Positions 1-64,000 of a stretch of DNA of 64,000 nt are shown piece by piece (the first letter of the stretch is position 1; each line of letters starts with the position of its first letter). This DNA is from Scenedesmus sp. PABB004 (taxonomy: Eukaryota). The notes beneath the pieces were generated by a model. The model searched no databases, was not told the DNA's origin, and was given only the letters and a program-made list of their open reading frames with translations. The stretch is taken from the NCBI GenBank assembly GCA_014905635.1, contig JABVCE010000004.1, positions 1,426,001 to 1,490,000 on the forward strand, written 5' to 3'. The translations under genes were made by a program, and so were the position numbers.

Positions 1-518
1 CGCTGGGCCAAACCGGCGTGCCCGCTGAGATGATGATGATGACACACGAGAGTGGTGGTGTGGGTTGCTGCTGAGCGTGGTTAGGCCTTGACGCGCGCGT
101 GCCTCGACGTGCGCGCGCGGTGCAGGATGCCTGCGAGAGTCCTGCTGTGTCTTGCAGCAGCTTGCCCCCATTGAACGGCGAGAGCGACGCCGAGGTTCTT
201 GAGTCAGCAGCGTCTCTGACGCGCAGACAGCAGCCGCGGTCCACCCCCGCAGCACTGGCATCCCGCTCACACCCAGCGCCACCCAAACATCAGCCGCCGC
301 GCCGAGCACACATCGCCACAGCAGCGCTCACTCGTTTCGACGCGAGCCGCCGCCGGGACCGGCCGCCGCGGCCCCCTGCGGCCCCTGCGCCCTTCTGGTC
401 GTCGATCGCGCACCGTGCGCTGCTCCCGGGCGAGAGCGCAGCAGGCGAGCCGTGCGGCGGCGGCGGCGCCGGGGAGACAGCGGCGCGCTGCTGGCGCAGC
501 GCCCGGCGGCCGCGCGCG

Positions 519-2360
519 ATGTGGCCCCGCGAGATCGCGGAGCTCTGCCTCATCGTGTTCAGCTTCGCTGTGTTCGGCGGTTACCACGTCTGGATGTTCG
601 TGCTCAACGGCAAGGGCAGCCGCGTGCGGGTGCGCGCGCCGGCGCGCCGCGCACGCGATGCAGGAGGCGGCCGCCGCCCAGCGCGCGACCACGCGCCGCC
701 GCCGCCGCCTGCCCTGACGGCGCGCCAGGAGTCGTACAACGACTTTTTCACGGCCGGCAAGCTCGCGCGCTCGATCTGGGCCGAGGCGTGCGCGACGGAC
801 GAGAAGGACGCCATCCTGGGCGTGCAGCAGGCGCGCAACGCGATGACCGCGTGCTCATACCTCGCCATCATCAGCGTCGCGCTCGCGACGGCTGGTGCGG
901 CGGCCTTGCGGCGGCCTTGCGCGCGCGGGCGCCGCCGCAGGCCGCGCGCGCGGGCCGCCGGCCCCCTGGCGGTCCCCGCCAGCGCGCGGCGGCGGCTGTG
1001 ACCGCGCCGGGCGGCGGGCCCTGCCGGCCGCGCCGCAGGGCTGACAATCATCTTTGACGACGCCAAGATCCAGCGCATCCGCCAGCTCAACGTGCGCGCT
1101 GGGGCGCGCGGCGCCGGCCTGCCAGCAGCCAGGCGCCTGCCCGGCGGCTCGCCGCGCGCCGGGCGGCCGGCCAGCCCCTCCCTGACTCCCTCCCTCCCTC
1201 TCCCTCCTCACTCCCTCGCGCGCCGCCTCCTCGCGCCCTCGCGCCCTCTCGCAGGAGAATGACGCAATCCTGCGCCACCTCGCCGGCCCGCTGCTCGTGC
1301 AGCCGACCGTCACGATCGCGCTCTCCCTGGGCGCCCTGTACGGGTCGTTCATCTGCTTCGCCCAGTCGGTGCGACTCTACGTGCACACGGTGAGCGGCGG
1401 CCCGCGCCGCGCCCCACGGCGCGGTTCGCTGCGCGGCCAGCTGCCCGCGCGCGCGCGCCGGCCCGCCTCGACGAGCCGCCCCACGCGCGCCAGGGCTTCT
1501 ACGTCCGCGCCGTGACGAGCCGCTTCAACCCCGGCACGCTGACCGTGCGCGAGGCCAAGCGCGTGACCGTGCGCGCGGGCGTGGCGTTCTCGGTGCGGGG
1601 GCCGCCGGCGCGCCGGCGCGGGCGCTGCTCGCGCTGCGCGGCGCACCGCCTGCGGCCGACGCCGCCGCCGCCGGCGGGGCCGCCGGCGCTGGCACCGCAG
1701 GTCGGGCTGCGCCTCTTTTACCTCTTCATCCCCACGGTGCGCGCGCCGCTCTCTTGCAGGACAGCTTGCAGGACGGCGGCGCGCAGGGCGGCAGCGCGCA
1801 GGGCGCGGGGCCGAGCAGCGCGCCGCGCCGCGCCGCGCAGATCATGTGGTCGATCGGCGTGACCGCGCTGCTGGTGTCGTCGGTGGCGATGACAGGCATC
1901 ATCGCCTGGATGGACCACTTTGACGGGCCCCTCGCCGGCGACGGCCCCGGCGACGAGGAGGAGGGCGCGCCGCTCTGCTCAGTGCTCGCGCGCGAGAGCG
2001 CGGCGCACGCCGCGACGGCGGCGCACGCCGCCGCCGCCGCCGCGGGCGCGGGCGGGGGGGCGGGCGCGACGGACGGCAGCGTGCGCTCGCCGCACGCGCC
2101 GGCGCCCGGCGGCGCGGCGGACGTCAGCCGCAGCGGCAGCGCGGAGGCGCTGCAGCTCGCGCAGTTTGCGCACACGCAGCAGCGGCCGCCCGCCGCCGAA
2201 GGCGCCGGCAGCAGGCTGCAGCGCGAGGTGCGCCACGGCGAGGGCGGCGGGGCGCACACCTGGCGCGCGCGCCGTGCCCGACGCGCCACGCTGCCCCGCC
2301 CCGCTGCGCCGCCGCCAGGCCCTCGACAGCGAGACGGTGATGACCAACAGTATGGTGTGA
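519..2360 (+). CDS. DUF599-family membrane protein, about 8 exons
   Basis: N-terminal TM helix ending GGYHVW; ARSIW..DEKDAILGVQQARNAMTACSYLA; FICFAQSVRLYVH; VGLRLFYLFIP|IMWSIG; stop at 2360; TGTAA at 2448. Confidence 0.75.
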
Positions 2361-2447
2361 TGAGGCGTGCGCTGGCGCGACGTGGGTGGCTATACGCGGC
2401 GTGCGGCGCGCGAGAGCCCTGGCCGCCCTGACAGCCCCGCGGCGTGC

Positions 2448-2452
2448 TGTAA
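2448..2452 (+). promoter_or_regulatory. TGTAA chlorophyte polyadenylation signal for the DUF599 gene
   Basis: TGTAA about 90 nt after the stop codon. Confidence 0.6.
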
Positions 2453-2487
2453 AAGCGCGCGCTGCACGGCGCCGCCGCCGCGCTGCG

Positions 2488-2492
2488 TTACA
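2488..2492 (-). promoter_or_regulatory. TGTAA polyadenylation signal for the riboflavin kinase fusion gene
   Basis: TTACA on the + strand just downstream of the stop at 2503. Confidence 0.6.
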
Positions 2493-2502
2493 CGCCGCGC
2501 GG

Positions 2503-4132
2503 TCAGCTCGCGCGCGCGCGGAACGATGCGTGGCCGCGCAGCGCCGCGGCGGCGGGCTCGTCCAGCTGCGCGCGCGCGACGCCGATGTCGGCCCGGATGC
2601 GCGCGAGCAGCTGCGGCAGCCCCGCGAAGCGCACCTCGGGCCGGATGAAGCCCGCCGCGACGACGCGCAGCGTGGCGCCGTAAAACTCCTCACCGCTGAA
2701 CGCGTGCAGCACGTGCACCTCCACCGTCGCGTCCTCGTCGCCCGCGTTGACCGTCGGGCGGCGCCCCACGTTCATCACCATCTTGTGCACCCCGCTGTCG
2801 ACCGCGGGCCACCCCGGCGGCGCGTCGAGCTGCGCCCAGCCAAAGTAGACGCCCCGCGGCAGCGCCGCGAGCGCGCCGCCGAGGGCCCCGCCGGGGTCGA
2901 GGTTGGCCGTCGGCACGCCCAGCTGGCGGCTGCCGCGGCCAAAGCCCGTCACGACGTGCGCCTCGAGCGCGAGCGGCGCGCCGGGGAAGGCGTAGCCCGG
3001 CGGGACCTGCGCGGCGGCGGGCGGGCGGGCGCTCAGCGCGGAGGCGCAGCAGCAGGCCGCCGTCCCCGCCCCGTCCATGCGGCGGCGCCCCCGCCGCAGC
3101 GCGCGCGCGCGCGGCGGCGAGCGCGGCGCGCCTGCAGCACCGCGGCGTAGAGCTCGGGCTCGTCCACGAGGCTCACCAGCCGCAGCGGCAGCCCCGCCAG
3201 CAGCGCGCGCAGCGCGGCGGCGTCGGGGAGCTCGTGCGGCACGATGCTCGGCTGCTGCGCCGCGAGCCCCGCGTGCCACGCGCGCCCGAGCGGGTGGCTG
3301 AGCACGGCGTGCCCGCCCGGGCGCAGCAGCAGCGCCGCCTTGAGCAGCGCGGCGGCGGGGTCGGGGAGGTTTCCAAACACCGCGTTCATCGTCACCGCGT
3401 CGACGGGGCCCATGTACGCGGGCAGGTCCAGGAAGTCGCCCGCCCACGTGCGCACGCCTGCGCCGCGTCCGGCGGCGCATCGGGCGGCGCGGTCGCGCAG
3501 CCGGGCGCGGCGGCGGCGCGGCGCATCGGGCGGCGCGGTCGCGCAGCCGGGCGCGGCGGCGGCGCGTTGGCGGCAGCGGCGGCGCCAGGCGCGTCTGCGC
3601 ACCCGGGTCGTTGCCGCACGTGCCGGGCGGCGGGAAGCGGGCGGCGAGCTGCTCCAGCATCGGCGCCGCGGCGTCGACGGCGAGCACGTCGGCGACGCCC
3701 GCGGCGCGCAGGTGCGGCAGCAGGCAGCCCGTGCCCGCGCCGACATCGATCACGCGGCTCGCCGCGCCCAGGCCTGGGATCGCCGCCACGATGCGCGCGA
3801 GGCGCTGCTCGATGTCGGGCGGCAGGGGCTTCAGGAACTCTGCGACCACCTCGGGCCGGCCAAAGAGCGCCGCCTGCGCGGCCGCGCCGGCCGACGCGCC
3901 GGGCTGCGGCTCCGCGGCCGCCGCCGACGCCTGCGGCGGCGCACGGGCGCGGCGGCTGCGCGCTCGGCGACAGGCCACTGAGCGACAGATGGGCAGGCGG
4001 GCAACCGGCGCGCACCTGGCAGCCACGCGCCCGCTGCCGCTGCTGCGCCGCCGCCGGCGCGCCGGCCGGCAGCGGCCAGCGCGGCCTGGCCGGCGACGAG
4101 CAGCAGCTCCACGCCGCGCGCCGGCTCAGCAT
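2503..4132 (-). CDS. Class I SAM-dependent methyltransferase domain fused to riboflavin kinase, with probable transit peptide; 4 exons
   Basis: VIDVGAGTG and VLAVD (methyltransferase motifs); GFGRGSRQLGVPTANL, GVYFGWA, MNVGRRPT, EVHVLH, GFIRPE (riboflavin kinase motifs). Confidence 0.85.
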
Positions 4133-4381
4133 CGCCGCGAGCCTGCTGCACGCCCGCACGGCCGTTGCGCGGCGCTTGCTGCTGCTGCTCGCGTCCCGCG
4201 TTGCTCTCGAGGGCTGCTTCGCTCCCGCAAGGCACCGGGCTGAGCGGCGCTGTGCACTGTGAACTGGAGTGCCGGCGGCGCAGCCTGCGCCCTGTGCCCT
4301 GCCGACCGCGGCCCAGCGGCAACTCACGCGTCACGCCGCCGCGCTCTCTCCCTCGCTCCCGCCCTCCTCCCTCGCGTGCCC

Positions 4382-7300
4382 TCACTGGCCGCCGCCGCCC
4401 TTGCTCGCCGCGGCCTCGGCCTCGAGCTGGGCGTTCAGCGCGGCGTAATCGACCGCCGCGCCGGTGCGCCGCCGCTTGGAGCGCCCGCCCTCCGGCACCG
4501 CCGCCGCACCCGCGCCCGCGTCCGCCTCCGCGCCCGCGCCCGCCGCCGCGCCCGCGCCCGCGCCCGCGGCCGCGTCCGCCGCCTCGCCCGCGCCACCGGC
4601 CTCGCCCGCGGCGGCCGCCTCGGCCGCGGCCGCCTCGGCGGCTGCCTTGTGCCGCGCGAGCGCCGCGGCGCGCTTGGCGGCGAGCTTGGCGGCGCGCTCC
4701 TCGCGCCGCTTGGCCTCCAGCTCGCGCTCTGCGGCGGCGGGTCGGTCGGCGGTGTGCGTTGAAGGGGGGGGGCAGCGTTGGCGGGTGGGTCGGGCGGGCC
4801 CTGTGCCCCGGACCCGGCGCGCGCGCGCGCGCGGCGCCCGCCGCCGCCGCCGCCGCACCGATGCGCGGCTCGGCCGGGTCCCACGCCTGGCTGTGCGGCT
4901 CCGCGAGCCCGCGCACGTGCGCGGCGACGCTGCGCGCAAACGCGCTGACGAGGCCGCCGTTGATGTTGTAGCCGCCCTCGAGCACGCTCACGACGCGCCC
5001 GCCGCACACGCGGTTGGCGACCTGCACGATCTGGTCGGTCAGCCACTCGTAGTCGGCCTCCGTCACGCCGATGTACCTGCAAGGGGGCGCAGGGCGGGGC
5101 GCGCAGGGCGGCAACCGGCCTTGAGGAAAGGCGCAGGCGGGCGGCTGGACGAGAGGGCGCAGGCGTCGCTGGCGCGGCGCGGCGCGGCGCGCGCGCCTGA
5201 AGTTGATTTCGTCCTTGCGGTGCGCGTCAAAGCCGGCGCTGACGAGGATGAGGTCCGGCCGGAAGTTGACCAGTGCCGGCAGCACCTGTGTGTGCCGACC
5301 GCGCGGCGCGGCACGCCCGCGGTCAGCGCGTGCCGCGCAAGCCAGCGCGGCGGCGCGGCGGCGCAGCGGCGGCGCGCGCGCGTGCGCGCGCCTTGTCGCG
5401 CCAGGCGTGGCGCCAGAGTCCCGGGTGGTAGCCGGGGCCGGGGATGCCGACCTCGATCAGCCGCGGGCCCACGAGCGGCGGGTCGTCGGCGGTGGTGGGC
5501 GGGAACTCATTGTCAGGGTCCTCGGGGACCTGCCGGGGGTGCAAGGCGGCGGCGGCGAGGCGGCGGAGGGGGGCTGGTGGGAAGAGGGGGAGTGGGGGGG
5601 GGGGGGACGGCGGTGCCGCAGGGTCCCAGCCCCATCCCGCCCGCGCTCCGCCGCGCGCACCAGCTCGGCCGCGGCGCCGTTGGCCGCCGGCGCGCCGGCC
5701 TCGGCCTTGACGCGCGCGGGCGCGGGCGCCGCGCCGTTGGCGCCGCCCGCCGCGCCCTCCGCGCCGGCGTCCGCCGCCTCGGCCGCGGCGGCGGCCTCGG
5801 CCTTGGCCTGCGCCGCAGCCTTGGCCTCGGCCTCGGCCTTCTCCTGCGCGGCGCGCAGCTGCGCCGTGTCGCACGTCGCGCCCGAGCCGGGGTACACATA
5901 CACATCTGCGGCCGGCCGGGCAGCCGGGCGGGCGGGCGGGCACGCCGGGCCGGCCCGGTGGCGCACGCGTCAGGCGGCGCCGCCGCCAGCGCCCGCGCGC
6001 GCGCGCGCGCGCGCGCACCCGGCATGGCGGCGCTCTTGGGTCCGTAGCCCTGCACGCTCGCGAAGAGCACGTTGTCGTCGTCGTCCACGTCAAACCAGGG
6101 CGCGTAGGTGTTGTACACGTGAACGCCCTCGCTCAGCGGCGTGCTGAACGGCACGCGCAGCGTCCCCGGCGCGGTGTTGGACACGCACGCGCGCGTGCCG
6201 TTGCCGTGGTGCACGTCGAAATCGAGGATCGCGACACGCTGGATGCCCGCGTGCCTGCGCGGCCGCGCGCGGCGGCCGCGGCGGCCCGTCAGAGCGCCGC
6301 CCCCGGCGACGGCCGCGGCGCGGCCGGCGACCGCGAACGCCGCGTCACCGCCGCCGCCGCGCGCGTGCGCAGCGGGTGCGGCGCGCGTGCGCAGCGCGTG
6401 CGCACCGGTGCACGTTCATGGCGTAGGCCGCCGCGATGGCGACGTTGTTGAGCAGGCAGAAGCCGTGGCTGCCGGCGCGGTCCTTGCGGCTGGGCACGAC
6501 GCCGCGCGGGCCCGCGTGGTGCCCCGGCGGGCGCACCGCGCAGAACGCGTTGGCCGCCGCGCCCGACACGACGCGGTCGACCGCGACGCACACCGACGCG
6601 GCGGCGCGCAGCGCGACGTGGAACGTGTGGTGGCTGACCGCGGTGTCGGGGTCGAGGTGCGCGACCGCGTCGGCGCGGTCGGGGATGGCCTGGCACGCGA
6701 GCTGCGCGCGCGGCGCGGCGCGGCGCGGCGCGGCGCGGCGCGGGGAGGGCGGCCGTGGGGCCGTGGCGGGGCGCCGTCGGCGTCAACCCCCTCGCTGAGC
6801 GCCGCGCGGCGCGCGGCGCCGCACCTGCAGGCCGCGCACGTAGTTCCAGTCGTGCACGCGCAGCACGTCGCCGATCGGCGCGGGCGACACGCTCGTCTCC
6901 CACGCGAGCCGGCCGGCGAGGCCGCGCGCCGTGAGCGCGCCGCGCCCCGGGGACACGAGCACACGCAGCCGCTCCACGTTTTCGGGCGGCGGGTGCACGC
7001 CGCGCGGCAGCGGGTCGGGGCAGGTGCGGTGCAGCTCGCACTCCGGCGGCGCGACGATGAGCGTCGGCCGCCGCGCCGCGGGCGGGTCGTTGCCGCCGCC
7101 GTCGGCGGCGCCCGCGGCGGCCGCGGCGGCGGCCGCCGCCGCGCTGTCGCCGCCCGCCGCGGCGGCGGCCGCCGCGCTGCTGAGCAGCGCCGCGAGGCCC
7201 GTGTGCCCGCGGCGCGCCGCGAGGTCGGAGGGCGAGAAGCCCTTGCGGTCCGGCAGCAGCACCGCGCCCGGCACCGCGCGCAGCAGGCGCTGCGCCGACG

Positions 7301-8661
7301 CGGCGCCGCCGTAGAACGCGGCCGTGCCGAGCGGCGTGAGCCCGGCCTTGTTCTTAGCGGCCGCCGCCTCGGCGGCGCTCGGCGTCGCGGGGCCGCCCGC
7401 GAGCAGCAGCTCCAGCACGGCCGCCTGGTCGCAGCGCGCCGCGGCGTGCAGCACGTTGTCGCCGTTGTTGTCCTGCACACGCGTGCGAACGCGCGGCGGT
7501 GAGCGCCCGGGCCCGCCGCCCGCTGCTGCCCGCTGCCCGCTGCCCGCCGCCCGCTCGCTGCTGGCTGCCTGCCTGCCGCCCGCAGCTGCGCCCCCCCCCC
7601 CACACACACACACACCACACCCACACCCACCCACCTGCATCTCCAGCAGGTTGGGCAGCTCCAGCTGCGGCGGCTCCGCGCCCGCCTCGCCGTCGGCGGC
7701 CGCCGCCGCGGCCACGCGCGCGGTGAGCGCCGCGGCCGCCTCGGTGCTCGCCTCCAGCAGCAGCCGGCACACGTCAGTGAGCCCCAGCTCCGCCGACCAG
7801 TGCAGCGCGAGGCGACCGCAGTCGTCCCTGCGCGCGGGCGGGCGGGCTGGCGCTCGCGCACGCGCACGCACGCCCCCGCCGCCGCCCCCGCGGCGCAAAC
7901 CGCCCCCCGCACCGCTGGATCGGGTCGGCGCCGCTGGCGAGCAGCAGCTTGACCAGCTCCAGCGCCACGTCCTCGCGCCCCGGCAGCGCGCCGGTGCATG
8001 CCGCCATGTGCAGCGCGGGGCAGCCGTCGCAGTCGGCCGACGCGCTCGCCTGCGCCGCCAGCAGCAGCCGCGCGCAGCCCGCGTGCCCTGCGTGCAGCGT
8101 GGGAAGCGGCGCGCCTCGCGGCGTGGGCGGCGCCACGCGCCGCAGCGAGCGCGCAGCGCGCCCGCCCGCCCGCCCGCCCGCGGCGCGGACCGTGCAGGAT
8201 CGCGACGTGCAGCGGCGTGCACTCCGCCTGGTCCTTGGCCTGCAGGTACGGGTCGTCGCTGCCGGGCAGCGCGACCGGCGCCTCCTCGCCCTCGGCGCCG
8301 TCCTGCGCGCGCGCGGGCGGCCGTCGGCGGCGCCCGCGGCGCGCGGCGGCGGGGGCGGCGCTGCGCCGCTGCCGCCCCGCGGGGCCCGCCGCACCGTCTC
8401 CATGCGCTGCGCCAGCTGCGCCGCGCGCGCCTCCAGCAGCGCCTTCAGCGCCTCCTCGTCGCCCGCGGCGGCGGCGTCGTGGAAAACGCTGGCGGCGGCG
8501 CGCGTGGCAGCAGCAGCGGCGGCGCGCGTGGGCAGCAGCAGCGGCGCTGCTGCGCGGCGGCGCGCGGCGCCGGGCTGCCCCGCCCCGCGCGCTCACAAGA
8601 GGTCTCCGGGCTCGTCATCGCTGCCGCTGCCGCTGAAGGACGGCCCGGAGTCGCTGTCCAT
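4382..8661 (-). CDS. Ankyrin-repeat, class II-like histone deacetylase
   Basis: Ankyrin repeats TPLHVAILHG, GRLALHW, GDNVLHAAA, GLTPL; HDAC motifs RPPGHHAG, GFCLLNN, DFDVHHGNGT, SAGFDAH, LEGGY. Confidence 0.9.
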
Positions 8662-9134
8662 CGTGGTGAGCAGCCGGCGCCTGCTGCCTCGCGGCGCGCG
8701 CTCAGCGGCGATCTGGGCGCCAACGGCAGCGCGCGCTGCCTCGTTCTTCACGCCTCGGCGCCTCGGCGCCCTTCCGGCTTCACCTTCGTTACGCCCGTCG
8801 CTGTCGCGCGCAGGGGCCCCCCCACCCCCCGCGTGGCCGCCCCCTGCGCACAGAGCCGTCCCCGAGAGCACAGTCAGGCACGCCCCGCGGCCGGAGCGTG
8901 CCGCGCCAGCCCGAGCCCTCCCCGGCCCGCTCGCCCCCGCGCCCTGCGCGCCCGCCCGCCCCGCCCGGGCGTGCCCTCGACACCGGCCGTCCCGCCCCGG
9001 GCGCGCGGGCCCGTGCCGTGCCGCCGCTGCGCCGGCGGGCCGGCCGAGCGCCCACGCGAGGCCGCCGGGGCGCGACGGGGGCGCCCTGCCTGGGCAGCAC
9101 CGCTGGCCGCCGGCCAGTCGGGCGCGTGGCCTGA

Positions 9135-10192
9135 ATGTCTGTTGTCGCCCAGAGCCCCTTCACGAGCGGCAAGCGGCTGTTCGAGGAGCAGGACGCCAGC
9201 CCCGCCGAGGGCGGCTCGGGGCTGGGCCTGAAGCGCGCCCGCTTCGACAGCCCCTCGGGGCGCTGCCGCGGCGGCGGCGGACCGCCGGGGCAGCAGCAGC
9301 AGCAGTGCCGGCCGCACCCATCTGCTGTCGCCGCGCTCAAGGCGCTCTTCCCGGACATGGACGAGCAGGTGCGCCGCGCCCCGCGGCGCAGGGGGCCGGG
9401 GGCGCGCGCTCGCCGGCGGCGCCACGCGCTGCGGGCCGCGCGGAGCGCCACCCGACGGCGACCGCCGCCGCCGCCGCACGCCGCGCGCGCGCGCAGGCCG
9501 TTGAGAGCGTGCTGGCGGAGTGCGGGCAGGACATCGACGCCGCGATCCGGCGGCTCACGCACCTGAAGCTCAGCAACGCCGAGGCGGTCGCGGCGGCGGC
9601 CAACGGCGGCCCGCCGCAGCATCAGCAGCAGCAGCAGCAGCAGCCGCAGCAGCACGCGCCGCGCGCCGCGGCCAACAGCGGCGGCAGCGACACCGCGCAC
9701 GTCGCGGACGACCGCCAGGCGGCCGCCGCGGCGGCGGAGCAGCAGCAGCAGCAGGCGCAGGCGCAGCAGGCGGCGGCGGCGGCGCAGGCGGCGCTGCCGC
9801 AGACGGCGGAGCAGTGGGTCGACGCGCTGGTGCAGGAGATGGCGGCGGCCCAGGACTTTGCGGACGCGCGCGGCCGCGCCGGCAAGATGCTGCAGGCGTT
9901 CGAGGCCTTCGTCTCGGCGCGCGCCAAGGACGCGCCCGGCGGCGGCGCCGGGCGGCTGGACGAGGCGCTGCGGGAGAACGCGATCCTCAAGCGCGCGGTG
10001 CAGATACAGAACGCCAAGCTCCAGGAGGCCGCGGCCAAGGACCAGGAGCTGTCGGGGCTGAAGCAGGTGCTGGGGCAGTACCAGGAGCGCCTGCGCCACC
10101 TCGAGCTCTCCAACTACTCCCTCGCCCTGCACCTCCAAAAGGCGACCGACGACCGCTCCGCCACCGCCAACCGCCCGCCCGACGTCTTCTGA
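9135..10192 (+). CDS. CUE (ubiquitin-binding) domain plus coiled-coil protein; 2 exons
   Basis: LKALFPDMDEQ|AVESVLAECGQDIDAAI; WVDALVQEM; ENAILKRAVQIQ; LELSNYSLALHL; C-terminal PPDVF as in plant CUE proteins. Confidence 0.85.
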
Positions 10193-10661
10193 GCCCCCGC
10201 CGCGGCGCGCCGCGCGCGCGGGCGGAGGGGGAGGGCCTGGAGCGGGCCCGGCGGGGCGGCGGCTAGCGCCTGGGGCGGCGACGGGGGCGGGCGGGCGCAA
10301 GAGGACGCGCAGCGTGCGTGCGGCGGCGGCGCTGCCTAGGCTAGAGATAGAGGACGGGCAGGATGTGCGCCGCCCGGCGGCGGCGCAGTTGGCGCTCGCG
10401 CGAGCGCGCGGCTTGGCTTGGCGGGCGGGGCGGGGCGGGCCTGCGATTCAGCGCGGCTGCGGCGGCGCCCGTCCGACTAGACTGTACCAACAAGTAGCTT
10501 GCAGACGACGCGGTAATGCTCTCAGTGCGTTGCACGTCGCCCCCGCGGCTGCCTCGCGGCGGCCGCCCGCCCGCCGTCGCTGACAGACAGATCACCCGGC
10601 GCCCACACGATCAAGGAATACCCGGCCCCCCGCGCCGCGCCGCGCCGCGCCGCCGCCGCGG

Positions 10662-12114
10662 TCAGGGCGCTGTGTAGGGGCGGCTGCGCAGGTAGCACTC
10701 GTTCTTGCGCGCCGCGAGCGCGGGGTCGGACGCGTCGAGCGGCTGCGGCACGACCTCAAACACGCGCGGCCAGTACTTGCCCGTCACAAAGAGGCGCTGG
10801 CGCTGGTGGTCCCACGCGATGCCTGCGGCGCGGCGCGGCGCGGGCGCGGGCTCGGCGGCGGCGGCAGGGGGGGCACGCGCGCCATGCGCGCTGACGCTGC
10901 GCGCGCGTGCGCTGTGCTGGCAAGACCCGCCGCACCGTTGAGCACATCCATGTCAGCGCCGAGGTTGCGGCGCAGCAGGCTGTCGCGCAGGCCCTGCATC
11001 AGCAGCCAGCCCTTGACGCGCCCCGACTCGGGGCAGATGCGCGCGATGCAGTTGGTCTGCCACACGTTGGCCCAGAGCTCGCCGCCGATCATCTCAAGCT
11101 GCGCCGGCGGCGCGGCGCGCGCGGCGCGCGCGTCGGCCGCGCGCGAGCGGCCGCGCAGGGCCGGCGCCGCGCGCCGCCAGCCCGCCAGCGCGCTGGCCAG
11201 CCAGCGCAGCCAGGTCGTGCGCCGCGGCGCGGCGCGGCGCGGCCCCGCCGTGGCAGCAGGGACCAGCGCACCTCGTTGAGGTACTCGACGGTGCGGGTGC
11301 CGTCATTGACGACGACGCGCTTCACCGCGGCAAAGCCCTTGGCCGGGTCGACCCACGTGAGCGTGTCGGAGCCGTCCGACAGCACGAGCAGCTTGTCGTC
11401 GGTCGTGATGCCCCAGCCGTCGCGCAGCGGCGTGCTGAACGTGCCGAGCTGCTTGAGGTCGGGCACGCTGTAGATGAAGCCGGTGTTGGTCTGCCAGGTG
11501 ATCTGGTACAGCCGGTTGCCGAGGCGCGTCGCGCCCTCGCCAAACCACTGGTCGCCCATGCCCGTCTGCTTCAGCACCGCGCCCGTGTCCACGTCCACCA
11601 GCCGCATGTTGCTGTGGCCGTACATGCCTGCGTGCCGGCGCGGCGCCACCGCACAAGCCGGTGAGCTGCGCCGCCGGGCGGCGGTTGGCCCGCGAGCAGC
11701 GGCCGGCGGCAGCGGCGTGCCGGCCGGCGGCCCCCGTGCGGGCGCGCGGCGCGGCGCCGCTGCGCCGCCGCGCTCCCGGCACGCCCCGGGCCCTGGGCGC
11801 GCCTGTGGACTCCCAGAACACCGCGCGGCAGTCCGACTGCGCCCCGGGGGGGCCGCTGCAGAGCGTGTCATACTGCAGACCTGCGGGGCGGCGGGGGCGT
11901 CACGCCGGTGCGCCGGGGCGTGCGGGGAGGCGCCCAGGGGCGCGCCCGCACCCTGCGTGAACGCGCGGGCGTCGTGCGGGTACTCCGCGACCACCTCGTA
12001 GCCGTAGAGCTCCAGCCCGTCGCTCTGGGCGCTGCTGGGGCAGTTCTGGCACGCCACGGCTGCGAACAGGCACGCCACCCAGGCCGCGGGCGCCCAGGCG
12101 CGCCGCGGCCCCAT
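10662..12114 (-). CDS. Plant/bacterial-type glutaminyl-peptide cyclotransferase with signal peptide
   Basis: YPHDARAFTQGL, ESTG, FGEG, GWGIT, LNELE, VLNGIAWD, VTGKYWP. Confidence 0.92.
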
Positions 12115-12397
12115 CCCGGCTGCTGCTGCCGGCCGCAGGCGGGCAGGGGGCGCGGTCGCGGGGCGAGGAGCTGGCCGCGTCGAGCGTCAGTTGCGCGGTT
12201 GCACGCCGCCGCCGGCACTCTGCGCGCCGCGCGCGGCCGCCAGTGGCTGGACCAGCGGCGGCGCCGGTGAACCCCCAGGCCCTGGGCGCGGGCCGCGCCG
12301 CGCCGCGCGCCGCGCGCGCCCGCGGGGCCCAGGGCCTGGCCCCACCCGCGTGGCCGGCGTCGCGCCGAGACAGCCCCGCGCGCTCGCGGCGCCACGG

Positions 12398-14183
12398 TCA
12401 GTCGACCATGCCGTCGCTCGTCCCGCCGTCGGCACCCTTCTTGACCTTGACCGGCGCCGCCGCTGCCGAGGCCCACACCGAGAGGTCCAGGGCCATTTTC
12501 CACGACATGGCCTCCGACTGCCCGGCCAGCTCCGCCTGCTGGCGCTGCACCAGCGCGTGCGTCGTCTCGTCCATGAGCTGCGCCGAGCGGCGCGAGGGGG
12601 CGCGCGAGGCGGCGTGAGACGGCGGGTGAGGCGGCGTGAGGCGGCCGGTGAGGCGGCGCATGTGAGGTGGCGGGTGAGGCGGCGGGTGAGGCGGCGCGTG
12701 AGGCGTCGCGTGAGGCGGCGCATGTGAGGTGGCGGGTGAGGCGGCGGGTGAGGCGGCGCGTGAGGCGTCGCGTGAGGCGGCGCAGCATTCGGATCGGGCG
12801 CGGCGGCGCGGCGTCGCGCACCATCATGCCTGAGATGTGCCGCTCCGCCTTCTTGCACAGCTGCTCGAGCGCCTGCGGCCGCGGCGCAGCGGCGTGGGCG
12901 GCGGCGTGGGCGGCGGCCCGGCGGCGGCGGCGGCCCGGGGCTCGCTGGGCACAGGACGCTGACAGCGCGCGCACCAGGATGGAGAAGGGCTCCTCAATGC
13001 TCACACCAATCTCCTCGATGCCTTGATTATGCCGGGCGCGGGCGCGGGCAGAGGGCAGAGGCAGAGGGCGGTGAGCGGGCGGCGAGCGGCGGGCGGCGCC
13101 AGCCCCCGCCTGCGGCGCGCCGCGTCGCGCGGGCCGCACCCAGCAGCACGAAGGCAATGAGCGCGGTCATGGGCACGCTGCCCCAGCCGCACAGCCCCCA
13201 CAGCGCCAGCGGCAGCAGCAGCAGCCAGAGGATGAGGAAGCGCGCCGTGTGCCTGCGCGCGGCGCGCGGCACGCGGCGGCGGCGGCGTTCACGTCGGCGC
13301 GCACTTCGCCACCGCGCCCGCACGACCCCCCCCCCCCCCTCCCACCACCACCACCACACACACACACACGTGCGCACCGCGTATAGGAGAGCGGGATGGG
13401 CGTGTTCAGGAGCCGGTCGCACGCGCTCAGCGACTGGCTCAGGCTGCTGAGCCCCTCCTCCAGCCGCACGACCGCAAAGTCCTGCAGCCCGCTGTTGGCG
13501 ACGGCGTGGGAGAGGACCAGGATCGCAAAGTTGGGCGGGTGCGGGCTCGCGACCTGCGACATTGACAGCGTGGCGGGCGCGCGCGCGCGCGGGCGGGCAG
13601 GCGGTGGGTGTGGGCGGCGCGTGGGCGCGCGCCGGCGCCGGGCCGCGCGCGCGGCGCGCCGGCGGCGCACCAGCTGCTTCAGCTCGCGCGGCTCCAGCCA
13701 GGGCCGCAGCTCCTCCTCCAGCGGCTCGTCTTCCCGGATGTACCTGGTGTGCGGAGTGGCGAGGGGAGGAGGGGGAGAGGCAGCTGCTCAACCCCCGCCA
13801 GCTCACGTCGCCCCCTCCCCTTCGCTGCGCGCGCGGCCGCGGCGCACCACTTGCTGCAGCGCACGAACGCGACGAGCCAGCGCGCCATGAGGCCGCGGCA
13901 GGCCACGTTGTCGCGGGGGATGAGTGCCAGCATCTGACGCACAGCGCAGCACGCGCAGCACGGCGGCAGCGCAGCAGGGCAGGCAGCTCGGCGCCGGCTC
14001 GGCGCGCGGCGCGGACGCCGGCCGGGCGCGCGCCGGCGGCGCAGACGGGCGCGGGGCGCGGGGCGCGGGGCGCGGGGCGCGGCGCGCGGCGCGCCTGGCG
14101 GCAGATGTCGCGGCAGGTGGTGGTGATGCGCCCAAAGCTGCGGCGGCCCTCGTTCCAGCGCCCGTAGCTGCGCGTCGTCGTCG

Positions 14184-14214
<31 letters not shown>

Positions 14215-15059
14215 GGTGGCGACGGCACGTGAGCGCGGCGCGTGCGACGCAACGCCCTCTGCCAGGCGCCCCGTGCCCAGGCGCCGCCGGACCTGGAGTT
14301 GGTTCGAAACACGAGCAACAGCGAGAGCGCAAAGCTGGTGAGCTGGAAGGGCTCGATGGGGCTGACCGGCAGCGGCGGCAGCAGCGCCGGCAGCATCGCC
14401 GCCGCGTGCAGCGAGTGGTAGGCGCCCACGGCTGCGGCGGCGCGGAGGTGAGGGCGCGCGTGGTGGTGGTGAGGGCGCCCGCGACGCGCCCGCCGCGCAG
14501 GCGGGGCCGCGGCTCGGCGGGCGGCGCCGCCGCACCCACTGCAAACGCGGTGATGATCGCCACCGGCCGCAGCAGCCCCCGCACGATGCGCGACCTGCGC
14601 GGCGCGCACGCGGCAGCGTCGGCCGCCGCTCCCGCGGCTGCCGCCGCGCCGTCCCACGCGGCGCCGCGCCGCGACCGGTCGCCGCCGCCGGCACCGCCGC
14701 CGCCGCCGCGCGGGGGCTCACTCCAGGATGGTGAACACGTGGTGCACGTAGCGGTAGCTGCTGCGGTGGCGCTTCCAGTCGGGGAACGTGAACATGGTGC
14801 GGCGCCACACGCGGCTCTCCTCCTTGTTGGCGTCCCAGTTGATGTGGTCGTCGTCCACGTGCTGCCGCAGGTGGAGGTCCGTGTTTGTGATGCCGCGGCT
14901 GATCTCGCTCGCCGTCAGCCCGCCGCGGCCGTTGAGCGCCGCGCCGGCGCAGCGCACGCGCGCCCGCGGCGGCGTCGGAGGCAGCGCCGGCGGCGCCAGC
15001 GCTGGCCGCCGCCGCACCGCCGCTGGCGGCGGCGCCGCGCGCGCGTGCAGTGCGCTCAT
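12398..15059 (-). CDS. Chloroplast bestrophin-like anion channel (UPF0187, VCCN/BST family)
   Basis: W.RHRS..RY, FALSLLLVFRTN.SYGRW.EGR, CDRLLNTPIPLSYTRHT, GIEEIGVSIEEPF; transit-like N-terminus. Confidence 0.92.
12614..12783. repeat. Intronic 12-bp minisatellite (GTGAGGCGGCGG variants), about 14 units
   Basis: Visible tandem units in the last bestrophin intron. Confidence 0.85.
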
Positions 15060-15366
15060 GCCGGCAAATGCGCGGGCCCGGGCAGACGCAGCGCGGAGGG
15101 AGGCGGATGCTGCTGCTGCTGCTGCTGCTGCTCGCTCCTGCGGCGTCTGCGCGCGGCCGCGGGACGGTTGCGAGCGCGTGTGGATTCGGTGGGTTTCGCG
15201 CCCGGCGTGGCATTATGCGCAGGAGGTCACCGCGGATGCCGAAAAGCAGCGCCGCGCTCCGGCAGCGCCGCAAACCGCACCGCCGCCGGCACCGCCCGCT
15301 TAGCTGCCACGCCAACGCGGCGCCCCGACGTCGACCGACGTGGCGGGGCGGCGCACCAGGCGCCGC

Positions 15367-18300
15367 TCAGGCGCCGTCCTCGTCGTCGTCGCTGTCCGGC
15401 TCGGGCTCGGCGTAGATGGCCTTCGGCTGCGTCTTGGCGTACGCCTCGGTGAGCCGGCTGATGGCGTCGTCCTTGCCCTCGTGCCGCAGGATGGCCTCCC
15501 GCGGGTCCATCTCCTCGTCGCCGCCCTTGAGCTTGCCGCGCGTCTTGAGCAGGTGCTGCGTGAGCAGCGTGCCGCCGGTCGCGCCGATGCGCCCCGCGCG
15601 GCCCTTGCCCGCCGTGGCGCCGGGGTCGGGCTTGCGCGACTTGAGCTGGTCCTGCGCGCGTCGGCGCGGCGCGGGCGGCGCGCGGCGGTGGGGCGCGCGC
15701 CGCACGCGCGCGCGGCGCCTCCCCCCTGCCGCGCCTCTCCCCCGCCCCTCCCCGGCGCGTGCGCGCGCGCGCACCAGGCGCTGCTGCTCGCGCTGGCGCT
15801 TGCGGCCGCCGCCCTCGCGCGCGCCAGGGGTGTCAATGACGAGCGCGAGGCCGAGGTCAAAGGGGTTTGCCGCGCGCGGCGCGCGCCCGACCGCGAGCAG
15901 CACGCCGCGCTCGCTGTAGGTCGTGTCATACAGCACGCGCGTCGCGCCGCCGCGCCGGTCGCCTGGCGCGCGGCGGGCGGCGGCGGGCGCACAGGGCGGC
16001 CGGGGAGACGGTCAGCGCGGGGGCCGCGGGCGGGCCGCGCGGCGCGCGCTGTCGCCCCCCGTCTGGCGCTGCAGCCGCCAGCCGCCGCCCGGCAGGCCCC
16101 CCTCCCCAGCCCCCGCGCGCGCTCACCGACGCCCGCGAAGATCTGGTTGAGCCGCGAGTGCCAGCGCAGCGCGGTCACGTGCGACGGCATGCCCACGCGC
16201 CGCACCTCGGCCAGCGTCTGCGTGTCGACAAACAGCACCGCGCCGCCGCCATCGCCGCCGCCGCCGCCGCTGCCGTCGCCGCCGCGGCCGCCGGGCGCGC
16301 CCGTGCCGGTGAGCAGCAGGCGCTCGTCGGGGCTGAACACGGCGTTTGTGGTGGGGTAGTGCGTCGCGAGGCCGCCCCACACGCCGAGCGGGGCCTTGAA
16401 CGCGCGCAGGTCCCACAGCCGCAGCGTGCCGTCCATGCCGCGCGACGCGAGCAGGCGGTCGTCCTGCGCCGCGCGCGCGCGGGCGCGGCGACGCCGTCGT
16501 GCGCGGCAACGCCGTTGGGCGCAGGGCAGAGCGCGCGCGCGCTGCGAGCGGCGGCGCCGCCGCGCGGCGCGGGCGCGGCGCCCCCGGCCGCGCCGCACGC
16601 CGCGCCCCGGCCGCGCACCTGGCTGAACGCGAGGGAGGTGATCTCCTGCTGCGGCGCGTGCGCGCCGCGCAGCACCTGGTTGGGCCGCGAGGCGTAGGTC
16701 CAGCCCTGCTTCTCTATCATCTGCGCGCTCGGCGGCGCGACCACGCCCACCGCGGCCGACGTGCCAAACTTGCCGCCGACGCCCCACACCTGCGCGCCGG
16801 CGGCGGCGGCGGCGGCGTGGGCGGTCGGACGGGAGGCCCCGCGCCTCGAGCCGCGCTGCCCGCACTGCCCGCCGCGCTTCCCGCCGCGCCACGCGTCCCG
16901 CCGCGCCGCGCGCCGCGCGGTCCCCCCGCCGCCGCGCCTGCAGGCCGCCGTCGATCATGCCCGCGGCGAGCAGCTTGCCGTTGCTGTTGTACGCGCACGC
17001 CGTGACGCCGACGCGTGCGGCGCTCGGGTTTGACGGCCGCACGACGGTCTTCTGCAGCACGTTGTGGGCGTCCCAGATGCGCACGGTGCCGTCCTCGGAG
17101 CAGCTCGCCGCGGTGTAGCGGTCGGTCGGGTGCCACGTGCCGCCGGTGCACGCAGTGACGTGGCCCTTGGTGTTCCTCATGTCACGGATGTACATGTCAC
17201 CCCGCACGCACTCGCCCAGCAGCTTGCCGTCCCTGGGCGGGAGCGCGGCGGCGCGGCGGGGGCGCGGGTGGGCGGGCTGCAGGGCAGGGCGGGCTGCGGG
17301 GGCGGGGCGGGCTGCGGGGGCGGGGCGGGCTGCGGGGGCGGGGCGGGCTGCGGGGGCGGGGCGGGCGGCGGGCTGCGGCGCGGGGGGCCCGGACCGCAGC
17401 GCAGGCGGACCTGTCGTAGAAGCGCGGCTGCGCGCTGCCCGTGACGCAGAGGAAGGCGTCGCCGCTGGGGCTCCAGCTCACCGCGAGCACGGGGTGCCCG
17501 TCCGAGGGCGTGATCTCCCTGCGCGGCGCGGCGCGGCGCGGCGCCGTGAGCGCCGCCGCGCCGGCCCTGCCCCGCGCCGAGCCGCACCGCGCCTGCCTCC
17601 GGCCGCTGCACCGGCGTGCGGCCCCATCCCCGCGGCGCGGCGCGGCGCGCCGCGCGGCGCGCCTGAAGCTGCGCAGGTCTGACTTCATGCCGTTGAAGTC
17701 AAAGATGCGCAGCGTGTAGTCGAGGCTGCCGCTCAGCAGGCGGCTGCCGCTGTGCTCGACGTCCAGGCACGTCACAGCGCGGCCGTGGCCCTGCAGGCAC
17801 ACCTCGTGCCCGATCGGCAGGCCGTAGATGTCCACCTCCTGCCCCGCGCAGCCGTCGTCGTCAGAGTCGGAGTCAGAGTCCGAGTCCGAGTCGGAGCCGG
17901 CTGGCGACAGGGGCGCGCACGTGCGGAGGCGCGCTTGGTCGGGCAGGGCGCGCGGCTGCTGCAGCGTGCGTGCGGCGAGCGCGCGGCGAGACTGCGCGCC
18001 CGCTGCGGCGCCCGCCCCACCTGGCGGCCGCGGCGGGCCGACAAGGTCGCCGTCGCTGCCGCCCCGCGGCGGCCGCGGCGGGCCCTCCGCGCCGCCGCGC
18101 TCGCCGTCGCCGTCGTCGCTGCCCGGCGGCCGCGGCGGGCCGGCGGCGCCGTCCGCGTCGCCGTCGCCGCGCGGCGGCTGCTCGCTGATCAGGTCTTCCA
18201 CGGTCATCCAGCCGCCGCCCGCCGGCCGCGGCGGGCCGACGCCCGGCTGCTGCTGCTGCTGCTCCTGCTGCTGCTGCTGCTGCTCCTGCTCCTGCCCCTG

Positions 18301-19198
18301 CTGCTGCCTGGGTGGCGGCCGCGGCGGCCCAACGCTTGGCTGCTTGGGCGGCGGCCGCGGCGGCCCGACCGCGGGGTTAGCGGGGCGCCGCGTCTTCGCG
18401 TGCACCTCGGCCGGCTTGGCGACCTTGGTCTCGGCCTTGCCTGCGGTGCGGGCACGGCGGCGGGCGGATGGGCGGGCCGGTCAAAGCTGCTTCCGCAGGG
18501 GCCCACTGCGGCGCGGCGCCGCCGGCCGCGCGGCCGCCCGGCGCCGCCGCCGGGCCGGGTGGCGCGTGGCGCGTGGCCGCGTGGCGCACCGAAGCTGAGC
18601 GGCAGGTGCTCGCGCATGGGGTCGTCCAGGCCGTCCGGCTCCTCAGCGATGTACTCCACGACCTGCGCGGCGCCGGTCGCGTGAGCCAGGCCGCCGAGCG
18701 CCACTGCGGGCGCCGCTGCGGGTGCCGCCAGGCCGGTCGCGGGGCGGCTGCGCTGGGCGCTGGGCGCGGGGCGCGCAGCGGCGCACCGGGCCGTCGTCGT
18801 CGTCGTCGCTCGCAGCAGCGGCGCCAGCGCGGCCGCTGCCACGCACCGGCCTGCGCGCGTGAGCAGCGGCGTCAGCGGCGCTGCGGCGTGCGGGCGAGGC
18901 GCAGCCCCGGCACCGTCCCGGCGGCGCCCTGGGGGCCGGCGGGCGCCCTGCGGCGCGGGCGCACCCCTCGAAGAACGCGGCCTGCTCGTCGGCCGCCGCC
19001 GCGCGGCGCCGCGCCTGCTCCCGGAGCTCCGACTGCAGGCGTGGGCGCGTGAGACAGGGGCGCGCGGTCGCGGCGCCAGCTGCCGCCGTCGCAGGCCGCG
19101 TGCGTGCGGCGGCGGCGCACCAGCGTCGCAATCTCGCCCGTCCGCGCCGCCCGCGCCGCTCGCAGCGCCACCAGCTCGTCATCGTCGTCGCTGGCCAT
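15367..19198 (-). CDS. WDR70: WD40 protein WDR70/GAD-1
   Basis: SGSLDY..FDFNGM, GDMYIRDMRNTKGH, WHSRLNQIF, DPREAILRH, AYAKTQPK; N-terminal GPPRPP repeats. Confidence 0.92.
17287..17365. repeat. Intronic 18-bp G-rich tandem repeat, about 4.5 units
   Basis: GGGCGGGCTGCGGGGGCG repeated inside a WDR70 intron. Confidence 0.85.
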
Positions 19199-19452
19199 GG
19201 CGCCTGCCTCCGCGGCGCTGGCGGGAAGCCTTGCCCCGGCGCAGCAGCGCTGGCTCGGGCGCGGCCGCTGCTGCCGCCGCGGCTGCTGCTGCTTCTGCCG
19301 GCGTGGCGCGCGTCGGAGGCGGCGGCAAGGGGTTGCAAGGATGCGGGCAAGCGGGAGGGCAATGGTGCCAGGGCCGCCGTGCGGGCCCAGCGCAGGCCAG
19401 CAGCGCAAGGCCGCGGCGGTCCAGCGGGCCAAAGCCCCGCGACCGCGCACGC

Positions 19453-20146
19453 TCAGAGCCCGACCCCGAGCACGCCGACCAGCAGCAGCGCGACGACCAG
19501 CCCCACGCCCGCGCCCGCCGCGACCTCCTCGGGCTTGTGCCCAAGCGTTTCTTGCAGCGCGTGGGTGTCGGCCGCCGGGTGCTCGCTCGGCAGCTCTGCG
19601 CGGCGCGCCGGCGCGGCGGGCGGCGCGCATGAAACCGGCGGCGGCGGCGGCGGCGGTGACGTCCGCGGCGGCGCACCCGCGATGAGCACGTTGAGCACGC
19701 TCGCGTGGCGGCCCGCGTGCAAGCGGACGCCGAACGCGTCGTAAGCGACCACCAACGACAGCACCACGGCGAGCCCACACGCCGGCGACGCGGCGCCCTC
19801 GACCAGCCCGAGCGCGACCGTCGCGCCGACGACCAGCGCGGTGTGGCTGGACGGCATGCCCTGCGCCGCGGCGGCGGCAAGCCACCGCGTCGGCGGCGGC
19901 GGCGCGGCCTGCGCCGCCCGGCCCCGCCGCGCGGCGCGGCGCGCCGCGCACCCCCGGCGAGACGGCGAGCCGCCAGTCGATCGCGCCGCCGCCGCCCTCC
20001 CGGCGGTGGTGCACCACCGGCTTGGCCAGCTGCGCGACGGCGCAGCTCAGCAGGGCCGCAAGGAGCGTGGCGTTGCCAAACAACGAGCCGCCGCCCGCGC
20101 CACCGCCGGCGCCGCCGCCGCCCGGCGACGGCATCGGGCGCGGCAT
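19453..20146 (-). CDS. Divergent PAP2 / DUF212 acid phosphatase-related protein; start uncertain
   Basis: AVAQLAK, GMPSSHTALV, YDAFGVRLHAGRHASVLN, LQETLGHKPEEV. Confidence 0.88.
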
Positions 20147-20159
20147 GCCTCCGGCGGCG

Positions 20160-20295
20160 TTGCTGCCGCCGCTGCTGCTGGTGCTTCTGCTGCTGCTGCT
20201 GCTGGTGCTGCTACTGCTGCTGCTGCTGCTGTGCTGGTGCTGCTGGTGCTACTGCTGCTGGTGTTACTGCTGCTGCTGCTGTGCTGCTGCTGCTG
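20160..20295. repeat. Degenerate (CTG/CAG)n tract
   Basis: Interrupted trinucleotide run upstream of the DUF212 ATG. Confidence 0.8.
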
Positions 20296-20650
20296 GGCGG
20301 ATCAAGCGGGCTGGCCGCGGAGCGGGCAGCGGCGGTGCACGCGCAGCACCGGCGGCGGGCGGCGCGCGGCGGCAGCAAACGGCGAGCTCGATGGCGCAGC
20401 GTCCTGGCAGGCCTGGTGGTGTTGGGCTGCGGTGTGGCGAGCAGCGCGGAGAGAGACCGAGCGTGGCAGCGGTCGGGGGTCAGGTCCTGGCCTGGCCTGA
20501 AGCCTTCCAAGCAGCCGGCCGCTCGCGCCCCGGTGCCGAGGGTCCGCTCACTGACTGCCACGAGCTGCCGGCGTGCTCGTGAGTTTGATCGGCGAGGCCA
20601 GGCGCTCCGCATTGCAGCCGCGCCCGCCCGGCCCGCGGGCGCACGGCGGC

Positions 20651-23320
20651 ATGGCGGACACTGCGGGGGACACTGCTGTGCCCGTGGTCGAGCTCTCGGG
20701 CGTCGATGCGCTGGCGCCGGAGCTCCTGCAGGTGCGTGCCAGCGCCAGCCGCGCTGCGCGCCCGCCCACCCCGCGCAGCGCGCCGCTCCTGCGCGCCGGC
20801 CGCGCGGCTGTGGGCTATCCAGGTTGCTCCGGCCCGATCACGGCCGCGGCTGGGCTCGCAGCTTGCCTGGCCGGGGAGCTGGCCAGGGCAGCAGGCGGGC
20901 GCCTGGCCCGCCAGCTGCGCCCGGGCTCGGGCGCCGTCCATGCAGGGGCGCGGTGGCCGCCCGGGGCGACGGCCGACCTTCCCGCCCGCTGCCACCGCCC
21001 ACCCGCGCCGCCGCGGTGCCGCCGCCGCCCCCCTCCGCCGCAGGCGCTCGGCGGGCACCTCTCGGCGCCGGAGCTGCGCGCCGCGCGGCTGGCGTGCAAG
21101 GCCTGGGCCACCGCCCTGGGCGTGTGCATGCCGCGGGTGACCATGGCGCTGCCGCAGCAGGCGTCGGGCCGCGTGTTCCGGCAGCCCCTCGTCCTGGCGA
21201 GCAGCGGCGCGCTCAACGCCGCGCACGCGCCCAGCTACAGCGCGGTGCCGCGCGAGGCGGCAGAGGCGGCGGTCGGGGCCGCCGCCGCGGCCGCCGCCGC
21301 GGCCGCCGCGCCGCCGGCGCGCAGCGGCGTGCGGCCGTCGCCGTTTGCCACGCGCGGCGGCCAGGCGGCGCTGGGCTCAGCGGGCGGCCTGGCCCCGGCG
21401 GCGGCGCCGGCGCCGGCGGGCGGGCGCCGTCGCCGTTCGTGCAGGTGGCCGCCGCGCACGCCCACGGCGGCGGCAGCGCGCTGCCGCTGGCTGCGCAGGG
21501 CAGCGCGAGCATGCAGGGCTGGTCCAGCCTGCCGGGCGCGGGCCTGCGCACGTGCAGCTCGCTGCAGCAGCTCACGCTGCAGCTCAGCGGCGCGCCGCCC
21601 AGCCCCGAGGACCTGCGCGACCTGTCCAGCCTGCCGCACCTCTCGCACCTCGCGCTGCGGCAGCTCGACGGCCTGCCCGGCGCGGCGAGCGGCGCGCACT
21701 GCCAGCCCGTGGCGGAGGACGGCGAGGAGAGCGACGGCAGCCCCGCCGCGGGCAGCGGCGGGGGCGGCAGCTGCTGCGCCAGCCCCGGCGGCGCGGGCGA
21801 GGCGCTGCCGAGCGTGCGGGAGCTGGCAAACGCGGCGGCGGCGGCGCTGGCGGGCCTGCACCTGAGCTGCAGCCCCCCGCGCTGCGGCAGCAGAGGTGCG
21901 CCCTCGTCGTGCGCCAGCGCGGCCGGCGGCGCCGCCAGCAGCAGCGGCAGCAGCAGCAGCAGCTGCGGCGGCGGCGCCACTCCTGCTGGCGGAAGCAGCG
22001 CCGGAAGCAGCAGCGCCGACGTGTGCCGCGGCCTGGACGCGGTTATGCGTGGCCTGGGGTCGCTGGCCCTCGGAGCGCCTCCGCGGCGGCCGGCTCGGCC
22101 GGCAGCGCGCTGCACACCAGCGACGAGGGCAGGGCGCCGGACGCCGGCGACGACGCCGTGCCGCCGCGCGACCAGGGGGCCGCCGTGGGCACGCAGAGCG
22201 TGCACTGCTCCGTGCTCACGCCGCTGCACGTCGAGGCGCTGGCGCAGCTGCCGCACCTGTCCAGCTTGGAGCTGCAGCCCAAGCACGGCTTGTGGGACGG
22301 CGCCGCGTCGGCGGCGCTGCTGCGGCTGTCGATGCTGACCGGCCTCACGCGGCTGAGCATCACGTGGGGCAGCGCCGACGCGGCGGCTGCGTCGGGCCCG
22401 CTGTCCGACGCGGAGGCCGTGGAGGAGGCGCACGGCGCGGCGCTGCCGCTGCAGCGGTGCCTCGCGAGCCTCACGCAGCTGCAGGAGCTCGAGCTGCGCG
22501 GCGCGGCGGTGCTGGACGTGGCGGTGCTGCACCGCCTGCAGCGCCTGCGCCGACTGCGCGGCGAGGCGCTCAAGACGGTCAACGCCGACGTGCTGCCCAA
22601 GATGCAGCACCTGGACGCCGCCGCCGCCGCCACCGCCGCCGGCGGCGGCGCCACCGCCGCCGGCGCCGCCGCCGCGGGCGGCGCGCCCGACGCGGCACGG
22701 GGCGCGGGGCCGGACCAGGGCGCGCCGGGCCAGGGCGCGCCGGACGAGCCGCCCGCGCCCCGCGGCGCAGCCCCCGGGTCGGCACGCTGCCGGAGCTCGT
22801 TGCGCTCGAGGCGGCGCACCCGGGCGCGGACGTGGGCGCGCTGCTGCAGGGCACGCGCACGCCCAAGCTCGCGCGGCTGGGCTTTGTGTGCCGCGGGCCC
22901 TCCGACTTTGCGCGCCTGCTGGGCAGCCACGGCCGGCTGCAGGCGCTGCACCTGGTCTTCCCCAAGGACGAGGCCTGGCACTCCATCGCGGTCGTGCGGC
23001 TGCCGACGGCGCTGCCGAGCCTGCGCAGCCTGAAGCTGGAGGGCCGCTTCTGGCTGCCCAACTCCCTCGTCGTCGGCCTGGGCGTGATGGAGGTGCCGCT
23101 GGAGGAGCTGTCGCTCACCTGCAAGCTCGCGGTGCCCTGCCTCGACCGCCTGCAGCACCTGCGCGCGCTGCGCCGCCTCGCGCTGCACCACGTGCCCTGG
23201 AGCGGCCACCCCGGCGAGGGGCTGGTCACGGACGGCATCATGCTGCAGCTGCCCGCCAAGCTCGTGCCGCCGGGGCTGCGCGAGCTCGAGATCACCAACG
23301 GCTGGATCCTGCAGGCCTGA
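20651..23320 (+). CDS. F-box-like plus RNI-like leucine-rich repeat protein with apparent frameshifts
   Basis: LAPELLQ|ALGGHLSAPELRAARLACKAW (F-box-like); repeated LxxLxxLxL units spread over several frames. Confidence 0.6.
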
Positions 23321-23644
23321 GGCCCTGAGCGCGCGGCGCTAAGCCTCACGCGCGTGTGCCATTGTTGACAGCGTCGTCGCTGACCTGGACCTAGCACCCA
23401 CCACCTAGACGCAGCAGCCTCCTTTTGACCCAGGCCTGTGGACGTGTGGCACGCAGAACCGTGGGAGCAGCGGCGGCCCCTGCCGCTGCAGCACAACGCG
23501 ACACCGAGCGAGGGGGCGACGGCGGCCAGAGCGCACGCCATCTCTGCGGCGCGGTCGGGCTGCGGCAGGGTTGTTTTGCGAGCGGCGCCTGGCTGAGTTG
23601 GTTTAAACTTGTGACGACTTGTGACGACTTGTAGCGCTCAGGCT

Positions 23645-23649
23645 TGTAA
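23645..23649 (+). promoter_or_regulatory. TGTAA polyadenylation signal for the F-box/LRR gene
   Basis: TGTAA in the lower-GC region 3' of the stop. Confidence 0.5.
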
Positions 23650-23772
23650 CCTCTCGTTGCTCCCTGCGCCGCTCGCTCGCTCGTGCCTCGGCGCTGATAC
23701 GTCGCTGATATGTCGCACCTCCACAGCCCCCCCCTTCTCGCCCCCCCCCCTCCCCCAACACACACACGGCGC

Positions 23773-24723
23773 TCAAATGAACTCGGCCGGCTCGATGACG
23801 GCGCAGTTGGCCGTCGACGCGCTCGCCCCGCCTGCGCTGCACTGGCTCAGACCCTGCACGCGAGGCGGCAGGTGGGGCGGGGCGGCACGGTGGGGGGTGC
23901 CGGCGCCGGCCTGCGGCCGAGCCGGGCGCCGCCGCTCGGGGCGGCGGCCAGGCGGCGCGCCCCAGGCCTCAACCCTGTGAGCCTCCCTCACCGCCATCAT
24001 CGCGTCGGGGCCGCGCGCCGACACCCGGAGCAGCTCCAGCTCATACCGCAGCGTCGAGCCGCCCGGCACGCCAGCGTACGGCCCCAGCACGTCACTCGCG
24101 CCAAAGCCGAGCTCTGGCGGCACCAAGACGGTGCGGTGGCCGCCGATCTTCATGCCCAGCAGCGCAGCCTCGAGGCCGGGGCACACACCGGGGACGGGGC
24201 CGCCGCCCACGCGCAGTGCCGCTGGTCGCAGCACGCCGCGCCCGCCGTCGCGGTAGCGCTGCGGCGCGCGGTCGGGCCGGGGTCGGGCCGGGTTCGGGCC
24301 GGGGTCAGGCCGGGTCGGGCGCGGCGCTGCGCCCGGGCGCCGCCAGCCGCGCACCAGGCCGTCGCCGCCGCGCGTGGAGTCAAAGACCTCGCCGGTCGCG
24401 TCGAGCGTGCCCACGTAGTGCGCCAGGACGATGTCCCCTTGCGCCACAGCGTGCTGGCCAAAGCCCGGCGTGTCCGCGACGATCTGGATGCCGCCCTGCT
24501 CTGCTGCCGCGCGCCGCGCCGCTGGCAGCGCTGCTGCCGCGACCACCGCTGCCGCCAGCAGCTGCCGCCGCGAGGGCTGCGCATCCTCCTTGATGACAGG
24601 ATGAGGTTCCGCCGTGGCAGGGGCCGCGCGGGCCACAGAGGGCCTGGCGGCGCGCGGCCGCTGCCGCACGGCGCCCGTGCCCGGCGCGCAGCAGCGCTGC
24701 CCGCGACCTGCGAGCTGCCTCAT
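23773..24723 (-). CDS. Thylakoid-lumen FKBP-type peptidyl-prolyl isomerase; 3 exons
   Basis: Tat signal SRRQLL...AAA; GDIVLAHYVG, VFDST, GMKIGGHRTVLVPPELGFG, STLRYELELL. Confidence 0.9.
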   Translation of the reverse strand: MRQLAGRGQRCCAPGTGAVRQRPRAARPSVARAAPATAEPHPVIKEDAQPSRRQLLAAAVVAAAALPAARRAAAEQGGIQIVADTPGFGQHAVAQGDIVLAHYVGTLDATGEVFDSTRGGDGLVRGWRRPGAAPRPTRPDPGPNPARPRPDRAPQRYRDGGRGVLRPAALRVGGGPVPGVCPGLEAALLGMKIGGHRTVLVPPELGFGASDVLGPYAGVPGGSTLRYELELLRVSARGPDAMMAVREAHRVEAWGAPPGRRPERRRPARPQAGAGTPHRAAPPHLPPRVQGLSQCSAGGASASTANCAVIEPAEFI

Positions 24724-24935
24724 CGTCCAACCTGCCGGAACGATCGAGCCGCGTGGCAGCACGGGCGCGGGCTGCTGTGATCGGCGGCGGCGCCGAGCAG
24801 CGGCGGGGTGTGACCCAGCACGTTTTTTCAGCCTGCGCTGCTGCTCGTGGGGCCTGTGAGCTCGCTGGCGGTGCAGCCTCGCAGCCACTGTGCCTTCGCG
24901 GCGCAGGCCATGCAGAACCCCCCGCTGGACCCCGC

Positions 24936-24981
24936 TCACGGCACCCAGTGCCTGCGCGCGCTCGCGGGGCTCGGGCTGCGC

Positions 24982-25013
<32 letters not shown>

Positions 25014-25693
25014 CGCCGCGCTGCTCGGCCGCGCGGCCCGCCGGCGCGTGGCGGCGCCGGGCTTGTCGCCGCCGTCCGGCGGCGAGCGCGCCACGCTCGC
25101 CGCGAGCTGCATGCGTAGCCGCTCCGCGGCGACGTCGAGCGCCTCCAGCGTGGCGAGCAGCTTGCCCTGGTCCTGGCCGCGGGGGCAGGGCCAGGTCCCA
25201 CCGGCGGCGGGGCCCACTGGCGGCGGGGCCCCGCCGCCCGAGGGCGGCTGGCCGGCCGCGGCGCCGCCGTCGTCCTTGAGCTGCCGCGCCGCGTCCGCCC
25301 AGCACTCCTGCAGCGCGGCGCGCACGGGGCTGGCCCGGCCGCGCAGCAGGTGCTGCACGCCCGCGGGGCTCTGCGGCCGCACGGCTGCGCGGGCGGTGCG
25401 GCGCGGGGGTGAGCGGCGGCGCCAGCTGGCTACAGCAGCGCGGCGCGCCGCGCGCCGCACTCACCACAGCACATCCCGCACGTCGGCTGCGCGCCGGGCT
25501 CGGCTGAGTGGCGCCCGCCGGTGGACGGCTGCGCCTGGCTCGCCTGGCCCCCCGCGCTCAAGCTGGGATGCAGCTGCATCTTTGTGCCGAGCGGCAGACC
25601 CGGCACGCACACCTCCCGCGCCGCCAGGCGGGCGTAGGCGTGCCACGCCTCCGCGAAGCTGCCGGGCTCCAGCAGTGCTGGCGTGGGTGACAT
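24936..25693 (-). CDS. Hypothetical protein; exon structure uncertain
   Basis: Coding-like segments GSFAEAWHAYARLAARE, VRAALQECW, LLATLEALDVAAERLRMQL; GTGAG donor near 25464. Confidence 0.4.
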
Positions 25694-26203
25694 GGAGGCC
25701 CTGTCCCTGGGGGGCAGGCGGCCGCGCACAGGCGACCCTCGATCGCAGGAGAGCGGAGGCAGCACGACGGTCAACGGCCGGCGACAGCGCGCAGCGCTCC
25801 GCGGCTGCGGCACGCGCCGGCAGTTCGAGCTGTCCCGACTGAGACCTCAGAGGCGACTCGGCGCGGCGCGGCGCCGGCAGCGGCGGGTGCGGCGGTTGTC
25901 CGCGGTTTGGCGAGCGGCGGTTGGCACCGCCAGAGCGCCGATGCTCGCGCGCGTAGCTGCTCACACGTCGCACCGCGCAGGCGGCAGACGCGGCAGCACA
26001 GCAGCGGCAGCAGCGGCAGCAGCGGCGCGTGTTGCACGACTCGGCCCCGCTGCGCCGCGCCCGCACCGCGCGAGCGGCTGCCTGCACCAGCACGGGCTCC
26101 GGCCGGGCGCTGGTCACGGGCCAGAGGCACACGCGGCGCCGCTGCCCGGCGCGCGTGCACGCGCCTGCAGCGGCGGCCGCCTGCGGCTCGCGCCACCGCG
26201 TCC

Positions 26204-27659
26204 ATGTGGCCGCCGGCGGTCTGGAACACGGTCTTCTGCGGCCTGCTCACGTCCTTTGTCGTCTACAGCGTCCAGTTCGGCGCCGGCGGCGGCTGGCGCG
26301 GCGGCGGCGGGCGCGGCGCGCCGGGCAGCATCAACGCCGCCGCGCGCCTCGCGCCGCTGCCGGGCAAGCGCCACGTGCTGCTCGCGGGCGGCGCCGGCGG
26401 CGCGCTGGGCGCGCACGTCGCGCTCGCGCTGCTCGACGCGGGGCACGCGGTCACGGCGGTCGACGACCCGCGCGCGAGCCGCCGCGGGCTCTGGCAGCTC
26501 GGCGTCGCGTCGCCGGGGCGGCTCAAGGTCCTGCCCTGGGTCCCCGGCGACGGTGCGGCGCTCGCGGCGCTGCTCGCGGCAGCGCAGCCGCCCGTGGACG
26601 CCGCGGTGCACCTGGTCGACCCGTCCGGGGGCGGCGGCGGCGGCGGCGGCGCGGGCGGCGAGGGCGCGCCGCTGGAGTTCCTCGCGTCGAGCGCCAGCAG
26701 TGTGGTCGCGGTGCTCCAGGCGCTGGCAGCCAACGGGGTCGCGCAGGTGCGCCATCCCGCCTTGCCCGCGCGGCCACCGCACGCTGCGCTGCGGCCGCCT
26801 CACCGCCGCCGCCGCCGCAGCTGCTGCTGGGCAGCTCGACCGCGGTGTACGGGCCGCCCGCCGGCTCGCCGCTGGTGCCGGTGGGCGAGGACGCGTGCTG
26901 CCGGCCCGCCACGCCGCTCGGGCGCGCTGCGCTGTTCGCGGAGGGTGCCGTCGCCAGCCACGCCGCGGCCGCGCCAGGGTTTGTGGCAGCAGTGCTGCGG
27001 CACGGGCGCGTCATGGGCGCCGACCCGCTCGCCCGCCTCGGTGCGTGGCCAGCGACCGAGGGAGGGGGAGCTCTGCCGCGCGCGCAGCCGTTCGGGCGCG
27101 CTGACATGCCGCCCGCCGCCCACCCCGCGCCCGCGCAGGCCCGCAGGCGCTGCCGGGCGGCGCCGCCGCCGCCGCCCCCGCGGGCGGCGCCAGCGACGAC
27201 GCCGCCGCGGCCTGCCTCGTCGCCGCGCTCGCGGGCGGCGGCGGCGCCGCCGCCGCCGCGTACGTGCTGCCCGTGCCGGCCGCGGACGCCGCCGGCGGCG
27301 GCGCGCCCTGCGCGCGCGACGCCGTGCACGTGTCGGACCTCGCTGCCGCGTTTGTCGCCGTGCTCGAAGCCGGCCGCGCGGCGAGCCCGCCGGCCGTGTA
27401 CAACGTCGGCACCGGCCACGCCGTCACCTTCCGGGAGGTGCTCGAGGCGTGCCAGGCGGTGCTCGGCGTCAGCCCGCGGGTGACGCAGCGCGCCGCGCGC
27501 GGCGGCGGCGAGTGCCACGGCGTCGTCGCCGACGCCTCCAAGTTGGCGGGCGACGTTGGGTGGAGCGCGCAGTGGGGCGTCCAGGAGGCGCTCGTGCACG
27601 CTCTGCGCACGCTGCAGAGGCGCGGCGGCCCGGCCGGCGGCGGCGGCGCGGCTGTCTGA
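26204..27659 (+). CDS. Membrane-anchored UDP-arabinose 4-epimerase (MUR4/GalE)-like SDR with degenerate active site
   Basis: N-terminal TM; HVLLAGGAG, SSTAVYG, LRHGRVMGADP, RDAVHVSDL, YNVGTG. Confidence 0.8.
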
Positions 27660-27826
27660 ACACGACACGTGGGCCGCGGGGCTTTGCGCTGCAAAAGCGC
27701 CCAAGCGTGCGACGCCCGCACCCGCCAGGCTGCCGTCCCCCAGCCCTCGAGTCAGCAGAGCGAGCCCGTGGCCGACCCACGCCCCCAAGCGCGCCGGCCA
27801 CGGACGCCAGCGCTGCGAGCTCCTGC

Positions 27827-28728
27827 ATGTTCGTCCGCGCGGCGTGCAAATCAGCGATCATAGCGACGTGCGCCCTGCTCTGGACGCTCGCGACGCTGGG
27901 CGTGCTGCTGACGGCGTTCAGCGGACGGCGTTCGGCTCAGGTGGCGGCGGCGGTCGGCGGCAGCAGCGGCGGCGCGCCGCCCGGCGCGGCGCCGCACATG
28001 GCCGACCATCCGCACATGGCCGACCATGCTGTGGTGGGCGCCCACGCCCACCACAGCATGTCCATGCCCATGTGGTTCACCTGGAGCGTGAGTGGCAGGC
28101 CTGGGGCCGCAACAGGCCACGCCCGGCGCAGCACGAGTGCCGCTGCAGCACCCGCAACCGCCGCGCCCCGCCGCCGCCGCAGGTCGACACGGTGCTCTGG
28201 TTCCGCGGGTGGCATCCCACGAGCTTGCTGCCCTACCTGGCCACCCTCGCGGTGCTCGGCGCCGCGGCGGTGGGCCACGAGGCGCTCGCGGCGTACCGGT
28301 CCGCGTGGACCCGCGCGGGCGGCGGCGCCGACGCCGCGGCGGCGGGCTACGCCGCGCTCCTGCCGCGCGGCGCCAAGGACGGCGGCGGCGGCGGCCTGCT
28401 CTCGCGGCGCGCGGCGGCGGCGCTGCTGTACGCAGTGAACATCGGCAGGCGCGCGCACGCTCTGCGCGCGGCACGCGGCGCGGGCGCGCGTGCCCGCGCG
28501 CCAAACGCCGCCCTTGCCCGCCCGTACCCCGCCCGCGCCCGTCGCCCCCGCGCGCCGCCGCCGCAGCGGGTACCTGCTGATGCTGGCGGTCATGACCTAC
28601 AACGCGGGCGCCTTCCTCGCCGTGCTGTGTGGGCTGGGGCTGGGACACTACATGTTCAACGCCCGGCCGCCCTGGCCGCCGCGCGCCGACGCGTGCTGCG
28701 AGAGCGCGGCGGGGGGCTGGCGGCGTGA
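27827..28728 (+). CDS. Ctr/COPT copper transporter; stop position assumes a +1 G correction at 28711-28716
   Basis: His/Met-rich ectodomain, MPMWF, LWFRGW, GYLLMLAVMTYN (MxxxM), GLGLG, terminal CC. Confidence 0.88.
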
Positions 28729-28769
28729 CGCGGCGGCGCGCGCGGCGGGCGGGCGTGCGCCGCGCGCGG

Positions 28770-28774
28770 TTACA
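28770..28774 (-). promoter_or_regulatory. TGTAA polyadenylation signal for KAS1
   Basis: TTACA on the + strand about 230 nt downstream of the KAS1 stop. Confidence 0.55.
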
Positions 28775-28999
28775 CACGTGCGGGCTCCGAGCGCCGGCAC
28801 GGGCGCGTCACGAGCTGCCCGCGCCAGCCAGCCCTTTGCGCCCAGTCAGGGGGCTCCAACAGCAGCAGCCGCCCCCGCCCCGCCGACGCCCCCGCGCCAG
28901 CCAGCCCGCCCGGCAGCGACGGCGCTGCCGCCCAACCTCAGCCCCCCGCCACGCCCTGCCAGTCCAGTCAGGCCCGCCTCAGCCGCGGCCTGGCGCGGC

Positions 29000-31947
29000 T
29001 CACGCCTCGAACGGCGCAAAGATGACAGCCGAGTTGTGGCCGCCAAAGCCGAACGAGTTGGAGATGCCCGCCGTGACCTGCGGCGGCGCGGTGCAGTGTC
29101 GGCGTCAGCGGCGGCGTCGGCGGCGGCGGCGGGGCGCCGCGCACGGGCGCGCGCCGCGCCCCGCAGCTGCGCAGCCCCGCGGCGCCGCGTCGCGCGCCTT
29201 GTGGGCGGCCTTCTCGAAGGGCACGGTGTCGATGCCGGCCACCTCCTCGACCAGGTTGTACTGGTTGAGCGTGGGGTGCACGTAGCCCGTCTGTTGGCGG
29301 AGACACGCACACACAAATTGGGGCGACGCGCGGGCGCGCGCGAGTCAGGGCGGGCGGCGCGCGGCGCGGGCGGCGCGGGCGGCGCGGGCGCTGGCCGCGG
29401 CGCGGCGCGCGGCGGCTCGGCGGCGCGGGCGGCGCGCCGCGCGGCGGCTCGGCGGCGCGGGCGGCGCGGCGCGCCTGGATGGCCTTGACGACCGCGACGG
29501 CCTCGATGCCCGCCGCGGCGCCGAGGCAGTGCCCGATCATGGACTTGGTCGCGTTCATCTTGATGCCCGCCATGCTGGGGAAGACCTTCTTGATCGCCTT
29601 GACCTCAGCAATGTCGCCCACGAGCGTGCTGCGGCGCGGTGGGCGGGGGCGGGGGCGGCGGCGGCGGGGCGCGCACTTCAGTAGGAGGACGCGCGGCGGC
29701 GGGGCCGCGCGCGCGGGCGCCAGGCGCGGGCGCGCTTGAGGAGGCGGCGGGGCGCGGGGCGGCGAGTGAGCGAGGGGGGCGCGCACCTCGTGGCGTGGGC
29801 GTTGATGTAGTTGACCTGCTCCTTCTCCACGCGCGCGTCCTTCAGCGCCAGCTCGATGCACGTAGACACGCCCAGGCCGTCCGCGCGCGGGTCTGCGGCG
29901 GCGCGGGCGGCGTGGGGCGCGGCGGCGGCGTGGGGCGCGGCGCGAGGCGGCGCGCCGCGCGGGCCCCCGGCGGCGGCCCAGGCCGGGCGGGCGCGCGCCG
30001 CGCGCCGCGCGCCGCGCGCGCACCCGTCATGTGGTGCGCGTCGCACGTGACCGCGCCGCCCATGTACTCGGCTAGGATGGTCGCGCCGCGCTTCTGCGCG
30101 TGCTCCAGCGACTCAAACACAAACACGCCCGCGCCCTCGCCCATCACAAAGCCGTCGCGGTCGACGTCCCACGGCCTGCGCGGCGCGCGCGCGCGCGCGC
30201 GCGCGCGGCGCGCGTCGGCGCGGGGGCCGCGCAGCGCGCCCGCCCGCGCGCCCCGCCGCGCCCTGCCGGTGGGCGCCCGCCGCCGCGCGCCGACCGCTGC
30301 CGCGCCGCGCTGCCGCGCGCCGCCCGCGCCGCGCACCGCGAGGCCTTCTGCGGCTCGTCGTTGCGGCTGGAGAGCGCGCGGCACGCGACGAAGCCGCCGA
30401 GGCCGACGGGGATGATCGGCGCCTCGCTGCCGCCGACGACCATGACGTCGGCGTCGCCGCCCCGGATGTGCGCGGCGGCGCTGACAAACGCGTAGTTGGC
30501 GGTCGCGCACGCAGTGCTGATGCTGTAGTTGGGGCCCATGAAGCCTTTGGAGGGGGGGGGGGGCATGGCGAGCGGGGCGGCGGCGGCGACAGCGACGGTG
30601 AGAGGGGGCGGGTGTGAGCGTTGGTTGGCGGGTGGCGCGCGTGCACACGACACACGGGTGCATGTGAACGCGCGCGCCGCGCCGCACCCGTGTCGATGGC
30701 GAGCAGCGCGCCGCCCATGTTGGTGATGGCGTAGGGGATGAAGAAGGGGCTGATCTTCTTGTAGCCCTTCTCAACCAGGTTCTTCACGCCTGCGCGGCGC
30801 CGGCCGCGGCGGCGGCGACGACGCGTGGGCCCGCCGGGCGCGCGCGGACGCCGCACGCGCGCCCAGCCCACCGCGCCCGCCGCGCCCCTGCGCCCGCGCC
30901 GGCGTGCGCACCGTCCTGGAAGACGGAGAGACCGCCCATGCCGCTGCCGACGAGCACGCCGCAGCGCGTGAGGTCGAGCGCGCCAAACGCGGACGCGTTG
31001 GCGTCCTTGTCCAGCCCCGCCTGCGCGAGCGCCTTCTTGCCCGCCACCATGGTGTACTTGAGGCAGTCGTCGTAGCGCCGCGCGTTCTTCTTGTCAATCA
31101 GCCTGACCGCACCATGCACGCACGCGCGGCGGCGCGCGCGCACGGGGTTGTGGGTTGTGGCGCGAGCGCGCGCGGGCGGGGGCGGGGCGGCGGCGGGGCC
31201 GCGGCGGCGCGCGCGGCGCGCCGCACCCCTCGTCGTCAAAGTTCTTGATCTGCGCCGCGAAGCGCGTGGGGTACTCGGAGGCGTCGAAGCGGTCGATCAG
31301 CTCCACGCCGCTCGTGCCCGCGAGCAGCCTGCGGCGCGGCAAGGCGCGGCCGCGGCGCGCGCGCGGCGGTCGGCGCGGCGCGAGGCCGCGCGCCCCGTGG
31401 CAGCGCCCCCGCCGCCGGCGCCGCCGGCCGTGCTCCTGCCGCCGCCACCGGCGCCGCCGCCGCCGGCGCCGCCGCGGGTGCGGGCCGCGCGCGCGGCCGC
31501 CGCCGGCGGCGCCAGCGCGGCGGCGGCAGCAGCTGCGGCGCCGCCGGCGGGCGCCGCGCGCCCGCCGCGCCGCCGGCGCGCCCGCCCGCTCGCTGGGGGC
31601 GGGCTCACTTCTCATAGAACTTGTCGGGGTCGTTGCCGAACACGGAGCAGCAGCCGATGCCCGTAATCACGACGCGCTGGCTGGCGTCGCGCTTGGCGGC
31701 CGCGGCGCGCACCACCAGGGCTGCGGGCGCGGTTAATTGGGTCAGCCACGACCCGCGCGGGCCTCCGCGACCCGCGGCGCGGGCGTTCGCGTCCCCCGCG
31801 CGCCGGGCCAGGCGTTACGCGTTGATCGATGCCGGCCCGCGCCGCGCTCCGCTCACCTGCGCGCCCGCGCGGCGGGCAGCGGCCCGCGGCAAAGCTGCCG
31901 CGGCTGCCGGCGCGCTGCTGCAGCGCGCCCTGCTGCGTGCCGAGCAT
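29000..31947 (-). CDS. KAS1: Plastid 3-oxoacyl-ACP synthase I
   Basis: [22 protein letters not shown] (catalytic Cys), [31 protein letters not shown]. Confidence 0.93.
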
Positions 31948-32289
31948 GGCGGGCGCTGCTGTGGCAGTCGGGGTGGCTGACGCCGGCGCGGGCGGCGGAG
32001 GGGCGCGGGCAGGACGACGGAGGCAGAGTGGGAGGGCGCGCGAGCTGCCGAGCGCGGTGGACGAGGAGCACGGCGCCGGGCGGTGTTGGGCCCTGCTGTC
32101 GCGTCTCAGGGGCCGCTACCCAGGTGCCCCGATGGCGCTCCCCCCGGCCGCCACTCCCGTGCGCCCACCGCCGCCAGCGCAGCGGTCGCCGCGCGCGCCG
32201 CGGCGGTTGCGCCGGCCGCAGCGCGCAGCGGCGGCGGCGGCGGCCGCGGCGCGAGCCCCGCCTGCTGCACCGGCGCCGATCACGAGTCG

Positions 32290-32456
32290 GCCGGTCGGCG
32301 AGGACCACGACGGGCCGACCGTGCAGGCGGTGCCGCGCGTCGGTCTGCGGCTGCACCGGCGCACCCATCGCGCCCGCCGCCGCGCGCAGACGCAGCCCCT
32401 CGCCCGCCGGCGCCGACCGCCAGCGCCGCAGCGCCGCAGCTTGTCACGACGCAGGC
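32290..32456 (+). repeat. Chimeric duplicated fragment: copy of 34591-34650 followed by copy of 35381-35478
   Basis: Near-identical sequence by direct comparison. Confidence 0.9.
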
Positions 32457-32553
32457 TGCGGCGGCGGGCGTACAGGTGCGCGGCGCCGCGACGAGGTGCG
32501 GAGTGCGCCGTTGCAGGCCTGCCCGCTGCGTTTCGCAGCAGCGGTGCGCCGCC

Positions 32554-35315
32554 TCACGGCGGCGCCGGCGCGTCTGCCAGCACCACCACACGGTCGCCCT
32601 CGCACAGCGCGACCTCGTGCGCGCCGTCCGGCGCGAGCAGCATGCCGCCGTTGGCGCGGCGCCAGCCGAGCGCGGTGCAGCCGCGGCGGCGCGCGGCGCG
32701 CGCGACCGTCGCGAAGGTGACCGCGCCGCCGCCGCCGTCCAGGCCGAGCGCGGCGGGCGGCAGCATCAGCAGGCGCTTGCCGCCGCGCTCCTCCAGCAGC
32801 TGGTCGACCACCTGGGCGGTGGCGCCGTCGTGCGCGACCTGCCGTGGCGGCGGCGGCGGCGGCGGCGGCGGGGGCGGCGCACGTCGCGTGCCGCGTGGCC
32901 TTGGAATCAGCAGTGTTGATTCCAACGCTGTTGCGGCCCTGGCTGCCCGCCCGCTGCATGCACCCCCCACCTGCACGATCATCGCCGCGGCGTACTCGGC
33001 CGGCACGACAAACTCGAACGAGAACGTCCGGCCCAGGAGGCTGCTGTCCAGGAACGCCTGCGCGCTCCGCCGCAGGCTGTAGCTGCCCAGCACGGCGACG
33101 ACGTGGCACCTGGTGCAGGCTCCGTCAGGCGCGTGCGCGGCGGCGCTCTGCCGCAGCGCCTGCTGCACCGCGAGCAGCGCCGCGACGACCAGGGCGTCCG
33201 CCTCGGCCGCGTCGGCGGCCGGCGCGAGGGCGCTGCCGATGATCACGCCGCTGGCCTCGCCCACGCCGGCGGCCAGCAGCGACTGCACGCTGCAGGGCTC
33301 GCGCGAGTGCAGGTGGCGCACCGCCAGCCCCAGCTGCTCGGTCGGCGCCGAGGGCGGCGGGGGCGGCTCGCCGTGCGCCAGCACCGTGCAGCTGCTGCCG
33401 GGCGGCGCCGCTGCGGCCAGGCTGGCCAGCAGCCCCGGCAGCCCAGACTGTGGCCAGCCGCACACGAGCAGCTTGACGCCGTCACCGCCGCCGGCCTGCA
33501 CTGCAGGCGCAGGGCCGCCACACAGGCCGCCGCTGCTCGGCGCGGCGTGCAGCTGCCGGCTGGCCATGCTGCTCGCGCGGGTGAGCGTCTGCAGCCGGCC
33601 CAGGCGCCGCCAGGCGCCGCCGCGGCCGCGGCCGCCGCCGCCGCCGGCGGGCGCCCACAGCAGTGAGGCTGCGGGTGGGCAGCGAGGCAGGCAGGGACCG
33701 CGGTGGCAGGCAGGTGGGCGATTGCCGGCAGCGCGGGGCCACGGCGGCTGGCCCCACCCCGCCGCGCGCACCGTGGCGGGTGACGCCGAGCAGCGCGTCG
33801 CCCGGGCGCAAGTGGTGGCCGGCGGGCGGGTTGAGCAGCAGCTGCCCGTCGCCGCCGCTCTGCTTGATGCCGAGCAGCACGCCGTGCTCAAAGCGCTCGG
33901 CCGCGTCGCCAAAGCTGCCCGCGGCGCGCGCGAGGCGGGCGTCGACGCCGCACCACGTGAGCTGCGGCGCGTCGCGGCCGGCGCGCACGAGCTCCCGCAC
34001 GGCCTGCGCCACGCCCGGCTGCACCGCCGTCTGCGCGACGAGCCCGTCCAGCACGCGCTGGCTGAGCAGGGCGGCGGCCTGCACGTTGTGCGCGCCGGCC
34101 GCGGCGGCGTGGAGGAAGGCGAGCACGTCATCGCCGCCAGGGCCCGGCGCGCCCGCCTGCACCACCACGCGCATCGCGTCGCCGCCGCCGGCGCGACAGC
34201 CACCGCCGCCGCCGGCGCTGCTTCTCAGCCGGGCGCTGCCGGCGCGGGGCGGCGGCAGCGGCAGCGGCAGCGAGCGCGCCAGCGCGGCCCCGCGCGCCAG
34301 GGCGCGCGCGGCGAGGCCGCCCGCGCTCGAGGCGAGGGAGCGCCGCCGCCCGCCGCGCCGCCCCTGCTCCGTCTGCAGCGCCGCCAGGCTGATGAGCGCC
34401 GCCGCCTTGAGCGCCTCTGCCGCTGCGGGGCTGCTCGCGGACTCGGGCTGCAGCAGCAGCACCGTGCCCGCCGCGAGCGCCGCGACGCGCGCGAGGTCGG
34501 GCGCCCGCGCCGGCCGGCCCGTGCGAACGACGACCTCCAGCTGCAGGCCCTTGAGGCCCGACAGCACGTCCGCCTCCATGTCTTCGCGCCGCCGGTCGGC
34601 GAGGACCACGACGGGCCGGCCGTGCAGGCGGTGCCGCGCGTCGGCCTGCGCCGCGCCGAGCTGCCGCAGCAGGCTCAGGGAGAGCCCGTTCCAGCCCAGC
34701 AGCAGCGTGTGGCCCGCCAGGTGGAGCGGCAGGCCGCCCGAGCGCACGGCGTGGATCTGCGGCGACGGGCGGGGCCTCGTTGCGGCCGCGGGCGGCGCGA
34801 ACGGCCGCGGCGCGGCCCGCCGCGCCGCGCCACCGGCCTGACCTGCTGCTTGACCTCGTCGGCGATGGTGGCCATGAGGACGCTGAAGAAGAAGATGGAG
34901 AACAGGAACAGCACGTTGAGCAGCAGCGTCGCGGGGAGCGAGGCCTCGCCGACGACCGCAAACCCCGGCGCCCGGAAGAGCACGCCGTACACCTTGTACA
35001 GCGCCGCCGCCCAGGTGCCGCCCGCGACCGAGACGTAGAGCGCGCCGCCGGCGCCCACGCACGCGGCGCTCGCGGCGGCGAGGCCCGCGAGCCGGCGCGG
35101 CAGGCTCGCGAGCAGCGAGACGCGCTGCGCGCGGTACACCGCCGCCGCCGCCGCGCCGGCCGCCAGCCGCCGCGCCGACGACATGCTGGCAGCGCAGCGC
35201 TGCCCGCAGCCCGGCGGCGGGCGCGCGCGGCGCGGGCGAGGCGGGCGGGCGCGCGCGGCAGCTTCGCGGCTGCTGCGGCTGCCCTGACAGCGCCGATCGC
35301 CGCGCGTGCCGCCAT
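32554..35315 (-). CDS. CASTOR/POLLUX-like (PEC-type) cation channel with RCK domains; start at 35315 needs a 1-nt correction, otherwise 35184
   Basis: TM segments followed by HTLLLGWN, PVVVLA, VVVRTG, DLARVAA, LVAQTAVQPG, LLLNP, LLVCGW, GDRVVVLA. Confidence 0.8.
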
Positions 35316-35470
35316 GCCGCGAGCGCGCGTGGAAGCTTGTTAGTGGGGTAATAACACGTCTTGCGATCTTGGGCGCCATCGCGCACCCATCGCGCCCGCC
35401 GCCGCGCGCAGACGCAGCCCCTCGCCCGCCGTCGCCGACCGCCAGCGCCGCAGCGCCGCAGCCAGTCACG

Positions 35471-37428
35471 ATGCAGGCCCTCGCGCGCAACCCGGCGATG
35501 CGGGCGTCCGGCCCCGCGCGCACGCGCAGCGTGTCCGTCAAGGTAGGGATGGCGCCGAGAGAGCCAATGCGCGCCGCGACGCGCGGGCGAGGGCCGGCAG
35601 CGGGGCGCGGGCGGCCATCGCGCGCCTCGGCGCGCGCGCGCCGCGCGCACGCGGGCCGGCGCCTCGCGTCGGCGCGCCCCTCTTGCTTTTCGGGGAGTTC
35701 CCGGGGCGTGGGCGCGCCAGCGCGCGGGCAGGCGCCGGTCAGCCGCAGGCGGCGGGCGCAGCGCCGCCCAGCGGCGATCAGGGCAGCCCTGACCGGCAGC
35801 GCCCGCGGCGGCGCGTGTGCAGGCGACGGCAGACAATGTTGCCAGCGCCAGGGCGTGGATCGCGGCCTGGAGGAACAAGCAGGTGCGCGCAGAGGGCAGC
35901 GGCAGCGCGGACGACCGCGCCGGCCAGCCCCGGCAGCGAGCACAGCGCCGCAGCTCGGCGCGCCGGCCAGCGGCTGCAGCAGCGTGCGCCTCCGGGTGGC
36001 GGGTCTCTCTCTCTCTTTTGTGCCCCCCGGCCGCCGCGGGGGCAGCGGCGGAGCCCACGCCGCTGCTCCCGCGCGCGCGCCGCGCGCCCTGGCCGGCTGC
36101 GGAGCGCGCGCGCCTGGCGGCAGCTGCAGCGGCGGAGGCGCGGCGGCGGCGTGCGCCTGCGCGGCCTCGCGCGCCCGGCGGCAGCGCGCGGCGCGGCGGC
36201 AGCAGCACGGCGGCGGGCGCGCGCGCACGGGCCGCCGCGGGCGCCGCCGCAGCGCGAGATCGCGCCGCGATCTCGCGCCGCGCCGCGGCCCACGCCGCGC
36301 CCGCGCGCGCCGCGCCCGCAGGCGTCGTCGTCCAGCCGCCCCAGCTGGTTCCCGGGCACCAAGTTCCCGGCCCACCTCGACGGCACGCTCCCGGGCGACC
36401 ACGGCTTCGACCCCCTGCGCCTCGGCGTGGACCCCGCGAAGCTCAAGTGGTGCGCGCCCGCGCCGCGCCCCGCCGGCGAGACCGCCGCCGCCCCCGCCGC
36501 GTCCGGCCGGGCGCCGCGCCGCACAGCGCGGTAGCCGCCGCCCGCGGCGCGCCCGACCGCCCGCCCCCGCGCGCGCCCATGCCGTGCCGCGCAGGTACCA
36601 GCAGGCGGAGCTGCAGAACGGCCGCTGGGCGATGCTGGGCGCGGCGGGCATCCTGGTGCCCGACCTCTTCCACGCCGTCGGCCTCGGCGGCCCCGCGGCG
36701 CAGGTGCCCTGGTTTGAGGCGGGCAAGTACGAGTACTTTGCGCCCCCCCAGGCGCTGTTCGCGTCGATGATGTTCCTCTTCGCCTTTGTGGAGTTCCGCA
36801 GGTGCGCGCGACAGATCGTGGCACGCCCGCGGCGCCGCACCAGCGGCGGCGGCGCGGCCGGGCGGGCGCGGCGGCGGCGTCACGGCAGCGGCGCGGCGCG
36901 GCGCGGCCGCCGAGCGCCGCCGAGCCCCGCGCCGGCCGGCCCCGCGCGCGCGCGCGCAGGCTGCAGGACATCCGCAAGCCGGGCAGCGTGAACCAGGACC
37001 CCTTCTTCTCCAACAACAAGCTCCCCGCGGGCGAGGTCGGCTACCCGGGCGGCATCTTTGACCCGCTCGGCTACAGCAAGGGCGACATGCAGACCCTCAA
37101 GCTCAAGGAGATCAAGAACGCCCGCCTCGCCATGCTCGGCTTCGCCGGCTTCGTCGCGCAGGCACGCGGCGCGCCGCGGCCCGCGCGCGCTGGGCGGCCG
37201 CGGCAGAGCGCGCGCGCCGCGGCGGCGGCGGACGCGCCGGCGCGCGCGCGCAGCGCCGAGCCTCGCGCCGAGCTCCGCGCTGAGCGCCGCGCTCGCCCGC
37301 GCGGCGCCCCGCGTGCCCGCGCGCAGTACCAGACGACCGGCAAGACGCCGCTCACCAACCTGGCCGACCACCTGGCCGACCCCTGGAGCACCACCGTGCT
37401 CTCCAACGACCTCGCCCGCCTGCACTGA
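35471..37428 (+). CDS. LHCA4: Photosystem I light-harvesting chlorophyll a/b protein, Chlamydomonas Lhca4 type; 6 exons
   Basis: [54 protein letters not shown]-terminal NDLARL. Confidence 0.9.
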
Positions 37429-37749
37429 GCGAGCGGCGGCCGTGCGAGCCCGCCGCGTGCTGCGAGAGAGCCCTGGCTGGCGCTGGGGGCGGGCAGCGCT
37501 GCGCGCCCGCCAAGGGCCCAAGTGTACAAGTAGCTAGGCGTTTGCCCCGCGGCAATCGTGTGCTGCCCGCTCTTGCCAGGGAGCGGCGAGGAGAGCGGTG
37601 TTCGCTGTGTGTCACGGCGTGGTGGTTAACCGAGCGTGTCCATCCGAGCCCGCGCTCGCACGCGCGCCGTCACGCTCCCCGCGGCCAGCAACACGCAGCC
37701 GCGCGCCCCGCCCCGCCCCGGCCCGCCCCGTCGCCGGCGCACGCGCGCG

Positions 37750-40308
37750 TCACGCCGTGGCGCCGAGCGTGACCTTGTGCACCATGGCCTCCTTCTGGAT
37801 CTGCTGCGTCGCCTTGTCCACGAGGCCGAGCAGCTTGCTGATATTGGCCGCCCACGCGTTGAGCGTGTCCTCCGCCGTCGCGCCGCGCCCGATCACGACC
37901 ACGCCCGCGGGGCGGTCGATCTTGGCGCACAGCGCCTTGGACACGACCAGCTCGCTCAGCTGCTTCTCAGCCTGCGCGCGCGGCGCGGCGCGGCGCGCGG
38001 GCGGCCGCGTGGGCTCGCCGCGCCGCGCGCGCTGCCCCGCGCCGCGCGGCCCCGCGCCCGCGCGGCCCCGCGCCCGCGCGCGCGCCTGGTCGGGCGTGAG
38101 GTCGAGCAGCTCCGCGAGGCGGCGCGTGGTGATGCGCGTGTAGTACTTGGCCACGGTGAGCACGTTGTGCTCCACGACGCGCAGCTTGAGGTCGGCCAGC
38201 CGCCGCGCGCCGGCCTCGCCGCCAAACACGTCGACCTCGGCCGCCACCTCGGCGCCGTACGACGCCTCAAAGTTGCCCCAGCGCACGATCTCGGGCGTCG
38301 CAAATGTCGCGAGCAGCGCCTTGTGCGTGGGCAGGTCGGAGAGCTGCTTGTACGCCGCCGTCGTCGCCGCGAGCGTCGCGGCGTCGCTCGCGGAGCCGTC
38401 GTCGGTGGAGTAGGTCGGCGCGAGCACCGCGTACCACACAATCTTCTTCAGCACCTGCGTGGCAGCAGCACCAGCAGCAGCAGCGCCAGCCCCGCGGCGG
38501 GGAGGGAGGGAGCGGGGCCGCGGCGAGCAGCACGCGGGCGTGCTCAGCGCGGCGGGGCGGCGGCGCGGGGCGCGCGCGCGCGTGCACGCGAAAGCGTTTT
38601 GTTGCGCCCCCCCCCCCCCCCCCCGCGCGCACCGGCTGCCACTGCGCGGGGTCGTCCTGCACGCCGTCGCTCTCGTAGATGGCCTTGTAGCAGCGGCAGA
38701 CCTCCAGGTATGCGTGGTAGTGCTGGTGGTACTGCACCATGAGGCTGTAGTACCGCAGCTTCAGCGCGGCCAGGCTCGGCACGCCCTGGCACCCGCGGCG
38801 GCGCACGGGGAGGCGGCGCGCGCGCGGCAGGCGGCGCGCGGGCGGGCAGGCGGCGCGCGCGCGGGCGCGGAGGGGTCAAAAGAGAGGGGAGGAGGGCGAG
38901 GGGGAGGGGGGGGGGGCTGGCGGCGCGCGCGGGCGGGCGGGGAGCGAGGGGTGCGCGGCGGCGGCGGTGCGCGCGCGCTCGCACCGCGTCGGCCTCCTCG
39001 ATGGCGGTGCCCTCGATGCCGATCTCGCCGCTGGTGTCGCCCTGCTGCTTGGCAAACGCGCGCGCGCTGATCTTGCGCGCGAGGATCTGGGCGCGGATGT
39101 AGTCCTTCTTGGCGAGGCAGAGCCGGACCTGTGGTCGGCCGCGCGCGCGGGCGGGCGCGTGAACGCCGCCGCCGCGCGGGGCCTGGCGCCGCGCGTGGGC
39201 GCCGCCGCGCGGGGCCCGCGCCGCGTGCGCGGGGCACTGCCCCCCCCCCCCCACACACACCTGCTCCAGGATGTAGGCGATTTTCTCGGTCTTGGCCATC
39301 GCGCCAAACGTCTCCTGCGCGCGCGGCACGCAGCGCGCAGCGGGCGCGCGGGGCGTCGGGCGGCGGCGGCGGCGGCGCCGCGCGCGAGAGGGAGAGGGAG
39401 GGGGCGGGGACGAGCGACGCGCGACGCGCGACGCGCGCGGGCGCCGCCGCCGCGCGCCGGGGCGGCGCGGGTCGCACCACCGCGACCTCCTGCAGGATGT
39501 CGGCCGCCTCGCCGATCTCGCCCTCCGCCTCCTTCATCGCCGCCAGCTTGCGCGTGAGGCGCGCGCGCTCGATCTCGACAAAGATCTGCACGGCCGGACG
39601 AGTCGGACGGCGGCGGTGACGGCCGGCGCCGCGGCGGGCGATGCGGCAGCGGTGGCGGCGGCGCGGCGCGGCGCGGCGCACCTTGCCCTCGGTGACGGTC
39701 TGCAGCGTCTTGATGAGCGACACCTGGCTCTCCTTGTCCGGCAGCGAGTCGATGTAGCCCATGGCCTGCCGCACAAACGACTGGATGACCTGCGGCGGCG
39801 CGGCGCGGCGCGGCGCGCGCGCCGGCGCGTCGGCGGGTCGGCGCCGGCGGGCCGGCGGGTCGGCGCGCCGCACGCGTCGGCGCCGCGCCTGCTTGAGCTG
39901 GCCGCGGCGCTTGGTGAGCAGCACGATGTGCTCCTCCAGCAGCTTCCAGTCCTTGGCCTGGTAGCAGACCTCCACGACCGCGCCGCACGCGGCCTTGGAC
40001 GCCGTCACGTCCTCCGCCACGCGCGCCGCCTTCTCCAGCACCAGCAGCGCGTCCAGCGCGCCCGTCACGTTGCCCTGCGGCGCGGCCGCGGCACGAGGGT
40101 CGGTCAGGCCACGGCGCGCGGCGGGCGCGGCGCGCGGGGGGGCGCAGCGCGCGGCGGGCGCGCGCGCCTGGGCGGCGAGCGCAGCGGCGGCCGCGACGTC
40201 GGCCTTGAACTTCTCCACGTCCAGCTGGCTGTTCTTCTGCTTGGTCTCCTCGTCCCGCTTGTCCTCATCCATGTGGATGTTGGACACGGTGAACTCGCCG
40301 ACCGACAT
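37750..40308 (-). CDS. RPN5: 26S proteasome lid subunit RPN5/PSMD12
   Basis: [62 protein letters not shown]. Confidence 0.96.
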
Positions 40309-40760
40309 GGCTGCTCGCGCCCGCGCGGGCGGCGGCGGCGCTGTTGCGGCGGTTGCGGCGCCGCGCGGCCGCGCCGGCGCCCGGGGTGCCGCTGCGCGGG
40401 CAGGGATCGGCGGATCACGCCACTCCCGGGATCACGCGGGCCCACGGCGCGCTGGCGGGCTGCTGCTGGCGCGATGAGGTGAGGGCGCGTGCAGATGGCG
40501 GGCCCTCGGCGCGCGGGCGGTCCTCCTCGGGAGGTTGCGGGCCCGCGGTGCAGGCGGGGTGTGCGTGACGTCGCCGCAACGGGCGGGCGGACGCGGGAAA
40601 GGCAGACTGCGAGGCGCCAGCCAAAAAACAATGACACTCCACCTGAGACGCCCCGCTGCCTGCGCCTCAACTGCATCAGCGCACCGCGTCAGCCACACAC
40701 GCGCGCCGCTCGCCGCGCCCGCGCGCCGCCTGCCACACAGCAGCAGGGGCGCGGCAGCAG

Positions 40761-42133
40761 ATGGCACTCCGCCACGCGCAGGGGCAGCTCCGGGCGGCCC
40801 CGGCGCGGGGAGGCATGCGCTGCGCCGGCGTGGCCCCGCAGCCGCTGGCACGGCGCCGTGCGGCGCTGCGCGTCGTCGCAGGTGCGCGGCGACCGCAGCG
40901 CTCGCTCGCCGCCACACGCGAGCGCCGCGCGGCGCCAATGGGCGCCCCGCCGCGCCGCCCCTGGGCCCCCGCCCGACCGCCACGCCGCCTGTCGCGCCGC
41001 CGGCGCGCGCGGGTCGTCCCAGGCGCGGCGACGGCGACGAAGCAGTTTGCCGAGGTCACGGTGCAGCTCGGCAAGACGTCGTTCAGCAGCCGCCGCCTCG
41101 ATGCGCGCGTGTCGATCGCCGCGCCGCCGGAGGTGGTGTGGGGCGCGCTCACGGACTACGACGCGCTGGGGAGCTTCATCCCCAGCCTCGTCGAGAACCG
41201 CTGCCTCGAGCGCCGCCCCGACGGCTGCCTGCTCTACCAGGCGCGCCGCCGCGCCGCAGCGCTGCGCGGGCGTGGCGCTGGTGAGCCGCCGCCGCCGCCG
41301 CCGCTGAGCCGCCGGCGCGCGCGCGCGCCCGCAGGTCGGCGCGCAGGACGTTGCCATGGGCGTCAAGTTCAGCGCCGCGTGCACGCTCGACATCCGGGAG
41401 TGGCCCGCCGGCATGCCCGACGCGCTCTGCACCGCCGGCAACGACCTCAAAGCCCTCTTCCCCCGCCCCGGCGCCGTCGGCGGCGACGGCGCCGACAGCG
41501 AGGGCGGCGAGGGCGACGGCCGCCGCGCGAGCAGCGGCAGCGGCGCGAGCAGCAGCGGCGGCGGTGGCAGCGGCAGCGGCAGCGACGCGGACAGCGCGCC
41601 GCCAGCGGGCGTGCGCGACATCAGCTTCACGCTGGTGGAGGGCGACTTTCAGGCGCGGCGCGCCGCACGGGCGGGCCGCGTGGCGCGGCCGGCGACGGGC
41701 CGGGCTGGCGCGGCGCCGCGCCCACGCGCCCACGCGCCCACGCGCCCACGCGCCCACGCGCCCACGCGCCCACGCGCCCACGCGCCGCGCCGCGCCTGCG
41801 CAGGCGTTCAAGGGCGTCTGGCGGCTGGCGCCGGGCGGCGACGGGGGCGGCGACGGGGGCGGCGGCACGCAGCTGTGGTACTCGCTGTACGTCAAGCCAC
41901 ACCCCTGGCTGCCGGTGGGGCTCATCCAGAACCGCATCAGTTCCGAGGTCGTGACCAACCTGCGCGCCGTGAGGCGCTACGCGGAGCGCCTGCACCGCCG
42001 CCAGCAGGGGGGCACGCCGGGCGCCGCCGCCGCCGCCGCCGGCGCGGAGAGCAGCTCGGACAGCGACAGCGACGAGCTGCCCGTCAGCGCCGGCGCGGGC
42101 GAGGGCGCGCGGCGGCCGCAGGCGGCGGCGTGA
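40761..42133 (+). CDS. START/SRPBCC (polyketide cyclase, COQ10-like) plastid protein
   Basis: VWGALTDYDALGSFIPSL, LYQ|VGAQ, ISFTLVEGDFQ|AFKGVW, PVGLIQNRI. Confidence 0.85.
41718..41784. repeat. Intronic 8-bp tandem repeat (GCGCCCAC), about 8 units
   Basis: Visible tandem units. Confidence 0.9.
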
Positions 42134-42449
42134 GCGCGGTGTGAGAGCGGATTCCTTTTTGGCCGCGCGCTCGCCGCCGTCGCCTCGATTGGGGCGGCGG
42201 CGCTCGGCGGAGTTGGCGGTAAATGAATTCGCGCCGCGGCGCTGGGAGGCGAGCGGGCACGTGTCGGCGACCGCAAAGCCCCGTCGTTGCTGTGCGCGAC
42301 AAGCGCCGCAGCGCCACAGACGGGCGAGGCGGCGGCTGCGGCGGGTGTTGGCGGCGACCGCGTGGTGGGGCGGCGTGCGCGTGCGGCGGAGCAGGAGCCA
42401 GTGGCGGCGCCCACCTCCTCCCGCCCTGGATCCGGGCAGCGAGGCCGAC

Positions 42450-43013
42450 ATGGCGCTCAAGCGCCACCTGGGTCACGAGACGGCAGCAGCCGGCGCGGCG
42501 CACGCGCAGGTGAGCGGGGAGGAGGTCGCATGGCGAGGGGCCTCGCGTTGTCCGCCCGCCGCGTCGCGAGGCGCGCCCCGAGCCGCCCCGGTGCCGCCCC
42601 CGACGCAGTGTGTGTTCGAGGACGCCCAGCCCGCGTTCAAGCGCCTGCGGCTGAGCAGCGACGAGGACGCGCCGACGGTGCGGCGCAGCCGCTGCTCCGG
42701 CGGAAACAGCGCGCGCCGGCGGCGCCGCCGGGCCTGGTTCGCGCGCCCTCCTGACCCTTGCCGGTCTCTCCTGATCCCCACCCGCGTCCGCGCGCAGGGG
42801 ACGCCGCTGCCAGACCAGCACGCAGACGCGGCGCACGCGCGCGGCGGCGGCGGCGGCGCTGCGGACGGCAAGGCGCCGCTGGGCGCGGGCGCGGGCTGCC
42901 AGTACCCGCTCAACGCGCTGCTCAAGGAGCTCCACCTTGAGCGCATGGCGCGGCGGGCAGCCACGGAGGCGGGGGCGGCAGCGGCGCAGCAGCACGAGCG
43001 CGCGCCGAGCTAG
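42450..43013 (+). CDS. Small hypothetical protein; 3 exons
   Basis: MALKRH..., FKRLRLS, YPLNALLKELHLER; GT-AG introns; TGTAA at 43314. Confidence 0.6.
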   Translation: MALKRHLGHETAAAGAAHAQVSGEEVAWRGASRCPPAASRGAPRAAPVPPPTQCVFEDAQPAFKRLRLSSDEDAPTVRRSRCSGGNSARRRRRRAWFARPPDPCRSLLIPTRVRAQGTPLPDQHADAAHARGGGGGAADGKAPLGAGAGCQYPLNALLKELHLERMARRAATEAGAAAAQQHERAPS

Positions 43014-43362
43014 CAGGCGGGGAGCAGCCAGCAGCGGGCGCCGAGCTGAGCGTGCGGCCCTCGAGGGCCAGTGCCGTGTGTCTGTCTGCTGCGGATCATC
43101 GCAGCAGGCGGCCCCCTGTGTATGATAGCCGCGCGGCGTCGCGTGTACCATCACCTCTCAAGCGGCGGCGTCGCGGTTCGCTTCCTGCGCGCGAGCCGTT
43201 CAACGGCGTCGAGCTGCAGCCCTAGCTAGCAAGGGAGGGGCGTGCGCGCAGGGAGTTTTTGCTCGTCCTAGGCCCAGCCTGCGTGCTTTGCGGCGACGGC
43301 ACCTCGTCGTCGCTGTAACCTCCCTCGACCTGCCGGGCCACGCGCGCTCACCCCGCCGCGCG

Positions 43363-44535
43363 TCACGCCGCGCCGCGGCCGCCGCCCGCGCCGGCCGGCC
43401 CCGGCGCCGCGGCGCCGCGGGGCTTGAACGTCGCGCAGTTGCGGCGGTACGCGGCGGCGCGGCGGGCCTCCTCCTCGAGCGCGTCGCGGCTGATGTCCCG
43501 GCTCGGCGCGATCGCGACCAGGCGCTGGTAGAGCGCGTGATTCTCGTGCGCGATGGTCACCGCCGCCTTGCGCCGGTTGACGGCCGAGCTCGACGCGGCG
43601 CACGGCGGCGGCGCGCGGCCGAGCCCGCGCGCCCAGCCGGGCTCCTGCGCGGCGCGGCGCGCGGCGCGAGCTCGCTCGCAGCCCCGCCCGCCGCAGCTTG
43701 CGCGGCGGCGGCGGCGGCGGCGGCGGCCAAGGCCTGCTGGCCAGCAGCCGCTGCTGGCGAGGCGCGCGCGCCTTACGGCTGATGGTGGTGATGCGCTGCA
43801 CCAGCAGCGCGTTGTCGTGCGCGATGGACCTCAGCTGGACCTTGCTGTGGCTGAAGTCGGCCCTCGCGTAGGGCTTGGCCTGCCGCGCGGTGGGCGTGGG
43901 GCGGCGGCGGGCGCGGGCGGGTGGGCGGACCCGCCCCGCGGCACCGGCCGCCGCCTGGCGCCGCCAGCGCCGCCAGCGCCTCGCACCACGGGCACGTAGG
44001 GCGGGCTCGAGAAGGACAGCTCGTGCCCGGCGTGCTGCGCGCCCGACGGCGAGCGCGGCGCCGAGGTGCGGCAGGCCGCGGCCGGCGGCGCCTGCGCGAC
44101 AGGTGGCACTGGCGCCGCGCCCCACTGCTCGGGCGCCGCCGGCGCCGCGCTGGTCGCGCTGGTCGCGCTGGTCGCGCTGGTCGCGCTGGTCGCGCTGGTC
44201 GCGCTGGTCGCGCTGGTCGCGCTGGTCGCGTCGGCCGCGGCGTCGCCCGGAGCTGCCGCCGCCTCCTCCCGCTGCTCTCCTTGGGGCTCCTGCTCTGCCA
44301 GCGGCTCCTGCGGCTCCCCGACCGCGGTGGTGTCGAGCGCCGCGCCGTCGTCCTGCGCAGCCGCCGGCTCGCCGGCGTCCTCCTCCTGCGCGCGCGTGAG
44401 CGCTCAGTCCTTTCGCGAAAGCGCGTTAGCCCCAGCGCGGTCGCCCCCGCTCGCCTGGTCGCGCGGTCCGCCGCGCAGCGGCGCGGCCTCCAGCGGCTCA
44501 GCCACGGCCGGGGGGGCCTCCAGCGGCTGCTCCAT
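43363..44535 (-). CDS. CFAP97/KIAA1430 (Hemingway)-like protein
   Basis: Two related motifs, SIAHDNALLVQRI and SSAVNRRK..IAHENHALYQRL. Confidence 0.7.
44146..44229 (-). repeat. Coding 9-bp repeat encoding about (ATS)9
   Basis: CGCGCTGGT tandem units in frame within CFAP97-like exon 2. Confidence 0.85.
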
Positions 44536-44752
44536 CGCGTCTCGCGAGCTGGGAGAGCTGGTCACAGCTTTGGCGAGCGCGCGGGCCGCACCAGAGCAGC
44601 AGGGCGTGAAGCTGGCGCGGTAGCTGAGCGGCGCGGCCAAGGCGGGCGGCGCCACAAGCTCGTGGGCGCACTGGTGGGGGTGGTTCTGGCGGACCGCACG
44701 CCGCGAGCGACGCCGCTGCGCCGCGCGCTGCAGCCCGGCTGTAGCAGCTGTT

Positions 44753-47700
44753 TCACGGGGCCGCGCGGCAGCTCGCGAGCGGCGTCGGCGCCGCCTCGCC
44801 GTGCGTGAACAGGCCCTCGAGCAGCGCCAGCGCGGCGTAGCTCTTGGGCCCGATCCAAAACACCTTGCCGCACCCGCCGCACTCGAAGAACTCGTCGACC
44901 ACCTCGAGCACGCGCACCGGCACGCGCGCCGCCGCGTCGCCGCGGGGGATGCGGTGGAACGCCGCGGCGTTGCACGCGGCGCAGCGCGACAGCGGGTCGG
45001 CCCGGTCGAAGCTGATGCCAAAGTGCGCGCTGACCTCGGCGAGCTGCTGCGCGGGGTTGTCGCTGCCGAGCAGGACCACGCTGCCGCCGACGTCGCGCCG
45101 TGCAGCGAGCTTGGCATCACGCGTGAGGAAGAGCCGCCCCTCCTCCGCCGCGGCGCGGACGAGCCCGGCGAGCGCCTGCGCGCCGCCCGCCTGCTGCAGC
45201 TCCGCCCGCTGCGCCTGCTGCGCCTCGTGCGCCTGCTGCGGTGCCCGCGCCTGCTGCGCCGCCTGCTGCGCGCGCTGCTGCTTCCTGTTTGGCGGCGTCA
45301 CGGCGCGCGCATCGACGCCGAGCGCTCGCAGCCAGCGACACAGCCGGCCGAGCATGCTGTCGACTAGGAAGCACAGCTGCTGCTGCGGGTGGTGGGGCGG
45401 CCGGCCGGCGGCGCCCGCGGTGCCAAGGTCCGGGCCCGGACGGCCAGGGGCGAGGCCTGCTCCCGCGGCGGCCGGCGGCGGCGCGCCCGCGACGTCGACC
45501 ACGCTGCCGCCGGACAGCAGCAGCAGCTGCTCAAAGGTGAGGACCACAACCGCGTCGCTGCCGCACTGCACGTACAGCTGCGCGTCGGTGGCGACGTCCG
45601 CCGCCGCTGCCGCCACCGCGCCGCGCGAGCCACGCGCGCTGCCCGCATCGGGGCTGGCGCCGCCGGCGCCGCCGCCGCTGGCTGCGGGCGGCTCGGGGCC
45701 GCACGGCGCCGCCGCCGCCGCCGCCTCGCGCAGGCGGGCGTCGACCAGCACACGCATGCTCGCGCCAAGGCCAAACGGCGGCACGCCTGCGCGTTGGGGG
45801 TGAGCGCAGCGCGCTGTGAGGCGCAAGAGCCCGCGCGGGCCTGCGCGCGTGCAGCTGCAGCTGCAGCCGCCGCAGCGTTACAAGCAGCCTCAGCGGGGCG
45901 CTCAGCGCCGGCAGGCGAGCGCGCTCACCTGTGGCAAAGCCAGTCAGATCCCACACCAGCGCGTCGGGCGCAATGCGCAGTGCCCTGCGCCGCACGCCCA
46001 GCAGCGCGGCGAGCTGCGGCGCACAGCGGCAGCACACCTGTCACCGGCCACGCGTGCGCCTCACACAAGCCGCAGCAGCAGCCGGCAGGCTGCCGCGGGC
46101 GCAGGGCGGCGCACGAGCCGCAGGCAAGCCGGTGCAGCGCTGCCAACGCACGCGGCGATCGCCGCGGGCGCGCCGCCCCTGCCACTGCCCGCAGCGCCGC
46201 CCCGGCTGCTGCCGGCGCTCGCGCTGGCGCCACCCGCGCTGGCGCCGGCCGGGCGCGCCTTGTGCAGGTCGAGCCGCTGGTCGCCGCGAGTCACCGCCAG
46301 CAGCGGCTCCTGGCCGACCAGCACCGCCATCGTCTTGGCGACGCGCGCGGGCGGCGCGGCCAGCGCGGCGGCGGTGGCGCGCACGCTCGCGGCGCGCGGC
46401 GGCCCGCCTGCGGCGCGCGGTGCGGCGCGGGGCGTGCTCAGACGGCATGCACAGACGGTCGGGAGCGGGGCCTGCTGCGCCCTCCTCACCCGCGGCTGGC
46501 GCCAGCCGGCGGTGCGCGCCCGCCAGGCCGTGCTGCTGCAGGAACGCGAGTACGCGCTCGGTGCCTGCGGCAGGACGGGGCGGGGCGCTCAGCGCCGGCC
46601 CGCTGCCATGGCCGCAGCAGGCGGCGAGCCAGCGCCCCACCTGGCGGCGCCTCGCAGCAGCTTGCTGCGGCCCCCGGTCCGCCGCTCGGCTCAGGCGCGC
46701 CGCCGCTGCCGCCGCCGCCACGGCCGCTGCCGCCCGCGGCAGCGCCGACGCCCAGCCCAGCGGCGACTGCCACCGCCGCCGCCGCATCCGCCGGCGCGCC
46801 GCCACTCGGCTGCTGCTCCTGCGGGGTGGCCCCACCGTCGCGTCCCGCGGGTGGTGCCTGCGGGGCGCTGTGAGTGAGGAGTGCACGCGCCGCCGCCGAC
46901 GACGCCGCAGCGGCGGCGTCTGCGCCTGCCAGCGCCGGTGCCGCTGCGGCGCGCTGTGCGCACCCGGCTGAACGTGCCGGTGTGCTGCTGCACGAGGCGC
47001 GCGCTGTCCGGCCCCAGCTCGGCGCGCAGCACGTCAAAACAGAGCGGCAAGACCAGCGCGTCCAGCGCGGCGTAGTGAAGCTGGCGCCGGCTCAGGGGGC
47101 GCGACGCCCAGTCGCTCAGCTGCTGGCTCTTGTCTGTGCGGAGCGCGTGAAAGAGAAAGTGTGAGAGAGCGCCGTCAGGCGGCTGCACCTCGCGCGGCCA
47201 GCGCGGCACGGCGGCGCGGCGCCGGGAGCCGCCGGGCGGCCGAGCTCACCCAGCGGCTTGCCCAGCAGCGTCTTGCACAGCGTCGACAGCCCGACGGCGG
47301 AGAGCAGCCGCACAGACCCTCCCTGCAGGGGGGGGGCATGCAGGCGGGCACGGTGGGCGCGCCCACGTGCGTGCGCGCGCGCCGCCGCGCCGCCCCAGGC
47401 GGCGCCCCCCGCGCGCGCACCTGGCGCCGCGCCGCGACGCCGTGCGCCACCCAGAGCGGCCGCAGGTCGAGCACGCCGGCGACGCGCCTGAACGCGGCGA
47501 CCTGCGGCCAGCTCGACGCGAGCTTGCCCAGGTCGCCGGCGAGCTCAAACCCGAGCTTCAGCACGGCGCCGTCGCCAAAGAGCGGGCCCAGCACGGCGTC
47601 CAGCGCGGGGGCGTGGTGCGGCGCGAGCGCGAGCAGGTCGAGCAGCACGGCGTGGCGCCGCGTCGCGAGCTGCAGGACCGCCGCCGGCGACGCCACGCCC

Positions 47701-49325
47701 GGGCTGTGGCTCGGCTTCCACTCCACGTCGATGCCTGCGCGGCGGCGGCCGCCGCGGGCGGTGGCGCGCTCGCGCCAGCCGGGGCGCCGCAGCGGGAGCA
47801 GCAGGCGGGTGCGGCGGGTGCGGCAGGTGCGGCGGCGGCAGCGCACCGAGCACGTCGCTGCCGGCCAGCAGCGCGCGCGCGGCGTCCAGCTGCTCCGGCC
47901 GCTCCACAAAGAGCACCGCGTCATCGCCGACCGGCAGCTGCAGGTACGCCTCGCGCCGCGCCGCCTCCTGCGCCGCGAGCTGCTGCGGGTCCAGCGCGAG
48001 CACGTCTGGCGGCAGGCCCAGCTGCCCCGCGAAGTCCCGCGCGAGCGCCAGCTCGCCCGCCTCTGCCATGTCACGCACGAGCTGCGTCTGTGGGTGTGGC
48101 GGCGGCGGCGGCCGCGCGCGGGCGGGCGGGTGGGTGCGCGCGCGCCGGCCGCCGGGCGCCGGCCGCCGCGGCGCCGGCTGCCGCCGCCGCACCTGCAGCG
48201 CGGCGTCGGCGCCGACGAAGCTGAGCGCGACGGGCCAGAGGCGCTTGCCGACGAGGCGCGCGAGGCTGCGCTGGCGGTAGAGCGCCTCTATGTTGGGGAA
48301 CTCCTCACGCAGCCCCAGCGCCCGCACGGCGCGCGCCGCGGGCTTCAGGCGGTCCAGCGCGATGCACGCCTCCACAAACGTCACCTGGCGTGCGCCCGCG
48401 CCGGCGGCGGCGGCGGCGGCGGCGCGGGTGAGGGGCCGGGCGGCCGCGGGCGCGCGCGGTCGGTGGAGCAGCCCAGGGCTGCTGCCGCTGCCCCTGCCCC
48501 GGCCCCTGCCCCTGCCCCTGCTCTTGCCCCCGGCGCGCGCGCGCGCGCCTGGTCGTCGCGGCCGAGCGTGGCCGCCCACTGCTGCGCGAGGAGCTCTTGG
48601 CCGTCGGCGACGAGCTGCGAGAGGGTCTCGGCCTTGTTCACCGCCTCGTCGAGGCCATCAAAGGTCATCATGATGTGCACAGCGGCCTTGTAGCTCGTCG
48701 CGCTCGCGAGCAGGCCTCCGAGCGCGGCGACGACGCCGCCCCAGTCGGCGAGCTCGGCGCGCGTGAGCCGGAAGGTCAGCGCGGTCTTGGCGGCGAGCTT
48801 AGCGTCGCAGGGGTTGAGCCAGGCCTCAAACAGCGCCGCCGCCGCGGCGCGCACGTCCGGCGGCGCCGCGGCCGCGGCCGCGGGCGGCAGCGCCTCCAGC
48901 ACCAGGTGCGGCAGGCCGGGCGAGAAGGCATCGCGCCCCGCGCGCTGCGCTTCGCCAAGGCAGCGCAGCAAGAAGCGCAGCGAGGCGTCCGCGTCCCCCC
49001 CTGACGCGGCGGCAGCGGCAGGCCACGGCCGTGGGGTCGGGCGGGCGCCGCCGGCGCAGCAGCAACCGCAAGCTGGCCGCCGAGCAGCAGCAGCAGCAGC
49101 AGCAGCAGCAGGCCACGGCCGGGGGGTCGGGCGAGCGGCGCCGCCGCAGCGACTGAAAGCCGCCGAGCAGCAGCAGCGCACCTCGCCGAACGCCGCCGCC
49201 CGCAGTTCCGTCAGGAGATCGCGGAAGTTGCGCTCCCGCAGCTCCTCGTCCAGGGCTGCCAGCAGGGCGGCGGGCTGCGCCGCGGCCAGCGCGGCGCGCC
49301 ACGCGGCGCCGCCATCACCGGCCAT
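44753..49325 (-). CDS. EXD3: EXD3/Mut-7-like 3'-5' exonuclease with internal YbaK-like domain and C-terminal Mut7-C domain
   Basis: GIDVEWKP, LQLAT, LKLGF..GDL, SDWASRPLS..QLHYAALDA; FLVDSMLGRLCRWLR, FLTRD, RCAACN, CGGCGKVFW. Confidence 0.9.
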
Positions 49326-50786
49326 GGGCGCCTGCCGCCCGCGCTGCCCGGCGGGCGCGGAGCGCCGTGCCGCTGCACCCCCAGGCAGCAGCTGCACCTC
49401 CAGCAGCTGCACGGGAAGAGGCAGCGGCAGCAGCCGACACGGCGGGCGAGCGGTGCGCTGCTGCTGCGCCTCGGCGCAGGGCAGGCACGGCGGCGGAGCG
49501 GGCGAGCTCGAGCCGCTCTGGGGGCGGCAGCTCGGCCCGGCCAGGGCGGCGGCGGCGGCGTGCGCCCCAGTGCGCGGGCTCCGGGGGCAGGGCGCAGAAC
49601 CCTGGTCGCGCTGGGCGGTGGCGGCGAGAGGTTTCACCTCACGTCACCCCAGTGCCCAAGCATTCCTTCTCGGACAGACAGACAGAGGCGCTGCCCCCCG
49701 ACAATGGCCAACCCCGCTTCCAAAAACAGGCGGCTTTTCCTGCCCGCCACGTCCGTCCGGCATGTGCAGCCGGCGCATGTGTGCAGAGGCCGCGCCGCCT
49801 GCCCCTGTACACTGTGCCCGGCAAGGGGTGGCTGGCAGGCGTGTCGCCTGTGGCTGACTACTCCTGCCTGCTCGTCTTCCCGTCCTCCGCGTCTGCAGCC
49901 CGCGCACCGCCCGCCCGCCCATCAGCGCGGGCAGCGGCCAGCGGCGCCCGCTGCGCCGCCGCAATGCGGGGCGCCTGCGCCACCGCCTGTGAAGGCGCGG
50001 CGGCCGCGGCGCGGGCCGCCCGTCACGCCACCCAGACCAAACCTCTAGGAGACTACCAAGCCAGCTGTGGTGTTCATGGTACCTCTAGCACGCTGCCCCT
50101 CGCGGCCGCGCGCCCAGCGGCGGCGGCCGCGTCGGGCGCGCATTGGCCGCGGCGCCCCGGCTGTTGCAGCCGAGCCCGCCGCCCCAACCAGCCGACGACG
50201 CTGCGCGGCGCAGCGTCCGCCCCGCCCGGCCCCGCCTGTGCAGCACCGCCACGACACCACCTCCACCACGCGTCGACGGCTCGGTGCGGCACGCACGGCG
50301 GGGCCAGGCCGGGGCGGGCGCGCCGGCGTGCGGCGCAGCCACCCGGCCATGCCTCCCAGCATGTGCGTCCGCAGTCGAGAGCAAGCAACAACACACACCA
50401 CCCACGGCCGTCAGAACCTCTACTTTGCTCGCCTATTGTACACGCCGCGCGCAGCCCGACCGCCGGCCAGCCGCCGCGCAGTCAAAGGGCCTGCCGGCGC
50501 GCTGCTGCGGTTGCCGCAGCGCAATCAAGGAATGGCGATGATCGCTTGGGCCGCAAGCCGCAAACCCCGCGCGCGGGCCGCGGCCGGCGCCGCGCGCCGC
50601 GGCACAGCCGCGATCAGGCGCGCTGCCGGCGGCGACAGCCGCGCCGCGCCGCCACGCGGGACAGGCGCCCCGCGCGGCGCGCGGGCAGGCCGGGCGCTGG
50701 CGGCCTCCAGAGCGACAGATGACCCCGGCGCGGGGCCGCGCGCGCCGCCACCACAGGGTGGCGCGCGCGCGCGCGCGTACGGGCGC

Positions 50787-52733
50787 TCACCCGCTGTCCT
50801 CCGGCACCGCCCGCCGCACGGTGCTGCGCGGCGGCGGCGCGGGCGCGCCGCGCGCGCCGGCCAGGCCCGCGGGCGACGCCGCGGCGCCGGTGCCGACGCC
50901 GCCGCTCGCGGCCGCCGCGGCGACGACCAGGCTGCTGGGCGGCGCGCCGAGCGAGCCCGAGAGCGCGACGCCCTTGGTGGGCAGCACGTTGTTGATGAGC
51001 GGCGCCGCCTGCTGCTGCTGCTGCTGCTGCTGCTGCGCCGCCGCCGCCGCCGCCGCCTGCGTGCGCGCCTGCAGCTGCGGCAGCGCGTCCAGCGTCGCGA
51101 CGTACTCGGCCAGCTGCCCGCGCGCGCGGCGCGCGGCGTCGTCAAACTGGCGGTCAAAGTCGCCGAGGTCGAAAAAGTTGACGCCGCTCTTGGGGCAGCG
51201 CACAAACGTGGTGGTCGGCTCGCCCGCCGCCTCCGCGTCGTCCGCGCCGCTGAAGGGGCTGCTGCGCTCGATGACGTGCACCAGGCACGGCGGCAGCCGC
51301 GACGCGCGGCGCCCGAGGCGCTGCTGCGCCCGCCGGCGCTCGCGCCACGCGGCGAGGCCGACGCGGTCGACCACGCCGCCGTCCTTCAGCCCGCTCAGCA
51401 CGCCTGCGTGGCGGCGGCGCCGGCGGCGGGTCGGCCGGCGGGCGCGGGGCGATGCGCACGCGCGCGCGCAGGGCGCTCAGCCGCCCCCGCCCCGTGAATG
51501 AGCCGGCCCCGGCGGCGCGCGGGCGCACCGGGGACGTCGACGTTCTGGAAGATGAAGGGAATGGCCGCCGACGCGACGACGGCCTCGGGCAGCGGGCCCT
51601 GGTCGATGAGCACGTGCGTGCCGTCCGCCGCGACGACGCCGACGGCAAAGTCCTTCTGCAGGCCGTCAAACGTCGGCGGCAGCAGCTCCCGCAGCCGCTC
51701 CACCACGCCCTCCATCGACAGCAGCCCGCCGCGCCACGGCTCGAAGCAGGGCCGCAGGAACTGGATGGGCGCGCGCTCCGACAGCGCGGCGGCGACCTGC
51801 GCGCGCGCGCGCGCGCGCGCGCGCGCGGAGCGCGGGGCGGCGCTGCACGGTCGGCGCCCGCGGCCGCGGCGGCGCCCCGCGGCCCCGCCCTGCGCCCCGG
51901 CGCCGCTGCCCTGGCGCCGGCGGAGCCCCGCCACCGCGCGCGGCCGGCCGCGCACCTCGCGCGGCGAGTAGCCCGCGGCGTACAGGCTGCCTGTCAGCGC
52001 GCCGGCGCTCGTGCCCATCACGCCGCCCACGGGGATGCCCGCCTGCGCGCGGCGGAGGGGCTTCTGAGGGCGGGCCGGGGCCGCCCGGCCGGGCCGCGCG
52101 GGCCGCGGCACGCCCCGCGCGCCCGGGTGACGTCCGGGCTGCAGCGCGGCCGCCGGCGTCGGGCGCCGCGCCGCGCGGCGCCGCCGCCGTGCGCCGCGCG
52201 CGCACCTCCTCCACGGCCGCGAGGAAGCCGCTGTGCTGCGCGAACGCCAGGAAGCCGCTCGACAGCACGACGTCGTGCGACTCTGCGGCGCGGGCGGGTC
52301 GGGCGCGTTCGCTGTCAGCGCGCCGCGCCCGCGCGGGCGCGGGGGCGGGCCGGCCAGCGTCGTTGGGCTGCCCCGGGGGCGCCGCGTCCCCTGCTGGCGT
52401 CGCCCCGCCAGCCTGGCGGGGGTGCCCCGCGCCGTTACATTCTGCCGCGCCCCCTCCGCGCGCCCCGCGGGCCCGCTGGCACGCCGGGGGCGTGCACTGG
52501 GCGCCCAGGAGCGCCGCGGCGCGGGCGCCGGCCCGAGGCGGCGCCCGGGCGCCGCACCACAACGCTCGGTCGCTGATCGACGCCGCCCCCGTCGCCGCAC
52601 CTGACGCCGCGCAGGACCGCGCCGACCGGCAGGGGCTCCGCATGCGCGCCGGTGGCGTCGCCGGCACCGCCAGGCAGGCCCGGGGCGCGCCGGCCGTGCG
52701 CGCGCGGGCAGCGCGGGCGCTGCCGAGCGCCAT
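50787..52733 (-). CDS. Patatin-like phospholipase with transit-like N-terminus
   Basis: VLSSGFLAFAQHSG, GTSAGA (GxSxG), ASAAIPFIF, DGGV. Confidence 0.88.
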
Positions 52734-53272
52734 GGCGGCGGGCAGGCTCCTGGCCGGGCTCCTGGCCTGTAAAACACACGAGGGAGGCGCGAGAGTGCCG
52801 GCCAGGTGCAGCGGGCGAGCGAGGGCAGAGCGCGGGCCAAGGGAGCGTTCGAGTCGAGCGACTGGAGGTGCAGGCGCAGGCGCGCTGTCGCTGCGGGAGA
52901 GCGCTGGATGCGGTGCAAACCTCGCGCTCCGCACGGCGAGCCCCGGGACGGCGGCGCTGGCACCTGGGCGGGCGGGGTGCAGCGGCTGGCTCGCGGCCGG
53001 ACGCGCCCCGACGACCGCGTCGTCGGCGGTGGAGGCAAAGGGAGGCGGTTGCCGAAGGCGGCGGGACCCGCTGCGCCGCCGGCCCGGGGCGGGCGGCCGT
53101 CGCGCAGCGCGCCGGCGGCGGGTGCGGCGCGGCGCCACGGCCGCTGCGCCTCGGTTGGCACCAGCAGCCTCAACAGCTCCAGCAGCAGCCGGCGAGGTGC
53201 ATTGCCGTGGCCGCGCCGTCGACCCGCCTGGCGCGCAGCACGCCGCGCGCGCCGCCCGGCTCCGCCTCCGCC

Positions 53273-56200
53273 TCACTCGCGCGCGGGCGCGCCGCCGCGC
53301 CGCACCGGCACCAGCTCGCGCCGGGGCAGCAGCAGCGCGGCGCCGCGGCCCGGCGAGTCGGCGGCGCCGGGCGCGTTGACCCAGCCGCGGCACGCCGCCG
53401 CGCCGCAGTTGCAGCGCAGCTTCTCGTCGCCCGCGAAGCGATAGTCGTACGTCAGCTCCTCCCCTGGCCCCGACGCGGCGGCGGCGGCGATGCGGCGCGC
53501 GCGCCGTCAGCGCGCGGGCGCGGGCGGCGCGGGGCGCGGCGCGGCGCGGGCGGCGCGGCGCGGCGCGCACCGGGCGCGATGTCGCGGCTGGCGGCGATGA
53601 CCACGTGGTCGGCCAGCGCCCCGCTGGCGGGGTGCCGCACCGTGATGGTGCGGCTGTGGCAGCACGGCGTGCAGCTGTGGTTGATGAGGTGCGCCACCTT
53701 TTTGTTTGCGAGGGGGGCGGGCGCGCGGGCAGGCGTCAGGAGGCGCGGCGGGCGCACGCGCGGTGCAGCTGTCACGGCGCGCGGCGGGGCGCGGCGCGGC
53801 AGGGGTCCCGATGCTGCCACGCACGCTGCCGGTGCGCGTGGCGTCCACGCAGGTGCTGCCGTTGAGCCTGAAGATGTAGGTGCCTTTGAAGGCAGGGGCG
53901 CGGCGGGGCGGGGCGGCGGCACCGCGCGCCGTCAGCGGAGCGCGAGCTGGACGGGCTGGGCGGGCGGGCGGGCCGCCGCGCACCCGCGCCGACCATCTGG
54001 TTGTACGTACGCGCCTCCAGCAGGTCGGCCACGGCCGGCCGCACCAGGGCGCCCACGTACTCGAGGACAAGGTCGCCTGGCGGCGGCAGGGGCGGGGGGC
54101 GTCGGCGCAGGCGGGCGGCGGGCGCACGAGCCCGACGCGACCGTGCGCCGCAGCCGCACCTGCTCGGTGCGGGACCTTTGCAAACACGCCGAGGCCGTGT
54201 ATGGCCGACTTGCCGCTGCACACGCGCGCGCCGGCGCTCGCGACCATCGCCTCGTACCGGCCCGCCAGGCTCATCAGCCCGCCGCCGCCGCCGAGGCCGG
54301 GTGGGACGGCCGCGCAGCTGCCACCGCCCGGCGCCTGCGCCGCCGCCTGTGCCGCCGCGCCGTCGCCGCTCGGCTGCGGCTGCGGCTGCTGCTGCTGCTG
54401 CTCCGCTGCCGCCAGGGCCGCCGCCGCCGCCGCCGCGTCGGCCTCAAACTCCGGCCCCCCCGTGCGCCCGCGCGGCGCGGGCGGCGGCAGCAGCGCGCCC
54501 GCGCGCGTGCAGCCGGTGACCACGTAGGGCACCGCCTGCACGAACAGCCGCTTGTGCAGCGCCGCCGCGAGCGCGTCGGGCGCGCGCAGGCCGCGCCGCA
54601 GCGCGTTGTCGGCGGGCCGGCTGCGCGCGCAGGTGCCCGCCGGCACGGCCTGGCCGTCCGGCGCGGCGGCGCCGTCCGGCGGCGCCGCGCCGGCGCCGCG
54701 GTGCGGCGACGTCACCTCCTGCCCGCCCGCCGGGGCGCAGCCGCCGCCGCCGCCGCCGCTGCTGCGGCCGGCCGAGGCGGCGGCGCTGGCAGCGCCGCCG
54801 CCGCTGGCGCCGCGGCGGCCGCCCGACAGCGCCGCGGCCGAGGGCGGCGCGCTGGCGGCGCCCTGGAAGATGAGGCTCTCGCGCAGCCCCGCCGCGGCGG
54901 ACGCGTGCTTGGCGCAGAAGCAGAGCAGGCGCGTGTTGTCGCCCGCGGCGGTGCCCTCCTTGCGCTCGCGCCGCGCCCGCCGCCCGCCGCCGCGCCGCGC
55001 CCCGCCGCTGCGCGCGGCCGCCGGGCGCCGCGCCGCGGCGTCGCGGTCGGCGCCGCCGCCGCCGTCGTCCGAGTCGGAGTCCTCGTCGTACACCGCGGCC
55101 ATGGGCAGCCCCGCGTCGCGCGCGCAGGTCGCGTGGAACGCGGCGTAGCACTTGCTGCTGCCCGCGCACTGGATCGCCGCGCCGTGCGCCTGGCGGCAGA
55201 GCCCGCAGCGCAGGCCGCTGCGCGCCTTGATGGCCGCGGCCGCGCCGGTGATCGGCTCCATTCTGTGGGGGCGGGGCGGGGGGCGTGGGCCGGGCGGCGG
55301 GGCTTCAGCAGCCGCGGCGGCTGCCGGGGCCCGGCCCCGGCCCTGCCAGCACGGCGCGGCGCGGCACGGCGGCGCGCCTCACTTGTCCGCGTCCGCGACG
55401 TGCATGCCGGGCACCCACGTCGCGCACAGCAGGTGGCACCAGCCGCCCTCGGCTGTGACCTTCATCGCGCCGCCCAGGCGTGGGCACAGCACGCACGGCG
55501 GCGGCGACGACACGCCCGGCAGCCTGCGGCGGCGGCGTGGCGGCTGAGCCCGCGCCGCGCGGCGCGGCACGCGGCGCCCCGACCGCGCGCGCGCGCGCGC
55601 GCGCGCGCGCGCGCGCAGACCGCCGGGGGTGCGCGCGCCTGCAGACGTCGCAGAGCCAGCTGCTGCCGTCCTGCGTCGTCGCGGGCGCCGCGCCGTAGCA
55701 GCGCGCGTGCACCATGACGCGGCAGCGGTCGCACTCGAGCAGGTAGTTCTCATCAGTCTCCAGCTCCTCCCCGCACGCGTCGCACAGCCCCACGACGCGG
55801 CGCTGCAGCGGCAGCGCCGCCACGCCCGGCGGCAGCGCGAGCAGGCGCGTCGCGATCGCGCGCTTCGCGAGCAGCAGCTCCGGCGTCTGCGCGGCGGGGC
55901 GGCGGGCCGGGTCGGCCGTGCGCGCGCGCGCAGCGGTGGCCTGGTGGCCGCGCCGGCGGCCGCGGCCGCTCACCCAGCTCCACGGCGGCCGCTCGCCCTG
56001 CCACGCCACAAAGCGCTCGCACGCGCCCGCGCTGGGCAGCGCTTGGATGAGCGCCTGCACCGCGGGGTGTTGCAGCCCGTACAGCCGCGCGCCGCACGTG
56101 CTCGCAGCGCGCACGGCGCTCGCCGCGCTGCCCGCGCCGCCCGCGCCGGCGCCGCCGCCGCCCATGACCGCCGCCCAGGCGGCGTCGGCGCTCTCTGCGC

Positions 56201-57439
56201 TCACAGGCTTGCCGCCCTCAGGCGTGACCCTGCGCCCGCGGCGGCGGCGGCGGCCAGCGGTCGGCGGCCAGCGGTCGGCGCCGGCTGAGCGTCGCGCCAC
56301 GCCGGCCCCCTCCAGGCCTGCGGCCCCCCTCCGCGCGCCGCACCTGAAGACGGGACCGCCGCTGCCGGGCCGCTCCAGCACCTCCGCCAGGTACCACGTC
56401 TCCTGCCCCCGCACCGCGAGGCGGCGCCGCACGGCGAAGCCGACGGGCCAGATGTGCCGCTCGCAGTGGAAGCCCGGGTGCAGGAACTCGACGCGCCCGA
56501 GGCGAACAAGCACGAGCCTGCGGTCCCGGTTCAACGCGAGCGGCAGCGCCGCGCCCTGCGGCGCGCCGGCGCCGGCGTCGCCGGCGCCCTGCGTCGACGC
56601 CACCAGCGCCGCCGCCCACGCGCGCAGCTCCTCCACGCTCGACCCCGCGGCGCGGTAGCCCGCCGCCGCGCGGCCGCCGCGCCGCGCGCCGCGGGCGCCG
56701 CGGGCGTCGCCGCCGTCGCCGCTGTCGCTGTCGTCCGGCATGTCGTTGTCGCCGCGCATCCAGCGCTCGTCGTTGTTGTCCGGCACCATCTCGGGGTCGG
56801 GCAGCGCGCCCGTCTGCGCGCCCCAGCGGCGGCGCCGGCGGCGCCGGCGGCGGCAGCGGCGGCGCGGCGCGTCGAGGCGCGGGGCAGCGTGCCGCGCGCC
56901 GGCCGCGCCGGCGCCGCGCGCCCCCGGCGCCGCGCGTGCGGCGCGGGGCGGGCGCGCGGCCGACCTTGCAGTACGCCGCAAACTCCCGCAGGGCGAGCAC
57001 GTAGCGGTCGGTGAGGCGCCCCGCCTTGCGCGACAGCGGCGCGAGCCACACCCCCGCCTCGAGCGCCGCGGCCGGCGGCAGCAGCGCGGCGGGGCTGACG
57101 CGCGCGCGCGTGTGATCGCCAAAGTAGCACACGCACACCTGGGGGGCGCCGCGCGGCCCGGCTGGTGGGGTGGGGCGCCGCGCCGCCCCGCCCGGGTGCC
57201 GCGCGGGCGCCGCGCCGCCCGGGCGCCGCGCCGCACCTGCACGTTGCGCGTCGCGCCGAGGGGGATGCCGAACTCGGCGGCCTCCTCGTTGGTGGTGACG
57301 ATCGCCGGCCACGGCGGCTGGGCCTTGCTCGTGACCCACACCACCTCACCCGGGGCGACGCTGAAGCGCACGACGTCGTCACCGCCAGGCGGCGGCGCCG
57401 GCTGCTGCCCCGGCGGCGCGGGCGCGCGGCGCGGCGCGC

Positions 57440-57520
<81 letters not shown>

Positions 57521-60204
57521 TCAGCGCCGCACTCGCTGCTGGCGCCCTGGTCCTGGACCACCACGTCGGTGGCGCCCGCGCCCGCGGCAAGCTGCGGCTG
57601 CTTCGCCAGCGCGAGCTTGACAGGGCTCAGCCGCGGTACGGGCCGGCCGCCGCCGCTGCCCGGCTGCTGCAGCTCCTGCAGCACGCTGCCGCCGCCGCCG
57701 CCGCTGCCGCTGGAGCTGCGCCGCGCCGCGCACGACTCGTCCACGGGGATGGAGCCGGCGCGCGGCGCGGCCTGGCCGCCCGCGGCGGCCCCGGCGTCCC
57801 CGGCGTGCGCCGCCTTGGCCCGCTTGGGGTCGGCGGCGCGCGGGCTGCCCGGCGAGCATGCCGGCCGCTTGCCACGGTCTCCAGGCTGCTGCTCCTGCGG
57901 CTGCTCCTGCTGCTGCTCCTGCTGCTGCTCCTGCGGCTGCTCCGCACGGCCGGGCATCGCCGGGCCTGCGTCGCTGGGCGGCTGCTGCTTGCGCTGCCTG
58001 CTGCCCTTGCTGCCTGGGCGTTGCGCCGCCTGGCCTGCCGCCGGCCTGACGTGTCTCGGCACCCAGACCTCCGGCACCGCCCCGCTGCGCTTCAGGTGCG
58101 CTGCGCCCAGCAGCGCCAGCGCCTTGCTCCGCAGGCGCTCCACCGTCTTCACCTCCTCCTGCGCTCGCGGTGGAGCCGTGCGTGCGCACGCGCGCGTGCG
58201 TGTGCGTGAGCTGCCGCCGCCCGTCGGCCCGGCGGCCCGCGGCGGGGGCCCGGCGCGGGCACGACGCCCCCCGCGGCGCGCACCTCTGCCTCGTCGTCGT
58301 CGCTGCCGTCGGGCGCCTGGCGCCCCGCCAGGCCTGCCTCGAGGCGCGCCGCCGCGACTGCGTACGTTGCCGCCAGCGCCTCCAGCGCGTCCGCGCCGGG
58401 CGCCGGCAGGGCCTCGCCCGGCGTGAAGCAGAGGCGCACGCGCTCCGCGCCCATCCACACGCTGCCGCTCGTGCCGTCCTCGTACGCGACCTGGCGGCAG
58501 GGGGCGCGGCGGCGGGCGGCGGTCGGCGGTCGGCGGCGCACGCCAGCGGCCGCGTGGCACGCGCGCGGCGCGCGGCGCGCAGCGCGGCGCCGCCGCGCCT
58601 GGTGCTGCCCCGTGGCGGCGTCCCATGCCTCCACGCTGCCCAGGAACCAGGCGTCGTCGAGCTCCCAAAACACCCGCACCGCGCGGCCGACCAGCGCCTC
58701 GGGGCACACGCGCAGCGCGACGTCCATCCTGGCGCGGCGCGGCGCGGAGCGGCGCGTGTGCGTGCGCGCGCGGGCGCGTGCCGCCGGGGCCGGCGGCGGC
58801 CGCGCCGCGAGGCCACGCGCACGTGCGCGCTGTGCGCTCACTCCTTGGTGATGAGCTGGTGCGACAGCTTGTTTGCCTCGTGGTCCGCGAGCGCGTCCGC
58901 CAGGTCCTGCTCGAGGCAGAGCAGGTCGCTGCCGCGCCCGCTGTGCTGCGCGTCGCGCGTCGCGTCCAGGCGGCGCTGCGCCTCGGCCGCCGTCATGCGC
59001 GCGGCCGCGGCGGCCGGCGGCCTGACCCACTCCTGCGCGCGGGGCGGCGGCGGCGGCGGCGGCGGCGTGTGGGCGGGCGCCCGTCCCGGTGCGCCGGCAG
59101 GCCGCGGCCGCCCGCGGCCGCCCGCGGCGCACCACGTGCGTGTGGCCGAGGCCGGGCACGTTGGCAGGGTGGACCGCGCCGCCCCCCAGCAGCAGCTGCG
59201 CGGCGGTCTCGCCGTCCGGCAGCGCGCCGGCCGCGGCGCCCGCGCCCGGCCGCTCCTCCTCCCCCTCGCCCGCCGCGGGCCCAGCCGCCGCCGGCGCCGC
59301 GGGCTCGGCCGCCGCCTCAGCCGCCTGGGTGTCTGCGAGGTCCAGCAGCTCCTGCGCCTGCGCGCGCTTGGTCTCGGCTGCGCGGCGGGCGCAGCGCAGC
59401 AGTGCGGCGGGTGAGCGTGGGCGTGCCGCCAGAGCAGGCGCGCGCGCGCCCGCCGCCGCCGCCGCCGCCAACGCTGACGCGGCGCCCCTCGCGCCTGCTT
59501 TGAGGTGCAGCCGGCGCGCCGACGGGCCCTTGGCGGCGCCCGCGGCGGCGTCCTGCTCCGCCGCGAGCTGCAGCAGCTGCTCCGCGAGCTGCGTGAGCTG
59601 CGCCGCGCTCGGCAGCGGCAGCGCCTCGCCGGCGGCCAGCTGAACCTTCACCGCCACGTCCAGGCCCACCACCAGCTCCTCCTCGTCGCCATCATCATAC
59701 TCAATCTGCGCCGCGCGGCGCGCCGACGGCGGCGGTCGCGGTCGCGGCAGCTGACGACGCGGTGCGGCGCACGCCGCGCGCGGCGGCGCTGCCCGTCGTG
59801 CGCAGCGCTCGCCTTGTGCTTCAGCGTCACCGCGTCGAAGCCCCGCACGGTGCCCGCGAACCAGCCCGCGGGGTCGTCCCACTTGACCGATACGCGCCGG
59901 CCAAGCAGGAAGCGCGGCTCGACCGGGTGCGTCGCTTGCACGCTGCGGCCGTGCGCAGCGCCGCCGGCGGCCGTCGCTGACCGGAGGCGCGGCCAGGCAT
60001 GCGACCGGCGCGCGCTGGCGCCGCGGCGCGGCAGAGCGCCCAAGCTGGCGCGCGAGCAGCAGCAGCGCACCTGCCGCCCTTGCCGCCGCCGCGCTTCGCC
60101 GCCGGCCCGCCGTCGCGCTCCGCCTTGCGCTTGAGCAGCGGCACGCCGACGACCCCGCCCTCCCCCAGCGGCGGCAGGGCCGCGCCCGCGCCGGCGCGGG
60201 CCAT
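53273..60204 (-). CDS. Trithorax/ATX-like H3K4 methyltransferase (Tudor-like x2, PWWP, FYRN/FYRC, PHD, ePHD, SET, post-SET)
   Basis: PPWPA, IWPVGF, CDAC..HARCYG..WLCDVC, WCHLLCA, KSAIHGLGVF, INHSC, ELTYDY, CNCG..CRG. Confidence 0.92.
57441..57518. repeat. (GCGCGG)13 hexamer repeat inside the ATX-like gene
   Basis: Perfect tandem run. Confidence 0.9.
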
Positions 60205-60456
60205 CGCTGCTGCTGCGCAGCGGCGCCGCCGCCCAGCACTGGCCTTCCCACGCTGACGATCGGTGCTGGCGGCGCGGCTCTGCGAGCGTGGGGGCGTGGG
60301 CTGCACCGGGTCGCGCGAGCGCAGGCGGCGGCGCTGCCGGGCGGTTCGAATCAGAACCGCGGACAGCTCGAACGGCGGGCGCGCCTGTTCAGAGGTCCCG
60401 ACGCCCCGGCCGCGCAGCACCACGCACAGCGCGCCGCCGCCGCCGCCTCAGGGGCC

Positions 60457-62927
60457 TCACAGCCCCGCGACGAGCCCCGCCGGCCCCGGGCTGGTCGACG
60501 TGAGCAGCGGCCGGAAGCCGAGCTGCTCCGCGGGGATGCCAAACTCGGCGAGCTTGGCCTCGTAGACGCGGATGAGGTCGTTGTGCGCCTTGCTCACCTT
60601 GGCCACGTCGTACTGCAGCGCGCGGATGGTGGCGTTCTTGCCCGTGAGCACCTCCTCCAGCTTGCGGTTGACCTGCGCGCGCGCGGCGGAGCGGTCTGCC
60701 GCGCCGCCCGGCGCGCGCGGCGCGGCCCAGCCGCGCGGGGCGCGCCGGCCGCGGCAGACGCGCGTGGGCCGCGCCCAGCCGCGGCGCAGCGCCCCGGGCG
60801 CGCGCGCGCCTGCTGCAGCGTCGCGGGGTCGAGGTGCGCCGCCGCGAGCACCTCGCCGAGCTGCGCGTCCTTCATCTCCAGCGCCTCGGCCAGCACCTCC
60901 ACGCGCTTCTCCAGCAGCATGCTCTTCAGGCCTGCCGGCGCGGCGGGCGCGGGGGCGCGGGCTGGCGCTGAGCCGGAGGCCAGCGGCCCGCGCGCGGCGC
61001 GGGCGGCGGCCGCCGCGGGCGCGCGCCCACCCGTCTTCTGGGCCACGTCGTGCACGCTGGCCTCAAACTTGTCGTACAGCGCGTCGCGCTCCGACTGTGC
61101 CGCCGCGAAGCGCTGCGCCAGCACCTCCGCCTCCCACTCCAGGTTTTTGATCTGCGCGGCGCCGCGGCGCTCCGGCCACCTGCCAGGCTGGCGCCGCGCC
61201 GCCGGCGCGCCGCGCACCTGCTTCTCCGCCGCCGCGAGCCGCGCCTTGGCCGCCGCGAGGCTCGCCTTGTCCTTGTCGGCCGAGGCCAGCGCGGCGCGCA
61301 GGCCCTCCACCTCCTTGAGCGCCCGCGCGAGCGGCTCGCTCAGGCGCTTGTTCTCGGCGGCGATCTCGTACCTGCGTGCGGCGGCGGCGGCGGCCCGCCC
61401 GCCGCGCCGTGAGCGCCGCCCAACGCCCGTGCCTGCGCACCCCCCCCCCCCCCCCCACACACACAGGGCGCGCAGCACGCATGGCGCGCACGGCACGCGC
61501 GCACGGCACGCGCGGGCCGGGGCGCACATGAGCTTCTCGTTCTGCGCCTCGCGCTTCTTCATCTCCGCCACGTCCGCCTTGAGCGCGGCGATGAGGTCCA
61601 GGTTGTTGTGCGTGATGTCGTTGTAGTACGCCTTGATCTCGCCAAACGAGCGCTCGTGCTTGCGCATGAGCTCGTTGATGTGCGTGTTCTGGCGGGAGCG
61701 GGAGGTGCGCGTCGCCGCGCGCCGCGCGCGCCGCCGCGCGCCCGAGCGCCGCGCCGTGTGCTGCGCGCGTCGCGCGGCGCCGCTGCGCACCTTGCGCTCC
61801 TCGATTTCGTGGACCTCCTGCTTGCGCCGCAGCTCGAGGTCGTCGCGCAGCATCTTCATCTTGCGCTCGCTCTTGACGCCGAGCTCGCGTGCGGCGAGCT
61901 CAAACTCCTGCCGCAGCTTGGTCAGCTCCTTGGCCTGCTCCAGCTTGAGCGCGCGCAGCATCTCCGCGTGCGCCAGCTCCTGCGCGCGTGCGCGCGTGCG
62001 CGGGGCGCGCGCAGCCGCTGGCGTGGGCCGCAGCCGCCGCGGGCCGTGCCCGCCGCAGCCGGCTGCCGCCGCCGGGTCCGGTCCGCGCCGGCGCCGCTGC
62101 GTTCGCGCCGCGCCTGCTCCTTGAGCTCCTGCTTGAGCGCGCGCTTGTCGCGGTTGAGCTCCGCCTCGCGCCGGCTGAACTCGTCCTGCTGCAGCTTCAG
62201 CGACAGCCCCCCGTCCGCCTTGAGCGTGGTGATGTTGTTCTGCTGCTCGTACAGCAGGTGCTTCACCTTCTGCTGGTAGATCTGCGGCGCACGCGGCAGC
62301 GCGGCGCCGCGGTCGGCCGCGCAGCGAGCGGCCAGCCGCGCCAGGGCAGCTGGGCGCCGCCGCCACCCGCGGCACGGGCGCCCGCCGGTCGCGTGCGCTC
62401 TGCCGCCCCGACCGCCGCTGCACCTTGAGCTCGCGCTGGTGCATGTCCTCGCTCTCCTCCATCTGGCGGTCCTGGTTGCGCATCTCGGCCTTGCGGTCCT
62501 CCAGGTCCTTCTTGGTGATCTCCCAGAACGCGTTGATCTTGTCCTGCGGGCCGCATGGTTCGCGCGCGTGAGCGCGCCGCGCCGCGCCGCGCGCGCGCCG
62601 CCTGCGTGCGTGCGCGTGCCGCCAGTCGCGCCGCGCCGCGCGCGGAGCTGGCGGCCCACCCGCTCGAGCTGCATGTAGTTGCGGTACTCCTCCTCCTTGG
62701 TGTTCTCTCGCTCGAGCGTCTGGATCTTCTGGTGCAGCTCCTCGATGCTCGCCGCCTCGACGTCGGCTGGCGCCGGCGCTGCATCCTTCTTCTTCTCCTT
62801 GGCGTCCTGCGGCGGGGTCACAGGGCGCGGGGTCACAGGGCGCCTGAGGCCACACACGGCCCTGCCACGCGCCGCGGTCCCTGCAGCGGCGCACCTTGGG
62901 CTTGGCGGCCTTCTTCTTCGGCGCCAT
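60457..62927 (-). CDS. DRC4: Dynein regulatory complex subunit 4 (GAS8/PF2)
   Basis: [67 protein letters not shown]. Confidence 0.95.
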
Positions 62928-63512
62928 TGCCGCTGCTGCTGGCGCGCGCGCCGCCGCGGCCGCGCCTGCGGCACCGGGCGCTGCTGGCCGGCCCGGCCGA
63001 GCCTGCCGCAAGCGCCGAGCTGCGAGCGAGCGCCCTGGGACGCGGGAGCGTGGAGCGGCGAAGACAAGGCGCGCTGCTGCTTGACCGAGCTCGCCCGCGG
63101 CGAGGGACCCACGAGCGTGGCTGGGCTTACGTCGAGAGGTGTCTCGCGTGCTCTTGGCTGACGAAAACAGCAGGAGCAGCTGCGCGGGGGCGTGACGACG
63201 CACGCTGGGCAGCTGAGCGGCCGGCGGCTGAGCGGCTCGCTCGGCGGCGCCCGCCGCGGAGAGATCAGGTTGCACACTCGCTCTCAGCCTGCTGCGCGTC
63301 TGCACGCGCCGCCCCCGCCCCCCGCCGGCCTCCCACGCGGCACGCTGCCTACGCCGACCACCGCGCGCGCGCGCCGCCGCCGCCGCCGCGCCGCGCGGCC
63401 CCCCGCGCGCCCCGGCGCCGGCGGGCAGCGCCGCGCGCCGTCAACGCACGATACAGAGGGTGCTGGCCCTGCAGCAGGCCCCTGGGCGTCCTAGAAGGCC
63501 CCCGGGGGCCTC

Positions 63513-64000
63513 CTAGTAGACCTCCACATGCCAAAGACCCTTGTGCTTCAAGCCCTCCACAAACTCCTCGAAGTTGAGGCCCTTTGCCTCAGCAACGCCC
63601 TTGAGCATGTCCAGGATGCCGGGCATCATGCCCTTGAGGCCGCAGAAGTACATGTGCGCGCCGTTGTCGAGCAGGTCAAACACCTCGTCGGCGTACTCCT
63701 CGACCTGCGCGGCGCGCGACAGGCACGCGGCGGCGAGAGAGACGCGGCGGCGAGAGAGACGCGGCGGGCGGCGGGCGGCGCGCGGGCTGGGCGGGCGCGT
63801 GCGCTGGGGCGCGCGGGCGCGGGCGGGCGGCGCGCGCCGCCGCCGCCGCGCCGGGGCGGCCCGCGCGCGGTGCGGCGCCGCGCCCCGCGCCGCGCGCGCG
63901 CCTTGTCCTGGATGTACATCTTGCCGCCGCGCTTGTTCTTGGGCCCCTCGCGGCTGAGCGCGTAGTCGAGGCGGAAGTTCTCGGGGAAGGTCGCGGTGAT
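63513..64000 (-). CDS. FNR: Ferredoxin-NADP+ reductase, 3' part; continues beyond the window
   Basis: [35 protein letters not shown] then stop. Confidence 0.96.

Follow-up and report, generated by a model that had tools for sequence, protein, structure and literature searches.

Within a 64-kb stretch of DNA from the green alga Scenedesmus sp. PABB004, about 20–27% of introns appear to be GC-AG introns, and we consider it very likely, jointly with this share, that these are ordinary U2-type spliceosomal introns in which a GC donor takes the place of GT. The whole stretch analyzed, referred to here as the window, has a GC content of 79% (76–82% across it), and a table in PMC12571836 gives 78.5% for the genome. 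An initial annotation had listed 26 such introns, an observation that is confirmed at the level of the sequence. Their frequency had been put at about one in five, from a hand count of 26 among approximately 130 introns, and other counts bear this out. Four genes were mapped independently of the claim, and in them the introns agreed on by homologues comprised 24 with GT and 9 with GC (9/33 GC-AG), and a self-trained parser found 28 GC-AG introns among 104 that it called confidently, a share that falls to 23/99 once five predictions lacking a preceding AG are dropped. These shares describe one window rather than the whole genome. Length, GC content, acceptor score, and pyrimidine content are alike in the GC and GT classes of intron.

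Donor motif and exonic context

The sequence AG|GC had been reported at 26 coordinates and is present at all of them on the expected strand, where each site reads (C/A)AG|GC: position −3 is C in 20 and A in six, −2 is A in all 26, and −1 is G in all 26. The consensus proposed for them, AG|GCGCG with occasional GCGAG or GCACG, matches the pentamers found (23, 2, and 1, respectively), which set these donors apart from the U12 type, whose consensus is TATCCTT-like. A preceding AG occurs at 26/26 GC donors versus 25/76 confident GT donors, and in the three homology-mapped genes alone the counts are 7/7 and 6/18 (p = 0.005). The claim that GC donors always follow an exonic AG thus holds for all 26, with the way in which the sites were picked perhaps accounting in part for the ‘always’. 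GT donors follow any exonic context, whereas GC donors follow only (C/A)AG, where they make up approximately half of the donors.

At positions +3, +4, and +5, G, C, and G are found in 25, 24, and 26 of the 26 GC donors and in 72, 63, and 75 of the 76 GT donors. The GC donors otherwise match the GT consensus of the species, with a stronger exonic consensus. As read from the window, the donor consensus of the organism is NNG|GTGCG(C), and the GC class has C at +2 with an invariant exonic (C/A)AG. All acceptors paired with the 26 sites read CAG|; the AG was imposed by the aligner and the parser, which accepted no other acceptor. Across the window there is no overall enrichment of AGGCGCG: the two strands together contain 74 copies, where a first-order Markov model predicts 110 ± 10, and the motif alone proves nothing.

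Support from homologous proteins

At 11 of the 26 junctions, homologues fix the position to the exact residue (three in RPN5, two each in DRC4, KAS, and HDAC, and one each in FNR and LHCA4). Protein-to-genome alignments used 5–6 homologues per gene, and every homologue used gave the GC donor at 40167, 39888, 38085, 62113, 60809, 29474, 29197, 5391, and 5196. When only GT donors are permitted, the score falls by an average of 75 units in RPN5, 289 in DRC4, and 71 in KAS, and in all three the score gained by allowing GC is greater than for each of five decoy dinucleotides. Protein support had been claimed for FNR, KAS1, RPN5, LHCA4, and DRC4, and the homologue alignments and residue-contiguous structure matches agree with it.

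The RPN5 gene, on the minus strand, contains three GC-AG introns, each placed by 5/5 homologues: intron 1 at 40075..40167 (93 nt), intron 2 at 39790..39888 (99 nt), and intron 8 at 37972..38085 (114 nt, in frame and with no stop). At 40308–37753 the window is an exact match to the RPN5A protein deposited for Scenedesmus sp. PABB004: the alignment score is the self-score of the protein less the penalties for seven introns. This deposited model uses the GC-AG introns at 40167 and 39888 but reads through the one at 38085, adding 38 residues. A GT lies 15 nt inside the intron at 39888. In the RPN5 exons, GC content at codon positions 1, 2, and 3 is approximately 0.65, 0.40, and 0.97, and in both classes of intron it is flat at approximately 0.9.

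Homologues support introns in other genes on the minus strand as well. The two DRC4/GAS8 introns, at 61980..62113 (134 nt, gcag|GCGCGGC, frame-shifting and lacking a GT in the same frame within 90 nt) and 60673..60809 (137 nt, gcag|GCGCGCG), are each found with 5/5 homologues; at the second, a GT alternative at 60851 would mean the loss of 14 codons. The KAS I introns at 29291..29474 (184 nt, frame-shifting) and 29078..29197 (120 nt, with a stop on read-through) are placed by 6/6 homologues, as are those of an ankyrin-HDAC gene at 5286..5391 (106 nt, frame-shifting) and 5077..5196 (120 nt, no same-frame GT within 90 nt), the latter with exons that match residues 221–246 and then 250–286 of the Hist_deacetyl profile. 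In FNR, the intron at 63705..63901 (197 nt, phase 0, caag|GCGCGCG) is frame-shifting with no same-frame GT within 90 nt, and its flanking exons match consecutive residues of PDB chain 9kk7_A, 218–246 then 247–309. On the plus strand, the exons around the LHCA4 intron at 37162..37326 (165 nt, gcag|GCACGCG) match contiguous residues of Lhca4 chain 8cmo_4 (110–176, 177–207).

Protein domains border several other listed introns. On the minus strand, a PHD Pfam match stops at the last residue of the exon upstream of 55524..55638 in a PHD/SET (trithorax-like) gene (115 nt), a Bestrophin_2 match reaches the last residue upstream of 13934..14094 in a bestrophin-like gene (161 nt), and a Glu_cyclase_2 match begins at residue 1 of the exon downstream of 11628..11802 in a glutamine cyclotransferase gene (175 nt); on the plus strand, a Ctr match likewise begins at residue 1 downstream of 28449..28566 in a Ctr copper transporter gene (118 nt). 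All four are frame-shifting. A WD40 gene on the minus strand has two GC-AG introns that the parser calls confidently, 17519..17662 (144 nt, in frame, with WD40 matches on both flanking exons that are not boundary-exact) and 16790..16937 (148 nt, frame-shifting). A polyketide-cyclase/START-like gene on the plus strand has another two, 41241..41334 (94 nt) and 41653..41803 (151 nt), both frame-shifting and called confidently.

The remaining listed introns are all on the minus strand. The parser is confident at 59706..59812 (107 nt, caag|GCGAGCG, frame-shifting; unknown gene family, coding potential only), 59378..59494 (gcag|GCGCGAG, 117 nt and in frame, lacking a GT in the same frame within 90 nt), 58491..58598 (108 nt, in frame, ccag|GCGCGGC; coding potential only), 48385..48548 (164 nt, ccag|GCGCGCG, frame-shifting), and 43645..43771 (127 nt, taag|GCGCGCG, frame-shifting). 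Owing to its short flanking exons, 46014..46258 (245 nt, caag|GCGCGCC, frame-shifting, with a stop on read-through) is not called confidently. The weakest of the 26 is 44386..44454 (69 nt, ccag|GCGAGCG), which is in frame with an in-frame stop inside and is also not called confidently. Beyond these, the parser confidently calls two further candidates on the minus strand: 3007..3131 (125 nt, gcag|GCGCGCC, frame-shifting), whose neighboring exons have methyltransferase matches on one side and a riboflavin-kinase match on the other, and 25371..25543 (173 nt, ccag|GCGAGCC, no same-frame GT within 60 nt), for which the basis is coding potential.

Coding potential and gene prediction

A parser-free test of coding potential asked for a step from exon to noncoding sequence at the motif. 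Such a step is as frequent at AG|GCGCG (19/74 occurrences) as at AG|GTGCG (15/47), and is found at 13/386 of decoy heptamers differing by one base (Fisher p = 6e-9 for AG|GCGCG versus decoys). GCGCG without a preceding AG gives 40/955, the baseline, and GTGCG after CG|, GG|, and TG| gives 11/58, 6/33, and 9/26, respectively. The parser, which was trained on GT donors only, predicts a GC donor at 26/26 claimed sites, 21 of which pass a strict filter. It also accepts decoy donors, with 13–30 ‘confident’ decoy introns, so that by itself it points to approximately 25–30 introns without a good GT rather than to a GC start. Removal of the segments from mRNA at exactly these bases would fit the residue-contiguous protein matches across 11 junctions and the frame-shifting lengths of 16 introns.

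Intron positions in relatives

A comparison at orthologous positions, set beforehand as a way to look for GT-to-GC switches, covered the three RPN5 introns, and GT was indeed found in relatives. The introns occupy conserved positions, 46.0, 108.0, and 420.0, at which other loci have GT in 11/13, 8/14, and 3/4 cases, respectively. At position 108, cag| stands upstream in 14/14 other loci. One relative, at 49% GC (L018/L019), carries cag|GCAAGT, the classical form, at the same position in RPN5. All RPN5 loci below 58% GC have GT at shared positions, bar one lineage at position 108, and GC donors occur mainly in loci of 58–65% GC. Across 19 RPN5 loci, the share of GC donors may rise with GC content (Spearman rho = 0.48, p = 0.04), for a single gene and with some rows being near-duplicates; a locus at 69% GC (L004) has 0/2 GC donors. 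Alignments to single homologues point to GC donors that follow ccg| and gcg| in relatives at 63% GC.

Possible origin and alternative explanations

A strong bias from AT to GC, whether it acts in mutation or in fixation, is the likely cause and would turn the T at +2 into C. Loss of the +2 pair with U1 snRNA might then be tolerated only where −3, −2, and −1 are all paired, and this would explain why the switch to GC is seen only after (C/A)AG. The idea of compensation builds on the textbook scheme of U1 pairing. The strict requirement for (C/A)AG favors a compensated form of ordinary U1 pairing, in which these three bases would be what a canonical U1 5′ end demands once the +2 pair is lost, with no need for a special U1. 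Even in this context T at +2 is still partly favored, since only 26/45 donors after (C/A)AG have C and a neutral site is predicted, from intron composition, to have approximately 88%. The initial annotation had proposed that GC pressure converted T to C at +2 wherever an exonic AG compensates. A T-to-C change under GC pressure is plausible, given GT in relatives’ RPN5 genes, but ‘wherever’ goes too far: AG stands before 25/76 confident GT donors too, which puts the GC share of AG-preceded donors at only about half (26/51).

If the splicing machinery itself had adapted, as the initial annotation suggested, through the U1 5′ end, the U6 ACAGAGA box, or U1C, to read GC as well as GT, the few pairs expected between AG|GCGCG and a canonical U1 on the textbook scheme would be accounted for. 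The share of 9/33, far above the 532 GC-AG versus 25,053 GT-AG introns of Chlamydomonas (PMC2846911), would also fit. Direct reading of C at +2 predicts GC donors in any exonic context, however, whereas (C/A)AG precedes all 26 and GCGCG without AG remains at baseline in the step test; T is over-represented at +2 after (C/A)AG (19/45 versus approximately 12% expected from intron composition); and relatives of approximately 60% GC share the GTGCG consensus of GT donors, including its C at +4. We therefore regard adapted machinery as improbable. No snRNA genes lie within the 64-kb window. Errors of assembly or polishing that put C for T at +2 would not strike only donors that follow (C/A)AG, nor would they recur as GC donors at matching orthologous positions in metagenomes assembled independently (L021, L023, L024, L025, L028, and L018), and they are extremely unlikely.

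A sizeable part of the 26 might instead be low-complexity coding insertions kept in frame, or introns spliced from a GT donor close by, which would yield a slightly different protein. In-frame lengths are found for 10/26, eight of them stop-free, which on frame grounds alone could be insertions rich in Ala, Arg, Pro, or Gly; the intron at 38085 is read through in the deposited model, a GT lies 15 nt inside the intron at 39888, a same-frame GT lies within 90 nt at 22/26 sites, and the parser readily uses decoys. Against this, the lengths of 16/26 are not multiples of three, so those introns cannot be coding insertions, and lengths modulo 3 across all 26 (10/9/7) fit one third in frame (p = 0.68). 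Homologues pin 6/10 of the in-frame introns (three in RPN5, KAS 29197, HDAC 5196, and LHCA4), and coding potential is the basis at the other four (58598, 59494, 17662, and 44454). The RPN5 introns lie at positions conserved in relatives, with the invariant cag| at position 108, and the GT alternatives all have poorer flanks, with scores mostly negative against a mean of 3.2 at real GT donors, nearly all at a cost in coding score. Insertions or nearby GT donors are thus very unlikely to explain much of the set.

A further idea, speculative and improbable, is that recognition of +2 has been relaxed through a changed U1, U6, or 5′ splice-site protein, making GC about equal to GT after (C/A)AG and allowing drift towards the state of Emiliania, where GC is the majority donor. 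Were this so, stop-free in-frame introns would let mRNAs that retain them evade nonsense surveillance and give rise to proteins with inserts rich in Ala, Arg, Pro, or Gly. As a natural experiment on compensation at donors, the window is a clean one, and conserved intron positions would allow GT-to-GC switches to be dated across relatives. There are also consequences for annotation: a gene finder that bars or penalizes GC donors would misplace about one in four introns here, affecting most multi-intron genes, and as introns of approximately 90% GC rarely contain stops (8/10 in-frame GC introns are stop-free), such errors would give no warning.

Comparison with known systems

High shares of GC-AG introns have already been reported in Emiliania and pelagophytes, which makes Scenedesmus a case of a known kind. 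In the haptophyte Emiliania huxleyi, GC-AG is the prevalent donor class (56% of 241 curated junctions, at 65% genomic GC; PMC4028052), and its authors propose genomic GC content as the cause and point out that prediction tools tuned to GT place junctions wrongly and leave introns in. Both are GC-rich algae with a large share of GC donors and a conserved AG acceptor; the share here is lower, approximately 20–27% at 79% GC in a green alga, and the strict (C/A)AG rule has no counterpart in the parts of PMC4028052 consulted. The pelagophytes Aureococcus anophagefferens and Pelagomonas calceolata have approximately 14–17% predicted GC-AG introns, against 0.32% in Aureoumbra, a relative with lower GC (bioRxiv 10.1101/2024.10.30.620910). 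Their share and the high-GC explanation are similar to those here, but they are stramenopiles with few introns per gene and shares predicted from annotation, whereas the Scenedesmus genes have many introns and 11 junctions pinned by protein homology. In plants and metazoans, GC-AG introns amount to 0.3–2%, as quoted in the same preprint, and in Chlamydomonas to about 2% (PMC2846911, Table 2). In all of these groups the introns are of the U2 type and, like those described here, combine GC at +1/+2 and an AG acceptor with a stronger flanking consensus in an otherwise U2-type donor. The Chlamydomonas share is roughly a tenth of that in the window, and a pattern known from a haptophyte and pelagophytes thus appears to extend to a green alga, at approximately ten times the Chlamydomonas level.

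Protein alignments at GC junctions

The abundance of GC-AG introns in the window is real and well above chance. Twenty-six GC donors had been listed by the initial annotation, and AG/GC (the slash marking the exon end) is present on the named strand at all 26; the donor consensus proposed with them, AG/GCGCG with occasional GCGAG or GCACG, is reproduced (GCGCG 23, GCGAG 2, GCACG 1). By itself, the presence of an AG/GC motif means little. Counted on both strands, AGGCGCG occurs 74 times, below the 110 ± 10 that a first-order Markov model predicts, and AGGTGCG occurs 47 times (21 ± 5 expected).

Independent evidence comes from proteins. Five or six homologues per gene were aligned with a purpose-written dynamic-programming aligner that scores codon matches, uses affine gap costs and admits introns in any of the three phases, with AG as the sole acceptor and a selectable set of donor dinucleotides (a GT intron costs 8 and a GC intron 12). 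Only consensus introns, present in at least 80% of homologues, were counted, because single homologues gave spurious GC ‘introns’ in poorly conserved regions. On the minus strand, GC donors were found in RPN5 at 40167, 39888 and 38085 (eight introns, 5/5 homologues), in DRC4 at 62113 and 60809 (eight consensus introns, 5/5), in KAS I at 29474 and 29197 (nine consensus introns, 6/6), and in the ankyrin-HDAC gene at 5391 and 5196 (6/6, with eight introns in at least 5/6). The four genes have 24 GT and 9 GC consensus introns, or 27% GC (exact 95% interval 13–46%), and these 9 of 33 bear out the earlier estimate of about one in five. Restriction to GT donors cost a mean score of 75 in RPN5, 289 in DRC4 and 71 in KAS. 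An extra dinucleotide of any kind wins back part of this loss, because segments must be removed somehow, and in these three genes GC wins back the most.

Solved structures place further junctions. In FNR, the exon ending at 63902 (minus strand) matches residues 218–246 of 9kk7_A up to its last residue and the next exon matches 247–309 from its first, with the same contiguity in other solved FNR chains. In LHCA4, the exon at 36961–37161 (plus strand) corresponds to residues 110–176 of the Lhca4 chain 8cmo_4, and the exon from 37327 to 177–207. Homologue alignments and solved structures together make 11 of the 26 junctions residue-exact, and uphold the view that protein conservation points to GC junctions in FNR, KAS1, RPN5, LHCA4 and DRC4. 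Exon-level Pfam matches were also informative: on the minus strand, Bestrophin_2 reaches the final residue ahead of donor 14094, a PHD finger stops at the exon end ahead of 55638, and the HDAC profile around 5196 covers 221–246 on one side and 250–286 on the other. The exons downstream of 11802 (minus) and 28449 (plus) have Pfam matches from residue one.

Composition and gene content

GC content is 76–82% all along the window. The Scenedesmus sp. PABB004 genome has been described as 39.8 Mb with 78.5% GC and 7,092 genes, in a paper that is silent on both introns and splice sites (PMC12571836). Nearly everywhere in the window, each of the six frames holds stop-to-stop ORFs of at least 150 aa, so ORF length is of no use as a coding signal; the sharp discriminator is the GC fraction of second codon positions, about 0.40 for exons and about 0.88 for introns. 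A Pfam scan of all 596 stop-to-stop ORFs of at least 48 aa mapped genes for ankyrin-HDAC, glutamine cyclotransferase, bestrophin-like, WD40, Ctr transporter, KAS I, LHCA4, RPN5, Mut7-C/exonuclease, patatin, PHD/SET and DRC4/GAS8 proteins and the 3' end of FNR. An Rfam scan of the window gave no family above threshold.

Ankyrin repeats (about 6786–8592) and a histone-deacetylase domain (3834–6782) form a single gene at 3945–8973 on the minus strand, and alignments to homologues of 700–1060 aa span both parts. At 2503–4125 (minus strand), one open frame contains methyltransferase matches together with a complete riboflavin-kinase (Flavokinase) match. This is a gene fusion or else a pair of neighbouring genes; the parser described below links the two parts through a GC-AG candidate at 3131. 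The best Tetradesmus obliquus matches for KAS (28900–31800), RPN5 (37650–40400) and DRC4 (60500–63500) carry nearby locus tags (OEZ85_010740/OEZ85_010751; OEZ86_000677/OEZ86_000670), which suggests a conserved gene neighbourhood.

Window-wide prediction and the step test

Introns were also predicted by a self-trained parser using codon log-odds, donor flanks trained on GT donors alone and AG acceptors, with predictions filtered on intron length, the score of the flanking exons and antisense shadow. With unpenalised GC donors and before filtering, it over-predicted (108 plus-strand GC introns) and ran separate genes together over intergenic DNA. It recovered 25/25 homology-mapped introns, though these were part of its training set, and called a GC donor at all 26 claimed sites, 21 of which pass a strict filter. 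Its confident introns comprise 76 GT and 28 GC, with (C/A)AG/GC candidates outside the original list at 3131 and 25543. Confident GC predictions that do not follow AG (22047, 22685, 45490, 34830 and 18083) are doubtful: their flank scores are low, a GT alternative lies 12 nt upstream of 34830, and two are in-frame segments. When any base was allowed at position +2, the parser's donors had T there in 72 cases, C in 29, G in 5 and A in none, and with a decoy dinucleotide substituted for GC it still called 13–30 decoy introns. Alone, it shows only that some 25–30 introns have no usable GT. The decoy runs indicate that it cannot set the exact boundary, hence our reliance on protein alignments, a step test and orthologues.

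The step test, which is free of the parser, asks at each heptamer occurrence whether the 60 nt upstream are coding-like in some frame and the 60 nt downstream are not. Such an exon-to-noncoding step was found at 19/74 occurrences of AG/GCGCG and 15/47 of AG/GTGCG, and at 13/386 for seven one-base decoys pooled. GCGCG had a step at 29/618 sites after CG, 7/280 after GG and 4/57 after TG; the GTGCG counts were 11/58, 6/33 and 9/26, respectively. For AG/GCGCG, both contrasts (with the decoys, and with GCGCG lacking the preceding AG) gave Fisher p values of 3–6e-9. The test supports GC specifically at +2, and it favours the proposal that GC donors occur only after AG independently of how the listed sites were chosen.

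Anatomy of the donors

All 26 GC donors are preceded by AG (−2/−1), and the base at −3 is C in 20 and A in 6. Among the 76 GT donors, G is at −1 in 69 and AG is upstream in 25; the GTGCG consensus is matched at +3, +4 and +5 in 72, 63 and 75, and GC donors are the same at these positions. In the first three homology-mapped genes, AG preceded 7/7 GC versus 6/18 GT donors (p = 0.005). GC and GT introns showed no difference in length, GC content, acceptor score or pyrimidine content. A same-frame GT lies within 90 nt at 22/26 sites; the flank scores of these alternatives are mostly below zero (real GT donors average 3.2), and almost every one loses coding score. GC makes up 26/51 donors after AG and 26/45 after (C/A)AG. 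As intron composition (about 89% GC; A 0.056, T 0.065, C 0.479) gives a neutral expectation of about 88% C at +2, the latter share means that GT is still favoured.

Introns versus inserted coding sequence

RPN5 exons have a GC fraction of about 0.65/0.40/0.97 at codon positions 1/2/3, and GT and GC introns are both flat near 0.9. Insertions rich in Ala, Arg, Pro and Gly would resemble introns in composition, and length is therefore more telling. Divided by 3, the lengths of the 26 introns leave remainders 0/1/2 in 10/9/7 cases; the in-frame share agrees with one third (p = 0.68), and 16 introns shift the frame. Two of the ten in-frame introns contain an in-frame stop and six are pinned by homologues; the other four (58598, 59494, 17662 and 44454, minus strand) are supported by coding potential alone. 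The deposited RPN5A protein of Scenedesmus sp. PABB004 (P0001), retrieved with an RPN5 ORF of the window, aligns at 40308–37753 (minus strand) with a score of 2595, its self-score of 2651 less seven intron penalties of 8, and is therefore a perfect match. At 532 aa versus about 494 in relatives, this model reads through the in-frame, stop-free GC-AG intron at 37972–38085 (minus strand), adding 38 residues, and splices out the other two RPN5 GC-AG introns.

RPN5 introns in relatives

An RPN5 alignment used in one metagenome scan retrieved 28 loci, to which one RPN5 protein was then aligned. The orthologue table has 19 rows including the window, with some near-duplicates remaining; L007 was dropped for poor alignment (score 104). 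A duplicate/subset filter took out nine loci, eight true duplicates or subsets and L001, removed because it is intronless and an empty intron list is a subset of any locus. The comparison of orthologous introns for GT-to-GC switches, as the initial annotation had suggested, was run for three RPN5 introns, and most other loci have GT: 11 of 13 at position 46.0, 8 of 14 at 108.0 and 3 of 4 at 420.0. GC donors in relatives are found chiefly in loci of 58–65% GC. At position 108 the exon ends in cag in all 14 other loci, with a classical cag/GCAAGT in one 49% GC lineage. Loci richer in GC tend to have a larger share of GC donors (rho = 0.48, p = 0.04, n = 19, for RPN5 only and with near-duplicates included); the locus L004, at 69% GC, has 0/2 GC donors.

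All eight introns of RPN5 (37753–40308, minus strand) are phase 0. Their positions (46, 108, 144, 180, 198, 246, 297 and 420 in the numbering of protein P0005) are common to green-algal metagenome contigs (L003–L028), and relatives have conserved positions 8, 210, 352 and 387 that the window lacks. Single-protein alignments give candidate GC donors at 2/2, 3/4 and 4/6 conserved positions in L024, L025 and L028 (63–65% GC); candidates there without a preceding AG include ccg/GCGCGC at 210.2 and gcg/GCGCGC at 246.0.

Possible mechanism and comparison with known systems

When U1 pairs with the 5' splice site, C at +2 costs one pair, and an exonic CAG at −3 to −1 gains one with each of its bases. 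Exonic pairing at −3, −2 and −1 may thus compensate for the pair lost at +2, and the donor sequences fit such compensation. Direct reading of C at +2 by U1 is disfavoured by these sequences, since such a U1 would permit GC in any exonic context, and GC donors would be expected irrespective of the preceding bases.

In an abstract-level search, no published report of a high GC-AG share was found for a green alga or for this genome. Chlamydomonas has 532 GC-AG versus 25,053 GT-AG introns (PMC2846911, Table 2), and the share in the window is higher than in any green alga found in print at this level. Earlier work has already described this type of phenomenon and explained it. In Emiliania huxleyi, 56% of 241 curated junctions are GC-AG, which was put down to a genomic GC content of 65% (PMC4028052), and GC-AG shares are 14–17% in Aureococcus and 14% in Pelagomonas, whereas a relative with lower GC content has 0.32% (bioRxiv 10.1101/2024.10.30.620910).

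Follow-up and report, generated by a model that had tools for sequence, protein, structure and literature searches.

The window, by which is meant the whole stretch of 64,000 nucleotides of Scenedesmus sp. PABB004 DNA analysed here, contains one gene that is best explained as encoding a 3'-5' exoribonuclease of the Mut-7/EXD3 family, in which an INS-type (YbaK/ProX) domain is flanked by the DEDDy exonuclease on one side and by the MUT7-C domain on the other; we consider it somewhat probable that this module docks a tRNA-type RNA 3' end and, in the algal lineage, deacylates it, trimming coming afterwards. The three-domain layout is real, old and widespread among protists; the order of the domains, a complete set of DEDDy residues and the INS Lys are established for the window protein, and the fusion is conserved across distant eukaryotes.

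Structure of the gene and its nuclease domains

The host gene is very GC-rich and of the green-alga type; its 11 exons read in frame, and the codon phases are consistent over all 10 introns (Table 1). The protein model comprises, in this order, an N-terminal domain, the DEDDy exonuclease, the YbaK/INS-type domain (aa 658-872) and MUT7-C; in BLASTP it is colinear with the Tetradesmus protein P0003 (window aa 104-783, 55.6% identity) and with the Hariotina protein P0002 (window aa 154-925, 49%). The four small exons that the original prediction had located on the minus strand (exons 8 to 10 and the beginning of exon 11) do form one open frame with matching phases; the acceptors of their junctions all end in cag, the donors being gtgagg, gcgcgc (a GC donor) and gtgagc, and tblastn with Tetradesmus and Scenedesmus proteins gave edges coinciding at 46336-46259 and 46016-45927. 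The predicted span of the gene, on the other hand, had to be amended: the first exonuclease exon starts at 47734, since 47735 is still the g of the acceptor AG, the ATG lies further upstream at 49325, and an extra low-complexity linker exon (exon 7) has been added.

Table 1. Features of the gene model, in positions of the window
Feature	Position	Strand	Support and remarks
Whole gene model	44753..49325	-	11 exons, 3327 nt, 1108 aa, zero internal stops; assembled from window coordinates
Exon 1, N-terminal domain, ATG 49325	48549..49325	-	tblastn of P0001, P0002 and P0003 onto 48974-48549; possible internal intron
Intron 1, GC-AG, donor gcgcgc	48385..48548	-	GT dinucleotide absent; unspliced reading meets a stop
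Exon 2, N-terminal domain	48193..48384	-	tblastn and splice sites
Exon 3, N-terminal domain to start of exonuclease domain	47847..48087	-	tblastn and splice sites
Exon 4, DEDDy exonuclease: ExoI D406/E408 (47729-47721), ExoII D471 (47534-47532)	47421..47734	-	Pfam PF01612, E 6.6e-4, exon alone
Exon 5, exonuclease	47250..47322	-	tblastn 77-85% identity, 47325-47245, vs P0001-P0003
Exon 6, exonuclease ExoIII: Y553, D557 (47074-47060)	46964..47133	-	Pfam PF01612, 31.9 bits
Exon 7, low-complexity linker	46641..46857	-	Phase-consistent GT-AG sites only, no homology; weakest-supported exon
Exon 8, N-terminal helix of YbaK-like domain	46490..46564	-	Aligned from profile position 9; resembles '...VLAYLSQHGL' of P0002/P0003
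Exon 9, YbaK-like core, universal Lys K711 (46336-46334)	46259..46407	-	Pfam PF04073, 28.7 bits, exon alone
Intron 9, GC-AG, donor gcgcgc	46014..46258	-	Joins K to LAALLG as in aligned relatives; alternative GT donor 46114
Exon 10, YbaK-like domain to first part of G..G loop	45929..46013	-	tblastn 46016-45927
Exon 11, first part: loop remainder (GVPPFG), 47-aa low-complexity insert, C-terminal strands of YbaK-like domain	45464..45786	-	Profile alignment; one ORF with MUT7-C
MUT7-C domain: D907, D988, zinc-ribbon Cys 1033, 1036, 1067, 1070; stop 44755-44753	44753..45370	-	Pfam PF01927, 106 bits, E 2.4e-30

Across the join made by intron 1, homologues align without a gap in tblastn (...DDQ followed by VTFVEAC), and the match of exon 5 to P0002 reaches 92% over 47325-47251. 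At intron 9, use of the in-phase GT donor at 46114 would give an intron of 101 nt and insert 48 low-complexity residues between LDLHK and LAALLG; this donor was rejected as the main form, because an insert at that place occurs in no aligned relative other than Scenedesmus P0001 (10 extra residues) and because the site coincides with the beginning of a helix in a relative's modelled fold, and it may correspond to a minor splice form. Two points count against the best explanation, namely that a GC-AG intron has to be assumed for one of the junctions within the domain and that the linker exon is without homology.

Matches to Pfam were obtained for all three domains predicted for this gene, in order: PF01612 on two exons, PF04073 (tRNA_edit) on one (46405-46259) and PF01927 on the last; no Pfam match was found for the short exons 46562-46491, 46013-45930 and 47322-47251, for the N-terminal exons or for pieces of the downstream, CFAP97-like gene. 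The DEDDy catalytic set is complete (D406, E408, D471, Y553 and D557) and these residues are invariant among 19 homologues; MUT7-C carries its four zinc-ribbon Cys, and the family profile matches Nibbler 7jw2 (E 2.5e-25). Exoribonuclease activity on ssRNA is established for the animal proteins, and in MUT-7 as well as in EXD3 the MUT7-C domain increases both the binding of RNA and the speed of the exonuclease (PMC11347159).

The YbaK-like domain

Judged from profiles and alignments, the assignment of the embedded domain to the INS (YbaK/ProX) superfamily of aminoacyl-tRNA-editing domains is supported. The core exon alone scores above the Pfam cut-off (28.7 bits against 25.5, E 1.5e-6), with close homologues matching PF04073 at E 4e-16 to 1.6e-18; the spliced domain reaches 96.9 bits against a profile built from the domains of 91 relatives (75 of the 79 scanned being tRNA_edit) and 48.2 bits with a second profile, made from 13 metagenome domains, for which the best of 1000 shuffles gave 7.8. 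With the more specific NCBIfam equivalogs (YbaK, RNase D, ProRS), all scores were far under the cut-offs; for TIGR00011 (YbaK_EbsC), the window exon has 14.6 bits and the homologues 13-44, the cut-off being 153.25.

The structural comparison with YbaK that had been suggested covered the domain of a relative (L012), for which it came out positive: the AF2 model of the L012 domain (pLDDT 96.5) retrieves 2z0k (1.9e-12) and 1dbx (1.9e-11) in Foldseek, with target TM values of 0.82-0.84 versus ProX 2z0k/2cx5 and YbaK 1dbx, and of 0.81-0.84 over the ProX and YbaK structures 2CX5, 2Z0K, 1DBX and 2DXA. The family profile matches 2cx5 (E 5.6e-14); T. thermophilus ProX 2CX5 is the best match among solved structures, ProXp-7, -8 and -9 having no structure for comparison.

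In the INS superfamily, a strictly conserved Lys positions A76 (PMC10164551). The conserved Lys ascribed to the window domain is indeed present, as K711 within VAKTMAV; it is retained in 201 of the 237 aligned domains and replaced by Asn in 34, which form the oomycete clade. Likewise confirmed is the shortening of the G..G loop by one residue, since the loop has 10 residues in the window, whereas 270 of the 272 complete domains have 11 and one further domain has 12, the window domain being the sole short case. A second feature of the superfamily is the GXXXP loop (PMC11286415); if the Gly and Pro are equated with the published motif according to our own reading of the alignment, the window has G-V-P-P, i.e. 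GXXP, under the only canonical splice. No other canonical in-phase donor or acceptor was found around 45929/45786 that would restore an 11-residue loop, and a GC donor 6 nt downstream was rejected as it yields 12 residues.

These features bear on the question of whether the domain is catalytic. It is possible, although we hold it rather unlikely, that it has no catalysis of its own and acts as a reader or scaffold, which would help to hold the RNA 3' end or space the exonuclease and MUT7-C arms without any deacylation: the oomycete Asn, the loop below an otherwise fixed length and the 47-aa low-complexity insert within the domain all favour this, as does the description, in PMC11347159, of the animal exonuclease and MUT7-C as RNA-binding 'forceps' that act without such a domain. 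Against it are the presence of the Lys in the window and in the large majority of aligned domains, the invariance or near-invariance of the pocket-forming motifs G..PP.G and GAG/GGG within the fused clade, and the highly confident, YbaK-like fold model of the relative.

One polypeptide and the spread of the fusion

The placement of the YbaK-like domain between the DEDDy exonuclease and Mut7-C in one gene, as originally proposed, is borne out by the Pfam matches and by uninterrupted ORFs in relatives. In the window, a single ORF encodes the latter half of the YbaK-like domain together with MUT7-C, and the model has no Met in aa 330-713, so that a separate YbaK-MUT7-C protein including the Lys would be without a start codon. 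The fusion is no annotation artefact: intron-poor marine metagenome contigs encode all domains in single, uninterrupted ORFs (1241 and 1174 codons). PF01612, PF04073 and PF01927 occur together in 5 of 5, 23 of 23 and 30 of 40 matches in three separate match sets; all three are present in 31 of the 59 long representatives and at least two of them are linked in 56, with tRNA_edit joined to the exonuclease and/or Mut7-C in 55. At 12 of 35 loci all five markers lie in one stop-free frame, and at 7 more four markers do.

We regard as very improbable the explanation that the model merges separate transcripts in this organism (one from an exonuclease gene, another from a gene for YbaK-MUT7-C) or that certain exons are skipped. 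The linker exon and the two non-canonical GC-AG introns would suit it, and so would the imperfect gene models of relatives, both P0001 and P0003 extending into the next gene and P0003 also being without the domain's C-terminal half; it is opposed by the fit of the phases at every intron, by the missing Met ahead of the Lys, by the intronless relatives and by P0149, a record labelled as the complete ORF of a transcript, in which the three domains are present.

The three-domain set is also found in Scenedesmus, Tetradesmus, Hariotina, Ostreobium, Cymbomonas, Chlorokybus, many oomycetes and the choanoflagellate Monosiga, and public databases hold many such proteins, part of them named 'Exonuclease mut-7'. 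In a tree, the fused domains stand apart from the standalone ones (4 label changes versus 23.8 in shuffles), and a single fusion event would be compatible with this topology. The same separation argues against a usual trans-editing deacylase that would serve the fidelity of translation in the manner of ProXp-x (e.g., against Abu- or Ala-tRNA) and be uncoupled from the Mut-7 nuclease, an explanation that appears quite unlikely to us. It is suggested by the closest solved relative, since 2CX5 has been used as the ProXp-x representative and ProXp-x deacylates Abu-tRNA (PMC11295145); yet green algae, oomycetes and also a choanoflagellate have retained the fusion, which speaks for the parts functioning together, and the loss of the Lys by a whole clade would be unexpected of a fidelity enzyme.

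Proposed role and related systems

In the reading that we prefer, a deacylase module working with the nuclease, the YbaK-like module would dock a tRNA-type RNA 3' end, with the family Lys holding the C75-A76 phosphate; where the Lys is kept, as in the algal lineage, the module probably strips an aminoacyl group otherwise blocking the exonuclease. The freed CCA end could then be trimmed, MUT7-C presumably supplying RNA affinity. This order of events, deacylation and then trimming, is one that we infer, and it is weakened by the shortened GXXXP-type loop and by the oomycete Lys-to-Asn change; given the latter, deacylation cannot be what the domain does in every lineage.

The original prediction regarded the architecture as undescribed; an aminoacyl-tRNA editing domain had, however, already been mentioned, in one sentence, for oomycete Mut7 proteins in a classification of PIN domains (Matelska et al. 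2017, PMC5499597), the only printed mention of the fusion that the literature search found. The matches in public databases show it to be widespread among protists; as for its characterisation, no functional study was among the matches listed in the literature search for YbaK, exonuclease and Mut7, and the window gene is thus a further instance of an architecture already known and uncharacterised. The oomycete 'Exonuclease mut-7' proteins agree with the window protein in all three Pfam domains, and P0025 of Phytophthora capsici also in their order, but they share only ~30% sequence identity with the algal forms, and their clade has Asn at the position of the INS Lys seen in the window and in other algae.

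MUT-7, EXD3 and Nibbler resemble the window protein in having an N-terminal domain, a DEDDy exonuclease and a C-terminal MUT7-C (with the exception of Nibbler, which is without MUT7-C), whereas an INS/YbaK domain is absent from the animal proteins that have been characterised, whose known substrates are small RNAs; the word tRNA does not occur in PMC11347159. ProXp-x, or T. thermophilus ProX TTHA1699 (2CX5, 2Z0K), and YbaK (1DBX, 2DXA) share with the window family the fold, as seen in the relative's model, the Lys and the G..PP.G loop region; they are, however, single-domain bacterial or archaeal proteins of ~155 aa, while the window domain is embedded in a nuclease, contains inserts and has a loop one residue shorter. 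The combination of an INS-type domain with a partner that gives tRNA affinity or context is known from the INS of ProRS, from ProXp-ala-ProRS and from plant ProXp-ala with its C-terminal domain (PMC11295145); the partners in those fusions serve aminoacylation or tRNA binding, whereas the window domain is joined to an exoribonuclease and to a PIN-like domain that binds RNA.

INS members apart from INS itself have been described as single-domain proteins (PMC11295145). That an INS-type domain is fused, and conserved as such, to a 3'-5' exoribonuclease raises the question of whether the aminoacyl ester shields tRNA 3' ends from the nuclease, the embedded domain lifting the shield, for which the oomycete Lys-to-Asn clade and the shortened loop of this alga offer natural contrasts. 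More speculatively, and with a probability that we hold to be low, the three-domain form could be the ancestral eukaryotic MUT-7, a surveillance nuclease of tRNA-type 3' ends with recognition of the aminoacylated CCA end and, in the lineages keeping the Lys, its deacylation, after which the DEDDy exonuclease could shorten it; the domain would have been lost in animals upon takeover by small-RNA pathways, and the oomycete version would have become a non-hydrolytic reader through the Lys-to-Asn change. The old origin that this supposes fits the occurrence of the fusion in green algae, a streptophyte alga, oomycetes and Monosiga, and such a broad spread, including a choanoflagellate, bears on an ancestral role of MUT-7 preceding small-RNA pathways.

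Gene model and splicing across the YbaK-like domain

The gene model, built under the guidance of homologues (tblastn) and with splice sites checked by script, comprises 11 exons, whose 3327 nt encode 1108 aa with no internal stop. In this window, where G+C amounts to 75-82% in every 2-kb window, the length of an ORF is no evidence of coding, since all six frames are open over hundreds of codons. The four small exons which the original prediction had placed between the exonuclease and MUT7-C were found to splice in one frame, with matching phases, acceptors that all read ...cag/ and donors gtgagg, gcgcgc and gtgagc (slashes mark junctions). Eight introns of the model are of the GT-AG type and two of the GC-AG type, the latter with the same donor, ag/gcgcgc; because the upstream one contains no GT dinucleotide and its retention would give a stop, the genome can be said to use GC-AG introns, and the one within the YbaK-like domain thereby gains support. 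GC donors may be common in so extremely GC-rich a genome.

Features of the nuclease gene and its downstream neighbour, all on the minus strand
Feature	Coordinates	Remark
Nuclease gene, ATG	49325	
GC-AG intron, upstream	48548-48385	
Linker exon	46857-46641	low-complexity
YbaK-region exon	46564-46490	
YbaK-region exon	46407-46259	
GC-AG intron, YbaK-like domain	46258-46014	required for join K/LAALLG
YbaK-region exon	46013-45929	
YbaK-region exon	45786 onward	
Nuclease gene, TGA stop	44755-44753	separates the two genes
CFAP97/Hemingway-like gene	44535-43423	directly downstream
Segments aligned to P0001, P0003	44019-43990, 43882-43772, 43647-43423	C-terminal parts of both proteins
Tandem repeat	about 44215-44140	9-bp unit gcgaccagc

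The model aligns colinearly with the homologues of Tetradesmus (P0003; 55.6% identity over window aa 104-783) and Hariotina (P0002; 49% over aa 154-925). No Met occurs between aa 330 and 713, so that a start codon would be lacking for any separate protein holding the YbaK-like domain in full, and the second half of this domain shares exon and ORF with MUT7-C; the weakest part of the model is the linker exon, which splice phases alone define. All three predicted Pfam families were matched in the exons: two upstream exons match the 3'-5' exonuclease family (PF01612), the last exon matches Mut7-C (PF01927; 106 bits, E 2.4e-30), and the piece 46405-46259 (49 residues) passes tRNA_edit (PF04073) by itself, with 28.7 bits against a cut-off of 25.5 (E 1.5e-6). 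The spliced protein scores 96.9 bits against a profile of 91 related domains (aa 658-872 on profile positions 9-173) and 48.2 bits against one of 13 metagenome domains, the best of 1000 composition-matched shuffles reaching 7.8; against the NCBIfam YbaK equivalog, homologues and the window exon score 13-44 bits, far below its cut-off of 153.

The nuclease and CFAP97-like genes are neighbours in Scenedesmus and Tetradesmus as well, where the gene models (P0001 and P0003) merge both genes and carry Pfam Hmw_CFAP97 in their C-terminal parts. Since a GT sits directly at the nuclease stop codon (..cc/gtgaaac), a read-on splice into the CFAP97-like gene is conceivable. Within the downstream gene region the 9-bp unit forms a head-to-tail array of about nine copies that preserves the frame.

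Reality and distribution of the fusion

The fusion of exonuclease, editing domain and MUT7-C is real independently of any splice model. Metagenome contigs encode the whole protein in one ORF, 1241 codons long in one case and 1174 in another, and these intron-free relatives bear out the single polypeptide originally proposed; that the fusion results from a merged gene model is, given such ORFs, very improbable. At 12 of the 35 loci examined, the exonuclease motifs, Lys motif, loop and MUT7-C motif lie in one stop-free frame, and 7 further loci hold four of the five markers. PF01612, PF04073 and PF01927 occur together in all five long matches to the last exon (where the domain order was confirmed) and in 23/23 long matches to the YbaK-to-MUT7-C part of a marine relative; the homologue P0149 is labelled as a transcript-derived complete ORF.

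A domain-only search of 1.84 billion representative proteins yielded 137 matches at E <= 0.001. Among the 59 of at least 300 aa, 31 carry all three domains, 13 tRNA_edit and Mut7-C, 11 tRNA_edit and exonuclease, one exonuclease and Mut7-C, two tRNA_edit only and one none of them; many two-domain matches are likely fragments. Of 79 short sequences (78 shorter matches and the query), 75 match tRNA_edit, one of them also the exonuclease family. The three-domain layout has named carriers in green algae and beyond: it occurs in Scenedesmus sp., Tetradesmus obliquus, Hariotina reticulata, Cymbomonas tetramitiformis, Ostreobium quekettii, the streptophyte alga Chlorokybus atmophyticus, the choanoflagellate Monosiga brevicollis and many proteins of the oomycetes Phytophthora, Pythium, Lagenidium and Nothophytophthora, some named 'Exonuclease mut-7'. 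Of the 40 matches in the set holding oomycete proteins, all three domains are present in 30, and the editing domain with Mut7-C in 37. Because the Monosiga protein (P0190, XP_001750135.1) has the full layout, the history of the YbaK-like domain may be one of loss on the stem of the animals and not of gain in algae. Two relatives, P0224 (1253 aa; N-terminal there) and P0144 (1754 aa), carry an additional DUF1853 (PF08907).

In a quick tree of 70 domains, whose backbone is weak, standalone short proteins (one from an Anaerolineae bacterium) cluster apart from fused domains, with 4 changes of the fused/standalone label against 23.8 in shuffles, and a single origin of the fusion is compatible with it; the window domain pairs with that of Hariotina (SH-aLRT 98). 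Two of the matches with tRNA_edit and exonuclease, P0244 (1020 aa) and P0259 (899 aa), have a different order, with tRNA_edit N-terminal to the exonuclease and no Mut7-C match; P0244 is placed among the standalone proteins, which suggests a second, independent fusion.

The editing-type domain and its possible role

The fold was predicted, from a 91-row alignment, for the domain of an intron-free relative (L012:4147-4710) rather than for the window's own (pLDDT 96.5, pTM 0.90). Foldseek returned 36 matches to it at E <= 0.001, including T. thermophilus ProX 2z0k (E 1.9e-12, target TM 0.83) and 2cx5 (2.9e-12, 0.84), H. influenzae YbaK 1dbx (1.9e-11, 0.82), APE2540 (3.0e-11, 0.82) and E. coli 2dxa (2.9e-10, 0.81), so that the anticipated likeness to YbaK holds for this relative. 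A profile built from 19 full-length relatives retrieved Nibbler 7jw2 (E 2.5e-25), 2cx5 (5.6e-14), 1wdv (1.1e-9), 2dxa (2e-6), 1dbu (6.6e-4) and ProRS 5znj (7e-3). In a 2024 review, 2CX5 represents ProXp-x, an Abu-tRNA deacylase, and every INS member but INS itself is said to consist of a single domain (PMC11295145).

Characterised INS members all rely on a Lys and a GXXXP loop, according to PMC11286415. The Lys, recognised in the original prediction, is kept as K711; the loop, likewise noted there as one residue short, reads GXXP in our alignment, its G..PP.G stretch having 10 residues as against 11 in 270/272 complete domains and 12 in Hariotina. A splice junction sits within this loop, and no other canonical splice site giving 11 residues was found; a low-complexity insert of 47 residues precedes the last strands of the domain.

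In an alignment of 277 domains, some of them near-copies and the counts therefore not those of independent events, the Lys position is occupied by K in 201 domains, by N in 34 and by R and S in one each, and is a gap in 40. The Asn cases (34/237 ungapped) all belong to the oomycete clade (P0025, P0114-P0143 and nine unnamed representatives), 25 coming from the 40 proteins of the oomycete-rich set and 9 being these representatives. In every member tested, the loss of this Lys 'dramatically impairs deacylation' (PMC10164551), and the simple deacylase reading is therefore weakened: judging from its sequence, the oomycete-clade domain would work without that Lys, whatever its role. A fidelity deacylase uncoupled from the nuclease is accordingly improbable, while a non-catalytic reader or scaffold domain is conceivable, on the unlikely side.

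The architecture, first thought undescribed, is mentioned once in print, by Matelska et al. (PMC5499597), the only paper found with 'mut-7' and 'aminoacyl-tRNA editing', and is widespread in protein databases; the original interpretation thus stands for the domain, the Lys and the fusion, and falls for novelty. No paper pairing 'Mut7-C' with 'YbaK' was found, nor, among the literature matches listed, a functional study of Mut-7 proteins with an editing domain, though supplements of the papers cited may list architectures; in the part available of a paper on animal MUT-7/EXD3 (PMC11347159) the word tRNA is absent. The window protein is a new algal member of this widespread, once-noted and uncharacterised architecture. 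As predicted from its sequence, one polypeptide carries an intact DEDDy site, an INS-type domain keeping the A76-holding Lys, and MUT7-C. The reading in which the editing-type domain delivers or deacylates a 3' end for the nuclease appears marginally probable: the INS-type domain would supply the enzyme with a tRNA-type 3' end and, where the Lys is kept, would remove the aminoacyl ester otherwise blocking 3'-5' trimming.
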